In this document: one piece after another, positions 1 through 64,000 of the stretch | Layout of the letters: each line of letters opens with the position of its first letter | How positions within the stretch are numbered: position 1 is the first letter of the stretch | Source: an uncultured Gammaproteobacteria bacterium | GTDB lineage: Bacteria; Patescibacteriota; Microgenomatia; Levybacterales; UBA12049 | Direction of reading: 5' to 3' | DNA length: 64,000 nucleotides | Assembly (NCBI GenBank): GCA_964503265.1 | Contig: CAZCYO010000001.1 | Coordinates: forward strand, 25,119 to 89,118 | Program-made: the position numbers and the translations under genes | The notes under the pieces: model-generated | Seen by the model: only the letters and a program-made list of their open reading frames with translations | Databases searched by the model: none | What the model was told of the DNA's origin: nothing

Positions 1-903
1 GGTTAATGCACCAGTTAGTGTAGGGAAGTGAAATGTATATCCTTGTTTTATAATTTTTTCTGATGATGCGTATACACCAGTCGTCAAGACAGTAGCAGCT
101 TCTCCAAACATAAGTGATAGAACAACTGGCGGAACGGGAAAAATGCTAGGTTTGTGGAGTATCTTTCCTATTGTTTGACTCGCAATGATATTTGTTACTT
201 GCTCTGGAGCAACGGCATTTATTGGTCCAGTTACTGATTTATTTTCTAGTGCAAAACAAATAATCCCTACTTCGTCAATAATATGAATCCATGGGAATGG
301 CTGCTTTCCTGAACCGATTGGTCCTCCAAGGAAAAACGAAAAAGGGGTTAGCATCTGAGGAAGTGCACCTTCATGTTTATCTAGAACTATTGCTGTACGA
401 ATAGTCACAACACGCGTTCCAAACTGCTCTGCGCATGTAGCTTCCTTTTCCCACTCCATACATAATTGAGCGAGAAAATCTTTTCCTGCTGGTGATGTTT
501 CATTATATGGTGTGGTTGCAGCTACCATTCCATAAAATCCTATAGCTGATCCATTAATGAGTATTGTTGGTTTATTTTTTGCGTTTTTAATCGCAGTTAC
601 AATAGTTTTCGTGGTCTCAATACGGCTATCAAAAAGGATTTTTTTATACTCAGGAGTCCACCGTTTTCCGACAATTGGAGCTCCAGCTAAATTAATAACT
701 CCATATGCTCCATCAATAGATTTCTCGATACTCGCAGTATCGGACAGTAAAATAATCTGATATGCATGAGGAACTGACTTTTTTGCTGATGCAATGTCTC
801 GAGCCAGGATGACTATTTCGTAGCCCATGTTTATGAGCTTACGACAGAGCGTTTTCCCAACTAACCCTGTCGCTCCTGCTAGTACTATTTTTTTATTAAT
901 CAT
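1..903 (-). CDS. NAD-dependent epimerase/dehydratase family protein (YfcH/TIGR01777-like), 3' end off window
   Basis: Hand reverse-translation from ATG (rc of 901-903): MINKKIVLAGATGLVGKTLCRKLINMGYEIVILARDIASAKKSVPHAYQII... with Rossmann GxxGxxG; ORF open to window edge so absent from track; the + ORF 557..760 lies inside it and is rejected. Confidence 0.65.
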   Translation of the reverse strand, partial: MINKKIVLAGATGLVGKTLCRKLINMGYEIVILARDIASAKKSVPHAYQIILLSDTASIEKSIDGAYGVINLAGAPIVGKRWTPEYKKILFDSRIETTKTIVTAIKNAKNKPTILINGSAIGFYGMVAATTPYNETSPAGKDFLAQLCMEWEKEATCAEQFGTRVVTIRTAIVLDKHEGALPQMLTPFSFFLGGPIGSGKQPFPWIHIIDEVGIICFALENKSVTGPINAVAPEQVTNIIASQTIGKILHKPSIFPVPPVVLSLMFGEAATVLTTGVYASSEKIIKQGYTFHFPTLTGALT

Positions 904-970
904 TGTAATATGTTATCTCTTTTATTAAAGCATAGTTTGAAAAGCAATGACGATTAGTTGACTTACCTAT

Positions 971-1375
971 GTGAGATGGTATCATTATTGTATGAATAAA
1001 AAAATGCTAAATAGTATTTGGGCAGTAGTTGCTGGATTTCTTACAGTATTTATTCTTAGTTCACTTGGTGATGTTATTATGGAAACAGTAGGTATTTTCC
1101 CACCTGTTAACCAACCGCAAGCACTTACTACCTGGATGTTAGTGGTTGCTCTGTTATATCGCTGTATTGCGACAGTTGCAGGAGGATATATCACTGCAAT
1201 GCTTGCTCCGGCAAAACCTATGAAACATGTTATCATCCTTGGTATCATCGGTACACTCGCTGGATGTGTCGGAGTAGTTGCTGGATGGAATTTATCTGCA
1301 CACTGGTACCCAATTGCAATTGCTCTAACTGGGTTTCCGCTTGTTTACTTTGGAGGCAAACTGAGAGTAAAATAA
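971..1375 (+). CDS. small polytopic membrane protein, unknown function
   Basis: 134 aa, 3-4 hydrophobic helices; antisense ORF 985..1248 less protein-like. Confidence 0.4.
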   Translation: MRWYHYCMNKKMLNSIWAVVAGFLTVFILSSLGDVIMETVGIFPPVNQPQALTTWMLVVALLYRCIATVAGGYITAMLAPAKPMKHVIILGIIGTLAGCVGVVAGWNLSAHWYPIAIALTGFPLVYFGGKLRVK

Positions 1376-1379
1376 CAAT

Positions 1380-1649
1380 ATGATACTTGCTGCACATCTA
1401 ATTATTGTTTTTATGAGTCTGGGACTAAGTACGTATACTGCGTTTACGCCGAGTGCTTGGAGAATTAACGCTAATTATGCACTAATCTTAGGTGTCATAG
1501 GTAGTGGGGTCGTATTAACGTTACAAAAAACGGCTCACCTCCCTCAAGCATGTCTTAGTGGTATTCTTTATCTGAGCGTGGTTGTTTTCTCACTCATTAT
1601 GGCTCATCGAAAACTTGCAAGAGAAATAGCTGCACCTACTAACTTCTAA
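1380..1649 (+). CDS. small membrane protein, unknown function
   Basis: 89 aa, two hydrophobic segments, 4 nt after previous stop. Confidence 0.35.
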   Translation: MILAAHLIIVFMSLGLSTYTAFTPSAWRINANYALILGVIGSGVVLTLQKTAHLPQACLSGILYLSVVVFSLIMAHRKLAREIAAPTNF

Positions 1650-1661
1650 TTATATAGTATT

Positions 1662-1913
1662 ATGGTGTTTTCTGTTTATATTCTTCAGTGTGCTGACATG
1701 ACGTATTATGTCGGATGTACTAATAATCTTGAAAAACGGGTGCGAGAGCATAATTCTTCTAAGAACGGCGCGCATTACACAAAAATTAGAAGACCTGTGA
1801 TTTTACTCTATAAAGAAGAATATGTGACACTTCTTGAAGCGAGAGGGAGGGAAGCTGCGCTTAAGCGTTTGAGAAGAGACCAGAAAGAGCATCTTATTAA
1901 TCGTAATTCATAA
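1662..1913 (+). CDS. GIY-YIG nuclease domain protein (YhbQ/UPF0213-like)
   Basis: VYILQCADMTYYVGCTNNLEKRVREHNS...GAHYTK..RPV.L.Y.E motif pattern typical of stand-alone GIY-YIG proteins. Confidence 0.75.
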   Translation: MVFSVYILQCADMTYYVGCTNNLEKRVREHNSSKNGAHYTKIRRPVILLYKEEYVTLLEARGREAALKRLRRDQKEHLINRNS

Positions 1914-2002
1914 CTACTAATTCGTAATTCCGTTTTGGCTCGCTTTTTGTTTGGCAAGCGATTACAGGTCAATTAGCAGTTTGCTAGGCTCTTATAACCA
2001 AC

Positions 2003-2030
2003 AAAAAAGCCCGTGTTACGGGGCTTTTTT
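2003..2030. terminator. bidirectional intrinsic terminator (A-tract, GC hairpin, T-tract)
   Basis: aaaaaagcccgtgttacggggctttttt between convergent genes 1662..1913(+) and 2054..2410(-). Confidence 0.6.
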
Positions 2031-2053
2031 GGGTTAGTTTCTTTGGAAAAAGA

Positions 2054-2410
2054 TTAATATCGATCTCCTCCGCCGCGTCGGTCTCCGCCACGATCATCTC
2101 GTCGATAATCGTTTCGTCCTCCTCCACGTGATCCACCACCTGAAAAGTTATTGTCTCTTGGTTCTCGAGGTCGTGCTTCGCTAGCAGCGATTGCGCGTCC
2201 ATCAAGCATTTGACCGTTTAACTTTTCGAGTGCGTCTGCTGCTTCCTGTTCTGAAGCCATCTCGACAAATCCAAAACCTTTAGATTTACCTGAGAATTTA
2301 TCAGTAATAACATTTGCAGATATGACGTTTCCAGCTTGCGCGAAGAAATCTCGAAGAGTAGCATCAGTAGTAGCCCATGCGAGTCCCCCAACAAATAATT
2401 TAGTTGACAT
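2054..2410 (-). CDS. RRM-domain glycine-rich RNA-binding protein
   Basis: KLFVGGLAW.T....L...F...G.V....VI.D...G.SKGFGFVEM RNP1/RNP2 motifs plus C-terminal RGG/RD tail; GGAGGTG SD 7 nt upstream of ATG at 2410 (track ORF extended to 2419). Confidence 0.85.
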   Translation of the reverse strand: MSTKLFVGGLAWATTDATLRDFFAQAGNVISANVITDKFSGKSKGFGFVEMASEQEAADALEKLNGQMLDGRAIAASEARPREPRDNNFSGGGSRGGGRNDYRRDDRGGDRRGGGDRY

Positions 2411-2556
2411 GTAATTCACCTCCTTTACTTATAATCTGAGTGAACTTTATCCTTCTGTTACTTATTACCTTTTATTGGGAAATCGTCCGGCTGAAGAATA
2501 ATCCTTAAGATTATGTAGCTGTATTATACCATATCGTGTCAATAATAGCCAGGAAG

Positions 2557-2639
2557 TAGCGTTTAGAAGTTAGCGTTTAGTTGTTCGAGAGTATATATAT
2601 CTTTTTTCTTATACACTAAACGCTTTTATCTAAACGCTA
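2557..2639. promoter_or_regulatory. composite inverted repeat: 2 direct + 2 inverted copies of TAGCGTTTAG, candidate operator
   Basis: tagcgtttag(2557) tagcgtttag(2571) ... ctaaacgctt(2616) ctaaacgcta(2630) in the divergent region between RRM gene and hflX. Confidence 0.4.
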
Positions 2640-2657
2640 ATTTGCTATACTACCTTC

Positions 2658-3770
2658 ATGGAATTACCTGTTGGACTACATAATTTTTTACTAGTGAGTA
2701 TTATTCCTCAAAAACTGACAGATGAGGACGCACTTATCGATTTGAAAGAACTCAAATCGCTTGTTGAAGCATTTGGTGGGGAAGTTCGTGATCTTATCGT
2801 GCAACGACGGGAAGTTACAGAAAAAGGAATGTATATCGGGAAAGGGAAAATTGATGAAATCGCAGATGTGGTTAAAGAAAAAAAGATTCATGCAATCGTG
2901 CTTAACGCTGTTGTTAAACCAGGGCAATTGTTTGAAATAAAAAGCATGCTCCATGAGGTGAACCCTCAAATTCAGGTGTGGGATCGAATAGATTTAATAC
3001 TTCAGATTTTCTCCAAACATGCCAATACTGCAGAATCGAAACTGCAGATAGAACTAGCAGCGATGCGTCATATGGGACCGAGAATTTATGGTATGGGTAT
3101 GGTCATGTCTCGTCAGGGCGGAGGGATTGGAGGGCGAGGAGTGGGTGAAACGAATACCGAGCTTATGAAAAGGCACTGGAGTACCCAAATGAAAAAAGTA
3201 CAGGAAAAACTAGCTAAATTATCAGTCGATCGAGAACGACAGTTAGAGAGACGAGCTCGAATAGGGTTAAAAACTGTTTCGATTGTCGGATACACAAACG
3301 CAGGGAAAACGTCTCTTTTTAATGTACTTACTGGAAAAGGAAAAGTGGCAGATAACGCATTATTCGTGACACTTGATAGTAGTGTGGGCAAAATAAAACT
3401 TCCTAAAAGTCATCAAGAAATTCTAATGAGTGATACGATTGGATTTATTAACAACCTTCCAACCACACTAATTGATGCATTTAAATCTACACTTATGGAA
3501 TCAATTCATGCTGATCTTCTACTGCATGTTATTGATGTGACTGATCCTGATATGGACGGGAAAATACGAACGGTTGAGAAAATTATTTCAGATCTAGGTA
3601 TGTATAAAAAAGAACGGGTATATGTATTTAATAAAATAGATATTGCCGATACATTAGATAAAAGCGACATTCTTGAAAAGTATGAGAGATTTTCACCACT
3701 TTTTATTTCGACTAAATCCGATGAAGGAATTCAACGTGTCATTCAAACAATTGAAGAAAAAATTGCTTAA
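2658..3770 (+). CDS. hflX: GTPase HflX
   Basis: HflX N-domain (IGKGK..EI, KLQIELA) followed by G-domain GYTNAGKTSLFN (G1), DTIGFI (G3), NKID (G4). Confidence 0.85.
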   Translation: MELPVGLHNFLLVSIIPQKLTDEDALIDLKELKSLVEAFGGEVRDLIVQRREVTEKGMYIGKGKIDEIADVVKEKKIHAIVLNAVVKPGQLFEIKSMLHEVNPQIQVWDRIDLILQIFSKHANTAESKLQIELAAMRHMGPRIYGMGMVMSRQGGGIGGRGVGETNTELMKRHWSTQMKKVQEKLAKLSVDRERQLERRARIGLKTVSIVGYTNAGKTSLFNVLTGKGKVADNALFVTLDSSVGKIKLPKSHQEILMSDTIGFINNLPTTLIDAFKSTLMESIHADLLLHVIDVTDPDMDGKIRTVEKIISDLGMYKKERVYVFNKIDIADTLDKSDILEKYERFSPLFISTKSDEGIQRVIQTIEEKIA

Positions 3771-3771
3771 T

Positions 3772-4809
3772 TTATGGAACAATCTTTTTAAGCAGAGGAA
3801 GTTGTTGGATAGCATAGGTAACTAGCGTAGCGAGGGAAAAGATAATAAATGCTCTGAGGTAATCTGTTAGAAGATCTGTGTTTAGAAGAAGTGTTTGGTG
3901 AATTAAAATCAAAATATATCTAACAAATTGATTAATTAATTCATGTGTGAGATATACCCCAAAGCTTGCTGTACTTATCATTTGAAGAACTATTTTTGCT
4001 CGGGAAGATATCGTTTCGAAGGAATCTGAGAACGATTGAAATAATAAAAATATTCCAGCAGTTGTCATTACCATCCCTGGTGCGAAGATATTATATGCGA
4101 ACCCTTCAATAGCAGTAGGGTGTGTTAAGGCAAGTAATATGGTTAGTATAATTCCACATACAATAAGTATACTGCTTTTTAATGGCGTCATCTTTTTGGG
4201 TGTATGTCTGGTTAGTACGTATCCTCCGATGAAAAACCCAGAACACATCATGATTTGAGAGAAAATGCCAGGAGGGAAACTCAGAGGAAATGTTTGGCCG
4301 TCGTGCAGTGTCGGGAGAAGTGAGATAAAGATACCCCAGAGTAAAAGAAGATAATAATTATCTTTTATACTAGTATGTTTTAAAAGCTTTCTCAGTAATG
4401 GGGTGAGTAAATATAATCCAGCAAGAACTGGAATAATCCAAAATTTAGTAAAGAGCGTAACTTCGAAAAAATATTTCCATCCAGGAATTGTTTGGATTTT
4501 TTTACATTGAATAAATACTTGAACTCCCATATAAATCACTGTCCAAATAATCCATGGAAATACTACTTTTATAATACGTTTTTTAAAAAATGTCGTATAT
4601 GTTTCTTCTTTTCCTAGTAATAGCGCGCCACTGAGCATAAAAAATAACCCGATACATGTTTTACTAATCGCAAAGTTAATGAAATATAAAACAGTTACTG
4701 GGGTAAGATTTTGTGGCATTGGAGAGACGTGGATAAATACAACAAAGAACATAGATAGGATACGCAGGGTGTCAGCCCAAACTGCACGAGTGTTTTTCAT
4801 AGTACTCAT
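3772..4809 (-). CDS. acyltransferase-3 family-like integral membrane protein
   Basis: 345 aa, ~10 TM, N-terminal R..W.D.LRILSMFFVVFIHV resembling acyltransferase_3 signature; call is tentative. Confidence 0.45.
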   Translation of the reverse strand: MSTMKNTRAVWADTLRILSMFFVVFIHVSPMPQNLTPVTVLYFINFAISKTCIGLFFMLSGALLLGKEETYTTFFKKRIIKVVFPWIIWTVIYMGVQVFIQCKKIQTIPGWKYFFEVTLFTKFWIIPVLAGLYLLTPLLRKLLKHTSIKDNYYLLLLWGIFISLLPTLHDGQTFPLSFPPGIFSQIMMCSGFFIGGYVLTRHTPKKMTPLKSSILIVCGIILTILLALTHPTAIEGFAYNIFAPGMVMTTAGIFLLFQSFSDSFETISSRAKIVLQMISTASFGVYLTHELINQFVRYILILIHQTLLLNTDLLTDYLRAFIIFSLATLVTYAIQQLPLLKKIVP

Positions 4810-4850
4810 TATATATGAATTTATTTTTTGCGTGATATAATTTTTATATA

Positions 4851-5450
4851 GTGAGTAGCGACCAGACAGCTTTGTTAAAACAAGTCAGAGATGACGTTTG
4901 GCATCTATCAGCGTCCCCACTGTATACATTTCGTAAAAAGAATAACTACTATCCAGTACTTGGTGAAGGAAATCATAGTGCTAAAATCATGTTCATAGGT
5001 GAAGCTCCTGGGAAAAATGAGGCTGAACAGGGGAAACCATTTTGTGGAGCAGCTGGCAAAGTTTTGGATGAGTTACTTGAGGCAGTGGGCTTACATCGAA
5101 AAGATGTCTATGTGACAAATATTGTTAAAGATCGTCCACCTGAAAATCGTGACCCATTACCAAGTGAGATTTCTGTATATGGGCCATTTTTAGATCGGCA
5201 AATTGATATCATTCAGCCTAAAATAATTGCGACACTTGGTCGGTTCTCAATGAACTATATTTTAAGAAAGTTTGATGTTCCACAAAAAGATGAAACAATT
5301 TCACGTCTTCATGGACAATTATTACCTGCACACGCAAGTTATGGAGAGATACACTTGCTTCCACTTTATCACCCAGCAGTAGCTCTTTATAATGCAAGTA
5401 CGAAGGATACATTGATTAAAGATTTCCAGGTTATCCAGACTATTGTTTGA
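4851..5450 (+). CDS. uracil-DNA glycosylase, family 4
   Basis: IMFIGEAPGKNEAEQGKPFCGAAGKVLDELL and HPAVALYN motifs characteristic of family-4 UDG. Confidence 0.85.
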   Translation: MSSDQTALLKQVRDDVWHLSASPLYTFRKKNNYYPVLGEGNHSAKIMFIGEAPGKNEAEQGKPFCGAAGKVLDELLEAVGLHRKDVYVTNIVKDRPPENRDPLPSEISVYGPFLDRQIDIIQPKIIATLGRFSMNYILRKFDVPQKDETISRLHGQLLPAHASYGEIHLLPLYHPAVALYNASTKDTLIKDFQVIQTIV

Positions 5451-5467
5451 TTACTCTCTCACTCTGA

Positions 5468-5489
5468 CTCTCTCCCATGGGGAGAGAGA
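5468..5489. terminator. palindromic hairpin between convergent UDG and mutL
   Basis: ctctctcccatggggagagaga perfect palindrome centred on catg. Confidence 0.4.
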
Positions 5490-5503
5490 ACAATGTAACA
5501 ATC

Positions 5504-7210
5504 TTATATCCTCTTAAACAATTTATGAAGATCGATGAGGGAGATCTCTACTTTGGTTGGTCTGCCGTGAGGACAGGTGGCATTATGTTCTGTTTGTTCT
5601 AATGTTTCAATGAGGTTTTTCCGTTGTTTAAGACTTAGTGTATCACCTGCTTTGACAGCTGCTCGACATGCGAGATAGGTGATCATTTTATTTGAAAGCG
5701 AATCAATATTTGTGATGCGTCCGGTCGTGATGACTGTTTCAATCAGTTCTTCAAGAAGCTTTCTGTAATTCCGGTCTTTAAAGAATGAAGGAACGGATCG
5801 GAGCGTAAACATATTTTCGATAAATGGTTCTAGTGAAAATCCCCAATCTTTAAGCACTGGGAGTAATTCAGTGATAACTTCTGTTTCACTAGTGGTGAAT
5901 TTGAACATAATTGCGTCTGGAAGAATAAACGATTCTTTTTTAGAGACTTCAGATACTAGTTCTTTTTTAAATCCTTCATATAACACTCGTTCGTGGGCTG
6001 CGTGTTGATCAATCAGCACAATTCCTGTTTCGATTTCTGTTACGAGATATGTGTTGTAGAGTTGGGCAATATCAGTTGTCCGGAGGACGTTTCCTAGGCT
6101 TCTCGTACTCCAGTTTTTGGAGGTTTGCTTTAGTTGTTTTCCACCAAGTGATAGTGTGATTTTATTTTTTTCGTCCGGTGTATGGAAGTCTTTTTTCCAT
6201 GGGACTGCATGAAACGTAATATTATATTTCTCAAGTGTTTTATGAATTGCTTCTTTAATTGAATCGTATATCGCTTCGTTATTTAAAAATGCTACTTGTT
6301 CTTTTCGAGGATGGACGTTTACATCAACTGATTCAAAAGGAAGTGTCAGAAATAAAATAACTACTGGATAAGAAGTAGTATCAAGCATATTTCCGTATGC
6401 ATCTTTAACGGTCAAACTAATAAGTCGATCTGATATAAGGCGATTATTGATAAATAGTGATTGTTTTTGGGTGCTCTTCGTCGTGATTTGCGGAGTAGTT
6501 ATAAACCCACGAATGGTTATATAGGTATCAGAGTGTGTAAAGGGAATCATATGACTAAATATGCTCTCACCCAAAACACTTTTTATTCTGTGTGAAATAT
6601 CAGTTGTTTTTGGAAAGTCGAAAACGATTTTATTATTATGAATAAGCGTAAATCGGATATCTGGGAATGCGAGAGTATACTGTGAGAGTAAATCGAGAAT
6701 GAGGCGATATTCTGTCGATTTACTTTTTAGAAATTTTTTCCGCGCGGGGACTGGGTAGAAAAGATTAGAAACAGTAACTGTGGTGCCTACTGGCACTCCA
6801 ATTGGTCTAGTCGAGACTAATTCTCCGGCTTCAACTTCAATGATGGTTCCAGCAGTATCTTCATTTCGTCTACTTTTAATACTAAGATTACTGACAGCTG
6901 CGATACTTGCTAGTGCTTCTCCACGAAATCCCATGGTTTTAATATGGAGCAACTCATCTTCTTCTTGTAGCTTACTTGTCGTATGAGGTTTTATAGATTC
7001 GACGATATCATCTCGACTCATTCCTCTTCCCGTATCTGTTATCGTAATCTTTTTAAGACCACTGTCTTCAAGCGAAATAGAAATTGTGTCAGCAGCAGCA
7101 TCTATCGCGTTTTCAAGTAATTCTTTAACAGCAAAAACTGGACGTTCAATGACCTCTCCTGCTGCGATTTTCATGATGAGTGAATCAGAGAGAGGAAGAA
7201 TCGTTTTCAT
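5504..7210 (-). CDS. mutL: DNA mismatch repair protein MutL
   Basis: N-term IAAGEVIERP..VKELLENAIDA GHKL ATPase, C-term DQHAAHERVLYE endonuclease motif and CPHGRP; start placed at MKTILPLSDSLIMKIAAGEV (track ORF runs 24 codons further upstream to 7282). Confidence 0.9.
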   Translation of the reverse strand: MKTILPLSDSLIMKIAAGEVIERPVFAVKELLENAIDAAADTISISLEDSGLKKITITDTGRGMSRDDIVESIKPHTTSKLQEEDELLHIKTMGFRGEALASIAAVSNLSIKSRRNEDTAGTIIEVEAGELVSTRPIGVPVGTTVTVSNLFYPVPARKKFLKSKSTEYRLILDLLSQYTLAFPDIRFTLIHNNKIVFDFPKTTDISHRIKSVLGESIFSHMIPFTHSDTYITIRGFITTPQITTKSTQKQSLFINNRLISDRLISLTVKDAYGNMLDTTSYPVVILFLTLPFESVDVNVHPRKEQVAFLNNEAIYDSIKEAIHKTLEKYNITFHAVPWKKDFHTPDEKNKITLSLGGKQLKQTSKNWSTRSLGNVLRTTDIAQLYNTYLVTEIETGIVLIDQHAAHERVLYEGFKKELVSEVSKKESFILPDAIMFKFTTSETEVITELLPVLKDWGFSLEPFIENMFTLRSVPSFFKDRNYRKLLEELIETVITTGRITNIDSLSNKMITYLACRAAVKAGDTLSLKQRKNLIETLEQTEHNATCPHGRPTKVEISLIDLHKLFKRI

Positions 7211-7380
7211 AAAGAGTATAGTAGCAGATTCCAGCCGTTGCAGGAATGATATGGTAATGAGATCACTTTTCGTCAGGCACAATTATAGCGTAAGAAACTC
7301 TATATCCCATAGTAGATATTAACGTGGTTTTTTGTTATAATTCAGATAGTCACATTTGTATCTCGATAGAGGAGGTTACC

Positions 7381-7617
7381 ATGACGTATGCCACGGTCAA
7401 AGAATTCTTCGAGATGGAGTACCCTGACATCGTTCCTTACCTTGGAAACACGGGAGGTTTTTGGCCTGAGGTTCAGGCTAATACTATCACAAACAAGAGG
7501 TTGGCCTTGAATGTCGAATCGCTTCTCAAAGGACGCCGGTGGGATTCGCACGTCGCCCGTGCAAGCGCGGCCTTACTGGCCGCCCGTATCCTGGGAAAGG
7601 TAGCAAATGAGGAGTAA
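7381..7617 (+). CDS. hypothetical protein in G+C-rich patch
   Basis: GGAGG SD at 7371 then ATG 7381 (MTYATVKEFF...), 78 aa; composition clearly G+C-richer than flanks; antisense to the mutS/mutL strand. Confidence 0.4.
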   Translation: MTYATVKEFFEMEYPDIVPYLGNTGGFWPEVQANTITNKRLALNVESLLKGRRWDSHVARASAALLAARILGKVANEE

Positions 7618-7671
7618 TTTCCGAACCTGAGCGTTAGCGCGAAGAGGAGGACGTAACTCTTAATTTTAGTA

Positions 7672-7702
7672 GGCGGCAACTTGGATAGTTGCCGCCTTTT
7701 GC
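7672..7702 (+). terminator. intrinsic terminator
   Basis: ggcggcaac-ttggata-gttgccgcc followed by tttt. Confidence 0.6.
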
Positions 7703-7728
7703 ATGTATAGCAAGGTAATATCTTATAG

Positions 7729-7752
7729 ATTCCCGTTTTCACGGGAATGACA
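7729..7752. repeat. hairpin repeat of GTCATTCCCG-loop-CGGGAATC family (copy identical to 47897..47920)
   Basis: gattcccgttttcacgggaatgaca. Confidence 0.7.
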
Positions 7753-7871
7753 GAACGTGAGATTCTGGTAAAGTCGCCCGCCTGTATCACTTTGTGAAAC
7801 AATGCGGACAGGTTGCTTTCCAGAATGACAATAAAGTGGGATTTATCACATGTGTTTGAAAGGGCAACCTT

Positions 7872-7899
7872 GGATCCTGAAAAAAAATTCAGGATGACA
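7872..7899. repeat. degenerate hairpin repeat of same family
   Basis: ggatcctgaaaaaaaattcaggatgaca (stem tcctga/tcagga + tgaca tail). Confidence 0.5.
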
Positions 7900-7908
7900 C
7901 ATTGGACT

Positions 7909-7934
7909 GGATTCCTGCCTTCGCAGGAATGACA
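7909..7934. repeat. hairpin repeat of same family; likely also mutS terminator
   Basis: ggattcctgccttcgcaggaatgaca directly 3' of mutS stop. Confidence 0.6.
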
Positions 7935-7941
7935 ATATAAG

Positions 7942-10584
7942 CTAGTCTGCGGTTTTGCGAACTTGGGAATCTGATTGGAAGAGTTTAATTTTTTGTTTGA
8001 GATCGGCGAGTTTGTTTAGGGCGTCTAATGGTGTGAGCTGGTGAATGTCGAGGTTCTCGAGTTCTTTATGGATGAAGTGGTCGGCCAGGTCTGAGATCGG
8101 TTTGTCAGTCAGTGTTTGCTCTCGTTCAAGAGATGAGTCGACGTGTCGATTTTCTAGGTTATGTAATATTTCTGTTGCTTTTATGATAACTTCTTCGGGG
8201 ACTCCTGCGAGTTTTGCGACTGCGACTCCGAAACTATGTGATGCTCCACCTGGTTGAATGGTGTGGAGGAAAATTGGTTGGCCGTCTGTTTCTTCTACTG
8301 CCATATGGAAATTTCTGATTTGGTGTGGATATTGTTCTTCGAGTGCTTGAAGTTCGTGATAGTGCGTCGCGAAAAGGGTTTTGGGAGATGGATTAATTGC
8401 TGTAACTAAATACTCAGCGACTGCCCAGGCGATGCTGATGCCGTCATAGGTACTGGTTCCTCGTCCAATTTCGTCCATCACGATAAGACTGTTTTTTGTA
8501 GCATGATGAAGAATGTGTGCCGTCTCAACCATCTCGACCATAAATGTTGAAAGACCAGAAGTGATCACATCTGATGCGCCACTTCGAACAAATATTCGAT
8601 CGACGATACTTAACTGTGCGCTTTCAGCTGGGATGAAACTACCGATTTGGGAAAGTAACACGAGAAGTGCAACTTGTCTGATATAGACGGATTTTCCTGC
8701 CATATTCGGTCCAGTGATGAGGAGTAATTGTTTGGTCGTGTTATCAAGAGACAGATCATTTGGAACGAATTGTTTATCTGAATCGAGTAATTTCTCAACT
8801 ACTGGATGACGGCCTCCTTTAATTTTCATTTCACCCGAATAGAGCAGTTTTGGGCGAATATATGCGTTTTTTTCAGCATTCGTGGCAAAACTGAGTAGGC
8901 AGTCGATAGTTGCGATGCTCCCAGCTGCTTCTTGAAGCACTGTCGTAAACGAGAGGATTTCTTTGAGCGTTTTCGTAAATAAGTCATATTCAATTTGATT
9001 TATTTTTTCCTCAGCGGTTAAGATAATTTCTTCGTGTTCTTTTAGTTCTGGAGTGATAAAGCGTTCGCCGTTAACTAAGGTCTGTTTACGCATATAATTT
9101 TCAGGGACACTCGTGAGATTTGATTTACTGATTTCGATATAAAAACCAAAGACGCGATTAAATCTCACTTTTAAGGATCCAATTCCTGTTCGCGTTCGTT
9201 CTTTTTTCTCAAGTTCAATTACCCATTCATGGCTGTGTGCGACGCGATCTCTCAGCCGATCTAATTCTTTATCAATTCCCTCGCGTATCATCCCACCGCT
9301 TCGAAGATCAATTGGTGGTTCATCGACGAAGGTTCGTGTAATAAGAGCTATCATGTCAGAAAGCTGAGAATAAATTCGTCTAGCACATTGGTTTACAAGT
9401 GTGTTACTAAGTGGGGATAGTAATTCTTTTACTGAAAGAACACTGATAATAGCTTGTTTGAGATTTATTATATCTCGTGCATTGCCGATATTAACTGAAA
9501 GGCGAGAAAGAGTTCGTTCTATATCTGGAATTTGCGTGAGCAAACTTTTTAGCATGAGACGTGTATCACTCATTGACAGTAGCTCATCAACTGCGTCATG
9601 TCGAAATATAATTTCCTCGCGATTTGTGAGTGGGTTTCTCAGCCATTGTTTGAGCTGTCTTCCACCCATTGGAGTATCTGTCGAATCGATCACTGAAAGA
9701 AGTGAACCATGTGTGTCGTGCTCACGAATGGTCGAAAATAATTCTAAGTTAATAATTGTTGATCGATCTAAGATAACCGAATCATCTGATGAACGTGCGG
9801 TTATTTTTTTAAGGTGAGAGATATTGTCTTTCTGTGTTTCTTTAAGGTATCCAAGGAGCGCTGCTGACGATTTAAGTGACAGTTCATATGTATCAATACC
9901 AAAACTGGCAAGGGTCGCAACTCCAAAATGTTTTTTTAATACCTCACGAGCATTTGTCGCATACACATCCCAATTCTGAAAACAAAATATATTCAGTCCA
10001 CGTTCACTACTGAGTAGTTTTAATAACTCTGCGTCATTATATAATTCTTCAGACAGAATACATTCGATGGGATGTAGACGTGATAATTCGTCTCGAAGTT
10101 GTTGTTTATTCTCATCAAGCATAAATTCTGCTGTCGTGAAATAGCCAGTCGAAATGTCTACAGTCGAGATTGCAAGCATATTTTTATCTAGGGCAAGACT
10201 AATTAAAAAATTATTCTCTTTTTTTTCAAGCGCTTTCTCATCGAGCATGGTTCCTGGTGTGATGACGCGTATCACTTCTCGATCGATAATGCCTTTTTTA
10301 TTTGGGAGGCTCATCTGTTCACAAATTGCGACTTTATATCCTGCTTTAACGAGCTTGGCGAGATATGTATCTACTGCATGGTAGGGTACACCTGCCATGG
10401 GGATGCGGCCATCTTTGCCTTTAGGTCTTCCGGTCAGTGTAATATTGAGAACTTTCGCGCCGATATATGCATCATCCATGAATAGCTCATAGAAGTCTCC
10501 CATACGATAAAACAACAAACAGTCCTCATAGTTTTTCTTAATTTCCATGTATTGTTTCATCATCGGAGTACTAAAGGTTTGCAT
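7942..10584 (-). CDS. mutS: DNA mismatch repair protein MutS
   Basis: N-term TPMMKQYMEIKKNYEDCLLFYRMGDFYELF mismatch-binding domain; Walker A GPNMAGKS; 880 aa. Confidence 0.92.
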   Translation of the reverse strand: MQTFSTPMMKQYMEIKKNYEDCLLFYRMGDFYELFMDDAYIGAKVLNITLTGRPKGKDGRIPMAGVPYHAVDTYLAKLVKAGYKVAICEQMSLPNKKGIIDREVIRVITPGTMLDEKALEKKENNFLISLALDKNMLAISTVDISTGYFTTAEFMLDENKQQLRDELSRLHPIECILSEELYNDAELLKLLSSERGLNIFCFQNWDVYATNAREVLKKHFGVATLASFGIDTYELSLKSSAALLGYLKETQKDNISHLKKITARSSDDSVILDRSTIINLELFSTIREHDTHGSLLSVIDSTDTPMGGRQLKQWLRNPLTNREEIIFRHDAVDELLSMSDTRLMLKSLLTQIPDIERTLSRLSVNIGNARDIINLKQAIISVLSVKELLSPLSNTLVNQCARRIYSQLSDMIALITRTFVDEPPIDLRSGGMIREGIDKELDRLRDRVAHSHEWVIELEKKERTRTGIGSLKVRFNRVFGFYIEISKSNLTSVPENYMRKQTLVNGERFITPELKEHEEIILTAEEKINQIEYDLFTKTLKEILSFTTVLQEAAGSIATIDCLLSFATNAEKNAYIRPKLLYSGEMKIKGGRHPVVEKLLDSDKQFVPNDLSLDNTTKQLLLITGPNMAGKSVYIRQVALLVLLSQIGSFIPAESAQLSIVDRIFVRSGASDVITSGLSTFMVEMVETAHILHHATKNSLIVMDEIGRGTSTYDGISIAWAVAEYLVTAINPSPKTLFATHYHELQALEEQYPHQIRNFHMAVEETDGQPIFLHTIQPGGASHSFGVAVAKLAGVPEEVIIKATEILHNLENRHVDSSLEREQTLTDKPISDLADHFIHKELENLDIHQLTPLDALNKLADLKQKIKLFQSDSQVRKTAD

Positions 10585-10776
10585 AGAAATTATTGTAGCA
10601 CCTTTAAATAGTAGTAAGCCTCAAGATTCAAGCTATAAAGAATGATGTTTTATTAATGAAGCGTGTGTCTTGTGGGTTCATTTCAGCTGATTCTTAATCA
10701 TTCCTTACGTAACCTTCTTCTTTCTCTTATATCTAGACGATATAGTAAGAAAACTCAAGGAAGGGGGGATGTATAT

Positions 10777-10995
10777 ATGAATAATAAAAAGAAAAGAGGA
10801 TTTGCTTCAATGGTAAATTCTGATGAAGGAAAAGAACGTCAAAAGATGATCGCAAGTGCAGGCGGAAGACAAGCACATGTAAAAGGGACTGCCCATAAGT
10901 GGACGACAGAATCTGCTCGCGAAGCTGGTAGGCGTGGGGGAAAAGCAAGACAACGCGCACAGAGTATAGCGAGTATACGTTCTTTACCTCAATAA
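10777..10995 (+). CDS. KGG-repeat stress-induced protein (YciG/con-10-like)
   Basis: GFASM..ERQ.MIASAGGRQAHVKGTAHKWTTESAREAGRRGGKARQ; GGAAGGGGGG SD before ATG 10777 (track ORF from 10663 is an upstream extension). Confidence 0.55.
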   Translation: MNNKKKRGFASMVNSDEGKERQKMIASAGGRQAHVKGTAHKWTTESAREAGRRGGKARQRAQSIASIRSLPQ

Positions 10996-11077
10996 ATCAC
11001 AGATGTTCCCAAAACGGATACATACTGAGTATTGTAAGAGTTAGATAAGAAAGTACAAAACATACTCAGTTCTCTTC

Positions 11078-12274
11078 TTGTTTTTGTTAAAATCAGCACA
11101 GATGGAAAATATAATTGAACTCATTAATGAAGCGGGAGTAAAATTTTTGGAACCACTTACCATAGATGCAACGTATGCGACTATTGTTGAGGAAGCAAAG
11201 AAACTCGTTAAAGCTGAGTACGGATCAGTTCTCTTAGAACAGGACGGCAAGCTTGAGCGGGTATATGCCTCGGATCCATTTCTCGAACATATTATGGTAC
11301 GTGAACGAGGTTTTACGTACGATGCATATAAAACCAGAGTTCCTCATGTTAAAAGTATTGTCGATATCGAAAAAGTTCACCCTGAAATAAAAGCAAAGGG
11401 AATAAAATCTACGATATTCATTCCACTATTTTATCGAAGTAAATCGCTTGGTGTATTATCACTCGATTCACTTACAGATAAAAAATTTACCAAAGAGGAA
11501 CTTGGTGTATTTACCTTATTTGGTTCAATTGCCAGTCTTGCGATTCGTAAAACAGAGTTATATGCTGAAACACAAAAAGCGCTTGAAACTCGGGATTTAT
11601 TTATCTCACTTGCTTCACATGAACTTCGAACTCCGCTTACTTCGCTCAATGGATATGTGCAGCTACTCTATTCAAAACTTGGAAAACAAGACACAAATGA
11701 AGGGAGATGGTCACGTGAATTATATGAAGAGAGCGGGAGATTAACGAGTTTGGTTAAAGAATTACTTGAGATTAACCGGATAAAACAAGGCCAGCTTCAA
11801 TACAATCTTCGTGAGTGTCAGCTTGTAGATATCACTGAAAAAGCAGTTGAACGCGCTCAATTTACTCATAAAGAACATACGATTCTTTTTACAAGCTCTG
11901 TTTCCAAAGGAAATGACTTGTTAATCGCAGATAGTGATAAGTTACTGCAAATGCTTAGCGGACTTATTCGAAATGCGACTAAATTCTCGACTCCTCATAC
12001 GAAAGTAGAAATTTCACTAACCGAAGAAAAAAATATGTTTAAACTAACAGTGACAGATGAAGGAGAGGGGATATATAAAGAAGATTTACCACATGTATTT
12101 GATGAATTTTTTAAAGGAGCAAATAGTAAACAAAAAGAAGAACAAGGAATGGGTGTTGGACTTCTCCTCGCGAGATATATCGTAAACTATCATAAAGGGA
12201 CTATCGCAATTTCTTCAACTGTCGGAAAGGGTACGCAGGTAATCGTGAAACTGCCAAAAGTTGAGTATGAATAG
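11078..12274 (+). CDS. soluble sensor histidine kinase (GAF + HisKA + HATPase_c)
   Basis: No TM; GAF-like N-domain; SHELRTPLTSL H-box; N/G1/G2 boxes (IRNATKFS, DEGEGI, GMGVGL). Confidence 0.8.
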   Translation: MFLLKSAQMENIIELINEAGVKFLEPLTIDATYATIVEEAKKLVKAEYGSVLLEQDGKLERVYASDPFLEHIMVRERGFTYDAYKTRVPHVKSIVDIEKVHPEIKAKGIKSTIFIPLFYRSKSLGVLSLDSLTDKKFTKEELGVFTLFGSIASLAIRKTELYAETQKALETRDLFISLASHELRTPLTSLNGYVQLLYSKLGKQDTNEGRWSRELYEESGRLTSLVKELLEINRIKQGQLQYNLRECQLVDITEKAVERAQFTHKEHTILFTSSVSKGNDLLIADSDKLLQMLSGLIRNATKFSTPHTKVEISLTEEKNMFKLTVTDEGEGIYKEDLPHVFDEFFKGANSKQKEEQGMGVGLLLARYIVNYHKGTIAISSTVGKGTQVIVKLPKVEYE

Positions 12275-13574
12275 AGAGGTTCACCCGACGTCACACGTCG
12301 ACCAACAAGAGGTTATGGAACTTTCAATGCTTCTTGAATCAAAACATCCGGGTACTGAAGTTTTTAATAACCTTAAATCGTTTCCCGGAGGAGAATATGG
12401 TGCAAACGATCCCGAAGAATTTGTCGACACATTTTCTCACACCATTATGATGTATCCTGATCGAGCACATTTACTAGTGAGTGTGGGTGAGCCAGGAAGC
12501 GGCAAGTCGACAGTCCTCTATCAAATGCTTGCTCATATGTTACTTCCGTATGAAATTGAAGAAGAAGGGGAAATAAAAACTGTTACTCCTCCACTTAAGC
12601 AGTTTATTGATGACAATGGTTATGAAGTACAAGTTCATATGGCTCCATGGGGAGATGCTTCAGAGAGATTAGACCCATCATGGGAAATTGATAAAACTAT
12701 TGATTATCATAGAGATACACTTACTCATGAGGCTAAACAGCGTGAAGTTAATTACTCAGAGCGGATAGTTAGAACAGCAATACATAAAACGATCGAAGAA
12801 ACAAATACTGATGCAAAAAATGGGAAGAAAATTATCCATATCTTAGCAGGAGACTTACCTGTTAATACAGGAGATGTTATCGGTGATCAACGTGTGGGAA
12901 TTCTTCGAGCATATGATTTAATGAAAGATCTCATGCAGCGAAATAAAGAATTTGGTGATTTGGCTTATGAACTAAGTTGTTTTGCTATGAGTGCAAGTGA
13001 AGATGTCCGAAATAAAGCATATGGAGATAGAACACTTCTCACTGAGGCACAAACTGAAAAAGAAAAAATTGCAGCACTTGAAGCACAAGGAATGCATATC
13101 AATACGACTGATGATGAAGATATCGCTCTTATCGCTCAGGAATCAGCAAGCCCTGATCAAATGCGAATGATTGAAAGAGATATTAATGATGTACTTTTAG
13201 AAATTTACCCACTTCACGACGAAAGGACTCGTCCGGATAGTTATGCAGAGGCATTTACACTCGATACATTTAAGAATTCGCAGTTTCGGATTCGTACAAT
13301 TGGAGTCGTACAGCTTCCAAGACTGCTTAGTGAAGTACTAGGAGCTGCTCCGACTGATTTACATGTAGGTAACTTTTATAATGAAAGTGTTTCAGAACGA
13401 GTTGATGTTTTTCCTGGAATTGTGAATAGGCATCCAATAAGTGAATTACTTGAAGACGGGATAATTGACCGAATAAAAGCAGAAGAGGCAGGAGCGAAAC
13501 CACCAGAAACTGTTGTTTGGGCAGCTGAGTATTCTGAGTTCAACGCGGCTAATCCAGGATATGGCTCAGCTTGA
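12261..13574 (+). CDS. P-loop NTPase / kinase-like protein, unknown function
   Basis: Walker A VGEPGSGKSTVLYQM, candidate Walker B IIHILAGD; overlaps HK stop by 14 nt (translational coupling). Confidence 0.45.
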   Translation: MSMNREVHPTSHVDQQEVMELSMLLESKHPGTEVFNNLKSFPGGEYGANDPEEFVDTFSHTIMMYPDRAHLLVSVGEPGSGKSTVLYQMLAHMLLPYEIEEEGEIKTVTPPLKQFIDDNGYEVQVHMAPWGDASERLDPSWEIDKTIDYHRDTLTHEAKQREVNYSERIVRTAIHKTIEETNTDAKNGKKIIHILAGDLPVNTGDVIGDQRVGILRAYDLMKDLMQRNKEFGDLAYELSCFAMSASEDVRNKAYGDRTLLTEAQTEKEKIAALEAQGMHINTTDDEDIALIAQESASPDQMRMIERDINDVLLEIYPLHDERTRPDSYAEAFTLDTFKNSQFRIRTIGVVQLPRLLSEVLGAAPTDLHVGNFYNESVSERVDVFPGIVNRHPISELLEDGIIDRIKAEEAGAKPPETVVWAAEYSEFNAANPGYGSA

Positions 13575-13627
13575 CACATATTTTATTCTTTGTTACTTTC
13601 ATAACTGCATACTAAGTTACCTGCCCA

Positions 13628-14932
13628 ATGAATGTATCTGACCTTCGCTTACACATATTTAATACTATCCTCGAACTTTCAACAGAACACGGAATAAACG
13701 CTTCAGGCAAAAATGATGTCTATGGATGTATTTTTGGTAGGGATAGTGCGATTACGATTTTAAAACTTCTTAAGGTAATTGGAAATAAGGAGAATTCTTC
13801 ACTTGAACTATCGAAACTCCAAGATATTTGTCGACGTGGACTGTTAACCCTCGTATCGCTTCAGGGAAAAGAAACAAATGTAGAAAGTGGGGAAGAACCA
13901 GGAAAATTTATTCATGAGTATCGACCGGATAACTATGAAAGATTACTCGTTCTAAAAAAGCCATGGTATATCTACCCAGACGGGGTACTTCGAAATTATG
14001 ATTCACTTGATTCGACTCCGCTTGTACTAATCGCACTGTATAATTACTGGAAATTGACTGGGGATAATGAATTTTTACTCACATGTTTACCAGCTATTGA
14101 AAGTGGACTTAACTGGATGATCACCTATGGAGATCGAGATAAAGATTTTTTACTTGAATATGAACTTTCGCCTGATCGCCAGCATGGGGGGCTAGTCGTT
14201 CAATCATGGACTGATTCAAATGAATCACTCACTCAAGCAGATGGTACGTTTCCACTCTACCCGATAGCACCGGTCGAGGTCCAGGGGTATGCATGGCTCG
14301 CATTTAATCTCTGGGCTGATTTTTATGGCGCTGAGAATACAGTCTCTCACTCAGAGAAATTCGCACATAAACTTCGTTCACAAGCGGTATCACTTAAAAA
14401 ACGATTTAATGAAATTTTTATGTTCCCAGAAGGAACGTATTTTTACCCAGCGCAAGCTCTTGATGGGAATAAAAATAAAATTGAAACAGTTACTGGCAAT
14501 CCACTTCTTTTACTCTGGGCGACATATAAGAAAGATGGAAAGATGGAAACAATTCTTGATGATCAGTATGTAGAGCATCTTGTTAGACGTTCATTTGAAA
14601 CAGATATGTTTGACCACGAGGCCGGAATTCGAACGATGAGTACTGACGCTGCGACGTTCGTCTCTGGTCAAAACTCATATCATAATGGCAGCTTTTGGCC
14701 TGTACTAAACGGTATGGCACATGAGGGACTGATGCATTGGGACTATACGATCGAAGCGAATAAATTAAAAGAAGCGAGCATGAAACCAATTACTTTTTTT
14801 GGAAGTCCTATCGAATTGTATATAACTGATGAAAAAGAACAATACTTGCTGTATAAAAACCCCTTAGGACAAGAAAGCTGCCGCGAGCAAGCATGGTCAG
14901 CCGCCGCCGCCCTCGATTTCCTCACTCTGTAG
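13628..14932 (+). CDS. glycogen-debranching-enzyme-like (GDE_C / six-hairpin) glycoside hydrolase
   Basis: CIFGRDSAIT, EEPGKFIHE, QSWTDS, VQGYAW motifs reminiscent of amylo-alpha-1,6-glucosidase C-domain family. Confidence 0.55.
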   Translation: MNVSDLRLHIFNTILELSTEHGINASGKNDVYGCIFGRDSAITILKLLKVIGNKENSSLELSKLQDICRRGLLTLVSLQGKETNVESGEEPGKFIHEYRPDNYERLLVLKKPWYIYPDGVLRNYDSLDSTPLVLIALYNYWKLTGDNEFLLTCLPAIESGLNWMITYGDRDKDFLLEYELSPDRQHGGLVVQSWTDSNESLTQADGTFPLYPIAPVEVQGYAWLAFNLWADFYGAENTVSHSEKFAHKLRSQAVSLKKRFNEIFMFPEGTYFYPAQALDGNKNKIETVTGNPLLLLWATYKKDGKMETILDDQYVEHLVRRSFETDMFDHEAGIRTMSTDAATFVSGQNSYHNGSFWPVLNGMAHEGLMHWDYTIEANKLKEASMKPITFFGSPIELYITDEKEQYLLYKNPLGQESCREQAWSAAAALDFLTL

Positions 14933-15051
14933 TGTTTAGATACGAATCTTTACTCTACCTGTATTTAACTTGTAATTTTCCTTATTGACAGCTGATTTTT
15001 AGAGATCTACGCTGATAAGGAAGAGCAAAAAAATTGCTCACTAAATATTTA

Positions 15052-15648
15052 ATGAAACACGCAAAAGCTGCCGTTGCTGTTTTTTTTATTACACTAATTT
15101 TTATTAGTTTTTCACCCACGAGAGCTCATGCAAATTTCTTCACTGATGTAGTAGATAAAGTTAAAAGTATTTTTGTAAAAGAAGATAAACCTCAACAAAC
15201 TGATTTGTCGATTGATTCACAAATTGTTCTCGCTCCTGGCGGTGATGTAAATAATAACGGGCAAATAGATTCTGGTGATATCGTACGGTTTATTTATAGT
15301 GTTAAAAATTCTTCAGATAAAACATATGCATTTTCAACTATTAAGACAAACATAAACCGCAACTCACTCAACTTTATTCATAATATTATCGGTGTTTCTG
15401 GACTAGCGGATAATGCTCGAGAAATAACTCTTCCGAATATCAGGTTATATCCTCATCAAGACCGGCTAATTAGTTTCGATGCGAGAGTTAATTATTTTGA
15501 AGATGAAGATCATCAAATCGAAACCACTGCTGTATTAGAAACTGCCGATAAGTCAGTAATTAAAGCTGCAAAAAAAGAAATTACCGCTAAAAAATTGAAG
15601 AAGGGAACAATCAATTCACTGTTTGATCGAAAAAATAGCAATGAATAA
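15052..15648 (+). CDS. secreted protein with a dockerin/EF-hand-like Ca-binding repeat
   Basis: Signal peptide MKHAKAAVAVFFITLIFISFSPTRAHA; DVNNNGQIDSGDIV matches dockerin repeat pattern; track ORF starts at TTG 15034. Confidence 0.4.
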   Translation: MKHAKAAVAVFFITLIFISFSPTRAHANFFTDVVDKVKSIFVKEDKPQQTDLSIDSQIVLAPGGDVNNNGQIDSGDIVRFIYSVKNSSDKTYAFSTIKTNINRNSLNFIHNIIGVSGLADNAREITLPNIRLYPHQDRLISFDARVNYFEDEDHQIETTAVLETADKSVIKAAKKEITAKKLKKGTINSLFDRKNSNE

Positions 15649-18600
15649 AAGAATTAAATTAGTTATAAGCATTGTACTAAATGCAACGTTACTCCTGACT
15701 TCGTATCTTCCTGGGTTCACCCTTTTATTTTCTCCTCAGATTGCAGATGCTGCAAATTCATGTGTTTCATACGGTGGTGGATCTGCTGCTGTTTTAAATG
15801 CCAAGGTTGGTGGTGTTGCCTTAGATCAAGCAGCCACATTTCTAGCTGATATGGATGATATTAAAGGGGCGTATTATGATTCTGTAAAAGATCGAATTGT
15901 TTTTATTGGTAAAGAAAACACATCACTTCCTGAATTTAATAAAGATGATTTAGCAGTAGCAATTAAATCTGTAATCTTTAAAGGAGTGCTTCCGGCTGTA
16001 AGTATCGAGAAATATGAGGGAGATCCTTTTGGTCCTAAACAACGTGCAATTTATTACGGAGGAATTGAGAATACACAATTTGGGAAAACCCTCATGGATG
16101 CAGACATAAAATTAAAAGAATTTGTACATGGATATGATAAAGATGAAAATCCAGTAAGCACATCAGTTTCAGGTTATGAATCACATTTCCAAAGATGGTT
16201 AGATCAAACTCCTGGGTTAACTGAATCTAATGCCAGCAGATGGGTAATAAGACCTAAATTAGTTTCTCTTAAAAGGGATACATCTACCAATTCTTTTGTT
16301 TTTAACGATGTGCAAATGGAAGTATATACGGAGGCGATGTCAGCATCTAATAGCGCAAAGTGGAATACAGCAGCAAGTGATTTTGCTACACATCATTCAT
16401 TACATTTCGATGATTTTGCACAAGAAATTCCAGCTTATGCCGATGCAAAACAGTTAGGAAAAATTGTAGCTGTAATCAAATGGCTTTCTGACAATGGGAT
16501 TCCTTCGGATTTTGCGTGGGCTTCTGATTATGCTCCTACTATTGTCTCAACACCAACTGAAGTAGATACCGTAATAACTCCAGAAATTGATGGATGGCGT
16601 TTATATGGAGGACTTGAGTATTACACGCCAAATACTTATACAACAGATAGTAGTACATCTGCTTCTTTTAAAACAGCTTCTGAGAATATAAATGCACCAA
16701 AGGAAGATATTCATTGGACGTTTACAAAAGATGGCCAAACATATGAATCTGTCGCTGTAGCAGCTGATGCATTTAGAAGTATTGGAGCATATAGTACTAG
16801 TGTTACGGATATGTCATTCCCAATGACCGGGGATTCAAGTCTCTCATTCACAAGATCATATTCTTCTTTCTCTGGAGCACAAAATGGGTGTGGTAGAGGA
16901 TGGTCGTTTATGCCGGCAGCGCTAACTGATAATAATCCTTCAGCTGATGGGGTTATTATTGGGACTTGTCCGAATGATACGTTTAATCATCGATATAAAG
17001 TAGCGTTTAATTCAAACACTGGAATAAGAGAAACATTTACTAACTACTGTGTGAGTAATACTAGTACGTACTTACCAGACGAAAGTGTTTTTCATTCGTC
17101 AATTACTGTTACTTCTACATCCAGCGCGTTAACTGTTTTAAAAGTAAAACAAAAAGATCAAAGTGAATATGAATTTCACGATATTTATTTAGATCCCAAT
17201 CAATATACAAGAACAAATATGCGGCTGGTGGCATATCGTGATAAAAATGGAAACAAAACGAATTACAATTATGATTCATCAAATAAACTAACAAGTATAA
17301 GTGATGATCGTGGACATCAACTAGCGATTACCTATAACGGAAGTAATTTAATTTCTTCTGTTAAGGACTGGACGAATAGAGAGGTTTCCTATGGATATGA
17401 CTCTCAAGGAAATTTAACTTCGGTGACTGATCCCAATGGGGAAACAAAACAGTACGGATATAACGACAATTATAAACTTAGCTCAATTACTGACAGATTA
17501 GGTCACACAATTCTTACTAATACATATAATGATGATGCGCGGTTAGCTACTCAAGTGAATTCAGGAAGTGTATCGGCTACCTTTACGTATGATGACACTC
17601 ATAGAGTTGCAACAACTTCATCCACTCTATCAAGAGTGCAAACAATTAAATATGATGAAAAAGCGAGGATACTAGAACAAATCGACCCACTTAATAATAA
17701 AACTACCTATACTTATGGAACCGAATATGCGCCTTTAACAGTTACAGATAGAAGAAATCATACAACCACAAATACCTATGACTCAAATGGAAATGTAACA
17801 TCTGTAACCGATCCATATAGCAAGACCGTTACTTACACCTATGATGGAAGTAATAGAATTACCCAAATTTCTGATGGTCGATATGGGGCTAGTCCCAAAG
17901 TTTCTAAATTCACTTACGATGGGTCCGGAAATCTGACTCAAGCATCCGAGTCAGGAAGGATTACTAACTTTACCTATGACTCATATGGAGAGATGTTAAC
18001 TAAAACTGATCCATTAACACATGTCATGACTTGGACGCGTGATTCATTTGGAAATAAACTAACAGAAACAAACGATTTGAGTAAAACTACTACGTTTGAA
18101 TACGACACATTAGCAAGGTTAAAGAAATCGACTGATTCAGAAGGAAAGTTCCAAACATTTTCTTATGATTACAATAACAATGTCTTAACGAGTACAAACT
18201 CAGCGGGAATAACGACAAATGAATATACGAAGGAAAATAAACTTAAGAAAGTTACATTACCTGATGGGACAATAACCCAGTTTACATATAACAATGCCGG
18301 GTCATTAAGTAGTGTCCAAGATGCTCTCAATAATACAACTACCTATGGGTATGACCAATATCAGAATATTACTTCTAACTTAAATGCACTTAATAAAACG
18401 ACTTCCTATACTTATGACAAGTTAAATAGAAGAACGGGGTCTACCACTCCACTTAGTAAAGTTACAGCACTTGAATATGATGCAAATGGGAATATCACTA
18501 AAAGAACAGATGCAAATAATAAAGATACGCTTTATCAATACGATAATTTAAATAGGCTTACTCAAATATCATATTCTGACAATAAAATAGTAAATTATAC

Positions 18601-21600
18601 CTATGATGATAGAGGAAATATGACATCGATGAGTGATAGTCTTGGAACAACCTCATACAGTTATGATATTTACAATCGGCTAACGCAGGTAACAGACCCA
18701 AATAGCAAAGTAGTGAGTTATTCCTATGATAATACTGATAATCTAACACAAATTACTTATCCAGGCAGTAAGGTAGTAGCATACGCATATGACAACGCTA
18801 ATCGTATAGAAACAATTACTGATTGGAATAGTCAGCAAACTACTTTTACCTATTTTGATAATGGTCTGATAAAGACTAAAACGCTTCCTAATGGAATAGT
18901 TAGTAGTTACACCTATGATAATGCAAATAGATTAAGTTCTGTTCAGCACACAAAAAGTTCAACTGTACTTGCAAAATTTGACTATGCAAGAAATGCAGTT
19001 GGAGGGATTATAACAGCGACTGAAAGTGGGACATTATTACCAACTACACCTACTTCTTCACCTTCTGCTGTTACTGTGAGTAATTTAGCTACAATGAGTA
19101 GCGTTACAAGTGCTAGTTCATATACGACATCTTCTATCTCACCATCAGCGAATAAATTATTATTACTGACAGTTGCTAGTAGGACAGGAATTACTGCTAA
19201 TCCAAACCAGCCAACCGTAACAGGAAATGGATTAACATGGGTTGCTGTCGATAGCCGAGTATATGATGATACGAGTAGTAGCAGAAGGAGAATAACTCTA
19301 TTTCGAGCAATGGGTACTAGCCCAACAAGTGGGACATTATCAATAGATTTTGGTGGACAGACACAGACAAATTATTCAGCTGTTGTTGATCAAGTAAGTG
19401 GTATGGATACATCTGGGACTAATGGATCAGGAGCTATCGTTCAATCTGCTAATAATTATGACAGTAGTAGTTCTTCATCTACATTATCTGTAACATTAGC
19501 AGCTTTTGGAAATACAAATAATGCAACATATGGAACATTTGCCAATGGAGATGGAGTTGCAGATCCGACTGCTGGTTCAGGATTCACCCAATATGGAGAA
19601 GTAACTGATTCAAATAATGCAATTAAAGTTTTATCAGAATTTAAGAGTACTAATGATACAAGTGTAGATATTGATTGGAATGATCCTTCGGAATTAGGGG
19701 GAATTGCTGTAGAAATAAAAGCGGGTAGTACAAGTAGTTACGAAACTGTCTCCGCATCTAATCTGATATCAGGAAGTACAACAAATGTGAATAGTTCCTC
19801 TACTGCATCTATTTCGCCAAGTGCAAATAAACTTGAGTTGTTAACTGTATCAAGCAGAACTGATATTTCTGCTAATCCAAATCAGCCAACTGTAACAGGA
19901 AATGGACTAACATGGGTTGCGGTAAACAGTATTGTTTATGATACTACTAGCACTAGTCGAAGAAGAGTTACCTTATTTAGAGCGATGGGTGCAAGCCCTA
20001 CATCTGGTGCACTTTCCATAGATTTTAGTGGACAAACGCAAACTGATATAACTTGGTCAGTGGATGAGTTATCTGGTGTCGATACAACAGGGACTAGTGG
20101 CTCAGGTGCAATTGTTCAATCTGCAACGAATAAAGATGAGACAGGATCCGCAACATCATTAGCAATTACCTTGTCTTCATTTGGAAATACAGCAAATGCT
20201 ACGTATGCCGGGATTGGTAAAGATGGAAATACTTCGGCTACAGCTGGTTCAGGTTTTACTATTTCTTCAGATGTTGCATCTTCGACAAATGTAGGTACTA
20301 GCACTCAATGGAAAAACACTAATGATACCTCAGTAGATATTTCATATGCTAGTTCTGTTTTAGTTGGAGGAATTGCTGTAGAAATTAAGGCGGGTACTTC
20401 ATCATCAGTATATCCGAATATCTCTTTATCGAATAAGACAACTGGATCTAACTCGTCTGGAGTTAATTCAGCAAATACATCATCTATTTCACCGTCTGCG
20501 AATAAATTACAGTTGTTAACTGTCGCTAGTAGAACGGCTATTACTGCAAATCCAAATCAACCTACAGTTTCAGGCAATGGATTAACATGGACTGCAGTAA
20601 ACAGCGTAGTATATGATGACTCAAGTAGCAGTAGAAGGAGAATCAGTGTATTTCGTGCGTTAGGAGCCAGTCCATCTTCAGGAGCAATTACAATAAGTTT
20701 TGGTGGGCAAACACAAACAGATATAGACTGGTCTTTAGATGAAGCAAGTAATGTTGATACAAGTGGAAGTAATGGATCCGGGGCAATAGTTCAATCAGCG
20801 ACAAATTATGATGCCAGTGGAACAGCATCTACTCTATCAGTTTCATTAAGTAGCTTCGGAAGTAATAGTAATGCAACATTTGGTGCTTTTGCAAATGGAT
20901 ATGGATTAGCAAATCCGACTGTAGGGTCAGGGTTTACAAAATATGGGGAACTCGCTGATTCAAATAATAATATAAAAGTTCTTACTGAATTTAAAAATAG
21001 TAATGATACTAGTATTGATATAAATTGGAATGATAATTCGGAACTCGGTGGTATAGCGATAGAATTAAAAGCTGCAGGAGTTCAATCAAATACTACTCAG
21101 TTCACATATGATTCAGTTCATAGATTACTGACAACGACATTTCCAGCTAATTCATTTGTGTACACATATGACGCGGTAGGAAATAGATTAACGAATACTA
21201 AAGATGGAGTACAGACTACAGCAACATTTAACGATGATAATAAGCTAACGCAATTTGGTTCTACGAGTTACTCGTATGATAACAATGGAAATAGGACTGC
21301 AGCTGGAAGTAAGACAATCGCATATAATTTAGAAAATAAGGTTGCTACTCAATCTGCGAGTGGGGATCCAACGATAGAGTTTACATATGATGGAAATGGG
21401 AAGAGGTTAGGGCAGAAAGTAAATGGGACACAGACTAGAAGATATATTAATGACATCTCAGGAAGTCTAGAAAAAGTACTTATCACACAAGATCTCCAAA
21501 ATAGCACAGATAACTACTACCTCTATGGAAACGGCCTGGTTAGTGAAGGAGGAGTAAGTTCAGGTAATCGTAATTATTATCTCGAGGATGGATTAGGCAA

Positions 21601-22246
21601 CATACGAGCTATTACAGATAGCAGCGGAAACTCACTCGATACCATGACATATGATCCCTATGGAAATCTCCTCACCGGATCAAGCTCAGCAGAATTTAAA
21701 TTCAAAGGAGAACAACTAAACACCGATACAAGCCTCTACTACATGCGTGCCAGATACTATGATCCAACCACAGGAACATTCACCTCAAAAGACCCGCACG
21801 AAGGAGATCTAAATAATCCAAACTCACAGAATGGCTATGACTATGCAAATGGTGATCCTATTAATCTGAATGATCCATCTGGAGAGCTAGTATTTGCAGA
21901 TGATGCAATTTTTATTGGAGCAGCAGCGTGTGCAGGAGTGTATGTTTATGCTACTAATCCAGCTGTTAAATCTGCTGTAAATACAACTGTCAGCACGACA
22001 ATTAATCAAATTATAGGAGGTATAAATACTTTACTTGATGAATCTAGAAATCCAAAACAAGATACAAAGTTGAGTGAAGGTGAGATAAAGAAACTACAAA
22101 ACGGTGGTCAAGATATTCATGATATTAAAGGCGGTGATAGTGGCAAGGATCTTTTTAAAGATCCAAAGACGGGCGAAATTTATATTAAGCCTAAAAACGG
22201 TGCAGGACCAGGTGACGAAACAGGGTTAAATATCAATGATTTTTAA
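15623..22246 (+). CDS. giant RHS/YD-repeat polymorphic toxin protein with Sec signal peptide
   Basis: Signal peptide; dozens of YD repeats (YTYD..GN.T..TD); RHS core YYMRARYYDPTTGTFTSKDP then DPSGEL; ~115-aa variable C-terminus; alternative ATG at 15641 (MNKRIKL...). Confidence 0.85.
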   Translation: MIEKIAMNKRIKLVISIVLNATLLLTSYLPGFTLLFSPQIADAANSCVSYGGGSAAVLNAKVGGVALDQAATFLADMDDIKGAYYDSVKDRIVFIGKENTSLPEFNKDDLAVAIKSVIFKGVLPAVSIEKYEGDPFGPKQRAIYYGGIENTQFGKTLMDADIKLKEFVHGYDKDENPVSTSVSGYESHFQRWLDQTPGLTESNASRWVIRPKLVSLKRDTSTNSFVFNDVQMEVYTEAMSASNSAKWNTAASDFATHHSLHFDDFAQEIPAYADAKQLGKIVAVIKWLSDNGIPSDFAWASDYAPTIVSTPTEVDTVITPEIDGWRLYGGLEYYTPNTYTTDSSTSASFKTASENINAPKEDIHWTFTKDGQTYESVAVAADAFRSIGAYSTSVTDMSFPMTGDSSLSFTRSYSSFSGAQNGCGRGWSFMPAALTDNNPSADGVIIGTCPNDTFNHRYKVAFNSNTGIRETFTNYCVSNTSTYLPDESVFHSSITVTSTSSALTVLKVKQKDQSEYEFHDIYLDPNQYTRTNMRLVAYRDKNGNKTNYNYDSSNKLTSISDDRGHQLAITYNGSNLISSVKDWTNREVSYGYDSQGNLTSVTDPNGETKQYGYNDNYKLSSITDRLGHTILTNTYNDDARLATQVNSGSVSATFTYDDTHRVATTSSTLSRVQTIKYDEKARILEQIDPLNNKTTYTYGTEYAPLTVTDRRNHTTTNTYDSNGNVTSVTDPYSKTVTYTYDGSNRITQISDGRYGASPKVSKFTYDGSGNLTQASESGRITNFTYDSYGEMLTKTDPLTHVMTWTRDSFGNKLTETNDLSKTTTFEYDTLARLKKSTDSEGKFQTFSYDYNNNVLTSTNSAGITTNEYTKENKLKKVTLPDGTITQFTYNNAGSLSSVQDALNNTTTYGYDQYQNITSNLNALNKTTSYTYDKLNRRTGSTTPLSKVTALEYDANGNITKRTDANNKDTLYQYDNLNRLTQISYSDNKIVNYTYDDRGNMTSMSDSLGTTSYSYDIYNRLTQVTDPNSKVVSYSYDNTDNLTQITYPGSKVVAYAYDNANRIETITDWNSQQTTFTYFDNGLIKTKTLPNGIVSSYTYDNANRLSSVQHTKSSTVLAKFDYARNAVGGIITATESGTLLPTTPTSSPSAVTVSNLATMSSVTSASSYTTSSISPSANKLLLLTVASRTGITANPNQPTVTGNGLTWVAVDSRVYDDTSSSRRRITLFRAMGTSPTSGTLSIDFGGQTQTNYSAVVDQVSGMDTSGTNGSGAIVQSANNYDSSSSSSTLSVTLAAFGNTNNATYGTFANGDGVADPTAGSGFTQYGEVTDSNNAIKVLSEFKSTNDTSVDIDWNDPSELGGIAVEIKAGSTSSYETVSASNLISGSTTNVNSSSTASISPSANKLELLTVSSRTDISANPNQPTVTGNGLTWVAVNSIVYDTTSTSRRRVTLFRAMGASPTSGALSIDFSGQTQTDITWSVDELSGVDTTGTSGSGAIVQSATNKDETGSATSLAITLSSFGNTANATYAGIGKDGNTSATAGSGFTISSDVASSTNVGTSTQWKNTNDTSVDISYASSVLVGGIAVEIKAGTSSSVYPNISLSNKTTGSNSSGVNSANTSSISPSANKLQLLTVASRTAITANPNQPTVSGNGLTWTAVNSVVYDDSSSSRRRISVFRALGASPSSGAITISFGGQTQTDIDWSLDEASNVDTSGSNGSGAIVQSATNYDASGTASTLSVSLSSFGSNSNATFGAFANGYGLANPTVGSGFTKYGELADSNNNIKVLTEFKNSNDTSIDINWNDNSELGGIAIELKAAGVQSNTTQFTYDSVHRLLTTTFPANSFVYTYDAVGNRLTNTKDGVQTTATFNDDNKLTQFGSTSYSYDNNGNRTAAGSKTIAYNLENKVATQSASGDPTIEFTYDGNGKRLGQKVNGTQTRRYINDISGSLEKVLITQDLQNSTDNYYLYGNGLVSEGGVSSGNRNYYLEDGLGNIRAITDSSGNSLDTMTYDPYGNLLTGSSSAEFKFKGEQLNTDTSLYYMRARYYDPTTGTFTSKDPHEGDLNNPNSQNGYDYANGDPINLNDPSGELVFADDAIFIGAAACAGVYVYATNPAVKSAVNTTVSTTINQIIGGINTLLDESRNPKQDTKLSEGEIKKLQNGGQDIHDIKGGDSGKDLFKDPKTGEIYIKPKNGAGPGDETGLNINDF
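19135..21075 (+). repeat. three tandem ~670-nt (~224-aa) intragenic repeats inside the RHS gene
   Basis: SISPSANKL.LLTV.SRT.I.ANPNQPTV.GNGLTW.AV.S.VYD..S.SRRR...FRA.G.SP.SG...I.F.GQTQT ... GGIA.E.KA recurs at ~19135, ~19808, ~20482. Confidence 0.7.
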
Positions 22247-22993
22247 TTGCGTGATATAATGCTTCATATGTTCAACGATCCTGGGCTAAAAAACGAGAGT
22301 ACTGCGTGGCTTAATATTATTGGATTTGATATGAATCCAGATGAAATAACTAAAGAAGTCGGCGTTAATCCAACAAAAACTAGAATAAAAGGTGAATACC
22401 GAACTGTCGGTACAAAAACGCCGAGAAAAATTATTAATAAGGAGAATCAATGGATTTTAGAGTCAAGTTTATCTCGTAAGTTACCATTAGAAAAGCATTT
22501 GGAGCATCTGCTTGATAAAATAAAATTCCATAAAGACAGCTTTAAATATCTTACAAAAAGCTGCACTGTTGAGCTGAATAGTGCTTTATATTACTACGAA
22601 GCCAATCCAGGGCTTTCTTTTGAAACTGAACTTCTTAAGGAAATAGCAGATTTTGATATTTCATTAAATCTTGATATATACTGTCTAGCTGGAACAGTTC
22701 TTGAGCTAGAACAACCGAAAGTTGTTAGGCATTTAAAAAAACATTTGTCTGAAGTAAAGTTTCTTTTGAATGGTACTAAAGAAAATGAAGTAAATTATAT
22801 TTTAGAAAGTTTGAAGGGTATAGAAGAATCCGCCTATGCTATTCAGAGTGATTATATGCACGATTTGATTTGGACTGAAAAGCTCGAAGATGAAAGGTAC
22901 GAAGAAACTCTATTAAAAATAGCTAAGGAAATAAATAACATTAATAACTATGTAAAGAAATCTAAATATTTATCTTCATTAGTGAATAAATGA
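22247..22993 (+). CDS. candidate immunity protein, DUF4279-like N-domain
   Basis: Starts immediately after RHS stop (TTG; ATG at 22259/22268); ...PDEITK..G..PTK...KGE...G.......W.L.S... pattern recalled from DUF4279; family assignment unverified. Confidence 0.4.
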   Translation: MRDIMLHMFNDPGLKNESTAWLNIIGFDMNPDEITKEVGVNPTKTRIKGEYRTVGTKTPRKIINKENQWILESSLSRKLPLEKHLEHLLDKIKFHKDSFKYLTKSCTVELNSALYYYEANPGLSFETELLKEIADFDISLNLDIYCLAGTVLELEQPKVVRHLKKHLSEVKFLLNGTKENEVNYILESLKGIEESAYAIQSDYMHDLIWTEKLEDERYEETLLKIAKEINNINNYVKKSKYLSSLVNK

Positions 22994-23108
22994 GTGATTT
23001 AGTATTTAATATTTTTATTAGTTTATTTGGACTATTTTTTGCTATACAGTTTAAAAAAATGGAGAAAGAGATTCTTAAACCAATAGGTTTATAGTATAAT
23101 CAAAAAAA

Positions 23109-23594
23109 ATGAGTCGTTTAAAAATTGGCGATATTTTCGAAATCCCATTATCTAATAACAAAAAAGCATATGGACAGTATATTTATTTAGATTTTTTTGG
23201 ACCTTTAATACGGGTATTTAATCTCATAGTAGATGTAAATAAGCAGGTGGACATAGATGTTATTACCTCTTGCAAATTACTTTTCCCCCCAGTTTATACA
23301 GGTGTTAAAGCTGCAATCAAAAATGGCATGTGGAGCGTGATAGGGAACAAAGAAATACATGAATTTGTATTTCCGGGGTTTGTAAGAACATTTCAAGACT
23401 TAAATACAGGTGATGCAACAATTTGGTTTTTATGGGATGGGAAAAACAACGTACGAATTGGTAAAAAACTTTCTGATGATATGAAAAAATTTGAGTTTCT
23501 TGCGATATATTCTCCCGATTTAATTGAAAAAAGGATTATTAGCAAGGAAAAACCATATCAAGATTTAATTCTTACAAATAAATTAGCAAATTAG
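23109..23594 (+). CDS. hypothetical protein, candidate immunity/orphan immunity gene
   Basis: 161 aa, KIGDIFEIPL..NKKAYGQYI N-terminus similar in style to predicted immunity families; context only. Confidence 0.3.
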   Translation: MSRLKIGDIFEIPLSNNKKAYGQYIYLDFFGPLIRVFNLIVDVNKQVDIDVITSCKLLFPPVYTGVKAAIKNGMWSVIGNKEIHEFVFPGFVRTFQDLNTGDATIWFLWDGKNNVRIGKKLSDDMKKFEFLAIYSPDLIEKRIISKEKPYQDLILTNKLAN

Positions 23595-23595
23595 A

Positions 23596-23928
23596 ATGAT
23601 ACTCTCTCTACCTGCACGAATACGACAAGAATCAATAAAAAAACTTGTTGAAGTAGCAACCTTAATGGAATCAAATAAAATTAATTTGATAGAAGGTAGT
23701 AGACATATTAATAGATTACGTCATTATACAGAAGATGCTAATGATGATCTTTTTACTATTTTTATTTTAGTGAACTCAGACACAGATGATATACCACTTA
23801 ACGAAACCAGAAAAAACTTTAGTAAAGCACTTTTAGAAGAAAAAGATAAAAAAATGGTTGATTACTTAGCTAATATGAAACCTACTATTTTGCAAGGTTG
23901 TAAAGAAATTATAAAAAAGTTCTCCTAA
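23596..23928 (+). CDS. hypothetical small helical protein
   Basis: 110 aa, starts 2 nt after previous stop. Confidence 0.3.
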   Translation: MILSLPARIRQESIKKLVEVATLMESNKINLIEGSRHINRLRHYTEDANDDLFTIFILVNSDTDDIPLNETRKNFSKALLEEKDKKMVDYLANMKPTILQGCKEIIKKFS

Positions 23929-23987
23929 AATAATATAGCGATTTGAAACCGTCTCTAAAATTAACCTCTGCTATAATACCATCCATT

Positions 23988-24512
23988 ATGAAAATTAGTT
24001 TTATTACAAAGTTATCTGTTGAAAACTGTATTAAAAAAATTAGTGATAACGCTGAGAGAAATACGTTTATGGCGAGCTTTTCTCGTTTATGGGATTACGA
24101 AAAGACATTTTTTTATCGTATAAAGGGGAATACTTTTCGACTAGAAAAAGTTAATTATTATAGAAACTCATTCAAACCAGTCTTTTATGGAAAATTAATT
24201 AAAGAAAATAATGGAACGAGGATAGAAGGTTATTTTGGAATTCATCAAGCTGTTAAACTGTTCATGATATTTTGGTTTCTAGGGGTAACAATTTTGAGCC
24301 TTATCCCCGCACTTAATGCGATTGATGATCTTTTTATTCCTTCAAAAATAGTTCCCGGCCATCTTACTGCAAATCCGCTTTTGGCATTGTCTATACCGTT
24401 TATATTTATTGGATTTGGAATATTAATAATTTTTATCGGAAAATATTTTGGGGAAAAAGATGAAAATGAAATAGTCGAATTTATTAAATCTAAGCTAGAA
24501 GTAATTTCTTAA
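23988..24512 (+). CDS. hypothetical membrane protein (2 C-terminal TM)
   Basis: ATG 23988 preceded by tataat; track ORF begins at TTG 23943. Confidence 0.3.
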   Translation: MKISFITKLSVENCIKKISDNAERNTFMASFSRLWDYEKTFFYRIKGNTFRLEKVNYYRNSFKPVFYGKLIKENNGTRIEGYFGIHQAVKLFMIFWFLGVTILSLIPALNAIDDLFIPSKIVPGHLTANPLLALSIPFIFIGFGILIIFIGKYFGEKDENEIVEFIKSKLEVIS

Positions 24513-25207
24513 TATACTTGAATATTTTTTGAATCTGTTACATTAACCGTGTTACTGCACTTATCTTCCTCTCCTGTCACTATCACACTTTTCCCTTCAT
24601 ACAAATTCGGAGAAAATGAGCTATTTATCGGGAGATGGAGGACTGAGCCATTTTGCTTAATTAATACTACTCTTTGTGTGTCTTTATTCTGGACTTGCTT
24701 TCCCTGAAGTATCGTTAGCATGTCTGTCAGGATAGATACTACTGGAATTCTTTTCGCAGTATCTACTGCTGTTAAAATCCGGAGGGTTCCAACCTCTGAT
24801 TGTATACCTTTCGAACATAATGCATGTGTTCCGCCAAAGAATCCAAATGTTCCAATCACTAAGACAATTCCCGCGAGTCCTAAAGATCCTTTCAATGTAA
24901 AACTAAAGGCTTTTTGTTTTTTAATTTCTTCAAGCAGTGCTGAAATTTTACGCAGAGGATTGCCGACATGGACATCAAGAAGATCGTCATTTGTTACTTT
25001 GTGATCGACTCCTATGCCATGGGGGAGAAGGGCATCTAGTACTGGATACTTTTGGCTAGTAGTTATGGGTGATTGGTTGTTTGGCAGAAAGGATGGATCT
25101 GTGTGATCAACGTGAACAAAATGGCCGTGTGCATCATGAGGATGCTTGGGGCCAGATAGTGTTCTACCATCAATATCTTCTGATAATTTAGCAGATGACT
25201 CATCCAT
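24509..25207 (-). CDS. His-rich single-TM protein, unknown function
   Basis: HPHDAHGHFVHVDH N-terminal His cluster, central TM, beta-rich C-domain. Confidence 0.35.
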   Translation of the reverse strand: MDESSAKLSEDIDGRTLSGPKHPHDAHGHFVHVDHTDPSFLPNNQSPITTSQKYPVLDALLPHGIGVDHKVTNDDLLDVHVGNPLRKISALLEEIKKQKAFSFTLKGSLGLAGIVLVIGTFGFFGGTHALCSKGIQSEVGTLRILTAVDTAKRIPVVSILTDMLTILQGKQVQNKDTQRVVLIKQNGSVLHLPINSSFSPNLYEGKSVIVTGEEDKCSNTVNVTDSKNIQVY

Positions 25208-25263
25208 ATAAAAAGCGTAAAACTTTTTTGTTCAATTTGCAAGAACAACACTTTAGTTGCCTG

Positions 25264-25290
25264 GATCCCAGATCAAGTCTGGGATGACAT
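25264..25290. repeat. hairpin repeat of GTCATTCCCG family (variant, reverse orientation)
   Basis: ggatcccagatcaagtctgggatgacat = reverse complement of a variant of gtcattcccgacttgatcgggaatc at 47861. Confidence 0.6.
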
Positions 25291-25292
25291 CA

Positions 25293-25457
25293 ATATGGGG
25301 GATATGGTCAAAGTATGGGCCAGATATGGCTAGGCTTAAAGTACCATAGTTATGGTGATATGGTGGCGATATGGTTATTTGGGCGTCAAATCAAGCTAAT
25401 TATGGTGTCGATATAATTTCTAACTTGTCACCACAAATTGATATGGTGGAAATATGG
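25293..25457. promoter_or_regulatory. array of ~10 (A/T)TATGG(T/C) direct repeats, many spaced ~11 bp
   Basis: atatgg at 25293,25302,25324,25358,25369,25441,25452 plus gtatgg 25313 and tatgg 25351,25401; lies upstream of 24509..25207 and 3' of the OmpR-type RR gene. Confidence 0.5.
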
Positions 25458-25554
25458 CTTGAATAGGTGATTAGTTATTTGTTACTAGTGATTAGACAAA
25501 AAGGAAAATCATATAGATTCTCCCGGTGTACACTGAGGGGAATGACATAGTGGA

Positions 25555-26226
25555 TTACTCTCTAATAACGTAGCCGAAGCCTCGGACGGAGTGGAGGAGT
25601 TTCTTTTCGTGGCCTTCATCTACTTTTTTTCGTAAGTATCCCATATAGACATCGACAACTCTGGTTTCAACTTCGCTTGAATAAAGCCAAATTCTATTTA
25701 AGATCATTTCACGAGTCAAAATTCTTCCTTTATTACTCATAAGATACTGGAGTAATTTAAATTCTTGGGGAGTGAGTTGGATTTGTTTACCGTTTCGTAT
25801 GACTTCGAGTGTTTTCGCATCGAGAGTTAAGTCGTTTATCGTTAACTTCGTGTCGCCGTTTCCTGTTGAGCGAAGTCTGGCTTTAATTCTAGCTAAAAAT
25901 TCATCTGCCACAAATGGTTTTGTAATGTAATCATCTGCTCCTAAATTAAGTCCTTGGACAATATCACTGACACTGTCTTTGGCGGTTAGAATAATGATTG
26001 GAAGTTCTGGGTATTTTTTGCGAACTTCAGTACAGACTGCTTCTCCAGACATATTCGGAAGTCCGAGATCAAGTACCATCACATCGGGTTCCATTTTTCC
26101 AAGTTGATCAAGTGCTTCAATGCCATCTCCAGCTAATTGGACATTATAGGCATTATCAAGGAGGAGTTCTTTTAAATATTTTTGGAGACCTTTGTCATCT
26201 TCTACCACCAGAATTGTGTACGTCAT
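25555..26226 (-). CDS. OmpR/PhoB-family response regulator
   Basis: REC domain (VEDD...D, DVMVLDLGLP, ILTAKD) + winged-helix (LTPQEFKLLQYL...RVVDVYMGYLRKK). Confidence 0.88.
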   Translation of the reverse strand: MTYTILVVEDDKGLQKYLKELLLDNAYNVQLAGDGIEALDQLGKMEPDVMVLDLGLPNMSGEAVCTEVRKKYPELPIIILTAKDSVSDIVQGLNLGADDYITKPFVADEFLARIKARLRSTGNGDTKLTINDLTLDAKTLEVIRNGKQIQLTPQEFKLLQYLMSNKGRILTREMILNRIWLYSSEVETRVVDVYMGYLRKKVDEGHEKKLLHSVRGFGYVIRE

Positions 26227-26664
26227 ATAATATTCAGTATTATAGCAACAATTCTACGCTTGAACAAACACTTTTACCTCATCTATTACAGTTTTCATAC
26301 ATATGGATAAATATTCGTTATGAGTTGTTGGTATATTCTTACGCATCTATGATCCAAATCTTACTGTTGACTTGACTTAGTACTCACTTTTGTTATACTT
26401 CCTTCACTCCTTTGCTATCACACTGGAGTAACTGATGAGTATCCTGCCAACCATCATATCTCCTGTTTTCACCTTTACCCACTTATGTATTTGTGTGCCG
26501 AGAATTCTTTTTCAGAGTGTTAACGAAACGATATCTCAATTCAGAATAAAGGATGTGATATATAATGATTGAAGAGTTCATACGAAAAATAATTGCGATA
26601 TTCGGCAGTCGACCTCAGCCCGCATATGTAACGGTCGAGGAGTAAGAACGGTACTGAGCGCGTA

Positions 26665-27042
26665 ATGTATAATGTCGATATGAATGGAAAAATATTAGTT
26701 GCAGAAGACGATAGTGCAATAGTAGAGGTAATGAAAATTATTCTTGAAGATGCCAAATATACTGTTTTTACGGCAGATAATAGTCGCGATATTCATTCAC
26801 TTATCAAAAACGAAGATCCACAGCTTTTACTACTCGATATCTGGTTATCTGGTGAAAATGGTGGGGAAATTGCAAAAAGTATTAGAACAGATGAGAAAAC
26901 AGCATCACTTCCAATTGTCATGATTTCGGCAAATAACGAAACAGAACGAATCGCTAAAGAAGTAGGAGCAGCGGGATTTTTACAAAAGCCATTTACCATT
27001 GATGATTTACTTTCGATGGTTAAACAGCACATTCGTGCTTAA
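26665..27042 (+). CDS. single-domain CheY-like response regulator
   Basis: KILVAEDD, LLLLDIWLSG, MISANNE, FLQKPF; no output domain; probable start at MNGKIL (26683). Confidence 0.8.
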   Translation: MYNVDMNGKILVAEDDSAIVEVMKIILEDAKYTVFTADNSRDIHSLIKNEDPQLLLLDIWLSGENGGEIAKSIRTDEKTASLPIVMISANNETERIAKEVGAAGFLQKPFTIDDLLSMVKQHIRA

Positions 27043-27353
27043 TGGTAACAGATTATTTCATTTTCCTTACATCCTTTACGCATTTCTCTTATATAGGTAC
27101 GCTACCATACGTATATGGAAATAATAATGATCGTATGCATGGGAGTTGCAGCGTATGTTTGTGCAAGTATAATACAGATCTCCTAATAATCATGAAAAAA
27201 AAAGAAAAAAGATTCGTATATGAAGATGTCATTTCAGATATAGGTGGAAAGAAGGTTTCATTTCGTGATGTACTTACCAAACGACTTAAAATAGAAACAT
27301 ATTTTTCAGCAGGTGAAGTAATATTTGTAGAATCCTCTCAAGCTTCTAATTAA
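27042..27353 (+). CDS. hypothetical protein
   Basis: 103-aa ORF; weak, possible later start at MKKKEKRF (27190). Confidence 0.25.
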   Translation: MVTDYFIFLTSFTHFSYIGTLPYVYGNNNDRMHGSCSVCLCKYNTDLLIIMKKKEKRFVYEDVISDIGGKKVSFRDVLTKRLKIETYFSAGEVIFVESSQASN

Positions 27354-27369
27354 CTGGTATTATTAGATA

Positions 27370-27942
27370 ATGTCTAAAAAAAATATTAGTTTAGTCCTTT
27401 CTATTATTCTTGCCGTTATTTATTATGCAACTTCGACTTCTTCACATCCGGAAATTCTCGGAACAAAAAATGTCGTTATTGCCCCACCTATTTCTGTCAC
27501 TCAAACTCAGGTTGTGATTGGACAGTATGCTGTCACGAAAGTAGTCGATGGAGATACGATTAAAGTTACTCGTGAGAATGAAATGAAAACAGTTCGCTTG
27601 ATTGGTGTCGATACTCCAGAAACAGTTGATCCACGAAAAACTGTTCAATGCTTTGGTAAAGAAGCATCTGATTTTACGAAGTCACTTCTTGACGGACAGA
27701 CTGTAACACTTCAATCAGATAACACACAGCAGGTAACAGATAAATACGGACGGATGCTGGCATATGTATATCTATCAGATGGTACGCTCGTTAATGAAAA
27801 AATAATTCGCTCGGGATATGGATATGAATATACCTATAACGTGCCTTATATTCACCAAAAAGAATTTAAAGAAGCACAGCGTCTAGCAGAGTTAGAAGGA
27901 AACGGGTTATGGAGTGCTAGTACATGCCAAGGAAAACGCTAA
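27370..27942 (+). CDS. secreted/membrane-anchored thermonuclease (SNase family)
   Basis: N-terminal TM; VVDGDTIKV..VRLIGVDTPE ... RMLAYVY core motifs of staphylococcal-nuclease fold. Confidence 0.85.
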   Translation: MSKKNISLVLSIILAVIYYATSTSSHPEILGTKNVVIAPPISVTQTQVVIGQYAVTKVVDGDTIKVTRENEMKTVRLIGVDTPETVDPRKTVQCFGKEASDFTKSLLDGQTVTLQSDNTQQVTDKYGRMLAYVYLSDGTLVNEKIIRSGYGYEYTYNVPYIHQKEFKEAQRLAELEGNGLWSASTCQGKR

Positions 27943-28496
27943 GGAGTATTACTTTTATTTTTTAATAAAGTAATATCGTTTTTCAGTGTTTCAAGGTCAT
28001 TCACAATTGCTTGAAGATGTTTATCAATTTGATTTACATCAATACTATCTGACTCTATTTCTTCTTCTTGGATTTTATCCATGTCTTCAGAAATATCTTC
28101 AACTTCTTCTCCTAAATCCTCAACGTCTTCTTGAATTCTATCAATATCTCCCTCAACTCCAGCAACGTCTTCTTGGATCTCTTCGATGTCTTCGCCTACG
28201 TCCTCCAGACTCTCTGTGTTGCGATTTACGGTCATTTGGATAAAAAGAGAGAGGTAGATCGCTTCAAGTGAGACAAGTGTCGTTAGAACGAGAAGAATCG
28301 TGTTAATTTCAATCCCTAAAAAATAGAGGGCGAACGCACCAATAAAGATCACTGTATGGACAATGATTGATGTGGGAGTTCCCATAAATTCTGTTAGTTT
28401 TATCGATACATGCTCTACTGGACCGATATTTGGGGTGGTGTCCATTCGTGGTTTGGTCATACACATATTATAGGTGCGTAAGCCATGCGTGCGCAA
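27939..28496 (-). CDS. membrane protein with highly acidic coiled-coil C-tail (DUF1003-like)
   Basis: Two TM then EDVGEDIEEIQEDVAGVEGDIDRIQEDVEDLGEEVEDISEDMDKIQ. Confidence 0.35.
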   Translation of the reverse strand: MRTHGLRTYNMCMTKPRMDTTPNIGPVEHVSIKLTEFMGTPTSIIVHTVIFIGAFALYFLGIEINTILLVLTTLVSLEAIYLSLFIQMTVNRNTESLEDVGEDIEEIQEDVAGVEGDIDRIQEDVEDLGEEVEDISEDMDKIQEEEIESDSIDVNQIDKHLQAIVNDLETLKNDITLLKNKSNTP

Positions 28497-28566
28497 CCCC
28501 TAAAAAACTCAACAATATTCCTCCTTTTTGCACTACTATTTTATAGTATGTTACAGTCCAAAAGGC

Positions 28567-28595
28567 TTGACAGCTAGCAAATCCTATGATAGAGT
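28567..28595 (+). promoter_or_regulatory. possible sigma70-like promoter of lon
   Basis: TTGACA(28567)-17 nt-TAGAGT(28590); would leave a very short leader with no SD. Confidence 0.25.
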
Positions 28596-28609
28596 GCTAA
28601 TACATTTTT

Positions 28610-31012
28610 ATGGAACGAGTAGTGCCCATTATTCCCATCCGAGATGGAATCATTTTCCCCAATACCGACTCAGTCTTAACCTTTGGTCGTCCTAAGAGTT
28701 TAGCAGCGCTTGAGTCTTCATTCGCACAACAAGACAGAATTGTGTGTTTTGTGTTGCAGAAAAATGCGCGCTTAAATGATCCAACCACGGCTGACTTATA
28801 TTCGATTGGAACTCTTTCGAAAATTGAACGAATGATTCGAGCTGATGGAGAAATTAATGCGCAAGTTCGTGGTATTTCACGTGTTCGAATTTTATCATTT
28901 GAGCAACATGACGAATTTCTTATGGCACGAGTCGTCGATCTTCCTGAAGAGGCTGATAACACCCCAGAACTTGAAGCATTATGTAATCATTTAACAAATG
29001 AATTCCGTCGAGCGATGAATTTCGGAAAATCTGCAGACTTTTTAGTCTTTATGAATATCATGTCCGAGAATTCTCCTTCAGAGTTGTCAGATCTGATCGC
29101 ATCAGCACTGGATCTCAAGCCACAAGAACGCCAGGAACTACTCGAGATGGTAAATGTAAAAGAGCGTCTCCAAAAACTGGCTGATTTACTTGCTAAAGAG
29201 ATTAAAGTCTTGGAGCTTGAGCGACGAATTGCATCAAAAACTCAGGAGCGATTTGAAAAAGGAGCACGAGAAGCGATGCTCAGGGAGCGCCTTAAGACGA
29301 TTGAAAAAGAACTGGGTGAGGAAGATGGTAATGAAATAAAAGAGCTTTTAACGAAAATCAAAGAAGCGAAAATGCCTGAGGATGTTGAGGAAAAAGCAAA
29401 AAAAGAAGTCAAGAAACTTCAGAACATGAACCAATTCAATCCTGAAGCTGGCTATATTCGAAATTATATCGATTGGTTAGTCGGTCTTCCGTGGAGTACT
29501 GAAAGTAAAAGCGATGTCGATATTACAGCAGCAGAAAAAATACTTGATGAAGATCATTATGGACTTTCAAAAGCAAAAGAGAGAATCGTTGAGTATCTTG
29601 CAGTTCAGAAATTAGCGGGAAAGATTAAAGGGCCGATTCTCTGTTTCGTCGGACCTCCAGGTGTCGGAAAGACATCTATCGGACGATCCATTGCACGTGC
29701 GTTAAATCGAGAATTCATCCGTGTATCACTGGGTGGAATTCGTGACGAAGCTGAAATTCGTGGACATCGACGAACGTATGTCGGCGCACTTCCTGGACGA
29801 ATTATTCAAGGAATTAAAGATGCAGGAACAAAAAATCCAGTCTTTATGTTAGACGAAATCGATAAAGTTGGCTCTGATTATCGTGGTGATCCATCAAGTG
29901 CTCTTCTTGAAGCACTTGATCCAGAACAAAACGGTGAGTTCTCAGATCACTACCTAGAAGTTCCATTTGATCTTTCAAATGTATTATTTGTCACGACTGC
30001 AAATGTTCTGGATACTATTCCACCAGCACTTCGTGATAGACTCGAAATTATTAATTTCGCAGGCTATACCCATGACGAGAAATTTAAGATTGCGAAAGAA
30101 TATCTTCTTACCAAACAGCTTGAAGCAAACGGTCTCGATGTAAAAAAAGTTACGATGGATGATGACGCACTCAGTTTTATTATCCAATACTATACTCGTG
30201 AAGCGGGAGTTCGAAATCTTGAACGTCGAATTGCGACAGTCTTTAGAAAAGTTGCGAAAACTGTAGCAGAAGGCAGAAAAGGGAAAATTAAAATCACTGA
30301 AAAAGATATTCCAGGCTTCCTAGGTCCTCGAAAATATAGTTCGAGTATGATGGAGAAAAAAGATGAAATTGGTATGACGACCGGACTGGCATGGACAGAA
30401 GCTGGGGGAGATATTCTTTTCATCGAAGTAGCACTTATGGCAGGAAGAGGGAATTTAATTTTAACGGGTCAACTAGGTGATGTCATGAAAGAATCATGCC
30501 AAGCAGCGATGTCATATATTCGCGCTCGCGCAGTATCACTGGGGATTCCTGAGAAATTCTATTCGAAAATTGATGTACATGTTCACGTCCCAGAAGGTGC
30601 CGTTCCAAAAGATGGTCCATCAGCAGGACTTGCGATCACAACTGCAATCGTCTCAGCTCTTACGAAAATCCCAGTGAAACGAACAGTCGCGATGACAGGG
30701 GAAATAACCCTTCGAGGTCGAGCGCTTGAAATTGGTGGAGTGAAAGAGAAAGTTATCGCAGCTCATAGAGCAGGGCTAAAGACAATTATTTTACCAAAAG
30801 ATAATAAAAAAGATTTAGAAGATGTGCCGGCCGAAGTTCTTAAAGATGTGGAATTTAAATTCGTAACGCATTTAGATGAAGTACTCGAAATCGCTCTTAC
30901 GAAACCACTTAAAGTAAAAGCAAAATCACCAAAAGTACTTGATGAGAAAGATGAAGATGAAAAAGCTCCACGAACAACAGTTCGAACGAATCAACCTCAG
31001 AAGGTAGACTGA
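28610..31012 (+). CDS. lon: ATP-dependent Lon protease
   Basis: LON N-domain (IPIRDGIIFP), AAA+ Walker A GPPGVGKTS, protease PKDGPSAGLAITTA Ser-Lys dyad. Confidence 0.93.
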   Translation: MERVVPIIPIRDGIIFPNTDSVLTFGRPKSLAALESSFAQQDRIVCFVLQKNARLNDPTTADLYSIGTLSKIERMIRADGEINAQVRGISRVRILSFEQHDEFLMARVVDLPEEADNTPELEALCNHLTNEFRRAMNFGKSADFLVFMNIMSENSPSELSDLIASALDLKPQERQELLEMVNVKERLQKLADLLAKEIKVLELERRIASKTQERFEKGAREAMLRERLKTIEKELGEEDGNEIKELLTKIKEAKMPEDVEEKAKKEVKKLQNMNQFNPEAGYIRNYIDWLVGLPWSTESKSDVDITAAEKILDEDHYGLSKAKERIVEYLAVQKLAGKIKGPILCFVGPPGVGKTSIGRSIARALNREFIRVSLGGIRDEAEIRGHRRTYVGALPGRIIQGIKDAGTKNPVFMLDEIDKVGSDYRGDPSSALLEALDPEQNGEFSDHYLEVPFDLSNVLFVTTANVLDTIPPALRDRLEIINFAGYTHDEKFKIAKEYLLTKQLEANGLDVKKVTMDDDALSFIIQYYTREAGVRNLERRIATVFRKVAKTVAEGRKGKIKITEKDIPGFLGPRKYSSSMMEKKDEIGMTTGLAWTEAGGDILFIEVALMAGRGNLILTGQLGDVMKESCQAAMSYIRARAVSLGIPEKFYSKIDVHVHVPEGAVPKDGPSAGLAITTAIVSALTKIPVKRTVAMTGEITLRGRALEIGGVKEKVIAAHRAGLKTIILPKDNKKDLEDVPAEVLKDVEFKFVTHLDEVLEIALTKPLKVKAKSPKVLDEKDEDEKAPRTTVRTNQPQKVD

Positions 31013-31053
31013 GAGAAGCCTCAAGATGCAAGCCTCAAAGATTCAGAGTCTTT

Positions 31054-31079
31054 GTCATTGCGAGCGAAGCGCGGCAATC
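31054..31079. repeat. hairpin element related to GTCATT...AATC family
   Basis: gtcattgcgagcgaagcgcggcaatc between convergent lon and SDR genes. Confidence 0.45.
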
Positions 31080-31114
31080 TAATATATTCTAACTATTACC
31101 TTCTAACTACTAAC

Positions 31115-31900
31115 CTATTTCTGTCCTCTTTTAACCACTTTAGCGAGAAATGATCGTGGCATGAGTCTCGTGAGTGTGATCCCAAGTTTACTTGAAAGGT
31201 TGGTGAGTACTACCCTTTTTCCTTTCATCATTCCTTCGTAACCAATTTTTGCGACAGTCTCTGCGTCCATAACACCATTTTTAAATAGCAATGTATTACC
31301 GACGTTTGCTCGCGTGGCAAATCCAGTTTTTGAGGGTCCTGGACAGAGTGCTGTTACAGTCACACCTGTTCCTACAGTTTCTTCAGCGAGTGATTCAGAA
31401 AAAGAAAGAACATAGGCTTTCGTAGCATAATAGACGGCCATATAGGGACCAGGGAAAAATGCTGCAGTTGATGCGACGTTGAGAATTTTTCCTTCTTTTC
31501 TTTTTAGCATATCTTTAAGAAACAGTTTTGAAAGAATAGTAAGTGTGGTTATATTTAACTGAATTTCATTTAACTCTTCATCAAGTGGTACTTCAGTAAA
31601 TTCTCCATGTGTTGCAAACCCTGCATTATTTATGAGAATGTCTATCTCAATTCCTGCCTCGGATAATTCTTTATATATTTGCTCACCAGACTTTGCGTCT
31701 GATAAATCTTTAGCGATAATTCTCACAAATATTTCGTTTTCTTTTTGGAGATGAGTCGCGATGTCCTGTAATTTTTCTTTATCACGCGCGACAAGTACGA
31801 GGTCATAATTGTCTTTCGCGAACAGCTTGGCAAACTGATATCCAAAGCCGCTCGTTGCACCAGTGATAAGCGCAGTTCCTGCAGAGTGGGGAGTTTTCAT
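31115..31900 (-). CDS. short-chain dehydrogenase/reductase (SDR)
   Basis: ALITGATSGFGYQFAKLF Rossmann motif, NNAG, catalytic YxxxK (YYATK). Confidence 0.85.
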   Translation of the reverse strand: MKTPHSAGTALITGATSGFGYQFAKLFAKDNYDLVLVARDKEKLQDIATHLQKENEIFVRIIAKDLSDAKSGEQIYKELSEAGIEIDILINNAGFATHGEFTEVPLDEELNEIQLNITTLTILSKLFLKDMLKRKEGKILNVASTAAFFPGPYMAVYYATKAYVLSFSESLAEETVGTGVTVTALCPGPSKTGFATRANVGNTLLFKNGVMDAETVAKIGYEGMMKGKRVVLTNLSSKLGITLTRLMPRSFLAKVVKRGQK

Positions 31901-32101
31901 CTATTCAGTATATACTATCTATCTTCATAATCTACATTACAGACTATTCGGGAGAAATCAGAACGATGGAACCAGAGAAATGTAAAGGGTGGGACTGGTA
32001 TGCTTTTGATGCGATTCCAGAGAAAGTACTTCCTGGACATAAAGCACTTATTGAATTATATAAGAATAATTCAACAACGCTTGTGGATCTTAGATAATTC
32101 G

Positions 32102-32479
32102 TTAGATTTTAGGAGCAGACTTTCTTCGTTTAATTTTAGCAATCGTATATTTGATTCGTTTATCTAAATCAATATTTTTAATTTTCGCAAACCGAATAAT
32201 AGTAACTAAAATATCACCTAATTCTTGCTGATACGTTTCATCATTTTGTGCAGCTAGATTACTTGGCTTACGGCCATGTTTAGCGAGATATGCGCGTGAC
32301 ATTTCACCAATTTCTTCAACTAGTGAGAGAATAAGTATGGATCCGAATTCTGTTGAATTCTTAAGATCTTTATCTACTTCTTCTAGTTGTTTAAAATAGG
32401 TGCCAAAAGGCGATTTGATTTTTGTTCGTGGTGTTGTTGGTTTAGTATTCATAGTATTTAATAATACCTCACATGTCAC
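32102..32479 (-). CDS. MazG-like nucleotide pyrophosphohydrolase
   Basis: LVEEIGEMSRA ... ELGDILVTIIRFA EExxE/ExxD helical motifs. Confidence 0.6.
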   Translation of the reverse strand: MTCEVLLNTMNTKPTTPRTKIKSPFGTYFKQLEEVDKDLKNSTEFGSILILSLVEEIGEMSRAYLAKHGRKPSNLAAQNDETYQQELGDILVTIIRFAKIKNIDLDKRIKYTIAKIKRRKSAPKI

Positions 32480-32802
32480 TCTGTATGTATATGGAAATCT
32501 TGAGAGTAATGACTCTTACGAAGATTCTACATGTTCATCAGAATGACATACATAGGATTTGATGAAAATAGAACTGCTTAAATAGAATAACACTGTCTAA
32601 AAAAAAGAAAAGATACGCGGTCAAAAAATAAAATAGGTAGGTATCTTTATCTTAAACTTCTTTCGAGGTAATTAAAAATTAAGCAGATATATTTTCTCAA
32701 ATCTGCTACTGAGGATATGTGTATTATAGCGTATTCATTTCTCTTTGTCAAACTAGAGGATATGTATTCATATCATTTTCATACATTTAGCCACGATCTC
32801 CA

Positions 32803-33864
32803 ATGATATACTATGGTATATATATGGAAAAAAGTACGGATAATCTGAGCAGTTTATATGCAGAAATAACTAAATTACAACATTCAGACACTATAATTTG
32901 TCTAATCACTGATTTAGACGACACTATTCTTATAGGTTCTGATCCAGATGCAGGTTTTCACCCAGGAGATGATCCGAGAAGAGTACAAATGGTGCCTTCT
33001 TCAGCTAAAGCACTACGAGAAATTGAAATGAACGGCGGAGTTCTCGGTGTTATTACTAATAGGGGAGGAAAAGATGCAGCGAACCATCTTCGGCATAACG
33101 GCATTCATACTGCGAGAATTATTGGTACGTATGGTTTTGAAAAATACATAATGAAGGAAAAAAGTGAAGATGATGTCGTCACGATCGATGATCGCTTTAT
33201 GAAGCACAAAAAAGAGGTTACTACAATACTCCAAACTTTAAGAACTGCTATAGTTGAAGAACTAGGCGAACCCTCTTATGATACTGGTGCTGATGTTATT
33301 TTTCCGACCAATAAAAACGGAATAACAACACAGGAACAAGCACCACTTCTTATTCAACAAAAAGGCGTATCATTTTCGAGCGGTTTTCCACTTGGTCTTG
33401 CAAATATATATATTATGAATCTTATGCCACAAGGGACTGGGATAAGAGAACGAATCACGAATATCCTTGAGATGATTATCAAAGATTCGCCTCCGTTATC
33501 TGAGTGGGGGATGGGGGGAGACATCCAAAGCCCTGAATTAAGACAGCGATTTACTCGTGGATTCGAGCCGACAATTAAAGAAGGAAAAGGGTTTGCGATG
33601 CGCAGTATGATTGATGATATTGAGCGAGAAGAAGGAAAAGAAGTAGGGCTTATCCTGTATTCAGGAGACTCAAATCCTGATGCGCAGGCGATTAAAGTAG
33701 CCAAACAAATAGAGAAGGAACGTTTAGGAAGACTCTCAACTTTTGGAATTTGGGTATATGGACCGGCCGATCAACATGAAATAGAAGCTATCGCCGATAT
33801 TCATGTTTCAGATGTTTTTGCATATGCGAACATACTGCAACAAATAGCCCGACTACTTGCTTGA
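32803..33864 (+). CDS. HAD-superfamily phosphatase-like protein
   Basis: Motif I DLDDTIL, motif II VITNRGG, motif IV GDSNPD. Confidence 0.55.
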   Translation: MIYYGIYMEKSTDNLSSLYAEITKLQHSDTIICLITDLDDTILIGSDPDAGFHPGDDPRRVQMVPSSAKALREIEMNGGVLGVITNRGGKDAANHLRHNGIHTARIIGTYGFEKYIMKEKSEDDVVTIDDRFMKHKKEVTTILQTLRTAIVEELGEPSYDTGADVIFPTNKNGITTQEQAPLLIQQKGVSFSSGFPLGLANIYIMNLMPQGTGIRERITNILEMIIKDSPPLSEWGMGGDIQSPELRQRFTRGFEPTIKEGKGFAMRSMIDDIEREEGKEVGLILYSGDSNPDAQAIKVAKQIEKERLGRLSTFGIWVYGPADQHEIEAIADIHVSDVFAYANILQQIARLLA

Positions 33865-34662
33865 TTGAGTTAGTTCCAGTGTGACTTTCGCCAGTGAATC
33901 AAGTGGGTTGATGAGTGTCACTGCTCCGTGATATGTCTCTGTCGTAAGAACAAGAGGTATCTCGGTACATCCACAAATGACAGCAGAGACATGTTCATTT
34001 TCAGCCCACTTCATGGCTTCTAAAAGTAATCTGGTCGCTTCCTTTGTCGCGCCTTTAGCTTTAATTCCACAGGTGGGGTCATAGATCGCTTTCATAATAT
34101 TTTTTTGTATTTCAGAATCTATATCTGGGGCGATAGGTTGTAAGCCTACTTTTTCTAACGCAGAGTGATATAGTTGAGAATGGAGTGTTCCAGTCGTCGC
34201 AAGAATTCCTATAGTGGTTTGCGGAGGATATGTTTTAGAAAGATCGTCAGCTGTCGCTTCCATGATAGAGATCCATGGGAGGTTAAGGGATTCTAATTTT
34301 TCTTTAAGTCCAGTTTCTTTATCTTCTCTCCAGGTATGGATGGTATTACATAACGTAACCATACATCCAAACCCTTCTTTTTTTCCAAAATGTGCAAATT
34401 CTTCTAATTTTTTAGTGATCGCATTATACTGTGTGCTATCTCCATTGCGTTTCATGAGTATTGCTTCCGTTCTGTCTGGAATACTTGATGCGACGAGCAT
34501 GAGATAGCCGATATGTTCCTGATCTTTTGTCGCTGTCGTATTACGTCGCAGCAGTGAGCGCATATAAGGAATTGCGGATTCTGTGCCGATTCCACCGATA
34601 ACGAGTGGAACTAATTTTTGTCCTGGGATTTTAAGTTCATCAGCGAGGGTCATCAAAGACAT
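33853..34662 (-). CDS. aspartate/glutamate racemase family protein
   Basis: Two catalytic Cys motifs CNTIH and GCTEIPL, IGILAT. Confidence 0.8.
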   Translation of the reverse strand: MSLMTLADELKIPGQKLVPLVIGGIGTESAIPYMRSLLRRNTTATKDQEHIGYLMLVASSIPDRTEAILMKRNGDSTQYNAITKKLEEFAHFGKKEGFGCMVTLCNTIHTWREDKETGLKEKLESLNLPWISIMEATADDLSKTYPPQTTIGILATTGTLHSQLYHSALEKVGLQPIAPDIDSEIQKNIMKAIYDPTCGIKAKGATKEATRLLLEAMKWAENEHVSAVICGCTEIPLVLTTETYHGAVTLINPLDSLAKVTLELTQSSK

Positions 34663-34734
34663 TCTAGCATACTGTATCTAACGTGGGTGTTGGTCCGCTC
34701 CGATGTTTTATCAGAGCGGACCACTTCTCTTGCA

Positions 34735-35004
34735 CTACTGTGCAGGGTTCATCTGTTCCCGAAGGAACTCGATGATCTGACGAGCAGTGAGACGGGGATT
34801 ATCTTTCCCCGTCGAGATCATCTCGGCCACGCGATTCTCGAGGCTGTCGACTAATGCATCTGGCTCGGGTTGAAACTCCTGTGGAGTTCCCGTTTTCCCG
34901 CACCTGAGGCATATTAGTGTGGCGTCAGAACGGAAACTAAACATGTTCTCACGACCGCACGCGGGGCAACGTAAATTAGCCACATGTGCTCCTTTCTCGT
35001 GCAA
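34735..35004 (-). CDS. zinc-ribbon small protein, G+C-rich
   Basis: CPACG...CLRCG two CxxC pairs; composition G+C-richer than flanks. Confidence 0.4.
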   Translation of the reverse strand: MHEKGAHVANLRCPACGRENMFSFRSDATLICLRCGKTGTPQEFQPEPDALVDSLENRVAEMISTGKDNPRLTARQIIEFLREQMNPAQ

Positions 35005-35137
35005 GAGTAAAAAGAACTAGATATATCACACTTCAGCAAAGAGAAGTGATCAAGACCTAGAACAGGTAGATTATAGTATAAAAAAAACGATAAATCAATC
35101 TTATAGTAATATTAACAAGGTAGTTGGAGTTTTATCA

Positions 35138-35920
35138 TTATGTATATCTTCCGCTTTCTAGAGCGCTTTTGTTTTGAGCTTTGATAAATTTTAGAGCCAT
35201 GAGAAAAGCGAATTTAGTACCATCGGTTACTGGTGAAAGTGTTGGGATATCTTGAGCTGTAATCCATCGTATATCGGAGTGCTCTCGTGTGTCTGGTAGG
35301 TTAACCTCTAGCGATTTATCATGAATAGAATCATCGTCGCCTATCTCGTTTACTAACACATGGATCAGATTTCCCGTTTCTTCGTCTAAAAAAGAATTAG
35401 CGATACACATAAATCCACCCGTGTATCTTTTTACTACTTCTTCATTCATCTCTCGATGTGCAGCACTCGTAATAACACCGCCAAGTGACTGATCTGCTGA
35501 AGTCGCATCTGAAGGTTCTATTTTTCCCATGGGAAGTGTCCACGTCCCGGCCCCCCACTTATTCTCATCTGATCTTCTGGTTGTTAAGATGTGTGATTCT
35601 GGATAAAGGATGCCACTAGCCATCGGCCCTAAGTCTGGTTGGAATGCACTAAATATGGCGACGACTTGATTAGGATAGGTGTTTTGCACGAGTTTAAATG
35701 ATCTTCTGTATGAGATAGGTAGTTCTTTGAGGTGAGGATTTGTGATACTTGCTTCTAACTCTGGAATAGCCGTGTCTAAAAGAGCAGCAGATGATGTAAA
35801 TACTTCAAGCATCGTTCGTCTCACATTTGTTCGCTCAAGTGAGATGCTTCGATCTGTATTACCTGGATTTTCTTCTCCCATAACTAGTGAAAGTATAAAG
35901 TATGAATGAAATTGAGACAA
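35138..35920 (-). CDS. Nudix-like hydrolase (degenerate Nudix box)
   Basis: GGVITSAAHREMNEEVV approximates GX5EX7REUXEEXGU. Confidence 0.35.
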   Translation of the reverse strand: MSQFHSYFILSLVMGEENPGNTDRSISLERTNVRRTMLEVFTSSAALLDTAIPELEASITNPHLKELPISYRRSFKLVQNTYPNQVVAIFSAFQPDLGPMASGILYPESHILTTRRSDENKWGAGTWTLPMGKIEPSDATSADQSLGGVITSAAHREMNEEVVKRYTGGFMCIANSFLDEETGNLIHVLVNEIGDDDSIHDKSLEVNLPDTREHSDIRWITAQDIPTLSPVTDGTKFAFLMALKFIKAQNKSALESGRYT

Positions 35921-35949
35921 GGATTAACTAAGTAGGGGTAGAAATAGCG

Positions 35950-36324
35950 TTATTCCATTTCCCAAGGAGTCATGAGTTGGAAGTAGTTGCCGTCTGGATC
36001 TGAGAATGTCGCGATTAAGCCTGGTCCCATTTCATATGGTTCTTTAACAACTGTCGCACCAAGTTCTTTAATTCTCTCAAATTCTTCTTTAACTTCTTTC
36101 GTCTCAAAATTAAACATAATTCGTTGTGGGTCTTTTGCCTCTCCTGTAACTTCTGAATGAGAACCAATTCCAAAAAAAGTATTTCCGACTTGCCAACCAT
36201 GCCATTCTCCTTCAGTCATGTCAGGAGCTTTCTGAAAAACTTTCTCATAAAATTCAGCCATTTCTTTTATGTTAGCGGTGCCAAGCATGAGTGAGGATAA
36301 ATTAAGCATATGTGTAGTATACAA
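35950..36324 (-). CDS. VOC/glyoxalase-family protein
   Basis: Paired beta-alpha-beta-beta-beta pattern, FSDPDGNYFQL. Confidence 0.65.
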   Translation of the reverse strand: MYTTHMLNLSSLMLGTANIKEMAEFYEKVFQKAPDMTEGEWHGWQVGNTFFGIGSHSEVTGEAKDPQRIMFNFETKEVKEEFERIKELGATVVKEPYEMGPGLIATFSDPDGNYFQLMTPWEME

Positions 36325-36360
36325 GAGTTCAAAAAATTTGCAAGAAAGAGGTTCCTTACA

Positions 36361-36633
36361 TTAGGTGTTTCCAAATCGTGCTTCTGACCTAGCGCGGGCT
36401 TTTTCTGCTTCTACTTTTCGATTTCGTGGTTCTGCATTTGTGACAAATGCGCCAAGGGTTTTTCGAACAACCTCAGATACATCTTCAACAGCCTGATTAA
36501 AAGCTTTTTCGTTAGAAAGTGATGGCTTATTAAATCCAGAAAGTTTGCGAACGAATTGAAGTGACGCATTATGAATTTCTTCTTTAGTCGCTGGAGGATC
36601 GAAGTTAAAAAGATTTTTAATATTTCTACACAT
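36361..36633 (-). CDS. DUF2277-like small protein
   Basis: NIKNLFNFDPPATKEEIHNASLQFVRKLSG matches remembered DUF2277 N-terminus. Confidence 0.45.
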   Translation of the reverse strand: MCRNIKNLFNFDPPATKEEIHNASLQFVRKLSGFNKPSLSNEKAFNQAVEDVSEVVRKTLGAFVTNAEPRNRKVEAEKARARSEARFGNT

Positions 36634-36716
36634 AGGTATTTTAAAATTAACTATTTACTGTTTCTTGAGTATAGCAATTGAAAGAAATGTGTCAATAATT
36701 TCTAAAAGCTCATTTG

Positions 36717-38648
36717 TTAGACAACCAGAAGTACAGCAAGTGGAAGTGATAGTAATAATACGAATAACGCTTCAGGATTTGTAACAATTGTTAGTAATTT
36801 TACTTCCATGAAGTGAATAAACTCACTGGGATGTTTTAATAAAGACATTTTATTTACTGGGTAAACAGCTGAGATACTATGTTTATCAATCGTAATAGTA
36901 TCTAGAGAATCAGGATTATTTACTGCAATTTCTACGATATATGTTTTTCCTTTAGAATCTAATATTTGTGGAAATCCGAACGGAAATATCTCGGCATCGT
37001 CAAAAAGTCGCATTTCATATGAAGAAGTAGCGATAACAGTATTCTTTGAGAGTTCTTTTAGCGAAAATAGTACAGATTGAGGAGTAGTCGCTGAATCTGG
37101 TTTTTTATGTTTTACCTGCATCGTAATAATACCGAGTTTGTTTTCAGTTGCAGTGAATTGAACTGTGAGAGAATTGTCTTTAGTCAGCGTAATGCTATTT
37201 TCTGTTATGAGTGGAGAACGTATATGGGTTGAATCTATAGGATCTGAGATGGAGAAAAAATTGAGCGTTGATTGGTACGTCATAAGAAGTGAAAAAATAT
37301 ATAGTAGAAGAATGGTACCGAGAATATACCGGGGATTTTTTATGAGTTTTCTCTCGACGACTGTTATTGGTGCCTTACTCTCATGACTCCGCGTAAAATA
37401 TGGTTTTTCTAGGAGATAAAATAATCCTGATGCGACGAGAGCATCTACTAAAAAGACAGAAAATAGATAGACGATGTTAGTTAGCGTATCTGTTGGAGTG
37501 TATATTTTCTCAAACACATGAATAATGATCGCGTGACTTAAATAAATTGAATAACTGATAGTTCCGATAAAAACGAGTGTTTTTTTACTCCCGATTTTTG
37601 CCAGAATAGAATCGTTATCCAGAAGAAGTGTGACTAAACCTGTTAATGGTATCGCAAATAGTAATCTAATCCATGGCCCCGCAAAAGACGGGAATATTAC
37701 CCCCACTGCATGTACAGAGGCGAGAGTTAGTAGGAAAACTACCAGAGGAAGAACATAAAATCTTCTCGTAAAAAAAGCCGAGAACGATGTAATTATTTCC
37801 GGACGATTTTTATATATAGTTCCAAGCGTTATACCTGTTACGAAATAGTAAAACAACTCAAGTTGTAATAGATGTAGTCCGAATATTCTCTGTGACAGTA
37901 TTTGGATTCCACCGAAAAATGGAAGCAATGAAAGCACAAAAGCAATTTGAACACTAGGTCTTTTCGTACTGATATATCTGGCAAGTGGGGAGAACAGAAA
38001 TGGATAGAGTATATAAAATAGAACTTCGGCGACAAGTGTCCAGTACACACCATCAATCATCGGAATATAGTCACCAAGTGGCAGCGTGAGTGTGGCGTTA
38101 ACTAGTCCTATTACTGCTTCATGAAGTGGGTAGGGAAACTGGCTAAAGAAAAGGGGAGGATGACGCATGATCCAAAGAAGATAATATGCTCCAGTAATTA
38201 CTTGGATAAAAAGAAATGAAATGAAGAGCATGTTCCCAGCACGTGGTGGAAGTTTTTTAATCACATACACCCACAAAATATGAGTAATTATCGCAAATAC
38301 TAAGATGATCGAAATAAAATAAAACCATGATGCATGAGGATTCAGCCGGTACATCATCATCACACTACACATTGTCAGAAAAAGTGGAAAAATCCTGGTG
38401 TAACGCTTTTGGAGAAACGCTAGTGGTGACGGGGGGTTCGGATACAAGTATGACATTAAAAACCCAGATAAAATAAATAGAAATGTCACACCAGTAACTC
38501 CGTCAGCAAATATCCAGCCGAAAAGATATGGTGAAAGATATGGAGATATGAATGCTGTGTTGATGTGATTTAAAAAGACGAGAATAATCGCAAATCCACG
38601 AAGTCCATCAAGAGCAGATAGTCGAGAACTCGTTTTATCTTTTTCCAT
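36717..38648 (-). CDS. acyltransferase-3 (OatA-like) membrane protein with extracytoplasmic C-domain
   Basis: LDGLRGFAIILVFLNHI signature, ~10 TM, ~250-aa C-terminal soluble domain. Confidence 0.8.
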   Translation of the reverse strand: MEKDKTSSRLSALDGLRGFAIILVFLNHINTAFISPYLSPYLFGWIFADGVTGVTFLFILSGFLMSYLYPNPPSPLAFLQKRYTRIFPLFLTMCSVMMMYRLNPHASWFYFISIILVFAIITHILWVYVIKKLPPRAGNMLFISFLFIQVITGAYYLLWIMRHPPLFFSQFPYPLHEAVIGLVNATLTLPLGDYIPMIDGVYWTLVAEVLFYILYPFLFSPLARYISTKRPSVQIAFVLSLLPFFGGIQILSQRIFGLHLLQLELFYYFVTGITLGTIYKNRPEIITSFSAFFTRRFYVLPLVVFLLTLASVHAVGVIFPSFAGPWIRLLFAIPLTGLVTLLLDNDSILAKIGSKKTLVFIGTISYSIYLSHAIIIHVFEKIYTPTDTLTNIVYLFSVFLVDALVASGLFYLLEKPYFTRSHESKAPITVVERKLIKNPRYILGTILLLYIFSLLMTYQSTLNFFSISDPIDSTHIRSPLITENSITLTKDNSLTVQFTATENKLGIITMQVKHKKPDSATTPQSVLFSLKELSKNTVIATSSYEMRLFDDAEIFPFGFPQILDSKGKTYIVEIAVNNPDSLDTITIDKHSISAVYPVNKMSLLKHPSEFIHFMEVKLLTIVTNPEALFVLLLSLPLAVLLVV

Positions 38649-38813
38649 GAGTTACTGCATTATAACAAGTAACTTAGTGGTTAGTTATATTAAGTAAAAA
38701 GCACCTTGGGGTGTGGTCGTATTCCCAAAAGGGCTTCTTACTTCTCATCCTGACGATGAGACGATTACCTCCTAAGAGTACGCACCTTACAGTGCTTGTG
38801 TTGTTGAACGGTG

Positions 38814-39371
38814 TTATGCAGGGCTTGGCACTTGGAAAAGCTGTCGTGTCTTTCGAACTGGTTCTTGCTTCTCCTTACGACGTTTGATACCTTGGTCGCG
38901 AACGACCAATTCTATTATGCCAGTGATGTTTTCATTCTCTGGCAGATCCTGGAAGAACACCCCTTTGTATAGTGTCCCGGTCCAATGTGGGACTGGCGTT
39001 GGGCACTCGCAGCGTGTGGTACTCTTGTACATCGGAAAGGTGATCTGGATGCCGTCAATCGTCAGCATTGCTGAGACTTCTGGCTTATCAGGCCTTGTGA
39101 TCGAACTAACGTTACTCACTACCGCCCCTCCTACTGCGTTCAAATGAACAGCGGTGAAGTGAGATCGATTGGCACCTTTGTAGGTAGAAATACTTCCGAG
39201 TGTCGATTTTAGGTAGCGGAAGGTGATCTGGTTGTTATCCACTTTCAGTTCCGCCGTCGGGAGCGAGCTATACCACACCATGAATTTTATGTAGTGATAT
39301 ATGCGCCTCCCAAGGAGAAATAGTAGTGCGTAAAGCAGTAGGTCGAAGAGATTGACGTGAAAGTCTCCCAT
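38814..39371 (-). CDS. hypothetical N-terminally anchored protein, G+C-rich
   Basis: 185 aa, one TM; G+C-rich relative to neighbours. Confidence 0.3.
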   Translation of the reverse strand: MGDFHVNLFDLLLYALLFLLGRRIYHYIKFMVWYSSLPTAELKVDNNQITFRYLKSTLGSISTYKGANRSHFTAVHLNAVGGAVVSNVSSITRPDKPEVSAMLTIDGIQITFPMYKSTTRCECPTPVPHWTGTLYKGVFFQDLPENENITGIIELVVRDQGIKRRKEKQEPVRKTRQLFQVPSPA

Positions 39372-39526
39372 GATGCTACCCCCTGTTATTGTGTTAAGGT
39401 ACGATGAGTTACATACTCACCATATTTGAAGTATATCAAATCCTATAGCAAAATTAAATAGGTGCGATCAAATAGGAGTATACGAAACTTAATGGGTAGA
39501 ATGAAGTTAAGCGAATAAGTCGATTT

Positions 39527-39892
39527 TTATTTTAACAGCGTTTCTTTTATTCGCAATTGTATTACATCTCTAAGAAGATGTAATGGGAGATCTTGGTTGT
39601 GTGGAAAATGGAGGGAACTTTTTGAACCGATATATGGGCTGGTTTCTTTTTTGAAATCTTCATTTCCTGCTGGTATGGGGTAGATTGCGATGTGTTTTTT
39701 CCATGCAGCAACATGAATGATGTACGTGCTGTTTACTCTAAAAGAAGGCATATTATAACTAATTACCTCCTGTGCTGTTGGGAGTTCTTCTCGAATCATA
39801 GCTCTGATTGTTTGAAGTCGTTCTTGAATATCTCTAGGGAACGTCTGTATATATTCGTCAACTGTTTTGAAATGGTTGTGGGAATCATTCAT
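39527..39892 (-). CDS. DUF1801 (YdhG-like) domain protein
   Basis: FKTVDEYIQTFPRDIQERLQTIRAMIREELP.A.E.ISYNMPSF. Confidence 0.7.
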   Translation of the reverse strand: MNDSHNHFKTVDEYIQTFPRDIQERLQTIRAMIREELPTAQEVISYNMPSFRVNSTYIIHVAAWKKHIAIYPIPAGNEDFKKETSPYIGSKSSLHFPHNQDLPLHLLRDVIQLRIKETLLK

Positions 39893-39937
39893 AATTTAAA
39901 AATATAGTGTTGTGTAAGCTAACAAAAATATGTTTGT

Positions 39938-40609
39938 CTATTTCGTAAATAGTTTTGTAAATTTAAATGATGAAATAACGTGCTTCATGACAGGGGAGTT
40001 CTCTATAGCATCATTCCCATTATTCTTATCAAGCGTTAGATCAAATACCCAGCCTTCATTCTCAATACTGACTGTATTTCCGAATAATATTCCAACTTTA
40101 CTGTCTATTGATACTTTTTTATAATTTCTGTCTTCTTCAACCTTTTTTGTTTTATTAAGATAGAGGGTATAAAAATTAGGATCTGTCTGAGCGTTGTAGA
40201 CTCTTAATGAGAAATAACCATTATTTAGATAAGAACACGTCCCACAAGGCAGTTCTCCTGGTGAAAATGCGACGAGAGAACCGCCGGTGTTATAAAACGA
40301 CGAGTAGTCCTGTGCATGCCAACCAGCTGGAAAATCAAAACTTATAAAATAGGTATTATTTTCATACGGAGTCCACGCGGTTACTTCCTGATCGAACGTA
40401 TTGGCTGTTTGCGTCTCAGACTGTGATATGTTTTGGGTAAATGGGTTTTGAATATAGAGCAGGACCAACACGATGATGAAGGTCATTATTAGTAGTAGCG
40501 ACGCAATTACGATATAGTTAACGATTATCGATAAATGCCCACGCTGGAGGGATTTTCTGAGCATATAGGTGATTATATACCATTTTGGTATACTCCATCC
40601 ATGCACCAA
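39938..40609 (-). CDS. membrane-anchored extracytoplasmic protein, unknown
   Basis: N-terminal TM then Asn/Tyr-rich beta-like domain; likely start at MLRKSL. Confidence 0.3.
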   Translation of the reverse strand: MVHGWSIPKWYIITYMLRKSLQRGHLSIIVNYIVIASLLLIMTFIIVLVLLYIQNPFTQNISQSETQTANTFDQEVTAWTPYENNTYFISFDFPAGWHAQDYSSFYNTGGSLVAFSPGELPCGTCSYLNNGYFSLRVYNAQTDPNFYTLYLNKTKKVEEDRNYKKVSIDSKVGILFGNTVSIENEGWVFDLTLDKNNGNDAIENSPVMKHVISSFKFTKLFTK

Positions 40610-41644
40610 ACGTTTATTAACCTCCCAGAGCCACTTGAAAAAGCGATAGAGAAGGTGTTACAGGAGGATCGTACATTGCTATCAGCATCTGCTCAGTCAA
40701 TTCATACTCGGTATATGTCACGAGAAAAAAGTAAGAATGGCGAGTATCTAAATAGTTTTTCTGATGCGTTAGCATATCTAGCATTACGATTTCCTGCAAC
40801 ATATGCACAAATCTCAGCGTCACTTATCCAAGTCCAGGAATCTCTTGCGTCATGGCAGCCAGTAACTGTCTTGGATATTGGATCTGGACCGGGTACTGGT
40901 GTTTTCTCAGCGCATGAACTATGGCCCTCTATCGAATCTGCGACGTGTATTGATGTAAATAATGATCTAAAAAACCTGGGTGAAAAGATAATGGGTGATA
41001 CGCAGTTCCCAGTAAAAACCCTGTGGAAGAGCCGGGATGTAACAAATGGTATTGGAGAAGAAACAATCTACGATCTAGTGATTCTTTCAAATGTGCTGAA
41101 TGAATTAGATAAAGACGAGGCAGAACAGTTAGTAGCAGATGCATATAAGCTCTGCCGTGGCGTTCTTGTGATTATTGAACCAGGAACTGGTTTTGGGCAT
41201 ACACTGATTCAACATATTGCTAAAGACGTGTTGCCTGGACAATTGTTAGCACCATTTGTTGCTAACTCATTTGTTTTGACTAAAGACTACTGGGTTCATT
41301 TTTCTCAGCGATTTATTCGACCAGACTTTCAGCGTACACTTCGTCAGGAAATGCGCGATAGTCTTCATATGGCATCTGACTGGGAAGAAGCGAAGTATTG
41401 TTATGTGGCGATGAGTAAGCTTCCTGCCGAAGACACATTCTGGGGAAGAAGTATCGGTGCTGTGGATAAACAAAAAGGTTTTTTAATTCTTCCTGTACTT
41501 ACATCAGATGCACTCATCCAAGTAAAAGTAATGAAACGACATAAAGCGCAGTATAATTTCGCGAAAGAGCTTAAATGGGGAGAGCCAATTCCACGTAAAG
41601 AAGATATCATCAGTGATGATAAATCTATCCTCAAAACACTCTAA
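40601..41644 (+). CDS. Rsm22-like SAM-dependent methyltransferase
   Basis: VLDIGSGPGTG SAM motif I; N-terminal ALAYLALRFPATYAQ typical of Rsm22/COG5459; start at MHQTFINLPE. Confidence 0.55.
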   Translation: MHQTFINLPEPLEKAIEKVLQEDRTLLSASAQSIHTRYMSREKSKNGEYLNSFSDALAYLALRFPATYAQISASLIQVQESLASWQPVTVLDIGSGPGTGVFSAHELWPSIESATCIDVNNDLKNLGEKIMGDTQFPVKTLWKSRDVTNGIGEETIYDLVILSNVLNELDKDEAEQLVADAYKLCRGVLVIIEPGTGFGHTLIQHIAKDVLPGQLLAPFVANSFVLTKDYWVHFSQRFIRPDFQRTLRQEMRDSLHMASDWEEAKYCYVAMSKLPAEDTFWGRSIGAVDKQKGFLILPVLTSDALIQVKVMKRHKAQYNFAKELKWGEPIPRKEDIISDDKSILKTL

Positions 41645-41652
41645 TTGCTACA

Positions 41653-41689
41653 AAAAAAGCCCATTTTTCAATGAGCTTTTTTCTGACGT
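41653..41689. terminator. bidirectional terminator
   Basis: aaaaaaagcccatttttcaatgagctttttt between convergent 40601..41644(+) and csp(-). Confidence 0.5.
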
Positions 41690-41699
41690 AAAGATATCG

Positions 41700-41900
41700 T
41701 TATTTAACAACACTTACATTCTTAGCACTTTTACCTTTTTCAGTGTCAACCACTTCAAATGTAACTTGTGTACCAGGCTGTAGTTCGTCAAATGTAATAC
41801 CCTTTAAATCATTAGAATGAAAAAATAGATCCTTTTCTTCGTTTTCACGACTAATGAATCCAAATCCTTTATCTGTTTTTGTTTTAATTACTCCGTTCAT
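41700..41900 (-). CDS. cold-shock protein (CspA family)
   Basis: MNGVIKTKTDKGFGFISRENEEKDLFFHSNDL RNP motifs; AGGAG SD; ~150-nt leader. Confidence 0.9.
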   Translation of the reverse strand: MNGVIKTKTDKGFGFISRENEEKDLFFHSNDLKGITFDELQPGTQVTFEVVDTEKGKSAKNVSVVK

Positions 41901-42049
41901 AAATTTATATCTCCTTTCCGTAGTTGTATTGTAGCAGAAAATGAGAAATACTGTGTGGAATGCTCCTCGCATTGGTAGTAGATCAATCGTAACTGAGGTA
42001 ACTAGTGTCCATTTCTCAGTCTTTCTTTGATACTATATAATCGTTTTAT

Positions 42050-42504
42050 ATGGAACCATCACTAGACGAAACGTTTATGCTTCAAGCTATTGAAGAAGCA
42101 AAGAAAGGAAAATCAAAAGGAGATTTACCATTTGGAGCGATAGTTGTACATAATGGTGAAGTTGTAGGAAGAGGAAGAGCTGAGAATGGAACAATAGGTG
42201 ACGTTACTGATCACGCAGAATTAATGGCACTGAGGGAAGCATGTAGAACACTTAAGCGAAACAATCTTAACGATGCACTATATATGGCACGAATGAACCA
42301 TGTTCTATGTGTGCTGCTGGGATTTTTCAAGCAAAAATTGCAGATGTACGGTTTGGTTTATCACGAAGTGATCTTTCTTTTTTACGTCCACGTAAACTTA
42401 GTATAAATGACTTAGCTGAAGATTCAGGATATGAAATAAAAATTACCCGAGGTTTGCTTAAAGATAACGTGCTTGAGCTATTTAAAGATATAAAGAAACA
42501 TTAA
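42050..42504 (+). pseudogene. tadA: TadA-like tRNA adenosine deaminase, apparently frameshifted
   Basis: Frame 1 carries HAELMALREA (H-A-E zinc motif); PCxxC motif (TNEPCSMCAAGI) is in another frame from ~42286; consistent with 1-nt loss near ctatatatgg (42278-42287). Confidence 0.55.
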
Positions 42505-42516
42505 TCTTCTGCTATG

Positions 42517-42589
42517 TGACCCCACGGGAATTCGAATCCCGGTTCTCAGAATGAGAATCTGATGTCCTAGGCCACTAGACGATGGGGCC
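42517..42589 (-). tRNA. tRNA-Glu (anticodon CUC)
   Basis: Hand-folded cloverleaf: acceptor GGCCCCA/TGGGGTC, D-arm GTCT..GGAC, anticodon stem TCAGA/TCTGA loop TTCTCAT, T-arm CGGGA-TTCGAAT-TCCCG, discriminator A, no encoded CCA. Confidence 0.7.
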
Positions 42590-42722
42590 GTGGCTAAGGT
42601 ATTTTACCGTAAACACAACTTCAAAACAAGAGATAGTCCTATAGTTGAATTCCTTTCTTATTTTTGCTATATTCCGTTTACGCACATTGAAATCTGTCGT
42701 TAACTGAAGGAGGGGTCAACTC

Positions 42723-43544
42723 ATGTTACTCGACCTGTATCGCAGGCTCATCTGGGGACATCGTCTTAAGTGGCCTAGGCGGTTAACACTCATTCGGCAT
42801 GCACGATCGGCATTTAACGATCTTCGTCCATTAAAAGAACTAGATTCACTCTATCACGAGTTCAAGGCAGCATTCGAAGTCGATCCAGGTGCTCCTACTA
42901 CGCAAGAACTTGCCCGGCAAGTATTAGCGAAGTATTCCCTTGGTGTTGGGGACTATAATACCCCAATTGCTAAGGGAGCAGCAGCTGACGCGGTATTAAC
43001 CGGACAGCGACTTCGTTCGATGCGTCGGAGTGTGCCTGATGTTATCTTCGTCAGCCCGTATCACCGGACTCATGGAACATTACAAGCGTTGATCGAAGGA
43101 TGGCCTGAGCTCGGAAAAGTTGAGGTCATCGAAGATGAGCGCCTCCGCGAACAGGAACACGGGCTTATGCTCCCTTATAACGATTGGAGGACGTTCTATT
43201 CTCTCCATCCTGACCAATGGAAGTTGCGCCAGCTAGAGGAACAGTACTGGTATCGTTTTCCACAAGGGGAGAATATCCCTGACGTGAGGGAACGGAATCG
43301 GTCTTGGATCACTATGCTTGTTCGGGAGTTCTCCCGTGCTGATGTACTTGCTGTGACTCATCATCTCACCATTCTTGCCACTCGGGCAAATCTTGAACGG
43401 CTTGATTCGCAGGGTTTCCTCCGGCTTGATCGGGAAGAAAAACCGATCAACTGTGGGGTTACCACCTACGTTGGTATTCCTGGGGTTGGCCGTCGTCGTG
43501 AAGGAAAGATTAAGCTTCTATCCTACAACGAGCGGCTTTTTTAA
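42723..43544 (+). CDS. histidine phosphatase superfamily (phosphoglycerate-mutase-like) protein
   Basis: LTLIRHARSAFN (RHG-type motif); GGAGGGG SD; G+C-rich. Confidence 0.55.
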   Translation: MLLDLYRRLIWGHRLKWPRRLTLIRHARSAFNDLRPLKELDSLYHEFKAAFEVDPGAPTTQELARQVLAKYSLGVGDYNTPIAKGAAADAVLTGQRLRSMRRSVPDVIFVSPYHRTHGTLQALIEGWPELGKVEVIEDERLREQEHGLMLPYNDWRTFYSLHPDQWKLRQLEEQYWYRFPQGENIPDVRERNRSWITMLVREFSRADVLAVTHHLTILATRANLERLDSQGFLRLDREEKPINCGVTTYVGIPGVGRRREGKIKLLSYNERLF

Positions 43545-43745
43545 ACGACAGATCTGTGTGAAGCACTGACTTCCCTATATAGGTGAGAGGAGGACGATGC
43601 GTTCATTCTCGTGACTAACCCTGATTTGATCGGGGCTAATGCGTCACCGAGAAAAGCACTTCCTGACTTCATCTCGGTCAGTGCTTTTTTCGTTTTAAAA
43701 TCCTTATCGCCCGATGCTCTGCAGTAGCATCAGGGATAAAGAATA

Positions 43746-44093
43746 TTACTTAACCCTACTCAATGCTTCATCAGCATTTCCATAGAGTTCGACAGCGATA
43801 GTCCGAAAACTATGTGGGCCGAGTCGATCAAACGATGTGAGTCGTCCAAATCCTAGTGTGTCTTCGCCTCTATTTACTGGCTGAACACCTGTGAGAAGTC
43901 CCGCTCCGAGTTGTTGAATCTCTTCTGGCGTCAAGTTTCCACTTTCTGGCGCGACAAGAATTCTCGTATCAGTATACGAGAGCCCTTTTCGTTCATTGAC
44001 TCGTGGTGAGCTTGTTTCGACCACAGTAAGTCCTGGCTGTTCGCTGAGCGATCGTGTAATTTCTGCGTATCTACTTCCATTTTCAATTGACAT
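43746..44093 (-). CDS. hypothetical protein, G+C-rich
   Basis: 115 aa, GAGGTG SD upstream of ATG 44093. Confidence 0.4.
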   Translation of the reverse strand: MSIENGSRYAEITRSLSEQPGLTVVETSSPRVNERKGLSYTDTRILVAPESGNLTPEEIQQLGAGLLTGVQPVNRGEDTLGFGRLTSFDRLGPHSFRTIAVELYGNADEALSRVK

Positions 44094-44142
44094 ATTTTAT
44101 TCACCTCTCATTCCTAGATTAATTATCTACAATAGTATGTGA

Positions 44143-44360
44143 TGCCGCATTTCTAAAAGAAATGTGGCGCCTCTCTTCGTTCGTATGCCCTGGAATCGTT
44201 ATGATTCCAGGATCTTCGGCTTGTTTAAGCCTCGAGATCTTCGTTCGCCAGCTGGCGAACTACGACCTCCCGCTATTTAAAATTGTATGTGTTGCCACAT
44301 TTCGACATTTTTCCCACAAAAAAACCTCCATCTACAGTAGACGGAGGTCAGTGTTTTTTT
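44143..44360 (+). ncRNA. candidate cis-regulatory leader / small RNA with alternative helices and intrinsic terminator
   Basis: aaatgtggc (44159-67) can pair with gccgcatttct (44143-53) or gccacattt (44292-300); internal hairpins cctggaatc/gattccagg, ggctt/aagcc, cgttcgccag/ctggcgaac; terminator cctccatctacagtagacggagg + T7 (44324-44360). Confidence 0.35.
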
Positions 44361-44540
44361 CTTATTACAGAAATCCCTCGTCTACTTTAGACGGAGGAAC
44401 AGCAAATAGAAAAAGAAAAATGTCGATTCATGAAATATATCCTAGCATATAGATTTATTTAAATGCAAGGGTATTGTAATAGATCTTTTGAAGCTAGAGA
44501 ATCATTGCTGAGGCATTTCTGATAGTGTATAATTTTCCTC

Positions 44541-45299
44541 ATGAGTGCCCACATATCCCTCTCAGTAATTATTCCTTGTTTTGAAGAAATGGCTAATCTC
44601 CAAAAGGGCGTACTTGATAAAGTAAATAACTATCTTGCACGTAAAAAATTCGATTATGAAGTCATTATTGTGGATGATGGTTCACATGATGGAAGTGTGG
44701 ATTTTGTTGAAGAATTTATTACTGACAACCCCAAATTTAGACTCATTAAAAACTCTCATACTGGTAAGGCTGGGGCAGTCACAGCTGGCATGCTTACTGC
44801 TAAACATGAGTTATCGCTCTTTACAGATATGGATCAGGCAACTCCTATTGAAGAACTCGAAAAATTACTTCCGTATTTTGATGAAGGATATGATGTGGTG
44901 ATCGGATCACGTGCAAATACTCGAAAAGGTTCTCCACTGATTCGTCAATTTATTTCTCGTGCGAATATGGTTCTCCGGAAAGCCATTGTCGGAGTGAGAG
45001 ATATCTCAGATACTCAGTGTGGGTTTAAAATGTTTCGTACATCAGTCGCAAAAGATCTTTTTAGTAAAGTAAGTACCATTCATAATGGATTTAAGCATAT
45101 AAATGGATCGAGTGTCTCAAGTGGCTTTGATGTCGAGTTACTTTATATCGCTGAAAAAATGGGAAATAACATAAAAGAAGTTCCAGTACGATGGCTTTAT
45201 GTTGAGACGAGACGGGTTAATCCAGTGAAAGATTCGATTGACGGAGTGAATGAATTATTAAAAATTAAAAAAAATGCGCTTTCTGGGAAATATGATTGA
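44541..45299 (+). CDS. GT2 glycosyltransferase (polyprenyl-phosphate sugar synthase, DPM1/ArnC-like)
   Basis: LSVIIPCFEE...VIIVDDGSHDGS, DxD (TDMDQ), QCGFK. Confidence 0.85.
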   Translation: MSAHISLSVIIPCFEEMANLQKGVLDKVNNYLARKKFDYEVIIVDDGSHDGSVDFVEEFITDNPKFRLIKNSHTGKAGAVTAGMLTAKHELSLFTDMDQATPIEELEKLLPYFDEGYDVVIGSRANTRKGSPLIRQFISRANMVLRKAIVGVRDISDTQCGFKMFRTSVAKDLFSKVSTIHNGFKHINGSSVSSGFDVELLYIAEKMGNNIKEVPVRWLYVETRRVNPVKDSIDGVNELLKIKKNALSGKYD

Positions 45300-45341
45300 A
45301 CTTGCGTATGGCATAGAGCAAATGGCGTATAGTTATAATAC

Positions 45342-46526
45342 ATGATTTTTTTAAAACAGTTATCTAAAACAGAAAAAATAGTCCTTGGGTTTTATATCAT
45401 CGCTTCTGTACTTCTTCTTCTTTATTCTTTCACGCAAATAGATTTAGGACTTGTTATATCGCGGTTTCCCTTTCTTTATGCTTTTGAGAAAGCATTTCAG
45501 AATATCGGATACTTTAATCGTCCACTTTCGACGCTTCTTTTTATTCTATTAATACTTCTTTTCTCAGGGATGTATCTTAATGTCGTTGGATCAATTAAAC
45601 ATATTTCGCGAAAAGCGATCTGGATGATTGTTCTCTCAGTTTCGGTTATTCTTTTTCTATCGTATAACGCTTTCTCTTATGACTTATTTAACTATATTTT
45701 TGATGCAAAAATTCTGACACAGTATCATGCAAATCCATATCTCCACAAAGCGTTAGATTATCCAGCTGACCCGATGCTTTCGTTTATGCACTGGACACAC
45801 AGAGTATATCCGTATGGGCCAGTATGGCTTGCTGTCACTGTACCCTTATCATACTTAGGAATGGGACTATTTCTCCCGACGTTTTATCTATTCAAATTAC
45901 TTATGCTCGCATCATATGTAGGAACGACGTATGTTATTGGAAAAATTCTTCGAACTATTTCGCCAGAATCTGAAACAGCTGGTTTGGTAATATTCGCGCT
46001 CAACCCTTTGGTTATTTTTGAAACGCTTATCTCAGCACATAACGATATCTTTATGATGTTTCTCATGGTATTGTCGCTTTATTTACTTCTTAAAAAGAAC
46101 ATGATATGGAGTGTTTTTATCACTGTTCTTTCAATTGCTACGAAATTTGCGACACTATTTTTGTTACCGATGTATGTTTTATTATTCTTAAAGCGAAAAA
46201 ATATAACTGAGAAATACTGGAATACGATGATGATTTTGGGAGTAGCATTGATGTTTCTGGCGGTACTAGTCGTATCTTACCGATCTAATTTCCAACCATG
46301 GTATCTTCTCTATGTTTTGCCTTTTATCTCTCTCATAACGAAAAACAAATCATGTATCTATCCGTCATTTTTTCTCTCAATTATCGCACTTGGAAATTAT
46401 CTGCCATATTTATATATGGGAACATGGACTGATCCAGTGATGCAGTATTTGTTTTGGGTAAATAGTATTTGTGGATTAATCAGTGTTATTTGGTTTTCAA
46501 TACTTGTTACAAAGAACTCTAACTAA
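45342..46526 (+). CDS. polytopic membrane protein, GT-C-like (DUF2029/GT87-like?)
   Basis: ~11 TM with extracytoplasmic loop motif after TM1. Confidence 0.4.
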   Translation: MIFLKQLSKTEKIVLGFYIIASVLLLLYSFTQIDLGLVISRFPFLYAFEKAFQNIGYFNRPLSTLLFILLILLFSGMYLNVVGSIKHISRKAIWMIVLSVSVILFLSYNAFSYDLFNYIFDAKILTQYHANPYLHKALDYPADPMLSFMHWTHRVYPYGPVWLAVTVPLSYLGMGLFLPTFYLFKLLMLASYVGTTYVIGKILRTISPESETAGLVIFALNPLVIFETLISAHNDIFMMFLMVLSLYLLLKKNMIWSVFITVLSIATKFATLFLLPMYVLLFLKRKNITEKYWNTMMILGVALMFLAVLVVSYRSNFQPWYLLYVLPFISLITKNKSCIYPSFFLSIIALGNYLPYLYMGTWTDPVMQYLFWVNSICGLISVIWFSILVTKNSN

Positions 46527-47800
46527 TATCTTTTAATTTCTTTGTTCTTATTTCCTTGATCTTGCCAGATTTGATAAAAGTAGGCTTTTATATCTCCTTC
46601 ACTATAACTAATTGCACCGTATTTAGTAATTTGCTCTCTTGCAGCAATTCGCTGATGATCAATTCCTTTGTCTGTTGGAAGTTCCAAAAGTGCTTTGACG
46701 TTATAAAAACCATAATAAAGCCAATATACACTAAAAAGTGTTATGAAAATTGGCCGATTAATGTTAATTAATCGATACATGATATATACGATCATATAGA
46801 TCACAAGTGGCATGTGAAGTAAAAAATAATAGTCAGAAATACTTCCTTTATATAACGTAAATCCGATGACTGGAACGGCAAACCATGGAATCATCAGAAG
46901 GCCGAGTTGTTGTAGTTTTTTATCTTTCTCAAACGCTGTAAGAATAAAAAATACAGCTGGAATAATATATTTTAACATTGCTAATTGTTTAAAGAACAGG
47001 AGAGCTTCGAATTGAACAAGCGACTGTGGAAGTCGAAAAAAGAAAAAACGTAAATGAAATGATTGAGTATATGAACTATTAAAATCTTTTATTCGATATG
47101 TTTCCCCATGTGCTCCCTGTATATCGAAAATGATGGTCGGAATAAAGAAAAGAACATAGACAAAAAAACTTGGAATAATATACTTGATACTTTGTTTCCA
47201 GTCTTTAAAAAATATCAGTGAAAGTACAATAATTGGTGGAATAAAAAGAAATGTAAAGTGAAGATGAAAAAATAGTCCCGATAACGCTGCAAGGATAGGG
47301 AACCAGTAATATTTTTTTTGATACAGCTGGTAAATTCCATAATACAGGAGAATAGAAACAGCCGGAACAAGTGAGACGTTATATTGAATTTGACTTTGGT
47401 GGATCAGATAAAAACTAAAAATATAGAGTGTTGATGCAGCGACAGCAACCTTTTCTGAAAATAGTTTTTTCGAAACGAAATAAAATACACAGATATTGAT
47501 AATGTACGCGATCATGACAGAATAATTACTGGCAACAGGGTCCAGATTCGTGAAATAGAAAAAAGGCGCTAGGAAGTAAAAATAAAATGGTCCAATTGGA
47601 ATACGTCCAGCTCCTGTTATGGGGCCATCTAGGACGAGTTGTCCGCGAAGAAGATCTCGGACTTTCCATGCATCTCGAGCCTGATCCCACCCAAATTCCT
47701 GAGTTACGTTAATAGCATGGAATCGAAGATAAAAACCAATAAGAACGAGAAGAAGAAAGAGAAGATAATATTTGTAGCGGAATATAAAAGCCATCTTCAT
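46523..47800 (-). CDS. GT-C membrane glycosyltransferase (PMT/ArnT GT39/83-like)
   Basis: F.WDQARDAWKVRDLL...GP first-loop motif, ~11 TM. Confidence 0.5.
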   Translation of the reverse strand: MKMAFIFRYKYYLLFLLLVLIGFYLRFHAINVTQEFGWDQARDAWKVRDLLRGQLVLDGPITGAGRIPIGPFYFYFLAPFFYFTNLDPVASNYSVMIAYIINICVFYFVSKKLFSEKVAVAASTLYIFSFYLIHQSQIQYNVSLVPAVSILLYYGIYQLYQKKYYWFPILAALSGLFFHLHFTFLFIPPIIVLSLIFFKDWKQSIKYIIPSFFVYVLFFIPTIIFDIQGAHGETYRIKDFNSSYTQSFHLRFFFFRLPQSLVQFEALLFFKQLAMLKYIIPAVFFILTAFEKDKKLQQLGLLMIPWFAVPVIGFTLYKGSISDYYFLLHMPLVIYMIVYIMYRLININRPIFITLFSVYWLYYGFYNVKALLELPTDKGIDHQRIAAREQITKYGAISYSEGDIKAYFYQIWQDQGNKNKEIKRY

Positions 47801-47860
47801 AAGTGTATCATTGTGCTTCTTTTATTGCATCTGCAGCGCTAGACACTCATAGAAAACTCT

Positions 47861-47885
47861 GTCATTCCCGACTTGATCGGGAATC
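47861..47885. repeat. hairpin repeat GTCATTCCCG-loop-CGGGAATC
   Basis: gtcattcccgacttgatcgggaatc. Confidence 0.7.
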
Positions 47886-47896
47886 TTACCAAATAG

Positions 47897-47920
47897 ATTC
47901 CCGTTTTCACGGGAATGACA
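47897..47920. repeat. hairpin repeat identical to 7729..7752
   Basis: gattcccgttttcacgggaatgaca. Confidence 0.7.
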
Positions 47921-47975
47921 TTTATTTTTGAGAATCTCGTTTGCTTCCCATTTCATTTGCTCGTATAATAATCAT

Positions 47976-49514
47976 ATGGTTCTTATAAAAAAGTATTGGA
48001 AAGAAATACTCATCAGTCTAGCACTTGTAGTTGGATATTTTTTCCTTCGTCTCCTTTCTTTACAAAGCCTCCCTATTTTTACTGATGAAGCTATTTATGT
48101 TAGATGGGCACAAATTGCACTTCAGGATGCGAACTGGCGATTCATATCTCTAACTGATGGTAAGCAACCTATGTATGTCTGGGTTGCGCTTATTTTCATT
48201 AAATTTATTCAGGATCCACTAATCGCTGGACGAATGGTATCTGTAGTTTGTGGGTTTTTTACATTGGTTGGTTTGTGGCTTCTATCATATGAGCTATTTA
48301 AAAATAAACGAATGGCTTTTTTGACTGCACTGTTATATGTCGTTTTCCCTTTTGCACAAGTGCTTGATCGGATGGCTCTCTATGACAGTATGGTAGGCGC
48401 ATTTGCTGTTTGGGGGCTTTATTTATCGATTCTTCTTGTTAGGCACAGAACAGTGACTAATGCATATACACTTGGTATTATTTGGGGAGGAGGAGTGCTT
48501 ACTAAGACGAATGCGTTTTTTAGTATTGCAGCAGTACCACTTACTCTCCTTTTAGGTAACTTTGAAAGAAAAAATTGGAAAAAAGAAATCGTACGCTGGA
48601 TACTGCTTGCAGGGTTTGCTGCAATCATTTCTCAGGTAATGTATACGATCCTTCGATTGTCTCCACTTTACGGCATGATTAATACGAAGAATGCTACCTT
48701 TGTTTATCCAGTTGGTGAATGGATTCATCACCCTTTAACCTATTTCTCTGGGAATTTTCATGGATTAACTAGTTGGTTACTCCAATATCTAGGAATCTCA
48801 TATTCGTTACTCCTCGTTCTTGGACTAGGCGTTTTTATGAAAGAATGGAAAGAAAAAGTTGTCCTATTTATCTACTTTTTGGCTCCATTTATATTTCTCG
48901 CACTATTTGGAAAAGTTATTTTCCCTCGTTTTATTTTCTTTACGAGCCTTATGCTACTTCCAATTATTGGATGGGGACTTAATTTTATTTTAAATGGTAT
49001 TTCCTATTTTCTAAAATCAAAAGATAAACAGTTTATCTCTATAACTCAGATACTTGTCGTGATTCTCTTTATTATATATCCGCTTTATACGTCAGTCACT
49101 TTTGCCGTTGATCCGACAAAGGCTCCTATCGCTGATGCAGATAATGTGCAATATATAAACGGATGGAACGCAGGATGGGGTGTTGATCAAAGTATCGAAT
49201 TATTTAAAAAAGAAGCGCAGGATAAAAAAATATTTATCGGTACAGAAGGAACATTCGGTATGATGCCTTTTGCACTTGAAATGCAGCTTGTTGATAATCC
49301 AAATATAATTCTAAAAGGGTATTGGGGATTTGATAAAACACTTCCAGATGAAGCTTTGGTCTATGCTAAACAAATGCCAGCATATTTCGTGTTCTATCAA
49401 CCCAACCATCGTCCACAGCTAGATGCAAATTTGTATCCAATGAAATTAGTATTTAAAGTCCAACAAGGAAATACAAATTATTATTATTCGGTTTACCAAA
49501 TCATCTCCCGATAA
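47976..49514 (+). CDS. GT-C membrane glycosyltransferase (PMT/ArnT-like)
   Basis: FTDEAIYVRWAQ (DE motif loop 1), ~12 TM; track ORF begins at TTG 47928. Confidence 0.5.
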   Translation: MVLIKKYWKEILISLALVVGYFFLRLLSLQSLPIFTDEAIYVRWAQIALQDANWRFISLTDGKQPMYVWVALIFIKFIQDPLIAGRMVSVVCGFFTLVGLWLLSYELFKNKRMAFLTALLYVVFPFAQVLDRMALYDSMVGAFAVWGLYLSILLVRHRTVTNAYTLGIIWGGGVLTKTNAFFSIAAVPLTLLLGNFERKNWKKEIVRWILLAGFAAIISQVMYTILRLSPLYGMINTKNATFVYPVGEWIHHPLTYFSGNFHGLTSWLLQYLGISYSLLLVLGLGVFMKEWKEKVVLFIYFLAPFIFLALFGKVIFPRFIFFTSLMLLPIIGWGLNFILNGISYFLKSKDKQFISITQILVVILFIIYPLYTSVTFAVDPTKAPIADADNVQYINGWNAGWGVDQSIELFKKEAQDKKIFIGTEGTFGMMPFALEMQLVDNPNIILKGYWGFDKTLPDEALVYAKQMPAYFVFYQPNHRPQLDANLYPMKLVFKVQQGNTNYYYSVYQIISR

Positions 49515-49516
49515 GT

Positions 49517-51106
49517 ATGGAACTAGTAAAACATATTCTGAGAGCAAAGCTTTTTACTATCATACTTATTCTGTTATGCTCACTTCCACTTATTTTTCCA
49601 TTATTCCATCCAGGATTTTTTGTCTCAGACGATGGAGATATATTGATAATACGTTTAACTGCTTTTCATGAAGCTTTTGCACAGGGTCAATTTCCTGTTC
49701 GACTTATTCCACGATTATATTTCCATTATGGTTATCCGGTAAGTAATTTTTTATACCCAGGATATCTATATATTTCAGAAGCATTTCACCTAATTCATTT
49801 CGGATTTATTAATTCTATAAAAATACTACTCATTCTTTCTCTCAGTTTGAGTGGAGTATTTACTTATTTGTGGCTTAACAAATGGTTAAAAAAATTCCCA
49901 AGTATCATCGGAAGTTTAGTATATTTGTATGCTCCATATCATTATTACGATATGTATAAACGTGGATCTATAGGAGAAGTGTTGGCTCTTGCAGTTGTGC
50001 CATTTGTTTTTTGGGTGATGGAACTGCGATATGTTTCATTAATTATTATTGGGTTATCTTTTCTTATTATTTCACACAATACGCTTGCTATAGTCTTTCT
50101 CCCATTACTTGTTAGTTACTATTTTATTCGACATAAGGTATGGCAGCGAAAAAATGAAATCCTCCGCATGAGTCTTTTTCTCATTATTTCTCTACTAATT
50201 TCATCTTTCTTCTGGATACCTGCACTCTATGAATTGCACTATACGATTTTCTCACAGACAACAGTCAGTGAAATAGGAAATTATTTTATCCAACCGGATC
50301 ATATGCTTTTTGGAAAATTGAGTTACTTTTATTTGGTTGTAACTGCAGGTATTTCATTTGTTCTTTTCAAATACAGACAGAAAGTAGAGAAAATAAACAT
50401 GGCTTTACTAACTTTTCTAGGATTTTTTAGCACAATTGCATTATTCTTAAATACTTCACAGAGTGTAATTATTTGGAATACTTTACCAATTTCATTTATT
50501 CAATTTCCGTTTCGTTTGTTCGCTATTACTATGATTTTCTTTGCGATGGTGGTGGCTATCGTAATCGATATGATAAAAGGTAAAAAGCAATATGTTGTTG
50601 GCGTAGTACTTGCTATTCTTTTTATTGGCCCTTTATTCTTTTTTATTCGACCTCAAGAATATTCAGGAAGAGATGACATGTTTTATTCAACGAATGATGA
50701 TTCAACAACGATAAAAAATGAATACTTACCGACATGGGTTAAAGAGCGATCTTTTTCAAAACCAAAATCAGAAATAGAAGGCAAAGGAGTAACATATCTT
50801 GGAGAAAAGAAAGGCACATACATGATAGATGTTACAGGAGATAGTTCGCGAAACATGAGATTTAACATGATTTATTATCCAGGATGGGTTGCAAAAGCAG
50901 ATGGAGTTATGATCCCAATTAGTTACAACAACAATAAAGGAGTAATGGATGTCGTAATACCGAGAAACACTAATCAAGTGACATTTATGTTTACTGAAAC
51001 ACCAGTTCGAATGATTAGTAATATTTTGTCAATTATCGGTCTTATATTCTTAGGTATAGTACTTGTTCGAGATATAACAATATATTATGCAGCTAGTAAA
51101 AAATAA
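49517..51106 (+). CDS. polytopic membrane protein, paralog A
   Basis: PLFHPGFFVSDDGD...FPVRLIP...GYP..FLYPGYLYI; 13+ TM. Confidence 0.4.
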   Translation: MELVKHILRAKLFTIILILLCSLPLIFPLFHPGFFVSDDGDILIIRLTAFHEAFAQGQFPVRLIPRLYFHYGYPVSNFLYPGYLYISEAFHLIHFGFINSIKILLILSLSLSGVFTYLWLNKWLKKFPSIIGSLVYLYAPYHYYDMYKRGSIGEVLALAVVPFVFWVMELRYVSLIIIGLSFLIISHNTLAIVFLPLLVSYYFIRHKVWQRKNEILRMSLFLIISLLISSFFWIPALYELHYTIFSQTTVSEIGNYFIQPDHMLFGKLSYFYLVVTAGISFVLFKYRQKVEKINMALLTFLGFFSTIALFLNTSQSVIIWNTLPISFIQFPFRLFAITMIFFAMVVAIVIDMIKGKKQYVVGVVLAILFIGPLFFFIRPQEYSGRDDMFYSTNDDSTTIKNEYLPTWVKERSFSKPKSEIEGKGVTYLGEKKGTYMIDVTGDSSRNMRFNMIYYPGWVAKADGVMIPISYNNNKGVMDVVIPRNTNQVTFMFTETPVRMISNILSIIGLIFLGIVLVRDITIYYAASKK

Positions 51107-52784
51107 ATCATTTTTCTATTTAGTACTTCTTTGTGTGCTATCAGTGCTAACTGTATTACCATTTTTTTATAATGGTTTTTTCACGATGCATGATAATACT
51201 CAGGTAGCTCGTGTTTCAGAGATGTCACTCAGTCTTCGTGACGGAATGATACCCGTTCGTTGGGTGATGAATCTAGGATATGGATATGGGTATCCTATTT
51301 TTACGTTCTATGCGCCTTTTGCATATTATATAGGTGCTTTCTGGATGACTTTTGGACTAGATGCTCTTGTTGCTACAAAACTAATGATGATGAGTGGCGT
51401 TATATTAGCAGGTATGTTTATGTATTTGTTTGCAAAAGATATCTGGGGAGAAGAAGGAGGGTTTGTTGCCGCTCTTTTCTACTTATTTGCTCCATATCAT
51501 GCAGTGAATATTTATGTACGAGGTGCGGTTGCAGAGTTTTGGGGAATGGCTTTTTTACCCTTACTTTTTTATGGGATATGGAATACCTATAAAACAGGAA
51601 AATGGCGTTATGTATGTATAAGCAGTATCGCATACGCAGGCATTATTCTGTCACACAACTTAACTGCGATGATGGTTACACCGTTTGTTCTTGTTGTTAT
51701 TGGTGGGATGAAAATCATGTATCTCTCAAGAAAAGAATATAAAAAAATACTACCACTTGGAATACTTTTGATACTCGGAATAACACTTTCTGCATTTTAT
51801 TGGCTTCCAGCAGTTACAGAGATGAAGTACACGAATGTTGTTTCACAAATAACAGGAACAGGTTCAAAATTTGGTGATCACTTTGTTTGCATGAATCAGT
51901 TGTGGGATAGTGCATGGGGATATGCTGGCTCAGCACCAGGATGTGTTGATGGTATTTCATTTAGAATCGGTAAGCTTCATATTCTTTTTACTATTATCGG
52001 GATTATTCTAGGAATTTTTATCTACAAAAAGAATAGAGAAAAAGGAATTATACTTGGTGGAAGTATTTTATTTTTTTTCGCAGCAACTTTTTTAACACTT
52101 CAAAACTCTGAACTTCTCTGGAAAAGCATTTCTGCGATGTCGTATTTTCAATTTCCGTGGCGCTTTCTGTTACTTGTCGTATTCTTTTCATCATTTATTA
52201 GTGGAGGAGTGATCTGGTATGTCCGTGAATACCTTCAAAACCAAAGAATACTATTTTATGCTTTTCTTATTGGAGTCATGCTTGGGTGCATACTATTATA
52301 TTCAAAATTATTTGTTCCACAACTCTTAACTCAAGATACAGCTAAATCACTAACTGATTCCAAATCAATTCGTTTTACTATTTCTAAAATATCAGATGAG
52401 TATATGCCTAAAAATTTTCACAAACCTTTGACCGAAAGTGACGTAGTAACTGAAAAAAGTGCCATTATTAATGGCCAAGGAACAATTAATGAACAACCTA
52501 TACTGTCCTATGCTCAGGGATATTCTGTTGAAGCTATTACTCCTGTTACTCTTCTTTTGCGAACTGCGCCGTTTCCAGCATGGAGAACATATATTGATGG
52601 CAAAGAAGTACCACACACGAATCTGACGTCAGGAATGAAGGTAGTAGTTCCGATCGGAACACATATGGTATCAGCACAATATATATCAACATGGATTGAA
52701 ATGACAGGAAATCTAATAACTCTTACTAGTATGCTAGGGCTTGTTATTGGTATAATTTATTTGCATAAGAAAAACATGCTCTAA
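51087..52784 (+). CDS. polytopic membrane protein, paralog B of 49517..51106
   Basis: PFFYNGFFTMHDN...IPVRWVMNLGYGYGYPIFTFYAPFAYYI aligns with paralog A; YLFAPYH shared. Confidence 0.4.
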   Translation: MQLVKNKSFFYLVLLCVLSVLTVLPFFYNGFFTMHDNTQVARVSEMSLSLRDGMIPVRWVMNLGYGYGYPIFTFYAPFAYYIGAFWMTFGLDALVATKLMMMSGVILAGMFMYLFAKDIWGEEGGFVAALFYLFAPYHAVNIYVRGAVAEFWGMAFLPLLFYGIWNTYKTGKWRYVCISSIAYAGIILSHNLTAMMVTPFVLVVIGGMKIMYLSRKEYKKILPLGILLILGITLSAFYWLPAVTEMKYTNVVSQITGTGSKFGDHFVCMNQLWDSAWGYAGSAPGCVDGISFRIGKLHILFTIIGIILGIFIYKKNREKGIILGGSILFFFAATFLTLQNSELLWKSISAMSYFQFPWRFLLLVVFFSSFISGGVIWYVREYLQNQRILFYAFLIGVMLGCILLYSKLFVPQLLTQDTAKSLTDSKSIRFTISKISDEYMPKNFHKPLTESDVVTEKSAIINGQGTINEQPILSYAQGYSVEAITPVTLLLRTAPFPAWRTYIDGKEVPHTNLTSGMKVVVPIGTHMVSAQYISTWIEMTGNLITLTSMLGLVIGIIYLHKKNML

Positions 52785-52791
52785 TCTATTT

Positions 52792-53541
52792 ATGGCTGCA
52801 AAGAAACTTTCACTTGAAATTACAATCCCTGTCTATAATGAAGAAAAAGAGCTTGAGGATAGTATTTTAAAACTCCATACTTTCTGTAAAAAAAACATGC
52901 AAGACTATGCGTGGCGAATAACTATCGCAGATAACGCGTCAAGTGATAATACACCAGTTATTGGAGCGACTCTTGCTAAGAAATACTCTGAAATAAAATT
53001 ATTTCGTTTAGAAGAAAAGGGAAGAGGACGTGCTGTAAAGAGGGCATGGAGTGAGTCAGATTGTGATATTTGTGCTTATATGGACTTGGACCTTTCGACA
53101 GATTTAAAGCATCTCCCAGCCCTTTGTAAGGCGCTTGAAAATGGATATGATATTGCGATTGGATCTCGACTCAAAAAGGGAGCGCTTGTTGAGGGAAGAA
53201 CAATGCTTCGAGAAATAACGTCTCGTACACTTAATTTCTTTTTTATTAAATTATGGTTCCAAACATCATTTACTGATGCACAGTGTGGTTTTAAAGCAGT
53301 TACGCGAGACGTTGTTGAGAAACTTATTCCAAAAATTCAGGATAATGGATGGTTTTTTGATGGAGAATTACTTATCGTTGGTGAGAAAAGTGGATATAAC
53401 ATATATGAAGAGCCCGTGCACTGGGTAGATAATCCTGGTTCAACAGTTCGCCTTATTTCAACTATTTCAGGGGATATACGAGTAATGTTTCGATTACTTA
53501 CTACTAAGCCATGGAAACAGATCTCATCGAACCTAACATAG
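52792..53541 (+). CDS. GT2 glycosyltransferase (DPM1-like)
   Basis: ITIPVYNEE...ITIADNASSDNT, DLD, QCGFK. Confidence 0.85.
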   Translation: MAAKKLSLEITIPVYNEEKELEDSILKLHTFCKKNMQDYAWRITIADNASSDNTPVIGATLAKKYSEIKLFRLEEKGRGRAVKRAWSESDCDICAYMDLDLSTDLKHLPALCKALENGYDIAIGSRLKKGALVEGRTMLREITSRTLNFFFIKLWFQTSFTDAQCGFKAVTRDVVEKLIPKIQDNGWFFDGELLIVGEKSGYNIYEEPVHWVDNPGSTVRLISTISGDIRVMFRLLTTKPWKQISSNLT

Positions 53542-54983
53542 AAGTCACACATGTGGGGCGAAAGTCAGTGTACGGAATTCTCGCACTTATTTCTCGTCAA
53601 TTTGTGCTGCAAATAATCTCAGTTATTGCCTTTCTTATTATCTCAGCTCGTTTATCAGTATCTGAAATTGGTATCTATACAGCCGTAATTGCGATTCAAC
53701 GAGTAATAAGTTTTTTTACTGATTTTGGAATTGGCGCAGCATTAGTTCAAAAGAAAGAAGAATTGACTCATGCAGATCTTACAACGAGCTTTTCTATTCA
53801 ATCAATTGTAACGCTGAGCATATTTTTAATTGTGTTTTCGCTTCAAAGCATTTTGTTCCCTTTTTTTAAACTTGATGCAAATGGAGGAGCGTTGTTACTC
53901 GTCCTAGTTTTTTCTATTTTCCTTTCGTCGTTTAAAGTAATTCCTTCAATTTTACTTGAGAGAAAAATACAATTTGAAAAACTTATTATTCCACAGATTG
54001 CTGAATCACTTGTTTTTAATATTGTTTTAATTGTTTTAGTATTACAAAACTTTGGAATAGCAAGCTATACATGGGCATTCCTTCTTTCCAGTTTAGTTGG
54101 AATACCAATCTATTTTATGATTTCTCCTTGGAAAATTGGACTTGGAATTGATCGGGATTCGCTGCATCATTTAAAGTTCGGGGCACAGTTTCAAATAAAA
54201 AATATTCTCGCTACTGTGAAAGACGATATGTTAACTGTTATCTTAACAAAGTTTTTAAGCTTTGGAGAAATTGGATATATCGGATTTGCTCAACGAATTT
54301 CATTTTTAACCTATCGGTTTGTTGTTGATAGTGTAACTAAAGTAACATTTTCTAGTTATGCACGTTTGCAACATGATGTGACAGTACTTAAAAAAGCGAT
54401 TGAAAAATCATTGTTTTATGTTAGTGCAAGTATGTTTCCTGTTTTAGTTGGATTGATCATTACAATGCCATATTTTATTGAATACTACGGTAAATGGCAC
54501 CACAAATGGGAACCAGCGATCATAAGTATAACCTTTTTCTCACTCAACGCGATGGTATCTTCACTTTCTGGGATTTTGGTAAATGTACTTGATGCGACGG
54601 GTAAAGTTAAATGGACACTGTATTTAATGGTTTTCTGGACAATTCTCACATGGATTTTAACACCTCTTTTGATTTGGTTATTTGGATATAATGGTGTTGC
54701 AGCAGCGTCATTCTTTGTTACATTAACAATTAGTATTACAATTTATCTTGTTAAAAAATACATTCCTTTCAGTTTTTGGGCAAGTATTATAAAGCCGCTT
54801 TTAGCAACTATTATCATGGGGTGTTTTGTCTTTATAATGACTCGTGTATTCGTTTCAAATATTGCGACACTTAGTCTCTGTATTGGTTTAGGTGGTATTA
54901 TTTATATAGCAGGGTTTTATCTTATTGCTCGAAATGAACTATATGAAGGGATAACGATAATTAGGAGAAAATATGGGAAATAA
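53511..54983 (+). CDS. Wzx-like polysaccharide flippase (MOP superfamily)
   Basis: 490 aa, ~14 TM, Polysacc_synt-type topology. Confidence 0.6.
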   Translation: METDLIEPNIEVTHVGRKSVYGILALISRQFVLQIISVIAFLIISARLSVSEIGIYTAVIAIQRVISFFTDFGIGAALVQKKEELTHADLTTSFSIQSIVTLSIFLIVFSLQSILFPFFKLDANGGALLLVLVFSIFLSSFKVIPSILLERKIQFEKLIIPQIAESLVFNIVLIVLVLQNFGIASYTWAFLLSSLVGIPIYFMISPWKIGLGIDRDSLHHLKFGAQFQIKNILATVKDDMLTVILTKFLSFGEIGYIGFAQRISFLTYRFVVDSVTKVTFSSYARLQHDVTVLKKAIEKSLFYVSASMFPVLVGLIITMPYFIEYYGKWHHKWEPAIISITFFSLNAMVSSLSGILVNVLDATGKVKWTLYLMVFWTILTWILTPLLIWLFGYNGVAAASFFVTLTISITIYLVKKYIPFSFWASIIKPLLATIIMGCFVFIMTRVFVSNIATLSLCIGLGGIIYIAGFYLIARNELYEGITIIRRKYGK

Positions 54984-55896
54984 AAATTTATCAGTTGTTA
55001 TATCAGTTCATAATGGAGAAGCACATTTAGCGGAATGTTTATCTTCTCTTAGTACTGTTGCCGGAGAAATAATTGTTGTAAACCACGATTCATCTGATAA
55101 AACAGTCGAGATTGCTGAAAAATTTGATGTTACACTTTATCATGAGAAAAATAATCCACAAAAAATTGATATTCAAAAAAACTTTGGATTTTCTAAAGTA
55201 ACAAAAGAATGGATATTTAGTTTGGATGCTGACGAAGAAATTACTCCTGAATTAGCACTTGAATTAAAGGAAATACTAGCTAGCCAATCAGAAATTGATG
55301 GATATGAAATTCCTCGACAAAATATAATTTTAGGTAAAGTAATACACCATGCAGGGTGGGCACCGGATTATCAATTACGTCTTTTTAGGAAGGGAAAAGG
55401 TTTATTTGAGAAAGAGCATGTACACGAATCAATTTCTATTGATGGAAAAATAGGAAAAATAAGAGCTGCAATTCTTCATCATAATTATGATTCAATAGCA
55501 CAGTATCTAAAAAAAATGATTGTCTATGCTGAAAATGAAGCAAATGAGAAAATACGTAACGGATATGTATTTAACTGGAAAGATGCTTTATGGATGCCAC
55601 AAAGTGAATTCTTAAGTCGTTATTTTGCTCGTGAAGGTTATAAAGATGGGTTGCACGGATTAGTTATTTGCTTACTCCAATCTGTGTATCATTTTACAAT
55701 CTTCTGTTATCTTTGGGAAAAGAATAATTTTCCAGAGAAAACTGAAGAAGAAGTTGTATCTGAAATTGATAGTGAAACAAATAAATTAATGAAAACAACT
55801 GGTTTCTGGATGACCAAACTTAAGATAGAGCGAACTGCTAATCCAGGCAAAAAGGTGACATATAAGATAATTAATAAAATTAAATCGTCACTATGA
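54973..55896 (+). CDS. GT2 glycosyltransferase
   Basis: LSVVISVHNGEAHLAECLSSL...VVNHDSSDKT, LDADE. Confidence 0.85.
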   Translation: MGNKNLSVVISVHNGEAHLAECLSSLSTVAGEIIVVNHDSSDKTVEIAEKFDVTLYHEKNNPQKIDIQKNFGFSKVTKEWIFSLDADEEITPELALELKEILASQSEIDGYEIPRQNIILGKVIHHAGWAPDYQLRLFRKGKGLFEKEHVHESISIDGKIGKIRAAILHHNYDSIAQYLKKMIVYAENEANEKIRNGYVFNWKDALWMPQSEFLSRYFAREGYKDGLHGLVICLLQSVYHFTIFCYLWEKNNFPEKTEEEVVSEIDSETNKLMKTTGFWMTKLKIERTANPGKKVTYKIINKIKSSL

Positions 55897-56810
55897 TTTC
55901 AATCTATATATCTATTCTTAATTTTAATGGGGCAAATGATACCAAGGAATGTTTGGCATCACTAAATAAGGCACTATTTGAATCACTCGAAGTGCATGTT
56001 ATTGTGCTTGATAATGGATCAAAAGAAAAACTTACAATAGACTCATCGCTTTATCAGAATCTATCTATAACAGTATTAAGAAACGAAGAAAATAAAGGGT
56101 TTAGCGGAGGACATAATGATGTAATCACATATGCTTTAGAAAAAAAAGCAGAATATATATTACTTCTTAATAATGATACGACAGTTGACCAAAAATTTCT
56201 TCAAGAACTGATAGGTGTTGCTGAAAAGAATGAAATATATGGAGCATTAGTTCCTAAAATATATTTTAGTAAAGGTCAAGAATATCATCATGATCGGTAT
56301 AAAGAAAATGAACGAGGGAAAGTTATTTGGTATGCTGGTGGGGTTATCGATTGGAATAACGTTATTGGAACACATGTTGGGGTAGACGAGGTAGATTCTG
56401 GGCAATTTGATGCTATAACAGAAACAGCATTTGCGACTGGATGTTGTTTGTTAGTCCGAAGTAGCGTGATTAAAAAAATAGGTATGTTCGATACTCGTTA
56501 TTTTCTTTATTATGAAGATGCAGACTTGTCTATGAGATTAAAAAATGCTGGATATTTGCTTGGATTTGTTCCGACCTCAATTATTTGGCATGATAACGCC
56601 AAGTCAGCAGGTGGATCGGGATCTGTGTTACAAGATTACTTTACAACACGAAATAGATTACTATTTGGATTTACCTATGCATCATTCAGAACCAAATTTG
56701 CACTCGTTAGGGAAGGTATGCGTTTTCTTCGAACTGGAAGAGAATGGCAAAAAAAAGGTGTGAAAGACTTTTTTATTCATAAGTTTGGGAGAGGAAGTTT
56801 TACACTATGA
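55893..56810 (+). CDS. GT2 glycosyltransferase (rhamnosyltransferase-like)
   Basis: VIVLDNGS, GFSGGHN, LLLNNDT. Confidence 0.85.
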   Translation: MISIYISILNFNGANDTKECLASLNKALFESLEVHVIVLDNGSKEKLTIDSSLYQNLSITVLRNEENKGFSGGHNDVITYALEKKAEYILLLNNDTTVDQKFLQELIGVAEKNEIYGALVPKIYFSKGQEYHHDRYKENERGKVIWYAGGVIDWNNVIGTHVGVDEVDSGQFDAITETAFATGCCLLVRSSVIKKIGMFDTRYFLYYEDADLSMRLKNAGYLLGFVPTSIIWHDNAKSAGGSGSVLQDYFTTRNRLLFGFTYASFRTKFALVREGMRFLRTGREWQKKGVKDFFIHKFGRGSFTL

Positions 56811-57556
56811 TTTTATTAAGTGCGGTTATTATTTCTAAAAACGAAGAAGAAATTATTGCAGACTGTATTGATTCGGTATCGTTTTGTGATGAGATTTTGC
56901 TTATTGATAACAATTCTACAGATAGAACTGCCGAGGTGGCAAAACGATTAGGGGCAAAAATTATTATAGCTGACACTAATAATTTTTCAGAACTTCGTAA
57001 TAGTGGACTTAAGAATGCAAAGGGTAAATGGATACTTTACATTGACGCCGATGAAAGAGTCACACCTGAACTGCAAAACGAAATAATAGAAAAAGTAAAT
57101 GAAAAAAAGAATGTATTCAGTGCTTATAAACTAAAACGGAAGAATTATTATTTAGGGAAATTTGAATGGCCAAAAATTGAGGAAATCACAAGACTTTTTA
57201 AAAAAACTGACTTACAAGAATGGTTTGGGAAACTTCATGAGAGTCCACGAGTCTTAGGTGAGGTGGGAGAAATTGATGGATTTCTTAACCATTATACTCA
57301 TCGTAACTTAACGTATATGGTTACGAAAACGAATAGATGGTCTGAGATTGAAGCAGAACTGCGTTTTGAATCTCATCATCCTAAAATGACATGGTGGAGA
57401 TTTCCACGAGTAATGATGACTGCTTTTTTTGATTCGTATATTAAGCAAAAAGGATATAAACTTGGAACTGCAGGTATTATTGAGAGTATATTTCAAGCAT
57501 ACAGTATGTTTATTACCTATGCAAAGTTATGGGAGAAACAACAAATAAAAAAATGA
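56807..57556 (+). CDS. GT2 glycosyltransferase
   Basis: LSAVIISKNEEE...LLIDNNSTDRT, IDADE. Confidence 0.8.
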   Translation: MILLSAVIISKNEEEIIADCIDSVSFCDEILLIDNNSTDRTAEVAKRLGAKIIIADTNNFSELRNSGLKNAKGKWILYIDADERVTPELQNEIIEKVNEKKNVFSAYKLKRKNYYLGKFEWPKIEEITRLFKKTDLQEWFGKLHESPRVLGEVGEIDGFLNHYTHRNLTYMVTKTNRWSEIEAELRFESHHPKMTWWRFPRVMMTAFFDSYIKQKGYKLGTAGIIESIFQAYSMFITYAKLWEKQQIKK

Positions 57557-58626
57557 AAATAGGAATTTATGATATGTATTTAGATGCGATGGGAGGCGGA
57601 GAAAAATACATGCTCACTATAGCATCATATTTATCAGAGATTCATTCAGTTGATCTTTTTTGGGATGATAAGACTATTCTAAAAAGAGCAGAAAAAAGGT
57701 TTCCACTTAACTATTCTAATATATCTGTTGTAAAGAACTTGTTCATGTCACCATCATCATTTTTTGAAAAAAAGAAAAAAATGGAATCATATGATCTAAT
57801 TATTTATTTAAGTGATGGAAGTATTCCATTTCTTTTTGGAAAGAAAAATATATTACATTTCCAATTTCCAACGCCGTGGGTAAAAAGTCAAAATATATTA
57901 ACGAAATTAAAATTATCAAAGATTACAAAAGTAATATGTAATTCGAATTATACAAAAAAATATATTGATGATATTTTTCATGTCTCCTCAGAAGTCCTTT
58001 ATCCACCATGTACGCTGATTAGACATACTGAAAAAAAACAAAATATTATTCTAACGGTAGGGAGATTAAATATTTTATCTGAGAATAATGACTTTAAGAA
58101 ACTTGAATGGATGCTTTCTGTATTTAAAAATCATATTTATCCTGATTTTAACGACTGGAAATTTATAGTAGTTGTTACATGTGTTGAAGAAGACAAAAAA
58201 ATAGTTGAACAATGGAAAAAAGATGCAGAAAAATTTCCTATTGAAATTATGACTGATATAGAATATTCAAAGCTTGCAGAATTCTATAGTGTAGCGAAGA
58301 TATATTGGCATGCTGCAGGGTATGGAGAGGATCTAAACAAACATCCAGAACGAGCAGAACATTTTGGTATTGCCCCTGTTGAGGCGATGAGTGCGGGTAC
58401 TGTCCCAATTGTAATTAACGCTGGAGGAATTCCTGAAATAATTGATGAAGGTAAAAATGGAATGGTATGGACGACTGAGAAAGAATTAATTTCAAAAACT
58501 AAACAAATGATAATACATAATGACACTCGAGAAAAATTAGCCGAAAATGCGACACTCAAATCAGAATTATTTTCCGAGGAATCATTCGTTAAAAAATTAT
58601 TATCTATAATTCAACAGATATCATGA
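57553..58626 (+). CDS. GT4 (GT-B, retaining) glycosyltransferase
   Basis: EHFGIAPVEAMSAGTVPIVINAGGIPEII E-x7-E motif; ATGA start/stop overlap (track ORF from 57529). Confidence 0.85.
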   Translation: MKIGIYDMYLDAMGGGEKYMLTIASYLSEIHSVDLFWDDKTILKRAEKRFPLNYSNISVVKNLFMSPSSFFEKKKKMESYDLIIYLSDGSIPFLFGKKNILHFQFPTPWVKSQNILTKLKLSKITKVICNSNYTKKYIDDIFHVSSEVLYPPCTLIRHTEKKQNIILTVGRLNILSENNDFKKLEWMLSVFKNHIYPDFNDWKFIVVVTCVEEDKKIVEQWKKDAEKFPIEIMTDIEYSKLAEFYSVAKIYWHAAGYGEDLNKHPERAEHFGIAPVEAMSAGTVPIVINAGGIPEIIDEGKNGMVWTTEKELISKTKQMIIHNDTREKLAENATLKSELFSEESFVKKLLSIIQQIS

Positions 58627-60854
58627 AAAGAGTTTGGTTTATTTTATTACTTATTGGAAGTCTTTCTCTTTTTTTTAAAGATACGTTCATAAAACAATTA
58701 TTACCTATTCCTTCAGATACAATTATCGGCCTTTACTATCCGTATATTGATTATTTTTCCCCAGTATATGAAAGAGGTTATCCGTATAAAAATTTCCTTA
58801 TAACTGATCCAATTCGTCAAACATACCCATGGAGAAATTTATCTATTGAAATTGAAAAAAAGTTTGAACTTCCCATATGGAATCCATATAGTCTTTCAGG
58901 AACTCCATTACTTGCAAATTTTCAAGCAAGTAGTTTTTATCCCTTAAATATTATTTTCTTTTTATTACCATTTTCATTTGCGTGGTCAATTCTAGTAATC
59001 ATAGCACCTCTATTAGCAGGGCTATTCATGTTTGCGTTTCTTGCTAATAAAAAACTTAATTCATGGAGTTGTTTACTTGGTGGTATAAGCTTCGCTTTAT
59101 CAGGTTTTTTTATTTCCTGGCTTGAATGGAATGTTTTAACGCATGTAGTTCTTTGGCTACCATTACTTCTACTGAGTATAGATAAAATATCTGAACAATC
59201 TAAAAAAAATATTTTTTGGGTTATTCTTTTTACTTTTTCACTATGTTCATCATTTTTAGCTGGACATTTACAGACGTTTTTCTATGTATTTTTGACGACA
59301 TTTGCGTATTTCATCTTTCAATATCCATTAATTAACAATAAGAAAAAGTATATAGTCTCTGTTCTTATTGGAATAGTATTATTTACTCTTATTACACTTC
59401 CACAGTCAATTCCTGGATTTAGATTTATTATAGAATCTGCTCGAGATATTGATCCAATTAGCATAGAAACACAATCACAGTATTTACCATGGAAGCACAT
59501 AGTGCAATTCTTAGCTCCTGACTTTTTCGGTAATCCAGCTAAAGGAAATTACTGGGGGGAATGGAATTATGGAGAATTTATATCTTATATTGGACTATTT
59601 CCATTTATATTTGCACTTTTTTCAATTCTTTTTAGAAAAGATCGTGACACTAAATTTTTTATCGTAATATTCATCGTATCTTTAGTGTTATCTCTTCCTA
59701 CATTTTTTGCTAAATTGCCATTTCTTTTCCATGTGCCATTCTTATCAACATCTCAATCAACGAGAATACTTTCCTTAGCTTGTTTTTCTCTGTCCATTCT
59801 TGCAGCATTTGGACTTGATCACTACGAAAAAGAAAAAAGGAAATTATTTATTCCAATTGGAATACTGCTTATTGTTTTTGCACTTCTTTGGGCGTTTATA
59901 TTCATTCGACAACAAGTAATCCCAGTTTCGCTGGAACAATTATTTGTTGCTAGAAGAAACCTTTATTTTCCAAGCGTTTTACTATTTATTACAGAAGTAA
60001 TTGCATTACTTGGATTACTGATCAAGCAAAAAAAACACATGTATATTTTTTATTCTTTAGTGTTTGCTATAACACTTTTTGATTTACTATGGTTTGCTAC
60101 TCGATTTACACCGTTTACTCCTAAAGAATTTTTATACCCAAAAACAAAAATTGTTTCGTATTTACAAAATAATTTAGGAAACAGTCGTTATATGAGCATC
60201 GACTGGCGTATTCTACCTCCTAATTTCTCAATTATGTACAAACTGCAATCAATTGATGGGTATGATCCTTTGTATCTTCGAAGGTATGGAGAATTTATTG
60301 TTGCTTCAGAACGCGAAAAACCTGATATTTCCACACCGTTTGGATTTTATAAACGTATTACTCCGTATAACTATAATTCTCAACTAATTGATCTTCTTGG
60401 TGTGAAATTTGTGTTAAGTTTATACGAACTGCAATCCCCTAAATTGACGAAAGTATTTGAAGAGGGATTGACGAAGGTTTATGAAAATAAAGATGTATTA
60501 CCACGAACATTTTTTGTGAAAAAAACTATTGTAATTCCTCATACACAAGAAAATATTAACATGCTATTTGCTTCAAACTTTTCACTTCGAAATAACGCAA
60601 CTGTTGAAGAAGGAAATTCGAAAGACATAAGTGTTGGGAAAAGTAACATCATTTCGTATAAGCCTAATGAAGTAACTATTAGGACTGAAAATACTGGTGA
60701 AGGCTTTCTTGTTTTATCTGATACATACTATCCGACCTGGCACGTTCAGATTGATGGTGTTGAAGCGAAACTCTACAGAGCAGACTATGCCCTCAGAGGT
60801 GTATATGTTCCGAAAGGTAATCATGTAGTGAGATTTTATGATACGCTTTTCTAA
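58623..60854 (+). CDS. YfhO-family membrane protein
   Basis: PIWNPYSLSGTPLLANFQASSFYPLNII motif typical of YfhO; ~14 TM + C-terminal beta-domain. Confidence 0.65.
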   Translation: MKRVWFILLLIGSLSLFFKDTFIKQLLPIPSDTIIGLYYPYIDYFSPVYERGYPYKNFLITDPIRQTYPWRNLSIEIEKKFELPIWNPYSLSGTPLLANFQASSFYPLNIIFFLLPFSFAWSILVIIAPLLAGLFMFAFLANKKLNSWSCLLGGISFALSGFFISWLEWNVLTHVVLWLPLLLLSIDKISEQSKKNIFWVILFTFSLCSSFLAGHLQTFFYVFLTTFAYFIFQYPLINNKKKYIVSVLIGIVLFTLITLPQSIPGFRFIIESARDIDPISIETQSQYLPWKHIVQFLAPDFFGNPAKGNYWGEWNYGEFISYIGLFPFIFALFSILFRKDRDTKFFIVIFIVSLVLSLPTFFAKLPFLFHVPFLSTSQSTRILSLACFSLSILAAFGLDHYEKEKRKLFIPIGILLIVFALLWAFIFIRQQVIPVSLEQLFVARRNLYFPSVLLFITEVIALLGLLIKQKKHMYIFYSLVFAITLFDLLWFATRFTPFTPKEFLYPKTKIVSYLQNNLGNSRYMSIDWRILPPNFSIMYKLQSIDGYDPLYLRRYGEFIVASEREKPDISTPFGFYKRITPYNYNSQLIDLLGVKFVLSLYELQSPKLTKVFEEGLTKVYENKDVLPRTFFVKKTIVIPHTQENINMLFASNFSLRNNATVEEGNSKDISVGKSNIISYKPNEVTIRTENTGEGFLVLSDTYYPTWHVQIDGVEAKLYRADYALRGVYVPKGNHVVRFYDTLF

Positions 60855-61803
60855 TATGAATATTAGTATAATTATTCCTAATTATAATGGTGAAGAAATA
60901 CTTGAAAAAAACCTTTCTTCTGTTCTTTCAATTCTCTCAAAATATAAAAATGGCGAAAAAGAACTAATTGTCATTGATGATGCATCACGTGATTCTTCAG
61001 TAAAAATCATACAACAACTATTTGAACGTTTTAAAGATAGCAATATTACTACTACATTACTTGAAAATAAACGAAATGTGGGATTTTCACCGACTGTAAA
61101 TACAGGGATAACGATTGCACGTGGCGAGATACTTATATTACTAAATACTGACGTTATTCCAGAGGATAATTTTATCGAACCTCTTCTTACTCATTTTTCA
61201 GATGAATCTGTATTTGCTGTCGGATGTCTTGAACGAAGTGTAGAGGGGGAAACTATTGATCTTTATGGAAGAGGGTTAGGAAAGTGGGAACATGGATTTC
61301 TTGTTCATCGGGCAGGTGATGTAAACGAAAAAAATACACTCTGGGTAAGTTGTGGAAGTGGTGCATTCAGAAAAACTATATGGGAAAAACTCGGTGGTCT
61401 TAATGAAGTATATGCGCCATTTTATTGGGAAGATATCGATCTTTCGTATCGTGCGCTTAAATGCGGGTATACAGTGGTTTTTGATTCAAAAAGTGTCGTA
61501 ACTCATAGGCATGTTGATGGTGCAATTAAAAAAACACAAAAATCTTCATATATCCGAAGTATTGCGACACGAAATCAATTTCTTTTCGTTTGGAATAATG
61601 TAACAGATACATCGTTAGTATTATCACACATCTTTTCTCTTCCAATACATATAGCTCGTGCAATACGACATGGAGATCTACCCTTTATTATTGGTTTTTT
61701 TAAAGCAATTGGGAAATTCCAGAATGTAATCACATATCGATCACATATGATTAAACACTTTAAAAAGAGTGATGCAGAAGTTATCCGGGAGGTAAATAAA
61801 TGA
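60838..61803 (+). CDS. GT2 glycosyltransferase
   Basis: ISIIIPNYNGEE...LIVIDDASRDSS, NTDV. Confidence 0.85.
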   Translation: MIRFSNMNISIIIPNYNGEEILEKNLSSVLSILSKYKNGEKELIVIDDASRDSSVKIIQQLFERFKDSNITTTLLENKRNVGFSPTVNTGITIARGEILILLNTDVIPEDNFIEPLLTHFSDESVFAVGCLERSVEGETIDLYGRGLGKWEHGFLVHRAGDVNEKNTLWVSCGSGAFRKTIWEKLGGLNEVYAPFYWEDIDLSYRALKCGYTVVFDSKSVVTHRHVDGAIKKTQKSSYIRSIATRNQFLFVWNNVTDTSLVLSHIFSLPIHIARAIRHGDLPFIIGFFKAIGKFQNVITYRSHMIKHFKKSDAEVIREVNK

Positions 61804-63734
61804 TCTTGTTTGGAGGAATATATTTTTTTATTTTGCTTGGGTTATTTATTTATCTTCCTGGCAGATTTGCTTTGAGAATGAGTAGATTTTTAATAACTGA
61901 TCCAGTTATTCGTATACCAATTGAATTTGGAGTTGGTAGTGCAGGCTTTATGATAGCGATGTATTTCCTCTCATGGATACACGTCGAGCTACTATATTTG
62001 TTTTTATTATTTCCAATTATATTTTTTGAAGTAAAACACAGTTTTTATTTCATCAAAAAGATACAATGGCCTTTTCCATTTTTTGAATCATTTATTATTC
62101 TCCTTGGAAGCTGTATTGCATTATTTATAACGGGGCGATCAGGATATATCCACAATGGCGAATTATTTTTTTATGGTGTGAATGCAACTGATGCTATATT
62201 TCATTTAAGCCTTATTGGGAATCTGATGCATGAATTTCCGCCGACGCATGCAGGAATGGCAGGAATTAGTCTCCATGGATATAACTTTCTTTATGATTTA
62301 TTTATAGCAAATTTTGCGAAGTTTTTCTTTTTAGATCCAATGGACCTTTTCTTTAGGTACTTTTCACTATTCGTCTCACTTTTTTATGGATTTTCATCTC
62401 TTGCATTAGCTCGTTTTCTGAAAATGGATAAAGTAACTTCAAGAATATTTATTTTTCTAGCATTTTTTGCACAAGGAACTACTTTTATTTTCAATTATCT
62501 TCATATACTATATGATCCTGCTATTGTTCAGCCGCTAGGAAATATCGTTGACCCATCTGTTCTTTTTTCTATCTCTCTTTTCTATATATCAGTAGTTCTA
62601 TTATTTTCTCTTACTAATAAATCACATGTGATTGTTACAGCAATTATATTCTCTGTAGTTCCTATGATTAAGATTTATACTGCTTTTTTACTTTTTTGCG
62701 CACTTGGAATTGTAACTATTATTGCATTTATCAAAAATAGTAAAAATAAATATAACTACATAATGGTTTTGTTGTTAGCTGGAATTATTGGTGGTGTTAT
62801 GTATGCTCCCATAAACTTAGGAGTTGGCAAACTTATTTTTGCACCATTCTTATTTTATTCACATTTTCTAGAAAGCTATTCCCCAATGAATAACTCAGAT
62901 TGGTGGATGAGAATGCTTGTTTATTTTGAACATAAGAATTACTTACGTATTATTGAGAATTACATTATTCTTTTGGCACTTTTTTTTATTCCATCCTTAA
63001 GTTTAAGAGTGTTTGGATTAGTACAAATAAGACGTATATTTAATAAAGACTTCTATTCACTTCAAAACACATTTTTTATCAGTGCTGTGGTACTAGGTGT
63101 GTTTATTCCTAGTTTTTTTATACAAAATATTGCCGTATTTGTTATTGTTCAATTTCTATGGATAACATATTTTATTTTGTTAATCCCCGCGGCTTTTGGA
63201 ATATCTTCACTGTATGCTATTACTCCCCGTTTTGGAAAGATAATCGTGTTGCTAGTGATGATTATTATTTCACTTCCAGATTTATTTTCTCTAGTAACGG
63301 TTTATGCAAGGAAGCCTCTTATTATTTCATCATCAGAAGTGGCTATCGCAAATTTAATAAAAGATACTGTACCACAAAAGAGTACACTTCTTGTATTGAA
63401 CACTCATAAATTAGGAGAACGTTTTGAAACTTCCTATACAATTCCAATTGTTTCTGCTTTGAGCAGACATGATGTATACTATGAACCTGAAGTGCTTGAA
63501 TTTTCGGGACTAGATATGGAAGTTATTAAAAGAAAAGAACTTATTTCTACAGTAGATCAAATATTATCGAATTGCTCAGATAGTAAAAATACTAATGATA
63601 AAATTATTTCTTTATTAAAAATTGCAAAAAGCAACTATATAGTAACTCTTGATAATAAACCTTGCTTTCAATCCCTTCCATCGTTTATTCTCTTATCTCA
63701 GAAAGGAGAAGCTGCCCTCTATAAACTCAGATGA
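61800..63734 (+). CDS. large polytopic membrane protein (GT-C/polymerase-like), unknown
   Basis: 644 aa, >14 TM. Confidence 0.35.
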   Translation: MILFGGIYFFILLGLFIYLPGRFALRMSRFLITDPVIRIPIEFGVGSAGFMIAMYFLSWIHVELLYLFLLFPIIFFEVKHSFYFIKKIQWPFPFFESFIILLGSCIALFITGRSGYIHNGELFFYGVNATDAIFHLSLIGNLMHEFPPTHAGMAGISLHGYNFLYDLFIANFAKFFFLDPMDLFFRYFSLFVSLFYGFSSLALARFLKMDKVTSRIFIFLAFFAQGTTFIFNYLHILYDPAIVQPLGNIVDPSVLFSISLFYISVVLLFSLTNKSHVIVTAIIFSVVPMIKIYTAFLLFCALGIVTIIAFIKNSKNKYNYIMVLLLAGIIGGVMYAPINLGVGKLIFAPFLFYSHFLESYSPMNNSDWWMRMLVYFEHKNYLRIIENYIILLALFFIPSLSLRVFGLVQIRRIFNKDFYSLQNTFFISAVVLGVFIPSFFIQNIAVFVIVQFLWITYFILLIPAAFGISSLYAITPRFGKIIVLLVMIIISLPDLFSLVTVYARKPLIISSSEVAIANLIKDTVPQKSTLLVLNTHKLGERFETSYTIPIVSALSRHDVYYEPEVLEFSGLDMEVIKRKELISTVDQILSNCSDSKNTNDKIISLLKIAKSNYIVTLDNKPCFQSLPSFILLSQKGEAALYKLR

Positions 63735-64000
63735 AGTTGTCCATAGTCATCCCTGTATTTAACGAAGAGAAAACTATCGTAATTGTTCTCAAAAGACTTC
63801 TTGCTCTAGAGTTGCCAGGCATTAAAAAAGAAATCATTGTTGTTGATGATGGTTCTATCGATAAGACGTTAAATAAAATTAAACGATTTGTTTCTACTCA
63901 TCCAGAGATTATTATCGTTTCCCATGAACGAAATTACGGGAAGGGAAAAGCGATACGAAGCGGCATAAAAAAAGCTAAAGGCACCTATATTCTTATTCAA
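63731..64000 (+). CDS. GT2 glycosyltransferase, 3' end off window
   Basis: LSIVIPVFNEEKTI...IIVVDDGSIDKT; ATGA overlap with upstream stop. Confidence 0.8.
   Translation, partial: MKLSIVIPVFNEEKTIVIVLKRLLALELPGIKKEIIVVDDGSIDKTLNKIKRFVSTHPEIIIVSHERNYGKGKAIRSGIKKAKGTYILIQ

Follow-up and report, generated by a model that had tools for sequence, protein, structure and literature searches.

Bacillus subtilis WapA is a Sec-dependent RHS toxin that consists of a signal peptide, RHS repeats and a variable C-terminal toxin; its immunity gene lies downstream and neither a T6SS nor a T7SS is involved. This layout is common to an RHS protein encoded in the window, i.e., the whole 64,000-nucleotide stretch of DNA that was analyzed. 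The tips of WapA are tRNases, whereas the window protein carries Ntox33. Zhang et al. 2012 (Biol Direct 7:18; PMC3482391) defined the Ntox33 family and described its motifs [DN]xHxxK and DxxxD. The window tip shares with that family both motifs, the predicted alpha+beta fold, the extreme C-terminal position and Sec-type export, which is named 'T2SS' in the 2012 paper. At that time neither an immunity protein nor an association with RHS proteins was known for Ntox33, while in the window and in later papers RHS proteins carry it and DUF4279 is its partner. There are no essential differences between the window tip and the Ntox33 of Zhang et al. 2012. The fold of Ntox33 is called 'novel' and its activity 'unknown' both in PMC9424270 (2022) and in a review of July 2026 (PMC13460014).

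A bicistron from Salmonella SPI-19 encodes a PAAR-RhsA-Ntox33 effector together with DUF4279, its predicted immunity protein (PMC13304343, 2026). The RHS shell, the C-terminal Ntox33 and a DUF4279 gene immediately downstream are found in both loci, and in both pairs the toxin and immunity roles are predicted. However, the Salmonella protein is a T6SS effector of 1369 aa with PAAR, while the window protein has 2201 aa, a Sec signal and no PAAR. Three 225-aa repeats, a conserved upstream ORF of ~200 aa and a 244-aa DUF4279 protein with a C-terminal extension occur only in the window. The Gram-positive S8-PTS / ABP toxins (PMC9424270; PMC13460014) also share Ntox33, Sec export and a link to ferredoxin-like immunity proteins with the window. 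They differ in having a BetaH receptor-binding domain and a subtilase (S8) peptidase, where the window protein has an RHS cage and a predicted aspartyl autoprotease of its own.

The RHS gene and its C-terminal tip

The mechanical ORF (15623..22246, + strand) opens at TTG 15623; the most likely start of the gene is ATG 15641. The coding sequence runs to 22243 and is followed by the stop codon at 22244..22246. The translation reads ...YDYANGDPINLNDPSGEL followed by VFADDAIFIGAAACAGVYVYATNP...GLNINDF and the stop, and it contains exactly the peptide quoted in the sequence-only reading. A database protein of 2201 aa (P0019) is identical to the window protein; it is also located on a Logan contig from SRR12487046. 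The features of the locus are collected in Table 1.

Table 1. Features of the Ntox33 locus, in coordinates of the window
Feature	Position	Strand	Basis or remark
ORF of ~200 aa directly upstream of the RHS gene	15034..15648	+	ORF list
RHS/YD-repeat polymorphic toxin gene	15641..22246	+	2201 aa from ATG 15641
Three tandem ~225-aa repeats in the RHS protein	19073..21097	+	direct comparison
Rhs-associated core with predicted aspartyl autoproteolysis motif	21650..21889	+	TIGR03696
Pre-toxin linker, tail aa 1-52	21890..22045	+	hydropathy and AlphaFold model
Ntox33 toxin domain, tail aa 53-118	22046..22243	+	Pfam PF15533; extreme C-terminus
Predicted cognate immunity protein, DUF4279 with ~110-aa C-terminal extension	22259..22993	+	Pfam PF14106
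Imm26-family orphan immunity gene	23109..23594	+	Pfam PF15428, E = 1.4e-13

The protein begins with a Sec-type signal peptide (MNKRIKLVISIVLNATLLLTSYL..., maximum hydropathy 1.83), and a profile scan found no PAAR, VgrG, LXG or WXG domain in it. No match to T6SS or T7SS families was obtained with Pfam among the flanking ORFs in 5504..15648 and 22247..31012. The Sec-like signal, the lack of PAAR and LXG and the lack of T6SS and T7SS families in the scanned flanks point to export by the Sec route. For the same reasons the protein was rejected as a T6SS PAAR-Rhs effector. No cell-wall-binding domain was detected in it.

The body of the protein is made of RHS/YD repeats (Pfam RHS_repeat, E = 6.5e-81 in 15 stretches; NCBIfam YD_repeat_2x, E = 1.3e-57), which are predicted to form the shell typical of RHS toxins; the match to DUF6531 in Pfam is weak. 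It also contains the three tandem repeats listed in Table 1, which begin at aa 1171, 1396 and 1621 and are 45-67% identical in ungapped pairwise comparison. They contain the pattern 'SISPSANKL.LLTV.SRT...NPNQPTV.GNGLTW'. These repeats were established by direct comparison, their period of 675 nt being above the limit of Tandem Repeats Finder. One unit had no match in Pfam, and the region does not align to the orthologues at loci L004 and L006.

The Rhs-associated core matches TIGR03696 (Rhs_assc_core) with 70.5 bits over aa 2010-2087 and model positions 1-75 of 76, and the match ends at DPSG. As in RHS polymorphic toxins, the core with its predicted motif stands directly before the variable tip. 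The motif DPSGEL lies at nt 21872..21889, and DPSGE is also present in orthologues (DPSGES, DPSGEQ). By analogy, the cleavage would occur at DPSGE(L); because the motif is DPSGE-L and not the canonical DPxGL, the exact cut site is uncertain. The RHS repeats and the core immediately precede a tail of 118 aa (21890..22243), and the proposal of a toxin tip behind an RHS autoproteolysis motif stands. Its start, previously given as 21885, has to be moved because this position falls inside the Glu codon; the first codon after DPSGEL is GTA (Val) at 21890.

The sequence-only reading had found no known toxin signature in this tail. The Pfam profile PF15533 (Ntox33) nevertheless matches it with E = 5e-14 and 53 bits over all 65 profile positions, well above the gathering cut-off of 28.4 bits; with the whole RHS protein as query the score is 46.2 bits. 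The tail had also been called a candidate new effector, and this claim must be given up since a known Ntox family is just the outcome that had been named as speaking against it. The window tip is an unremarkable case of a toxin type already known, and we are nearly certain of its membership in Ntox33. Both family motifs are present, the first as D-I-H-D-I-K (tail residues 75-80, nt 22112..22129) and the second as D-L-F-K-D (residues 87-91, nt 22148..22162). In an alignment of 90 family sequences the columns of the first motif hold D in 88%, H in 81% (E in 19%) and K in 99%, and those of the second D in 97% and D in 89%. All near-invariant columns of this alignment are kept in the window: E65, D75, H77, K80, D87, K90, D91 and G95, and further on K100-P-K102, G104, G106, G108 and N114.

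The domain is widespread. A profile search returned 683 cluster representatives at E ≤ 1e-3 (clusters at 50% identity); together with the match to a curated profile at E = 5e-14, this number argues against a chance origin of the tail sequence. Other members (P0082, P0151, P0087, P0133 and P0122) are RHS C-termini too, and a search with an alignment of five sequences found three genome loci. The tail had no match in the NCBIfam and PADLOC libraries. A public protein collection already tags the window RHS protein with PF15533, and relatives bear the RefSeq name 'polymorphic toxin type 33'. As Pfam-based annotation already labels the protein in this way, the discovery value is small.

The DUF4279 gene and the likely site of action

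The ORF that follows the toxin gene (22247..22993) had been taken for the immunity gene, and this prediction is supported by the family to which its product belongs and by the position of this family next to Ntox33 elsewhere. The product matches PF14106 (DUF4279) with E = 4.3e-19 and 69.4 bits (cut-off 25) over aa 22-136. Judging from the database proteins P0166 (244 aa) and P0005 (241 aa), translation likely starts at ATG 22259 or 22268, i.e., 13-22 nt past the RHS stop codon; the homologues have 241-249 aa. The maximum hydropathy of the protein is 1.16, and it has neither a signal peptide nor a transmembrane segment. The profile match and the missing signal peptide are those expected of DUF4279, which the literature calls the immunity family FdL-Imm5; FdL immunities have been linked to Ntox33 (PMC9424270).

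A DUF4279 gene is located immediately 3' of Ntox33 in all nine other loci that were compared (10/10 counting the window), among them L001, L004, L006, L008, L009, L010, L012 and L013. These nine represent at least five phyla; the taxa named include Patescibacteria, Verrucomicrobium, Chitinophaga, Pseudomonas and Deinococcus. Even stand-alone Ntox33 genes of 75-88 aa, which lack a hydrophobic segment, keep the DUF4279 partner. A predicted immunity gene directly 3' of the tip is also what an RHS polymorphic toxin should have. Ntox33 and DUF4279 very probably form a toxin-immunity pair. Because both a signal peptide and a transmembrane segment are missing from the immunity protein, the target of Ntox33 is likely to be in the cytoplasm. 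The consistency of the pairing makes Ntox33 an easy system to test.

The soluble nature of this partner also bears on the first half of the tail. The linker comprises a hydrophobic segment (AIFIGAAACAGVYVYA; tail residues 6-21; hydropathy 1.65-1.73) and a predicted long helix; in the AlphaFold model of the tail, residues 24-51 are helical at pLDDT ~76-85, and residues 1-20 are of low confidence. Of 140 family representatives, 67, several RHS proteins among them, have a similar hydrophobic 17-mer (KD ≥ 1.6) no more than 90 aa upstream of the Ntox33 core. With such a recurrence one could argue that the segment itself is the toxic principle, which damages the membrane of the target, and that Ntox33 is an accessory. 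This is very unlikely, since the conserved part that defines the profile is the soluble core, the small stand-alone genes without the segment are still paired with DUF4279, and DUF4279 itself is a soluble protein. A simpler explanation is that the segment helps in translocation or entry, and the recurrent pre-toxin element might be a self-contained device for membrane entry of Sec-exported RHS toxins.

Fold and proposed action of Ntox33

AlphaFold predicts for the Ntox33 core, with a pLDDT of 91.7 and a pTM of 0.77, an alpha-alpha-beta-beta-beta topology (helices 14-22 and 27-30, then three strands). This modeled small alpha+beta fold agrees with the published descriptions of the family. A Foldseek comparison of the model with the PDB gave nothing significant (best E 0.9), and searches of PDB sequences, either with the tail by itself or with the family profile, gave chance matches only (E ≥ 0.28). 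The earlier suggestion of a fold without a recognizable solved relative is therefore consistent with the model. The view that the tip is not an HNH, EndoU, deaminase, ART or barnase domain also holds; hhalign against barnase returned a probability of 0.9%. The weak structural resemblances that the modeled core does show are to RNA- or ribosome-binding modules and not to nucleases.

It is most improbable that the tail is a known RNase fold, either barnase/BECR or a HicA-like dsRBD, which sequence methods have missed. Such a reading would draw on the stretch GGD..F...G, which is superficially like GGDIFSNREG of barnase, and on the order of a helix followed by three strands, which resembles HicA; the fold of the latter is an alpha-beta-beta-beta-alpha dsRBD with a catalytic His. 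Small size, the alpha-then-beta order and conserved His, Lys and acidic residues are indeed shared with both, and there may be a likeness in the way they work. The tip is, however, a member of neither, as no profile or structural similarity was found to HicA or to barnase/BECR.

The account that we favor, with moderate confidence, treats the tail as the cargo of a Sec-exported RHS toxin, with Ntox33 acting on RNA and DUF4279 providing immunity. We infer its delivery steps by analogy with other RHS toxins. The RHS shell would enclose the 118-aa tail and the aspartyl autoprotease of the Rhs-associated core would cut at DPSGE(L). Once the protein has been exported and has met a competitor, the tail would be released into the cytoplasm of the latter. 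There the alpha+beta domain would act on nucleic acid, most probably RNA, via the conserved Asp, His (or Glu), Lys and Asp-x-x-Lys-Asp residues. The cytoplasmic DUF4279 protein would bind and block Ntox33 and in this way protect the producer.

The RNA target is proposed on the basis of Zhang et al. 2012, and an RNA-targeting cytoplasmic toxin is the most likely identity of the tip. That Ntox33 is specifically an RNase is a tentative assignment, which may well fail. The searchable literature holds no measured activity for any Ntox33 protein, nor a measurement of its neutralization. Since the His is replaced by Glu in 19% of the aligned members, a strictly His-dependent RNase mechanism cannot be general; in the two closest orthologues, too, Glu stands in place of the putative catalytic His. 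The core is not basic (pI 5.7), contrary to what is usual for proteins that bind nucleic acids, and this counts against action on RNA.

Alternatively, Ntox33 could be a cytoplasmic enzyme whose target is not RNA: it might act on DNA or on a nucleotide cofactor, or chemically modify a protein. Phosphate would then be bound by the glycine-rich loop K-P-K-x-G-x-G-P-G. We consider this unlikely, even if several observations suit it: the G-x-G-x-G loop hardly varies, a metal could be coordinated as in DNases by the conserved acidic residues E65, D75, D87 and D91, no activity is given for the family in PMC9424270 or PMC13460014, and the Salmonella paper groups Ntox33 loosely with 'predicted nuclease' effectors (PMC13304343). 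Still more doubtful is a non-catalytic mode, in which a small binding domain poisons an essential machine such as the ribosome or a translation factor stoichiometrically. The tiny size of the domain, the free exchange of the supposed catalytic His for Glu even in close orthologues, and the weak likeness of the model to RNA- and ribosome-binding modules would fit. However, the constellation of conserved charged residues looks like an active site, an H-K-D triad was proposed in the 2022 paper (PMC9424270), and, as a general consideration on polymorphic toxins, one RHS cargo per delivery event favors a catalytic toxin.

It is less likely than not that Ntox33 represents a new mechanistic class of toxins, very small (~65 aa) and acting in the cytoplasm, with a fold unrelated to solved nucleases, a key residue that is His or Glu, and possibly descent from, or convergence on, a pre-PUA/PUA-like RNA-binding module. 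If so, the window copy, with its motifs intact and its DUF4279 partner, would be a convenient model for activity and structure. For a family of 683 clusters without a recognizably related solved structure in the PDB, finding the substrate or partner would fill a 14-year-old blank in the catalogue of polymorphic toxins.

Neighboring genes

The ORF upstream of the RHS gene overlaps its start by 8 nt and has a hydrophobic N-terminus. Counterparts of similar length exist in the same position at the orthologous loci L004 (197 aa), L006 (194 aa) and L011 (198 aa), and the product may be an accessory protein; its sole match in Pfam is a weak one to Dockerin_1 (E = 0.007). Behind the toxin-immunity pair follows a tail of small ORFs with low GC (0.25-0.32 across ~22800-24400). 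The Imm26 gene in this tail has no cognate toxin in the locus; Imm26 is found in polyimmunity loci and is paired with Tox-URI1 (Zhang et al. 2012, PMC3482391). The flanking genes that were scanned encode MutS, MutL, a histidine kinase, a GDE_C/MGH1-like glycoside hydrolase, response regulators, SNase and Lon. The window also encodes PMT_2 and YfhO glycosylation genes.

The C-terminal tail and the Ntox33 family

The 118-residue tail that follows DPSGEL in the RHS protein is a bona fide member of the Ntox33 family. Scanned alone against Pfam, it matches PF15533 'Bacterial toxin 33' (Ntox33) with E = 5e-14 and 53 bits (gathering score 28.4); tail residues 54-116 align with profile positions 1-65 of 65. 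In the definition given by Zhang et al. 2012 (PMC3482391), Ntox33 domains have an alpha+beta structure and carry two motifs, [DN]xHxxK and DxxxD. Both motifs occur in the window, as DIHDIK (tail 75-80) and DLFKD (tail 87-91), and the protein is already tagged PF15533 in a public protein collection. The sequence-only reading had claimed that the tail matches no toxin signature and had proposed a new effector, naming a confident match to an Ntox/Tox profile as the refuting result. The PF15533 match contradicts the claim and is the result that was named. The quoted tail peptide is present exactly, but its reported start, 21885, lies five bases early, inside the Glu codon.

When 1.84 billion cluster representatives were searched with a profile, 683 Ntox33 relatives scored E <= 1e-3, 388 of them E <= 1e-10; in nearly all, the domain lies at the C-terminus or a few residues from it. 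The near-invariant columns of a 90-sequence alignment are L61, E65, I66, L69, K80, D87, L88, K90, K100, P101, K102, G104, G106 and G108, while G95 and N114 never vary; every one of these residues is retained in the window protein. In 17 of the 90 members (19%), Glu stands in place of the His of [DN]xHxxK (tail residue 77; nt 22118..22120). These include both closest RHS orthologues, at loci L004 (DVEGLK) and L006 (DIEGLK), which keep a DUF4279 immunity protein of the same type. Judged from the alignment, this interchange implies that either residue must serve, e.g. as general acid/base or ligand, or that the position is not catalytic.

AlphaFold2 models built with family alignments gave a core pLDDT of 92-97 for the full tail, and a pLDDT of 91.7 with a pTM of 0.77 for the core alone. 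The modelled core consists of a helix (14-22), a short helix (27-30) with the DxHxxK motif, three beta-strands and a short C-terminal turn. In the full-tail model, residues 24-51 form a long helix; residues 1 to ~20, the hydrophobic AIFIGAAACAGVYVYA segment, have low confidence. Foldseek found no significant structural relative among 350,542 PDB chains (best E 0.92), and PDB sequences gave only chance matches to the Ntox33 family profile. The idea of a candidate new effector fold stands in that no fold relative is recognisable, but that much had been known since 2012-2022; a July 2026 review (PMC13460014) lists it as 'Ntox33 / Novel fold / Unknown'. A loose likeness to barnase, called unconvincing when it was suggested, was rejected (hhalign probability 0.9%), as was a relationship to HicA (hhalign probability 0.4%, Foldseek E about 6).

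The RHS carrier and the proposed action

The start codon of the RHS gene is almost certainly ATG 15641: translation from there gives 2201 aa, exactly the sequence of database protein P0019. The protein begins with a Sec-type signal peptide by hydropathy (MNKRIKLVISIVLNATLLLTSYL...), contains many RHS/YD repeats (Pfam RHS_repeat, E = 6.5e-81; TIGR01643, E = 1.3e-57) and has a Rhs-associated core (TIGR03696, 70.5 bits, aa 2010-2087) that terminates in ...NGDPINLNDPSGEL. Pfam detected neither PAAR nor LXG in the protein, and no T6SS or T7SS family among the flanking ORFs of 5504..15648 and 22247..31012.

Features of the toxin locus in the window
Feature	Position (nt)	Strand	Remarks
ORF of ~200 aa	15034..15648	+	hydrophobic N-terminus; immediately 5' of the RHS gene, overlapping its start
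RHS ORF	15623..22246	+	2207 codons
Three tandem repeats, ~225 aa each	19073..21097	+	within the RHS gene; direct comparison
Tail, 118 aa	21890 (first codon) to 22243 (end of last sense codon)	+	stop 22244..22246
Hydrophobic, transmembrane-like segment	21905..21952	+	between cleavage motif and Ntox33 core
Predicted immunity ORF, DUF4279 (PF14106)	22247..22993	+	E = 4.3e-19; likely start ATG 22259 or 22268
Imm26 orphan immunity gene	23109..23594	+	E = 1.4e-13

The ~225-aa repeats are 45-67% identical in ungapped pairwise comparison and share the pattern 'SISPSANKL.LLTV.SRT.I.ANPNQPTV.GNGLTW...GGIAVEIKA'. They gave no Pfam match, and the region has no aligned counterpart in the RHS orthologues at L004 and L006; it may serve in receptor binding or surface display. 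The small upstream ORF, with only a weak dockerin-like match, has counterparts of equal size and position at three orthologous loci (L004 3219-3812; L006 2749-3333; L011 2412-3008).

By analogy with established RHS biology, the RHS shell would enclose the tail, the aspartyl protease of the Rhs core would cut at DPSGE(L), and the tail would be delivered into a competitor cell. DPSGE is also read in both orthologues. Because Glu occupies the canonical Leu position of DPxGL, cleavage may occur on the C-terminal side of either E or L. A hydrophobic segment upstream of the core occurs in 67 of 140 family representatives, about half, P0122, P0045, P0133, P0109 and P0071 among them; the count may include some signal peptides of short proteins. 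In long RHS proteins, 35-63 residues separate it from the core that follows. We found no description of it in the Ntox33 literature examined; a role as a membrane-entry or translocation aid is possible.

The target is probably cytoplasmic, since the DUF4279 immunity protein is soluble. RNA is our leading guess, a tentative one, because of how the family was classified in 2012, its conserved D/H/K/D residues and a faint likeness to RNA-binding modules. What keeps the Ntox33 family of interest is its activity, which experiments on the window protein or any other member could settle.

The predicted immunity gene and comparison with known systems

The DUF4279 match covers the first 136 residues of the predicted immunity protein. 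Its C-terminal ~110 residues match no Pfam family, and hydropathy revealed neither a signal peptide nor a transmembrane segment. All other loci examined have a DUF4279 gene directly 3' of the Ntox33 gene, an adjacency conserved across phyla: the metagenome contigs L001-L003 (orphan 88-aa Ntox33 cassette), the MAGs L004 and L006 (orthologous RHS loci), L008 (Verrucomicrobium MAG), L009 (Chitinophaga genome), L010 (when read with genetic code 25), and plasmids of Pseudomonas amygdali and Deinococcus in their RefSeq annotation. The proteins come in two sizes: a single domain of ~139 aa in Verrucomicrobium (L008 4202-4621), Chitinophaga (L009 4399-4818), Pseudomonas and Deinococcus; in the window and its closest relatives they measure 241-249 aa and include the ~110-aa C-terminal extension, which matches no family. 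DUF4279 has been renamed FdL-Imm5, a ferredoxin-like immunity family, and such families, taken together, pair with several classes of toxin, Ntox33 among them (Li et al. 2022, PMC9424270).

After the Imm26 gene come two ORFs, one of 110 aa (weak DUF2489 match) and one of 189 aa with a strong transmembrane segment (whole stretch 23109..24512, + strand). GC is 0.25-0.32 across these genes. The stretch looks like a polyimmunity tail without a cognate toxin, an arrangement typical of the downstream side of polymorphic toxin loci (PMC3482391).

The same kind of locus is found in Salmonella SPI-19, where a PAAR-RhsA-Ntox33 effector forms a bicistron with a DUF4279 gene (2026, PMC13304343). The window differs in its Sec signal, as opposed to PAAR/T6SS delivery, in a much longer RHS protein with three inserted 225-aa repeats, in the conserved small upstream ORF and in a longer DUF4279 protein. 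The BetaH/S8 'ABP' toxins, from Gram-positive bacteria, likewise have the Ntox33 domain and an immunity protein of the ferredoxin-like class.

Other Ntox33 loci

At L010 4001-4189 (Patescibacteria MAG JAVHPF010000095.1), in-frame TGA codons stand exactly at conserved Ntox33 Gly positions, and code 25 (UGA = Gly) opens both the toxin and the downstream DUF4279 ORF. Database proteins P0004, P0101 and P0112 have Trp at these Gly positions; we read them as putative mistranslations of code-25 organisms.

The P. amygdali plasmid NZ_CP123205.1, which is mobilisable, carries a stand-alone 75-aa Ntox33 gene and a DUF4279 gene without a delivery domain (L012 2962-3602), flanked by IS5 transposases and a RelE/Phd toxin-antitoxin pair. 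There are two readings of the Ntox33-DUF4279 pair: an orphan cassette, or an addiction module of the TA type. On the Deinococcus sp. NW-56 plasmid NZ_CP026517.1 (L013 2647-5041), a gene with a C39 cysteine peptidase domain and one for an outer-membrane beta-barrel lie downstream of the genes for a 185-aa Ntox33 protein and DUF4279; the arrangement suggests a bacteriocin-like export route for the Ntox33 domain.

Follow-up and report, generated by a model that had tools for sequence, protein, structure and literature searches.

The window, by which we mean the whole stretch of 64,000 nucleotides that was analysed, contains a spacer (25208-25554) flanked by two minus-strand genes. It measures 347 bp from the stop codon of a response regulator gene (25555-26226) to the start codon of the gene 24509-25207, and this is the location at which the original prediction had placed a repeat array. 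The array is composed of a short word, hereafter given as it reads on the strand of the two genes, and of two boxes termed B1 and B2. The features of the locus are:

24509-25207, minus strand: downstream gene encoding a 232-aa single-pass membrane protein
25214-25219, minus strand: putative -10 element TACGCT, 17 nt after the -35 element, ending 6 nt before the ATG
25237-25242, minus strand: putative -35 element TTGCAA, read from the sequence and from homology with L001 and L067
25265-25285, no strand assigned: perfect palindrome ATCCCAGA-N5-TCTGGGAT, centre about 67 bp upstream of the start codon
25293-25458, minus strand: whole word array, (A/C)CCATA(T/A/C), which reads WTATGG on the plus strand; 10 direct copies in four sub-clusters
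25293-25330, minus strand: promoter-proximal sub-cluster of 4 words (25293-99, 25302-08, 25313-19 and 25324-30), spacings 9, 11 and 11 bp
25330-25340, minus strand: degenerate B2 copy TTTAAGCCTAG (consensus TTAGCCTCAAA), assigned by position
25343-25356, no strand assigned: palindrome ACCATAGTTATGGT = ACCATA-ac-TATGGT, composed of an inverted ACCATAG (25343-25349) and a direct copy
25350-25375, minus strand: 3-word sub-cluster (25350-56, 25358-64 and 25369-75)
25381-25398, minus strand: box B1, TAGCTTGATTTGACGCCC, 18 bp, in the middle of the array, flanked by words 31 bp apart
25400-25406, minus strand: word slot CACCATAA, immediately upstream of B1 (alignment A2)
25429-25436, plus strand: inverted older form of the word, CACCACAA (TTGTGGTG on the gene strand)
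25441-25458, minus strand: distal pair of words, 11 bp apart (25441-47 and 25452-58)
25502-25524, minus strand: terminator-like hairpin with T-run, which closes the regulator transcript and separates the regulator gene from the array
25555-26226, minus strand: gene of an OmpR/PhoB-family response regulator, which adjoins the module without, on present evidence, belonging to it

On the plus strand, ten TATGG cores, all in a single orientation, are found between 25294 and 25457. They start at 25294, 25303, 25314, 25325, 25351, 25359, 25370, 25401, 25442 and 25453. WTATGGB is matched by nine of the ten copies and the strict form (A/T)TATGG(T/C) by seven. The runner-up among the 170-bp segments of the 64 kb holds four copies, and 200 dinucleotide-preserving shuffles yielded a maximum of five, compared to the ten observed (Poisson P(≥10) approximately 1.5e-12 per counting window). 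About ten ATATGG-type copies in 165 bp, as originally proposed, are therefore present and far exceed the shuffled sequences. Consecutive cores are 9, 11, 11, 26, 8, 11, 31, 41 and 11 bp apart, i.e. four neighbouring pairs have exactly the 11-bp distance that had been ascribed to several copies. The idea of helical phasing applies to these four pairs but not to the array in its entirety: phase coherence peaks at R=0.64, for a period of 10.75 bp. A single helical register does not cover the whole array, and four sub-clusters describe it better. Tandem Repeats Finder (TRF) reports a period of 11 in the sub-cluster 25350-25375. Direct copies of the word outnumber inverted ones in the window by 10 to 1-2. 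A general scan for clusters of any 6-mer returned this array alone. The suggested search for further ATATGG-phased arrays was carried out within the 64 kb, where the only further phased pair picked up by a position-weight scan was a weak 12-bp one at 38527/38539.

The putative sigma-70-like promoter TTGCAA-N17-TACGCT was not called by a consensus scan because its -10 element is weak. TTGCAG-N17-TACGAT precedes the orthologues of the downstream gene in both L001, the closest relative, and L067. Judging from the position of the promoter, the mRNA of 24509-25207 is probably leaderless or nearly so. Since the promoters of the family adjoin the start codon, the words are considered to be upstream DNA (-58 to -255) and not part of a 5'UTR. 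The array had been placed correctly in the promoter region of the membrane protein gene; it lies upstream of the promoter. The sites are located upstream of the -35 element in the window and overlap it in L003 and L071. A position upstream of -35, as in the window, would suit activation.

In the protein encoded by 24509-25207, the N-terminal tail is disordered, the juxtamembrane helix strongly conserved and the C-terminal outer domain β-rich and OB-like. It matches no Pfam or NCBIfam family. At least 341 members of this protein family are found in Levybacteria, Roizmanbacteria, WWE3 and further Patescibacteria, and the family shares a PRDxxGHF motif in the variable tail, a single TM helix and two conserved cysteines in the outer domain. 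The juxtamembrane segment NPLRKI..LLEEIKKQKAFSFTLKGSLG is almost invariant. The epithet 'His-rich' given to the protein earlier holds in a modest sense: the histidines amount to a PRDxxGHF-type motif in the N-terminal tail and a few additional residues in this lineage. The AlphaFold model has a mean pLDDT of 70; most of the outer domain reaches 82-96, and residues 1-82 are disordered. PDB matches to the model are weak and OB-like; they include the membrane-anchored chaperone CcmE. Autoregulation by this protein was considered and rejected, as the predicted structure displays no DNA-binding fold.

For a comparison across relatives, 66 genome loci and about 15 further contigs (about 80 loci in total) with related genes were assembled. 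A plain search of these loci for TATGG arrays was not successful. Upon reading the upstream regions, many loci were found to hold an array of another word in the same place. A module composed of two conserved boxes (B1, TAGCTTGATTTGACGCCC, and B2, TTAGCCTCAAA-like) and 6-14 copies of a 6-8 bp word is present at no fewer than 24 loci of this gene family in Microgenomates. The words occur in direct and inverted orientation and occupy positionally orthologous slots. Eight word types were found:

CCATA(T): window, L003, L069, L071
CCAGAT: L001
CCAGGA: L068
CCACAA: L004, L007, L009, L012, L025, L026, L049, L062
CCACAG: L010, L024, L041
CCGCAG: L029
CCGTT(T/A): L030, L064, L073, L079
TCCCGC: L080

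All words retain the CC start, which is expected of a reader family in which some contacts are fixed and others drift. Every genome has palindromes made from its own word. The gap between the half-sites varies between 0 and 11 bp, and this excludes a rigid dimer. Checking the regions upstream of the orthologues, as proposed, thus revealed that the array is conserved, and it is conserved as a module whose word differs by lineage. Many family members have no module, for instance L067 at 59% identity. A metagenome scan for B1 returned two short contigs only, both without arrays. A literature search found no description of such an element in the candidate phyla radiation (CPR).

B1 occurs once in the window and is an imperfect inverted repeat, TGATTTG-N5-CAAAT(C/A)A. 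It is identical in the window, L003 and L012, has 0-2 mismatches in L069, L025 and L068 and is nearly identical in L064. Identity of B1 extends to genomes whose proteins are only about 40% identical. Alignment A2 has an invariant B1 between orthologous slots in which the word changes concertedly, in the two arms of a palindrome as well. The slot CACCATAA next to B1 illustrates this: its orthologues are CACCACAA in L003, L069 and L012, TACCACAA in L025 and CACCAGGA in L068. The promoter-proximal sub-cluster of four words corresponds in the alignment to the GACCATAC/GACCATAT slots of L003 and L069. The slot orthologous to 25343-25356 is likewise a palindrome of the local word in L003, L012 and L068. 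The B2 copy TTTAAGCCTAG has three mismatches to the consensus, so that its assignment rests on position: it lies where L003, L069, L012 and L068 have TTAGCCTCA. The array of the window has been expanded by one 11-bp unit, CGCCACCATAT on the gene strand, opposite which L003 and L069 show an 11-column alignment gap. Intermediate states of the word were found as well. L003 mixes CCACAA and CCATAx. In the slot 25429-25436, the window and L003 share TTGTGGTG, and L069 carries TTATGGTG. The promoter-proximal palindrome of the window (25265-25285) is built from CCAGA, the word used throughout the array of L001. The module is thus old, with conserved slots and a concertedly evolving word.

Known elements were considered for the two boxes and rejected. 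B1 resembles an IHF site and B2 a CIRCE half-site, but neither resemblance is conserved when judged by eye (for B1 in alignment A2). B1 as a conserved promoter fits L077/L078 and roughly L003 but fails in the window, L012, L025 and L064.

The original prediction proposed that the adjacent OmpR-type regulator (25555-26226) binds the ATATGG repeats, which would mean head-to-tail binding as at pho boxes and regulation of the downstream gene. This protein contains the domains Response_reg and Trans_reg_C and scores below all NCBIfam equivalog cut-offs. A 7-bp word with a 4-bp spacer, four pairs of words exactly 11 bp apart and an 11-bp arrangement shared with PhoP operators (PMC2275107) speak in favour of this assignment, as does the location of the regulator gene, which is adjacent in the window and within 3-11 kb of the module in L003, L069 and L073. 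A tandem word of 6-7 bp at a period of 10-11 bp, as at pho boxes, is indeed present, together with distances of 8, 9, 26, 31 and 41 bp and with inverted copies. Site and regulator, on the other hand, are not inherited together. Among about 80 loci with an orthologue of the module gene, the regulator gene is its neighbour in the window only, and tblastn with the regulator found none within 4 kb in about 70 loci. The only matches that tblastn returned among the loci, in L003 and L069, are 3 kb away on the opposite strand, with a REC-only gene and lon between the regulator and the module gene. In the relative with the closest regulator orthologue (96% identical; L074-L076), a different gene follows the regulator, namely an ORF of 543 aa, behind which lie the glycosidase and GAF-kinase genes that the window has at 11-15 kb. 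There, these two genes are separated from the regulator gene by an RHS-toxin cassette, immunity genes and the unit of module plus gene.

The protein itself provides the second argument. The best 120 regulator orthologues, which are 77-96% identical, show hardly any change in the wHTH segment TRVVDVYMGYLRKK and the wing, while the word varies. No recognition elements that change with the word were found. Contig CBFDGE010000102.1 (L073/L081) encodes a regulator, P0221, with 80% overall identity, and the word of its module is ACCGTTA instead of CCATAT. Compared to the window, the DNA-binding domain of P0221 carries three conservative changes, S164N, E185D and V186I, all of them outside the recognition helix. 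The region upstream of the regulator gene itself has no copy of the word. The reader of a variable word must vary and the regulator does not, which argues against the regulator as reader of the word. Adjacency, the invariant wHTH combined with a changing word, and contig CBFDGE010000102.1 thus contradict the proposed binding, and it appears very unlikely that this regulator reads the word. This means, gene adjacency seems to have pointed to the wrong regulator here. It is a separate claim that the regulator could read one of the constant boxes, B1 or B2, instead. A copy of B2 is found upstream of the regulator gene in L074.

The locus is still best read as a multi-copy protein-binding array, even if the adjacent regulator is no longer the proposed binder. 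We regard the array as the local copy of an ancient Microgenomates cis module that is predicted to be a multi-site protein-binding array, i.e. an operator or upstream activating array, and would give this prediction about an even chance of being right. The array itself, its place upstream of the promoter, its conservation, the concerted turnover of the word from slot to slot, the gain of an 11-bp unit and the dismissal of the adjacent regulator are shown; protein binding, cooperativity and the downstream promoter as the target we infer. Several copies of one sequence-specific DNA-binding protein encoded in trans would occupy the words. Since spacing and orientation vary, this reader would bind as monomers or as a flexible oligomer. 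The runs of 11 bp would place neighbouring copies on one face of the helix, and cooperative assembly over some 170 bp, between -58 and -255 relative to the start codon, would control transcription of 24509-25207. B1 in the centre would probably be read by a second, conserved factor, or may act as a bend. The specificity of the reader would drift together with the word, which would be easiest with one or very few targets. The single array and single set of phased pairs of the word in 64 kb suggest a dedicated rather than a global reader.

Alternatively, a transcript of the module could be the functional form: a small RNA, or a leader with alternative hairpins. In such a transcript, the words would be stems and B2, which contains CCUC, an anti-Shine-Dalgarno seed. 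Consistent with this, the two arms of a palindrome change jointly from lineage to lineage, and in L077/L078, B1 is located at the distance of a -35 element from a good -10 element upstream of another gene and might be a promoter. A -10 element at the right distance from B1 is, by eye, not conserved in the modules. Furthermore, the window has ten unpaired direct copies compared to one or two inverted ones, and stem pairing cannot explain the words since direct copies far outnumber inverted ones. Folding gave z values of about -1.6 on both strands, no better than shuffled sequences. Mismatches in the palindromes are distributed 19:12 between G.U-type and A.C-type, i.e. there is no strand asymmetry of wobble pairs. 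Rfam yielded no match at E≤1 in the region 24000-27500 and none at the gathering score in the modules of 14 loci. With no Rfam match, insignificant folding and no wobble asymmetry, a structured RNA was rejected as a candidate, and we consider a function of the module as RNA decidedly unlikely. The context of the start codon, TATGG, as a pairing partner of the word was also rejected: it is found only in the lineage of the window and was classified as coincidence.

Several observations count against the proposed operator mechanism, among them the missing modules of many family members and the variable gaps of the palindromes. No gene, large or small, is conserved beside the module, and the downstream product has no DNA-binding fold. 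Clustering of neighbouring ORFs revealed neither a conserved neighbour gene of ≥90 aa across 72 loci nor a conserved ORF of 45-200 aa near the modules, and a linked reader gene was thus rejected. Furthermore, intact modules are found 2-2.8 kb away from the gene in L012, L024, L030 and L073, where unrelated genes are inserted exactly between the two. In L041 and L079, 0.3-0.4 kb of other sequence separate module and gene. Unless the genes were inserted recently, intact modules at such a distance agree more readily with an autonomous site than with a simple promoter operator, and this weakens the operator reading.

Such an autonomous chromosomal site might be centromere-like and bound by a small protein of the RHH type, or it might be a hot spot of recombination or insertion. 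The proximity to the gene would then be old synteny. The location of the module directly after lon in L003, L069, L012 and L073 agrees with this, and in L007 a tRNA-Val gene directly adjoins the module. With words that are specific to the lineage and mixed in orientation, the module recalls plasmid centromeres, which can be operators as well (PMC9499535). Mixed orientation and some contiguous pairs at 7-8 bp were found; most spacings are longer, and unlike those of parS of pSM19035, the words are not contiguous throughout. The small reader gene that would be expected beside an RHH-type centromere is missing among the conserved neighbouring ORFs of 45-200 aa. Neither a partition nor a recombinase gene is linked to the module, similarity to plasmids or phages was not detected, and at most loci, the module abuts or overlaps the promoter of the gene. 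We rate an autonomous site as unlikely.

In the window, two B2-like copies remain after lon (31014-31040).

A replication origin, either the chromosomal oriC or an iteron origin of the plasmid type, was considered because of the in-phase repeats and the DnaA-box-like words in some relatives. GC skew is positive over the whole 64 kb without a switch at 25.3 kb, and 13 array-bearing loci show no consistent flip of the skew. The annotated ORFs of the window include no dnaA, dnaN or rep gene, and the array of the window contains no DnaA box, so that oriC was rejected. The iteron-like element that had been offered as the second option in the original prediction fares no better: the units have 7-8 bp and not 17-22 bp, no rep gene is present, no plasmid or phage matches were obtained and the chromosomal setting is conserved. 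An iteron or mobile element was rejected on the grounds of the missing rep gene and plasmid/phage similarity. Altogether, an origin is hardly credible.

A cluster of DnaA boxes outside the origin, like datA and DARS or those of Bacillus, has more in its favour. It would titrate or remodel DnaA or control a gene through DnaA, and CCATAT would be a diverged box. The word (A/T)TCCACAA of many lineages agrees with TTATCCACA at 7 of 9 positions, L026 has two perfect TTATCCACA boxes, and multiple matches are found in some relatives (L026, L004, L009). The boxes occur in both orientations and at variable spacing, as for a monomeric binder, with runs of 11 bp in the same orientation. The conserved central box recalls the IHF site of datA/DARS, and displaced modules stay intact. 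By contrast, in the region 25208-25554 there is no TTATCCACA within 1 mismatch, and the words CCAGGAT, CCGTTA and TCCCGCC are far from any DnaA box. The specificity of DnaA is normally strongly conserved. No dnaA or dnaN gene is located nearby in any locus. It is possible that the module originated as a cluster of DnaA boxes; that it acts as one today is improbable.

Among known systems, non-origin DnaA-box clusters (datA, DARS1/2 and the Bacillus clusters) resemble the module in that 9-mer-like words of either orientation surround a conserved box in the centre and the cluster can persist whatever its neighbouring genes are. The word is nearly a DnaA box in several lineages, but that of the window is not, and its turnover goes far beyond the known variation of DnaA boxes. 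NarL heptamers at the narG promoter, with varied orientation and spacing over about 150-200 bp and an architectural IHF site in the middle of the array, are likewise similar to the module. They are bound by a different protein family that is not linked to the module, and no IHF consensus is conserved in B1 (by eye). Plasmid iterons resemble the module in that direct repeats evolve in concert with their reader. Their units of 17-22 bp recur about every 22 bp beside a rep gene, and none of these traits was found at the module.

PhoP monomers bind cooperatively to operators of up to six 11-nt units (PMC2275107). Like these PHO-box/PhoP operators, the module has a 7-bp word, a 4-bp spacer and several units upstream of a promoter (PMC2275107). 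In contrast to them, its words are also inverted and found at distances of 8-9 bp, the regulator is unlinked, and the word changes from lineage to lineage whereas the OmpR-type regulator stays constant. The RHH protein ParB/omega of pSM19035 binds cooperatively to short words in mixed orientation that serve as operators and centromeres (PMC9499535). The RHH heptad arrays (omega/ParB of pSM19035, ParR-parC) share with the module 7-10 short words in mixed orientation at promoters, words specific to each element and the possible double role as operator and autonomous site (PMC9499535). They are contiguous (7-bp period), plasmid-borne and located beside the gene of their reader, whereas the module has distances of 7-11 bp and longer and is chromosomal.

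Regulator-bound arrays of short repeats are in themselves a familiar type of element. Unusual here is the combination of a vertically inherited module, a constant scaffold, a word rewritten at least eight times and the lack of a linked reader. We propose, tentatively and with clearly less confidence than a protein-binding array as such, that a superphylum-wide element has kept its scaffold (B1, B2 and the slots) while its word was rewritten at least eight times, and that this points either to an unrecognised, unusually evolvable reader or to a mechanism that needs only the identity of the repeats. If true, the specificity of such a reader in candidate-phyla bacteria would be dedicated to one or a few loci, and either variant would be a new relationship between regulator and site for a chromosomal, vertically inherited gene. 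Transcriptional control is almost unstudied in bacteria of the candidate phyla radiation, which cannot be grown alone. The module provides a conserved, easily recognised non-coding element attached to a conserved envelope protein gene, and the turnover of its word is a natural experiment in the co-evolution of site and reader. Correlation of the word with protein residues across complete genomes should allow the reader to be identified without cultivation.

The regulator gene has a conserved -10 element (CTATAAT/CTATACT), upstream of which repeated (T)GTAAGA(A) motifs occur in the window and in the related loci L003, L069 and L074, the closest relative by regulator. Dissimilar to the ATATGG word of the array, these motifs are candidates for recognition by the regulator itself. 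As no kinase gene adjoins it in the window, the regulator is an orphan by genomic position; a GAF-HisKA histidine kinase is encoded 13 kb away. The divergent regulator/REC pair is also present in L003 and L069.

Window 26227-26330: upstream region of the regulator gene
L003 855-983: the same region
L074 5824-6075: the same region
Window 11078-12274: GAF-HisKA histidine kinase gene
Window 26665-27042: REC-only gene, divergent from the regulator gene

TATGG, contained in the array word, shows a threefold strand bias across the whole window (125 copies on the + strand vs 40 on the - strand), and this excess holds outside the array, too.

In four genomes, unrelated genes are inserted exactly between the module (word array plus boxes B1 and B2) and the membrane-protein gene, which suggests a recurrent insertion point. 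In other relatives, a tRNA gene or a DUF3800-IX RNA lies nearby.

L012 1219-3912: insertion
L024 836-2577: insertion
L030 2101-3936: insertion
L073 7909-9972: insertion
L007 3769-3841: tRNA-Val(CAC) gene directly upstream of the module
L032, L047 3852-3924: tRNA-Val(CAC) gene directly upstream of a membrane-protein gene without module
L029 4816-4887 (-): DUF3800-IX RNA (Rfam RF02968, 62.7 bits) located a short distance 3' of the membrane-protein gene

The window also contains a cassette that is missing at the equivalent position in L074. It encodes a 2207 aa RHS/YD-repeat protein in which an internal unit of roughly 230 aa occurs three times and the C-terminal tip is toxin-like. Three probable immunity genes follow.

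Window 15623-23928: RHS/YD-repeat and immunity cassette
Window 22247-22993: DUF4279 gene
Window 23109-23594: Imm26 gene
Window 23596-23928: DUF2489-like gene (weak)

Both boxes are found away from modules. In L077 and L078, B1 (TAGCTTGATTTGACGGCCAAAT) is present without any word array, and an unrelated gene for a small membrane/coiled-coil protein starts about 70 nt downstream of it. In both copies, the TTGACG within B1 is located 17 nt from AATAAT, in the manner of a -35 element.

L077 2849-2870 (-): B1 without word array
L078 198-219 (+): B1 without word array

Related loci totalling roughly 0.5 Mb contain about 24 copies of the B2 core TAGCCTCAA vs about 4 expected. About 15 of these are located outside modules, mostly in intergenic DNA, for example:

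L074 5963-5971 (-): B2 core upstream of the regulator gene
L052 4085 (-): B2 core
L056 4529 (-): B2 core
L060 4523 (-): B2 core
Window 31014-31040: two B2-like copies directly after lon

The B2 core may be a signal of general use in these genomes.

Follow-up and report, generated by a model that had tools for sequence, protein, structure and literature searches.

A conserved minus-strand leader and probable cysteine-codon attenuator upstream of an uncharacterized 115-aa protein gene in Candidatus Levybacteria

Control by leader-peptide attenuation is textbook knowledge, with most examples coming from Proteobacteria and Actinobacteria and from operons for amino-acid biosynthesis; the E. coli leader peptide TrpL has 14 codons, with tandem regulatory codons at positions 10 and 11. 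For the polycysteine leaderless short ORFs of mycobacteria, stalling at Cys codons has been proposed to relieve downstream repression (Canestrari et al., 2020, Mol Microbiol 114:93; doi 10.1101/834739). In the dissected case, Ms5788A, control is exerted on translation, by unmasking a Shine-Dalgarno sequence that is otherwise sequestered, and the loci carry cysteine-metabolism genes (doi 10.1101/834739). Cys-rich candidate leader peptides have also been described upstream of actinobacterial cys/cbs operons, without conserved terminator hairpins (Seliverstov et al., 2005; PMC1262725). Our literature search found no published report of leader-peptide attenuation in Patescibacteria/CPR.

The DNA analyzed here (64 kb in all, hereafter the window) is placed by relatives of its family-2 glycosyltransferase (GT2) in Candidatus Levybacteria, within Patescibacteria/CPR. 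A gap of 447 nt separates an ORF for a 115-aa protein (43746-44093, minus strand) from the GT2 gene (44541-45299, plus strand). We compared six loci: the window, L081, and L098, L099, L100/L101 and L102, the last four being distant members of the 115-aa protein family for which the genomic context was retrieved. The comparison delimits a conserved leader of 114 nt on the minus strand (44431->44318), and we have high confidence that it is a cis-regulatory leader with a terminator, preceding the 115-aa gene. Judged from sequence, this leader probably acts by attenuation, with ribosome stalling at Cys codons controlling read-through into the 115-aa ORF. The features of the locus are as follows.

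44463-44468, minus strand: -35 box TTGCAT of the leader promoter, identified by sequence match; TTGnAn lies 17-18 nt upstream of the -10 element in all six loci
44439-44447, minus strand: extended -10 element TGC-TAGGAT, ending 7 nt before the leader ATG; TGnTAnnAT in all six loci
44387-44431, minus strand: leader ORF MNRHFSFSICCSSV, 14 codons plus TAA, without a Shine-Dalgarno sequence; present in all six loci
44399-44404, minus strand: tandem Cys codons TGC TGT (codons 10-11), the proposed sensing codons; Cys-Cys invariant in all six loci
44375-44397, minus strand: hairpin 1:2 of the RNAalifold consensus (R1 CCTCCGTCTA, loop AAG, R2 TAGACGAGGG)
44337-44385, minus strand: predicted antiterminator helix 2:3, pairing R2 (44375-44385) with R3 (44337-44347) and excluding both 1:2 and 3:4
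44324-44348, minus strand: terminator hairpin 3:4 (ACCTCCGTCTAC / GTAGATGGAGGT), called by the terminator scan and almost invariant in the six loci
44318-44324, minus strand: U7 tract adjoining the terminator stem, where the attenuated RNA of 114 nt is predicted to end
44094-44317, minus strand: lineage-specific structured spacer, forming the 5' UTR of the read-through transcript and holding the inverted repeat, three hairpins and a 30-nt direct repeat
44234-44269, minus strand: long spacer hairpin, common to the window and L081 only
44101-44109, minus strand: Shine-Dalgarno sequence GAGAGGTGA of the regulated gene; AGGAGGTGA-like in all six loci
43746-44093, minus strand: regulated gene, encoding a 115-aa protein of an unannotated family
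44528-44543, plus strand: the GT2 gene's own promoter (TATAAT, 7 nt, ATG), outside the attenuator element

On the gene strand the order of these elements is the same in all six loci: TTGnAn, 17-18 nt, TGnTAnnAT, 6-8 nt, the leader ATG, 27 nt, the Cys-Cys pair, hairpin 1:2, with the stop codon inside its loop or close to it, hairpin 3:4, the U7 tract (GGAGGTTTTTTT, invariant in six of six), a strong Shine-Dalgarno sequence and the gene. The distance of 6-8 nt from TGnTAnnAT to the ATG puts the predicted transcript start at or next to the AUG. A Shine-Dalgarno sequence is absent before the leader ORF in five of the six loci and all six have the leaderless distance from the -10 element, which argues that translation of the leader, if it occurs, starts at a 5'-terminal AUG. 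Among the short ORFs of the 64-kb window, only the leader combines an adjacent -10 box with tandem Cys codons. The predicted leader peptides are as follows.

Window: MNRHFSFSICCSSV
L081: MIRHFSLNMCCSFV
L098: MLSRFSQVICCSFV
L100: MNRHFFSAVCCTFV
L102: MNLHFSFNNCCSFV
L099: MHMNFSSAVCCCPRLT

The ORF has 14 codons in five loci and 16 in L099, where one inserted nucleotide changes the reading frame beyond the Cys codons; the ORF persists there and contains a third Cys, and its stop lies within R2. Every locus has exactly 27 nt between the ATG and the Cys codons. Cys10 and Cys11 show synonymous changes only (TGC/TGT), as does Phe5, and all three residues are invariant; codons 2, 3 and 7-9 vary, and codon 9, which adjoins the Cys codons, does so freely. 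Segment 1 starts 1-2 nt after the Cys codons, the final three leader codons lie in the 5' arm of hairpin 1:2, and the stop codon straddles the stem end and the loop of this hairpin. Because the C-terminal leader codons overlap region 1, their conservation may reflect RNA constraint rather than coding. Mean column identity of the leader is 80%, compared with 30-37% identity to the window protein for the proteins encoded downstream (63% for L081). Between L081 and the window, the hairpins, the flanking A/T runs and the stretch to 44431 are ~90% identical, compared with ~70% for the flanking coding DNA. Searched against the window and 89 other loci, a covariance model of the leader matched these instances only. 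A metagenome scan with the terminator pattern returned four unrelated terminators among the matches listed, and the conserved terminator pattern had no match in the viral contigs.

The leader resembles the trpL-type attenuators (the Trp, His, Phe, Leu and Thr leaders of Rfam) in its 14-codon leader with tandem codons at positions 10-11, in its four segments that can pair as 1:2 plus 3:4 or as 2:3, in comparable helix energies, and in an intrinsic terminator with a U-tract between leader ORF and gene. It differs from them in that the regulatory codons are cysteine, the Shine-Dalgarno sequence is missing and the start is apparently a 5'-terminal AUG; in addition, the target is a small uncharacterized protein rather than a biosynthetic operon and, as far as annotation shows, does not make or charge the amino acid that would be sensed, and the host belongs to the Patescibacteria (CPR). 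The closest published analogs are the mycobacterial polycysteine leaderless short ORFs, which share at least two consecutive Cys codons, with the 5' AUG leaderless start predicted here from promoter geometry. Unlike those ORFs, the present leader has a conserved terminator/antiterminator and a target outside known cysteine metabolism, and it occurs in a different phylum with no sequence homology. The actinobacterial cys/cbs leaders likewise carry consecutive Cys codons close to the stop of a short upstream ORF, but the terminator, which is the most conserved part here, is what sets the present leader apart from them.

Folding of the six sequences is compatible with both states that a four-segment attenuator requires. 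RNAalifold recovers hairpins 1:2 (44397-44375) and 3:4 (44348-44324), with pairing across the six sequences of 96% for 1:2, 98% for 3:4 and 97% for the terminator state overall. The stem sequence of the second hairpin is almost the same as that of the first; helix 2:3, with 11 pairs and 92% of cells paired in the six sequences, is therefore automatic, since R1 resembles R3 and R2 resembles R4. The calculated energies (-11 to -16 kcal/mol for 1:2, -15 to -18 for 2:3 and -12 to -17 for 3:4) are balanced in the way that such an attenuator needs. When a ribosome was modeled at Cys11, masking R1, the nascent RNA up to R3 folded into 2:3 in all six loci.

According to the attenuation model, transcription would start at or next to the A of the 5' AUG, giving a leaderless transcript, and a ribosome would translate the 14-codon ORF MNRHFSFSICCSSV. 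With charged tRNA-Cys plentiful, the ribosome would reach the stop codon in the 1:2 loop and cover region 2, so that 3:4 could pair and RNA polymerase would terminate at U7. If the ribosome stalled with Cys10 or Cys11 in the A site, region 1 would be covered and region 2 left free to pair with the emerging region 3, no terminator would form, and the gene would be transcribed. With zero translation, 1:2 and 3:4 would both form, leading to termination. The positions competent for read-through are codons ~9-11 only.

Covariation across homologous regions had been proposed in the first-pass annotation as a check; among the only six distinct sequences, double-sided changes are absent from 1:2, 3:4 and 2:3, because the main stems are almost invariant. 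An outer helix (P0), formed by codons 2-9 with the spacer between R2 and R3, extends 1:2 and is built from different complementary sequences in three loci: UCAGC/GCUGA in L099, CUGCAG/CUGUAG in L100 and CAACAA/UUGUUG in L102. Its summed energy is -49.2, versus -24.7 +/- 4.6 for shuffles, and P0 lends some covariation-like support. A further pairing involves a perfect 12-nt inverted repeat (44302-44313 and 44415-44426), by which, on the minus strand, leader codons 3-6 (UCGACAUUUUUC) complement the segment just after the U-tract (GAAAAAUGUCGA). This pairing is strong in L098, with matching changes (CGUUUUUC/GAAAAACG), weaker in L100, and missing from L099 and L102; it could fold the read-through transcript into a long closed stem.

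An alternative is a switch in which the same minus-strand leader and terminator respond in trans to an RNA-binding protein (possibly the product of the gene itself) or to a small ligand, either of which would bind the two near-identical hairpins, the ATG and the ORF being incidental. Hairpin stems and loops are conserved beyond what pairing needs (CCTYCGTCTA...TAGRCGRGGG in six of six), neither hairpin shows compensatory covariation, and a motif present twice would suit a binder that acts as a dimer. We nevertheless regard a trans-acting factor as unlikely, for it leaves unexplained the 5' ATG at leaderless distance, the fixed 27-nt spacing, the invariant Cys-Cys with synonymous variation and the placement of the stop codon; moreover, the leader matches no Rfam family, and the RsfS/iojap-like fold predicted for the gene product (see below) is not a known RNA-hairpin binder. 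A translated leader peptide accounts for the conserved switch better than a ligand-binding aptamer does. A type III toxin-antitoxin system was considered separately and rejected, there being only two hairpin units, which differ outside their stems, no ToxN-like match, and conserved leader ORF features.

The Rfam scan that had been suggested for this region found no family at the gathering threshold in the window and the five related loci. With permissive thresholds included, these searches gave only sub-threshold matches typical of any terminator; the best in the window, RF01859 (Phe_leader), covers 44318-44432 on the minus strand and scores 30.4 bits versus a gathering threshold of 55.

The first-pass annotation had read positions 44143-44402 in the opposite orientation, as a plus-strand riboswitch or attenuator in which competing helices between GCCRCATTTC copies control the glycosylation cluster that begins with GT2. 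Much of what it described is present in the DNA. The inverted repeat GCCGCATTTCT / AGAAATGTGGC lies at 44144-44154 / 44158-44168, and a third copy (GCCACATTTC, 44294-44303) is the perfect complement of 44159-44168; GCCRCATTTC occurs three times within these 160 nt, versus an expectation of 0.18 copies across all 64 kb of the window. The three local hairpins (44189-44211, GGCTT..AAGCC and 44234-44269) and two related hairpins (44325-44347 and 44375-44397) exist as described, and the region folds much better than shuffled sequence on both strands (z = -5.6 for plus, -6.2 for minus). The competing helices are real in the window sequence, but they lie in the lineage-specific spacer and are not conserved: the segment that holds them is wholly absent in the four distant loci, L081 is without the first ~115 nt of the element as then drawn, and the competing helices, with two of the three local hairpins, are missing in L081 as in all other loci.

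The strand and the target also had to be revised. The strong terminator described for the plus strand proved to be a good intrinsic terminator on the minus strand only, with U7 (44324->44318) immediately adjoining the stem there; the plus-strand T7 starts 5 nt after the stem, and the terminator scan calls the minus strand only. The promoter, the leader ORF and the stem-abutting U-tract are all on the minus strand, and the element accompanies the 115-aa minus-strand ORF, not the glycosylation genes, in six of six loci. The riboswitch label found no support, as there is no Rfam riboswitch match and the proposed plus-strand helices are not conserved. What stands of the original proposal is that a terminator/antiterminator RNA is present, with hairpins 44325-44397 as its core; its strand, its target and its helices had been misjudged.

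The GT2 gene, for its part, has a perfect TATAAT (44528-44533) 7 nt 5' of its ATG, and (T/A)GTATAAT lies 6-8 nt before the GT2 ATG or GTG in nearly all Levybacteria loci whatever the upstream neighbor (L001-L097), which suggests that GT2, the first gene of the glycosylation cluster, is transcribed from its own promoter as a leaderless mRNA. The intergenic sequence was not found by blastn and nhmmer in 80 species-level Levybacteria GT2 loci, and the element is thus not linked to GT2. The closer GT2 relatives (L088-L097, 75-86% identity) have upstream gaps of 32-360 nt and varied neighbors, without the element. Since GT2 has its own conserved promoter and has relatives that lack the module, the element is not the leader of the glycosylation genes, and control of the GT2 cluster by a plus-strand switch is, in our judgment, scarcely credible.

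A further possibility is that the minus-strand unit is an independent small RNA of ~114 nt ending at the terminator, and that the 115-aa gene is transcribed separately. Promoter, structured body and strong terminator do make a complete small unit, and the spacer between terminator and gene, which is 225 nt long in the window (137 nt in L081, 32-71 nt in L098-L102), could house a second promoter there. In L098, L102, L099 and L100, however, only 32-71 nt separate the U-tract from the ATG, with no promoter-like sequence seen, and the unit adjoins the 115-aa gene family on the same strand in six of six loci and occurs nowhere else in the loci searched. The limiting case is L098, where the stretch from U-tract to gene ATG is 32 nt, unstructured, and contains the Shine-Dalgarno sequence; this leaves no room for a promoter, and the gene must therefore be expressed by read-through. 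A free-standing small RNA is accordingly improbable, and read-through past a terminator under leader-peptide control remains the preferred reading.

The spacer of the window itself is a chain of local hairpins (z = -5.5 versus shuffles). Positions 44102-44215 are absent in L081, including the palindrome 44144-44168 (both partners) and the 44189-44211 hairpin. In the long hairpin at 44234-44269, the apical stem GCCAG/CTGGC of the window is replaced by TGAT/ATCA in L081 with full compensation, and a G-U pair, possible on the minus strand alone, slightly favors that strand. The spacer also contains a 30-nt direct repeat (44124-44153 / 44274-44303; 83% identical, exactly 150 nt apart), of which only one copy is recognizable in L081, and CGAACGAAGA occurs twice (44174-44183 and 44238-44247); these repeats suggest local duplication. 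The palindrome, the 30-nt repeat and the 44189-44211 hairpin are lineage-specific, and could provide extra structure to the UTR or a site that acts at the DNA level.

As a DNA-level operator or a duplicated secondary promoter, the 30-nt repeat and the 44144-44168 palindrome would have been added in this lineage on top of the attenuator. A palindrome with 11-nt arms, a 3-nt spacer and further half-sites is typical of operators, and -10-like hexamers (TACAAT, TACTAT, minus strand) occur in each copy of the repeat. Yet no -35 or TGn element matches the conserved promoters, no gene for a regulator lies next to them, only one lineage has the repeats, and apart from one chance-level site there are no further copies in the window, so we hold such a function to be very improbable. 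Duplicated promoters as such were rejected for want of comparable -35 or TGn elements, and a MITE-like mobile repeat was rejected because the window contains no other copies.

In L092 and L093, the histidine-phosphatase gene that in the window lies to the left of the leader and the 115-aa ORF directly abuts GT2, and the alignment with the window stops at 43694 and restarts at 44522; the stretch 43695-44521 is an insertion/deletion difference relative to these loci (L092:1575-1847). From this break in the alignment, we infer that the 115-aa ORF and the element form one module of ~830 bp that is either present or missing as a whole. The upstream neighbor of GT2 differs in every relative examined, marking a variable spot in the genome. 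In L081 (2930-4161) a tRNA gene and a large serine recombinase (Recombinase and Zn_ribbon_recom domains) come after the module, and in the window a tRNA-Glu gene (42516-42589) lies ~1.2 kb from the module, a setting faintly suggestive of an integration hot-spot or of mobile DNA. An ENA contig that is otherwise identical to the window (L082, 1130-1250) shows, in place of the two hairpins (44302-44397), a stretch of N and unrelated sequence; the repeated, palindromic hairpins probably broke the assembly or the scaffolding at this point.

The family of the 115-aa protein comprises ~18 small cluster representatives (102-131 aa) in an exhaustive profile search. One close homolog (63% identity) is encoded on L081 in the same divergent arrangement with GT2, and the four distant members (L098, L099, L100/L101 and L102) are 30-34% identical. 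Searches of Pfam, PHROGs and PADLOC and a sequence-profile search of PDB gave no match to the 115-aa protein, and Foldseek against PDB gave nothing significant. AlphaFold2 models are confident (pLDDT 82-85), and their best structural matches are ribosome silencing factors of the RsfS/iojap/MALSU1 type; the protein is predicted to have an RsfS/iojap-like fold. The likeness to RsfS/iojap (DUF143)/MALSU1 concerns the regulated protein only and lies in the predicted fold, there being no Pfam match. In L099, positions 2774-2859, just after the family gene, give a sub-threshold Rfam match to ohsC_RNA (35.7 bits versus 50), which is probably only the terminator of that gene.

For the regulated gene, no connection with cysteine metabolism is evident, and its sole tie to sulfur is a low content of Cys and Met. 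Cys makes up 0.09% of family residues (2 in 2261) versus 0.56% in the long ORFs of the window (P about 3e-4, a ~six-fold depletion), and internal Met 0.49% versus 1.99% (~four-fold), a statistic that is only indicative because the family members are related to each other. This composition fits a protein that would be made when sulfur amino acids, or cysteine, are scarce. More speculatively, and with little confidence on our part, the leaderless Cys-Cys peptide may report ribosome stalling, caused by tRNA-Cys shortage or translation stress, and switch on a sulfur-poor, RsfS/iojap-like ribosome silencer or protector. If so, host-dependent CPR bacteria would possess a self-contained circuit through which ribosomes signal starvation to ribosomes, on a small cassette that some lineages carry and close relatives lack.

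For the locus, these findings correct the annotation, with the glycosylation cluster having its own promoter and lying outside attenuator control. If the Cys-codon attenuator operates as proposed, it would extend leader-peptide attenuation to the Candidate Phyla Radiation, with cysteine as the sensed codon, a leaderless 5' AUG and a non-biosynthetic target as its novelties. It would also offer a testable handle on how reduced, auxotrophic bacteria sense their amino-acid supply, as well as a first functional clue for the unannotated 115-aa protein family.

Follow-up and report, generated by a model that had tools for sequence, protein, structure and literature searches.

A conserved glycan assembly locus of a CPR bacterium that may join a flipped lipid-linked oligosaccharide to extracytoplasmic GT-C glycosylation

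Among the closest described counterparts of the locus analysed here are the Gram-positive multi-component transmembrane glycosylation systems (CsbB/GtcA/YfhO; GtlA/GtlB; CsdAB/CD/EF with CflA; GacI/GacJ/GacK/GacL), and the pairing of neighbouring GT-A and GT-C genes is a known rule for systems of this kind (PMC8035078). In the Agl pathway of Haloferax volcanii, AglJ, AglG, AglI and AglE work on dolichol phosphate, with AglR as Wzx-like flippase and AglB as oligosaccharyltransferase (OST), and the last mannose comes from AglD and AglS; the pathway uses both a polyprenyl-P-mannose-dependent GT-C and an STT3-type GT-C, and needs no phosphoglycosyltransferase (PGT) (PMC3871713). The Pgf system of Streptococcus mutans (PgfS, PgfM1, PgfE, PgfM2) likewise combines a GT2 with GT-C-type membrane proteins, and mycobacterial and corynebacterial assembly of LM/LAM and arabinogalactan (Ppm1, PimE, MptA/B/C, AftA-D, Emb) employs GT87, GT85, GT53 and GT83-type GT-Cs. 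Our literature search found no biochemical or glycan study of any CPR bacterium.

The window, i.e. the whole stretch of 64,000 nucleotides analysed, comes from a CPR/Patescibacteria bacterium that has a tiny genome and probably belongs to the Microgenomates. Its positions 44541-64000 (19,460 of 64,000 bases, or 30%; 99.8% coding by gene calls and Pfam) hold 16 consecutive genes, designated A to P, all of which are glycan-related according to gene calls, Pfam and NCBIfam. They encode seven GT2 proteins (one truncated at the window end), one GT4, one Wzx/MOP flippase, six GT-C proteins recognisable by Pfam (one GT87-like, two PMT_2, two PTPS_related and one YfhO) and a Pfam-less protein of 644 aa, O. 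The first-pass annotation had listed such a cluster and assigned it about one third of the window; gene calls and Pfam recovered every component that it named. Gene overlaps, which it reported as well, take the form of exact ATGA overlaps at five junctions (I/J, J/K, L/M, N/O and O/P), a convergent 4-nt overlap at B/C, C being the only minus-strand gene of the cluster, and longer ones, of 11-31 nt, at E/F, G/H, H/I, K/L and M/N; by these junctions the cluster genes are translationally coupled.

Dozens of loci from metagenomes and MAGs, labelled Patescibacteria, Levyibacteriota or Microgenomates, show the same A-P order, which is kept almost without exception even where orthologues share as little as about 26-40% identity. 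In 27 loci, 12 or more of the cluster genes are present, and adjacency was counted for H-I in 82 loci, I-J in 70, K-L in 50 and N-O in 21 of 23. The most conserved core begins with F, the order F-[DPM1-like GT2]-H being found in 72 loci, and N adjoins O even in distant loci, two of which carry O+N pairs (L022 and L024). Sixteen adjacent glycan genes, in an order maintained across dozens of further contigs, exclude chance as the origin of the cluster.

On balance, sequence and fold comparison makes it probable that A-P form a conserved envelope-glycan assembly locus of hybrid type, which would unite a lipid-linked oligosaccharide, flipped across the membrane, with sugars that GT-Cs add outside it from three polyprenyl-P-sugar donors. 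In this scheme, for which we infer the donors, the order of steps, the flippase substrate and the acceptor, four GT2 proteins (I, J, K and N) and the GT4 L would assemble an oligosaccharide on a polyprenyl carrier at the cytoplasmic face, and H would transfer it outward. The small soluble DPM1/ArnC-like proteins A, G and P would load single sugars onto polyprenyl phosphate, and seven multi-pass GT-Cs (B, C, D, E, F, M and O) would add sugars outside the membrane, probably one linkage each; one GT-C, most plausibly O, may pass on the flipped oligosaccharide en bloc. As the product we consider a complex heteroglycan, anchored in the wall or membrane, most likely, with protein glycosylation as the main alternative.

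The GT-C proteins recognisable by Pfam are B, C, D, E, F and M, all of which exceed Pfam gathering scores; the Pfam clan GT-C (CL0111) includes PTPS_related, PMT_2 and GT87 (PMC7801869). B (45342..46526, plus strand, 394 aa) is GT87-like (PF09594, 33.1 bits, cut-off 25), and its match to the MptA equivalog TIGR03459 (4e-15) reaches 55.6 bits against a cut-off of 439, so B was rejected as an MptA orthologue. C (46523..47800, minus strand, 425 aa; PMT_2, 30.8 bits, cut-off 26.1) is lineage-specific, with an orthologue at the same position only in locus L103. D (47928..49514, plus strand, 528 aa from TTG, with an ATG at 47976) matches PMT_2 (8e-14) and PMT (8e-5). E (49517..51106, plus strand, 529 aa; PF10131, 38.6 bits, cut-off 26.4) and F (51087..52784, plus strand, 565 aa; 33.1 bits) are PTPS_related paralogues (hhalign E 9e-114), and M (58623..60854, plus strand, 743 aa) is a YfhO-family protein (93 bits, E 2e-26) with a C-terminal outside domain of about 250 aa; E, F and the YfhO family are mutually related with hhalign probabilities of 99-100% (E versus YfhO, 99.5%). 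Of the seven GT-C candidates, six have in the first outside loop an acidic residue that is at least 95% conserved among orthologues: D114/D121 in B, D53 and E54 of a DE motif in D (19 orthologues), D39 in E, D36 in F, D62 in M (90 orthologues) and D131 in O. C carries a WDQARD motif after TM1 in the same loop, with too few orthologues to score conservation. The GT-C fold fits either donor, a polyprenyl-P-monosaccharide or a polyprenyl-PP-oligosaccharide, and does not by itself favour one of them. Compared with mycobacterial LM/LAM and arabinogalactan assembly, lineage and envelope differ, the genes form one operon-like block, and DPA-pathway genes are absent from it; since the matches lie far below equivalog level, the cluster proteins are not orthologues of the mycobacterial enzymes. 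NCBIfam matches across the whole cluster also fall far below equivalog cut-offs and do not indicate sugar specificities.

Three of the seven GT2 proteins are candidate polyprenyl-phosphate-sugar synthases resembling DPMS, GtrB and ArnC. A (44541..45299, plus strand, 252 aa; DMD at 96-98; PF00535, E 1e-26) has PgfS and ArnC as its best NCBIfam matches, and DPMS (5mlz from Pyrococcus, 4e-15), GtrB (5ekp) and ArnC as its closest solved structures. G (52792..53541, plus strand, 249 aa; DLD at 98-100; PF00535, 1e-22) matches the NCBIfam models for Dol-P-hexose transferase, ArnC and AglJ, and its only solved relatives are DPMS 5mlz (2e-18) and ArnC. P (63731..64000, plus strand) is cut by the window end, and its first 90 aa (MKLSIVIPVFNEEKTI...DDGS) are DPM1-like; its full-length orthologue in L001, a GT2 of 237 aa, matches DPMS 5mlz along its whole length (8e-15) and also aligns with ArnC and GtrB, and although chondroitin synthase outscores DPMS, the latter is its sole full-length match. 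The DXD motifs are conserved in the orthologues of A and G, the two complete candidate synthases, which are soluble proteins and for which, unlike GtrB, CsbB, ArnC and Pyrococcus DPMS, no TM helices are predicted. The unusual richness in DPM1/ArnC-like synthases claimed by the first-pass annotation accordingly holds for A, G and P and fails for the other four GT2 proteins, which look ordinary. Compared with S. mutans Pgf, which A recalls through PgfS (65.6 bits, cut-off 500), the array is much larger and has no epimerase.

The arrangement of these genes resembles that of the Gram-positive systems, with which the cluster shares a GT2, here a putative sugar-activating enzyme, adjoining a GT-C transferase, the YfhO and PMT_2 families and the acidic residue in the first outside loop (PMC8035078). 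The hybrid scheme is supported by the neighbour pairs A-B, F-G and O-P, which match the GT-A/GT-C pairing rule, and by G-H, in which a soluble GT-A beside a Wzx-type flippase mirrors GacI/GacK in the GacI/GacK/GacL model (PMC8035078). Pairs of GT-A and GT-C neighbours typify separate modules in Bacillus, Listeria and Lactococcus (PMC8035078), and the locus could be read as independent three-component modules (A+B, G+H+F, and P with O or with downstream PMT_2, YfhO and similar proteins), each decorating a different existing polymer (teichoic-acid-like, peptidoglycan or lipoglycan) and co-located for co-regulation only, while I-L and N would yield a cytoplasmic product of their own. Modular evolution is suggested by the variable YfhO copies and the lineage-specific C, and the module reading also draws on the G slot, which relatives fill with differing DPM1-like types, at least two in number. 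We nevertheless regard this explanation as unlikely, given the near-invariant A-P order down to the lowest identities, the translational coupling, which fits a single pathway better, and the presence in the window of seven GT-Cs for three synthases. The cluster further departs from the Gram-positive systems in placing seven or more GT-Cs together with three candidate synthases in a single array, co-directional except for C, in lacking a GtrA/GtcA-type flippase and a GacJ-like helper, neither of which is encoded in the cluster, and in adding both a new GT-C family and a cytoplasmic branch of five enzymes. With 99.8% of the cluster sequence taken up by the listed genes, there is no space for a GtrA-type gene. 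The missing flippase of this type and helper, like the TM-free A and G, weigh against the hybrid scheme.

The remaining soluble glycosyltransferases look like ordinary cytoplasmic enzymes supplying the flippase, a branch that the first-pass annotation left out. H (53511..54983, plus strand, 490 aa) is a Wzx/MOP-family flippase (Polysacc_synt_3, E 1e-40; NCBIfam MOP flippase 8e-31, O-glycosylation Wzx 5e-21, TuaB 3e-18). I (54973..55896, plus strand, 307 aa; PF00535, 4e-17) is an ordinary Leloir-type GT2 and a paralogue (hhalign E 5e-65) of K (56807..57556, plus strand, 249 aa; PF00535, 6e-22; also matched in NCBIfam). J (55893..56810, plus strand, 305 aa; PF00535, 3e-15; TIGR01556, 2e-16) is rhamnosyltransferase/GlfT1-like and a paralogue (hhalign E 1e-23) of N (60838..61803, plus strand, 321 aa; PF00535, 2e-24), which is MftF/PgaC/EpsD-like by NCBIfam. 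L (57529..58626, plus strand, 365 aa; Glycos_transf_1, 9e-18) is a GT4 of GT-B type whose likely start is the ATG at 57553, where an ATGA occurs. Four ordinary GT2 proteins, a GT4 and a Wzx flippase together imply a lipid-linked oligosaccharide.

A Wzx-type flippase with five soluble glycosyltransferases would also be expected of a classical Wzx/Wzy-dependent O-antigen, capsule or exopolysaccharide locus, which we consider very improbable here. Neither the cluster nor the recurrent extra genes of relatives yielded a Pfam family for Wzy, WaaL/O-antigen ligase, Wzz/chain-length regulator or LCP ligase, and export proteins were likewise absent from the window and relatives. For a priming PGT, no match to PF00953 or PF02397 was obtained in the scanned ORFs of the window, and no KFR[ST]M or DG[IL]DGL-type motif in 1.56 Mb comprising the window and 115 related loci. 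This absence counts against the hybrid scheme as well, in which the flipped oligosaccharide would need a start. O, for its part, was rejected as a Wzy/RodA/WaaL-type protein, its model having a GT-C fold. To our knowledge, no outer membrane with LPS is known in CPR bacteria. The preference of the first-pass annotation for extracytoplasmic glycosylation over O-antigen synthesis is in this respect supported in silico, by homology, by fold and by the missing Wzy, WaaL, Wzz and PGT.

O (61800..63734, plus strand), with about 14 TM segments and a C-terminal alpha/beta domain, is by its predicted fold (a high-confidence model) the seventh GT-C of the cluster. The first-pass annotation had named assignment of the membrane proteins to non-GT families as counter-evidence; six of them match families of the GT-C clan, and O has the GT-C fold. 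On the same model, its family, with about 1,585 representative clusters and named carriers that are almost all Patescibacteria, is a putative membrane glycosyltransferase family not recognised before. In hhalign comparisons O reached a probability of 79% against E and of 6-34% against YfhO, and against F the value of 82% from one alignment fell to 14% when a larger alignment was used; a PDB profile search with O at E up to 10 returned no GT-C or OST chain. STT3/AglB/PglB enzymes show no detectable sequence similarity to O, which has three additional N-terminal helices, and other GT-C families score nearly as high as they do in fold comparison.

These features bear on a dedicated general protein glycosylation pathway of archaeal Agl type, in which G would prime polyprenyl phosphate, extension would fall to I, J, K, L and N and flipping to H, and an STT3/AglB-like O would attach the glycan en bloc to surface proteins such as S-layer proteins or pilins, with the remaining GT-Cs adding final sugars (as AglS/AglD) or O-mannosylating proteins (as PMTs). 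With Agl the cluster shares clustered GT2 proteins, a DPM1-like one included, and a Wzx-like flippase (PMC3871713), and as in Haloferax there is no priming PGT nearby; G matches the AglJ and Dol-P-hexose transferase models, I has the protein glycosyltransferases GmaR and SunS as its closest solved relatives, and PgfS is the top NCBIfam match of A. However, these NCBIfam matches are far below cut-offs, the host is bacterial, and at least seven GT-Cs greatly exceed what known protein-glycosylation systems require. A WWDYG/WWD-type motif is absent from O and from the family consensus, and no STT3 (PF02516) signal appeared in 34 family members even at E 5. In other genomes, moreover, O-family members are fused to a polysaccharide-deacetylase/hydrolase-fold domain, a hint of a polysaccharide acceptor that favours glycan over protein substrates. 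We therefore judge this pathway rather unlikely, if still the chief competitor of the hybrid scheme. More speculative, and doubtful in our view, is the proposal that the O family is the bacterial counterpart of STT3/AglB-type OSTs, or an en-bloc glycan ligase, in a PGT-independent Agl-like pathway in which a DPM1-like GT2 starts on polyprenyl monophosphate, Wzx flips and the glycan is transferred en bloc; if true, CPR bacteria would own a lineage-wide surface-glycosylation system distinct from the PglB, PglL and LCP routes.

In relatives, the locus continues downstream with five to six further multi-pass membrane proteins, mostly GT-C-like, and additional YfhO paralogues occur, their presence varying between loci.

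The sixteen genes of the glycosylation cluster, lettered A to P in order, fill positions 44541-64000 of the window; 15 of the 16 lie on the plus strand. With 99.8% of the region accounted for by the listed genes, no space is left for unlisted ones inside it. ORF listing and Pfam searches assigned seven genes to GT2 families (A, G, I, J, K, N, and P, starting at 44541, 52792, 54973, 55893, 56807, 60838, and 63731, respectively, the last being cut by the window end after 90 aa), one to GT4 (L, start 57529), and one to the Wzx/MOP flippases (H, start 53511; Polysacc_synt_3, E 1e-40; NCBIfam MOP flippase, 8e-31). Six multi-pass proteins exceed the Pfam gathering cut-offs of GT-C-clan families: GT87 in the case of B, PMT_2 for C and D, PTPS_related for E and F, and YfhO for M. 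PTPS_related, PMT_2, and GT87 are members of clan CL0111 (PMC7801869), and YfhO is treated as having a GT-C fold (PMC8035078). The remaining gene, O (61800-63734), encodes a 644-aa protein with about 14 hydrophobic segments and no Pfam or NCBIfam match. Adjacent genes share exactly ATGA at five junctions and overlap by 11-31 nt at most of the remaining ones. The inventory and coordinates of the first-pass annotation agree with this listing, as do its statements that about a third of the window (30%) is devoted to glycan assembly and that the genes are coupled by overlaps. Counts from a promoter and terminator scan matched those of shuffled sequence, and operon boundaries can therefore not be claimed.

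The GT2 enzymes differ in the relatives they match. Among solved structures, A and G come closest to the Pyrococcus Dol-P-Man synthase (5mlz) and ArnC, and A also to GtrB (5ekp). A full-length orthologue of P (237 aa), taken from the related locus L001, aligns with 5mlz from end to end, with chondroitin synthase scoring higher over the N-terminal part. NCBIfam matches likewise point to PgfS, ArnC, Dol-P-hexose transferase, and AglJ, all far below equivalog cut-offs. Both A and G are about 250 aa long, and a simple hydropathy scan found no TM segment in them. I and K form a paralogue pair (hhalign E 5e-65) with GmaR and SunS as best solved relatives, and J and N form another (hhalign E 1e-23), which is rhamnosyltransferase/MftF/PgaC-like. 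Judged from sequence, three of the seven GT2 enzymes look DPM1-like, that is, like putative polyprenyl-phosphate-sugar synthases, and the other four together with the GT4 enzyme resemble ordinary nucleotide-sugar transferases. The proposal of a repertoire rich in such synthases would apply to A, G, and P but not to I, J, K, and N, and a DPM1-like identity for all seven was rejected, since the two separate paralogue pairs have their best matches among other kinds of GT2.

Orthologue alignments showed that the DXD-type motifs of the cluster GT2 enzymes are kept, and that acidic residues in the first loop of the GT-C proteins are retained in at least 95% of orthologues (B D114/D121, D D53-E54, E D39, F D36, M D62). 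PDB sequence searches with B, D, and M returned no related structure, and an exact-sequence look-up with the YfhO protein gave no match.

Protein O merits separate treatment. A first search identified 47 homologues, which are mostly some 640 aa long and show no consistent Pfam domain; in a 34-sequence alignment, D131, D166, R186, and K291 are invariant, and a Pfam search of these 34 members up to E 5 gave no recurring family. An exhaustive profile search extended the family to 1,585 representative clusters at E ≤1e-3 (808 at 1e-30), and a PDB sequence search with the family profile found no related structure. The AlphaFold2 model is confident (pLDDT 89.8, pTM 0.91), and its top Foldseek ranks are oligosaccharyltransferases (OSTs), AftA, and DPY19, with probability 1.0 and TM-scores of 0.41-0.53. 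On the predicted fold, O represents a sizeable new GT-C family, isolated by sequence and outside Pfam coverage. Clear membership of PTPS_related or YfhO was not accepted, because the hhalign links to both were weak, unstable, and inconsistent, and identity as a Wzy polymerase or WaaL ligase was rejected on the fold. Despite the OST-like fold, O was not filed as an OST: it has no WWDYG motif and no STT3 sequence signal, and STT3 serves as a working analogy only. In other genomes, members of the O family are fused to a DUF3863-like ectodomain of polysaccharide-deacetylase/hydrolase fold. These fusions support a topology with the N-terminus outside, which would place the conserved "TDAIFH" loop (carrying D131) outside the membrane. 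They also hint that the O family handles glycans, not proteins. A dedicated protein-glycosylation system appears unlikely.

None of the window ORFs that were scanned with Pfam or read by eye encodes a recognizable priming phosphoglycosyltransferase (PGT) or Wzy, WaaL, Wzz, LCP, or GtrA family member. A crude scan for PglC/WbaP-type and MraY/WecA-type motifs over 1.56 Mb (the window and 115 related loci, L001-L115) gave only two false matches, both in GT4 genes, and the cluster itself contains no nucleotide-sugar synthesis genes. The best models for H are Wzx flippases of oligosaccharide units. With Wzy, Wzz, ligase, and PGT all missing from the ORFs and loci scanned, a classical O-antigen locus was rejected, as the first-pass annotation had anticipated, and a classical Wzx/Wzy locus is very improbable.

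We consider, with moderate confidence, that a hybrid extracytoplasmic model best explains the cluster. In one branch, I, J, K, L, and N would assemble an oligosaccharide on a polyprenyl carrier, which H would flip; in the other, A, G, and P would produce polyprenyl-phosphate monosaccharides to be spent outside the membrane by the GT-C enzymes. The described rule of GT-A/GT-C pairing holds for the neighbors A-B, F-G(-H), and O-P, and the position of a soluble GT-A next to a Wzx flippase corresponds to that in the GacI/GacK/GacL scheme (PMC8035078). The oligosaccharide might start either from a PGT encoded elsewhere in the genome or by build-up on a polyprenyl-phosphate sugar, as in Haloferax, where a glycan is built in this way (PMC3871713). 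With the latter start, O would be the best candidate for en-bloc transfer. At least seven GT-C enzymes for three donors resemble the logic of mycobacterial LM, LAM, and arabinogalactan assembly, which favors a complex heteroglycan as the product, as do the fusions of O homologues to a deacetylase-fold domain.

The arrangement is widely conserved. The order F-G-H-I-J-K-L-M-N-O-P surrounds O homologues in at least 15 genomes (O identity 35-66%). Querying metagenomes with protein D alone yielded nothing; a flippase alignment as query brought up at least 389 relatives, from which 80 loci were kept, and these carry the conserved order further upstream, as A-B-D-E-F. Loci L036-L115 derive from groundwater, peat, and sediment samples. 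Where a contig carries both genes of a neighboring pair, they nearly invariably sit side by side (82 of 83 loci for H-I, 70 of 70 for I-J, 50 of 50 for K-L, and 21 of 23 for N-O), and at least 12 cluster genes are present in 27 loci. Set against this adjacency, the view that the cluster is a collection of independent modules, of which the GT2/GT-C neighbor pairs might be examples, is distinctly unlikely. The F/H slot always holds a DPM1-like GT2, the type of which varies (44 G-type, 15 P-like, 13 A-like). Extra YfhO copies occur in the D/E gap of 13 loci and the K/L gap of 28, and some relatives have insertions, which in 11 loci encode a 705-aa protein with a PBP_dimer domain and in 3 loci a member of the phosphodiesterase/sulfatase family.

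Gene C (46523-47800, minus strand) is the sole reverse-oriented gene of the cluster, and its start faces an intergenic region bearing hairpin repeats. An orthologue was seen in one other locus only (L103), and elsewhere D directly follows B, which suggests a lineage-specific insertion.

In relatives, the genes downstream of P comprise two of the PMT_2 family, PTPS_related genes, and others for further 12-14-TM proteins, with another PMT_2 in some, so the locus spans at least 30 kb and runs off the window. For this continuation with its insertions, the coordinates are 12734-21923 in L001, 12634-21929 in L002, 16639-18756 in L041, and 13262-14578 in L083. The lower GC of the 3' half (0.31-0.33) might suggest a recent horizontal island, yet this was rejected, since relatives throughout the lineage keep the gene order.

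In the species-representative genome set, O relatives come from records that bear the names Patescibacteria group, Candidatus Levyibacteriota, Gottesmanbacteria, Microgenomates group, Paceibacterota, and Saccharimonadales, and in one instance Candidatus Eisenbacteria (L030); within Patescibacteria, Levyibacteriota is placed in the Microgenomates group. The Patescibacteria-type cluster is also present in many TPA MAGs with the title "uncultured Gammaproteobacteria bacterium" (L004-L013, L018, L020-L024, L028, L029), one of them on a 785-kb contig, and these titles look like default mislabels. The window was accordingly attributed to a CPR bacterium, probably from the Microgenomates group, an inference given that L001, the nearest fetched relative, shares only about 70% DNA identity with it.

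The working logic is similar to that of Gram-positive multi-component transmembrane glycosylation systems and mycobacterial GT-C assembly lines, but the cluster is not an orthologue set of either, as all equivalog scores are far below cut-off. It differs in uniting three putative synthases, at least seven GT-C enzymes, and a five-enzyme cytoplasmic branch in one block, and in having no GtrA flippase, no predicted TM helices in the complete synthases (A and G), and a new GT-C family. CPR/Patescibacteria have tiny genomes, are mostly uncultured, and are thought to be host-attached; to our knowledge, their surface chemistry is essentially unknown, and a search of the available literature library on their GT-C, YfhO, OST, and mannosyltransferase enzymes or cell envelope found no paper describing the locus. 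The contigs covered by the analysis measure 0.78 to 1.13 Mb, so that about 20 kb in the window, and at least 30 kb in relatives, spent on one glycan pathway amounts to several per cent of such a genome, with an unusually dense GT-C array (seven in the window and around twelve in relatives). The product is thereby singled out as a major and probably essential component of the envelope, one that might plausibly mediate attachment to a host. The general logic is familiar, but its scale within so small a genome, its conservation throughout the lineage, and the new O family recommend the cluster as a starting point for studying the CPR envelope. The GT2/GT-C sets A-B, G-H-F, and N-O-P could be reconstituted in E. 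coli, giving a first biochemical handle on CPR glycans without cultivation.

The hairpin repeat facing gene C (ATTCCNG-N6/7-CNGGAAT, often followed by GACA) has five copies in the window (7228-7247, 7729-7748, 7911-7930, 47864-47884, and 47897-47916) against about zero expected by chance, two of them within the divergent C/D intergenic region. One 28-nt sequence, ATAGATTCCCGTTTTCACGGGAATGACA, recurs unchanged at 7727 and 47894. Nearly absent from related loci (1 of 115), the repeat might serve as a terminator or regulator site or belong to the REP-like elements. Directly 5' of A, about 1 kb (43545-44540) has higher GC (~45%, in a window of 31-45%) and contains only Pfam-less ORFs (43746-44093, minus; 44162-44452, plus), together with a 12-bp terminator-like hairpin (44349-44323, minus strand). 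This segment showed no similarity to the related loci, and a permissive Rfam search of 43400-44600 gave sub-threshold terminator-like matches only.

Outside the cluster, the window encodes ordinary housekeeping functions (HflX, MutL, MutS, Lon), one tRNA-Glu, and an RHS toxin. The RHS-repeat protein (15623-22246, plus; 2,207 aa) ends in an Ntox33 toxin domain, and small unannotated ORFs downstream (22247-24512) could be immunity or orphan modules; together they would give this CPR bacterium, with its small genome, a polymorphic toxin system. Two Acyl_transf_3 membrane acyltransferases (3772-4809, minus, 345 aa; 36717-38648, minus, 643 aa) could O-acylate the cluster's surface glycan or peptidoglycan. 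A 437-aa Pfam-less protein (12261-13574, plus) adjoins a weak MGH1-like/GDE_C glycoside-hydrolase-like protein (13628-14932, plus), and a Pfam-less 353-aa protein (32803-33864, plus) has a HAD-like DxDxT start (ITDLDDT); both groups may be products of sugar-metabolism genes.
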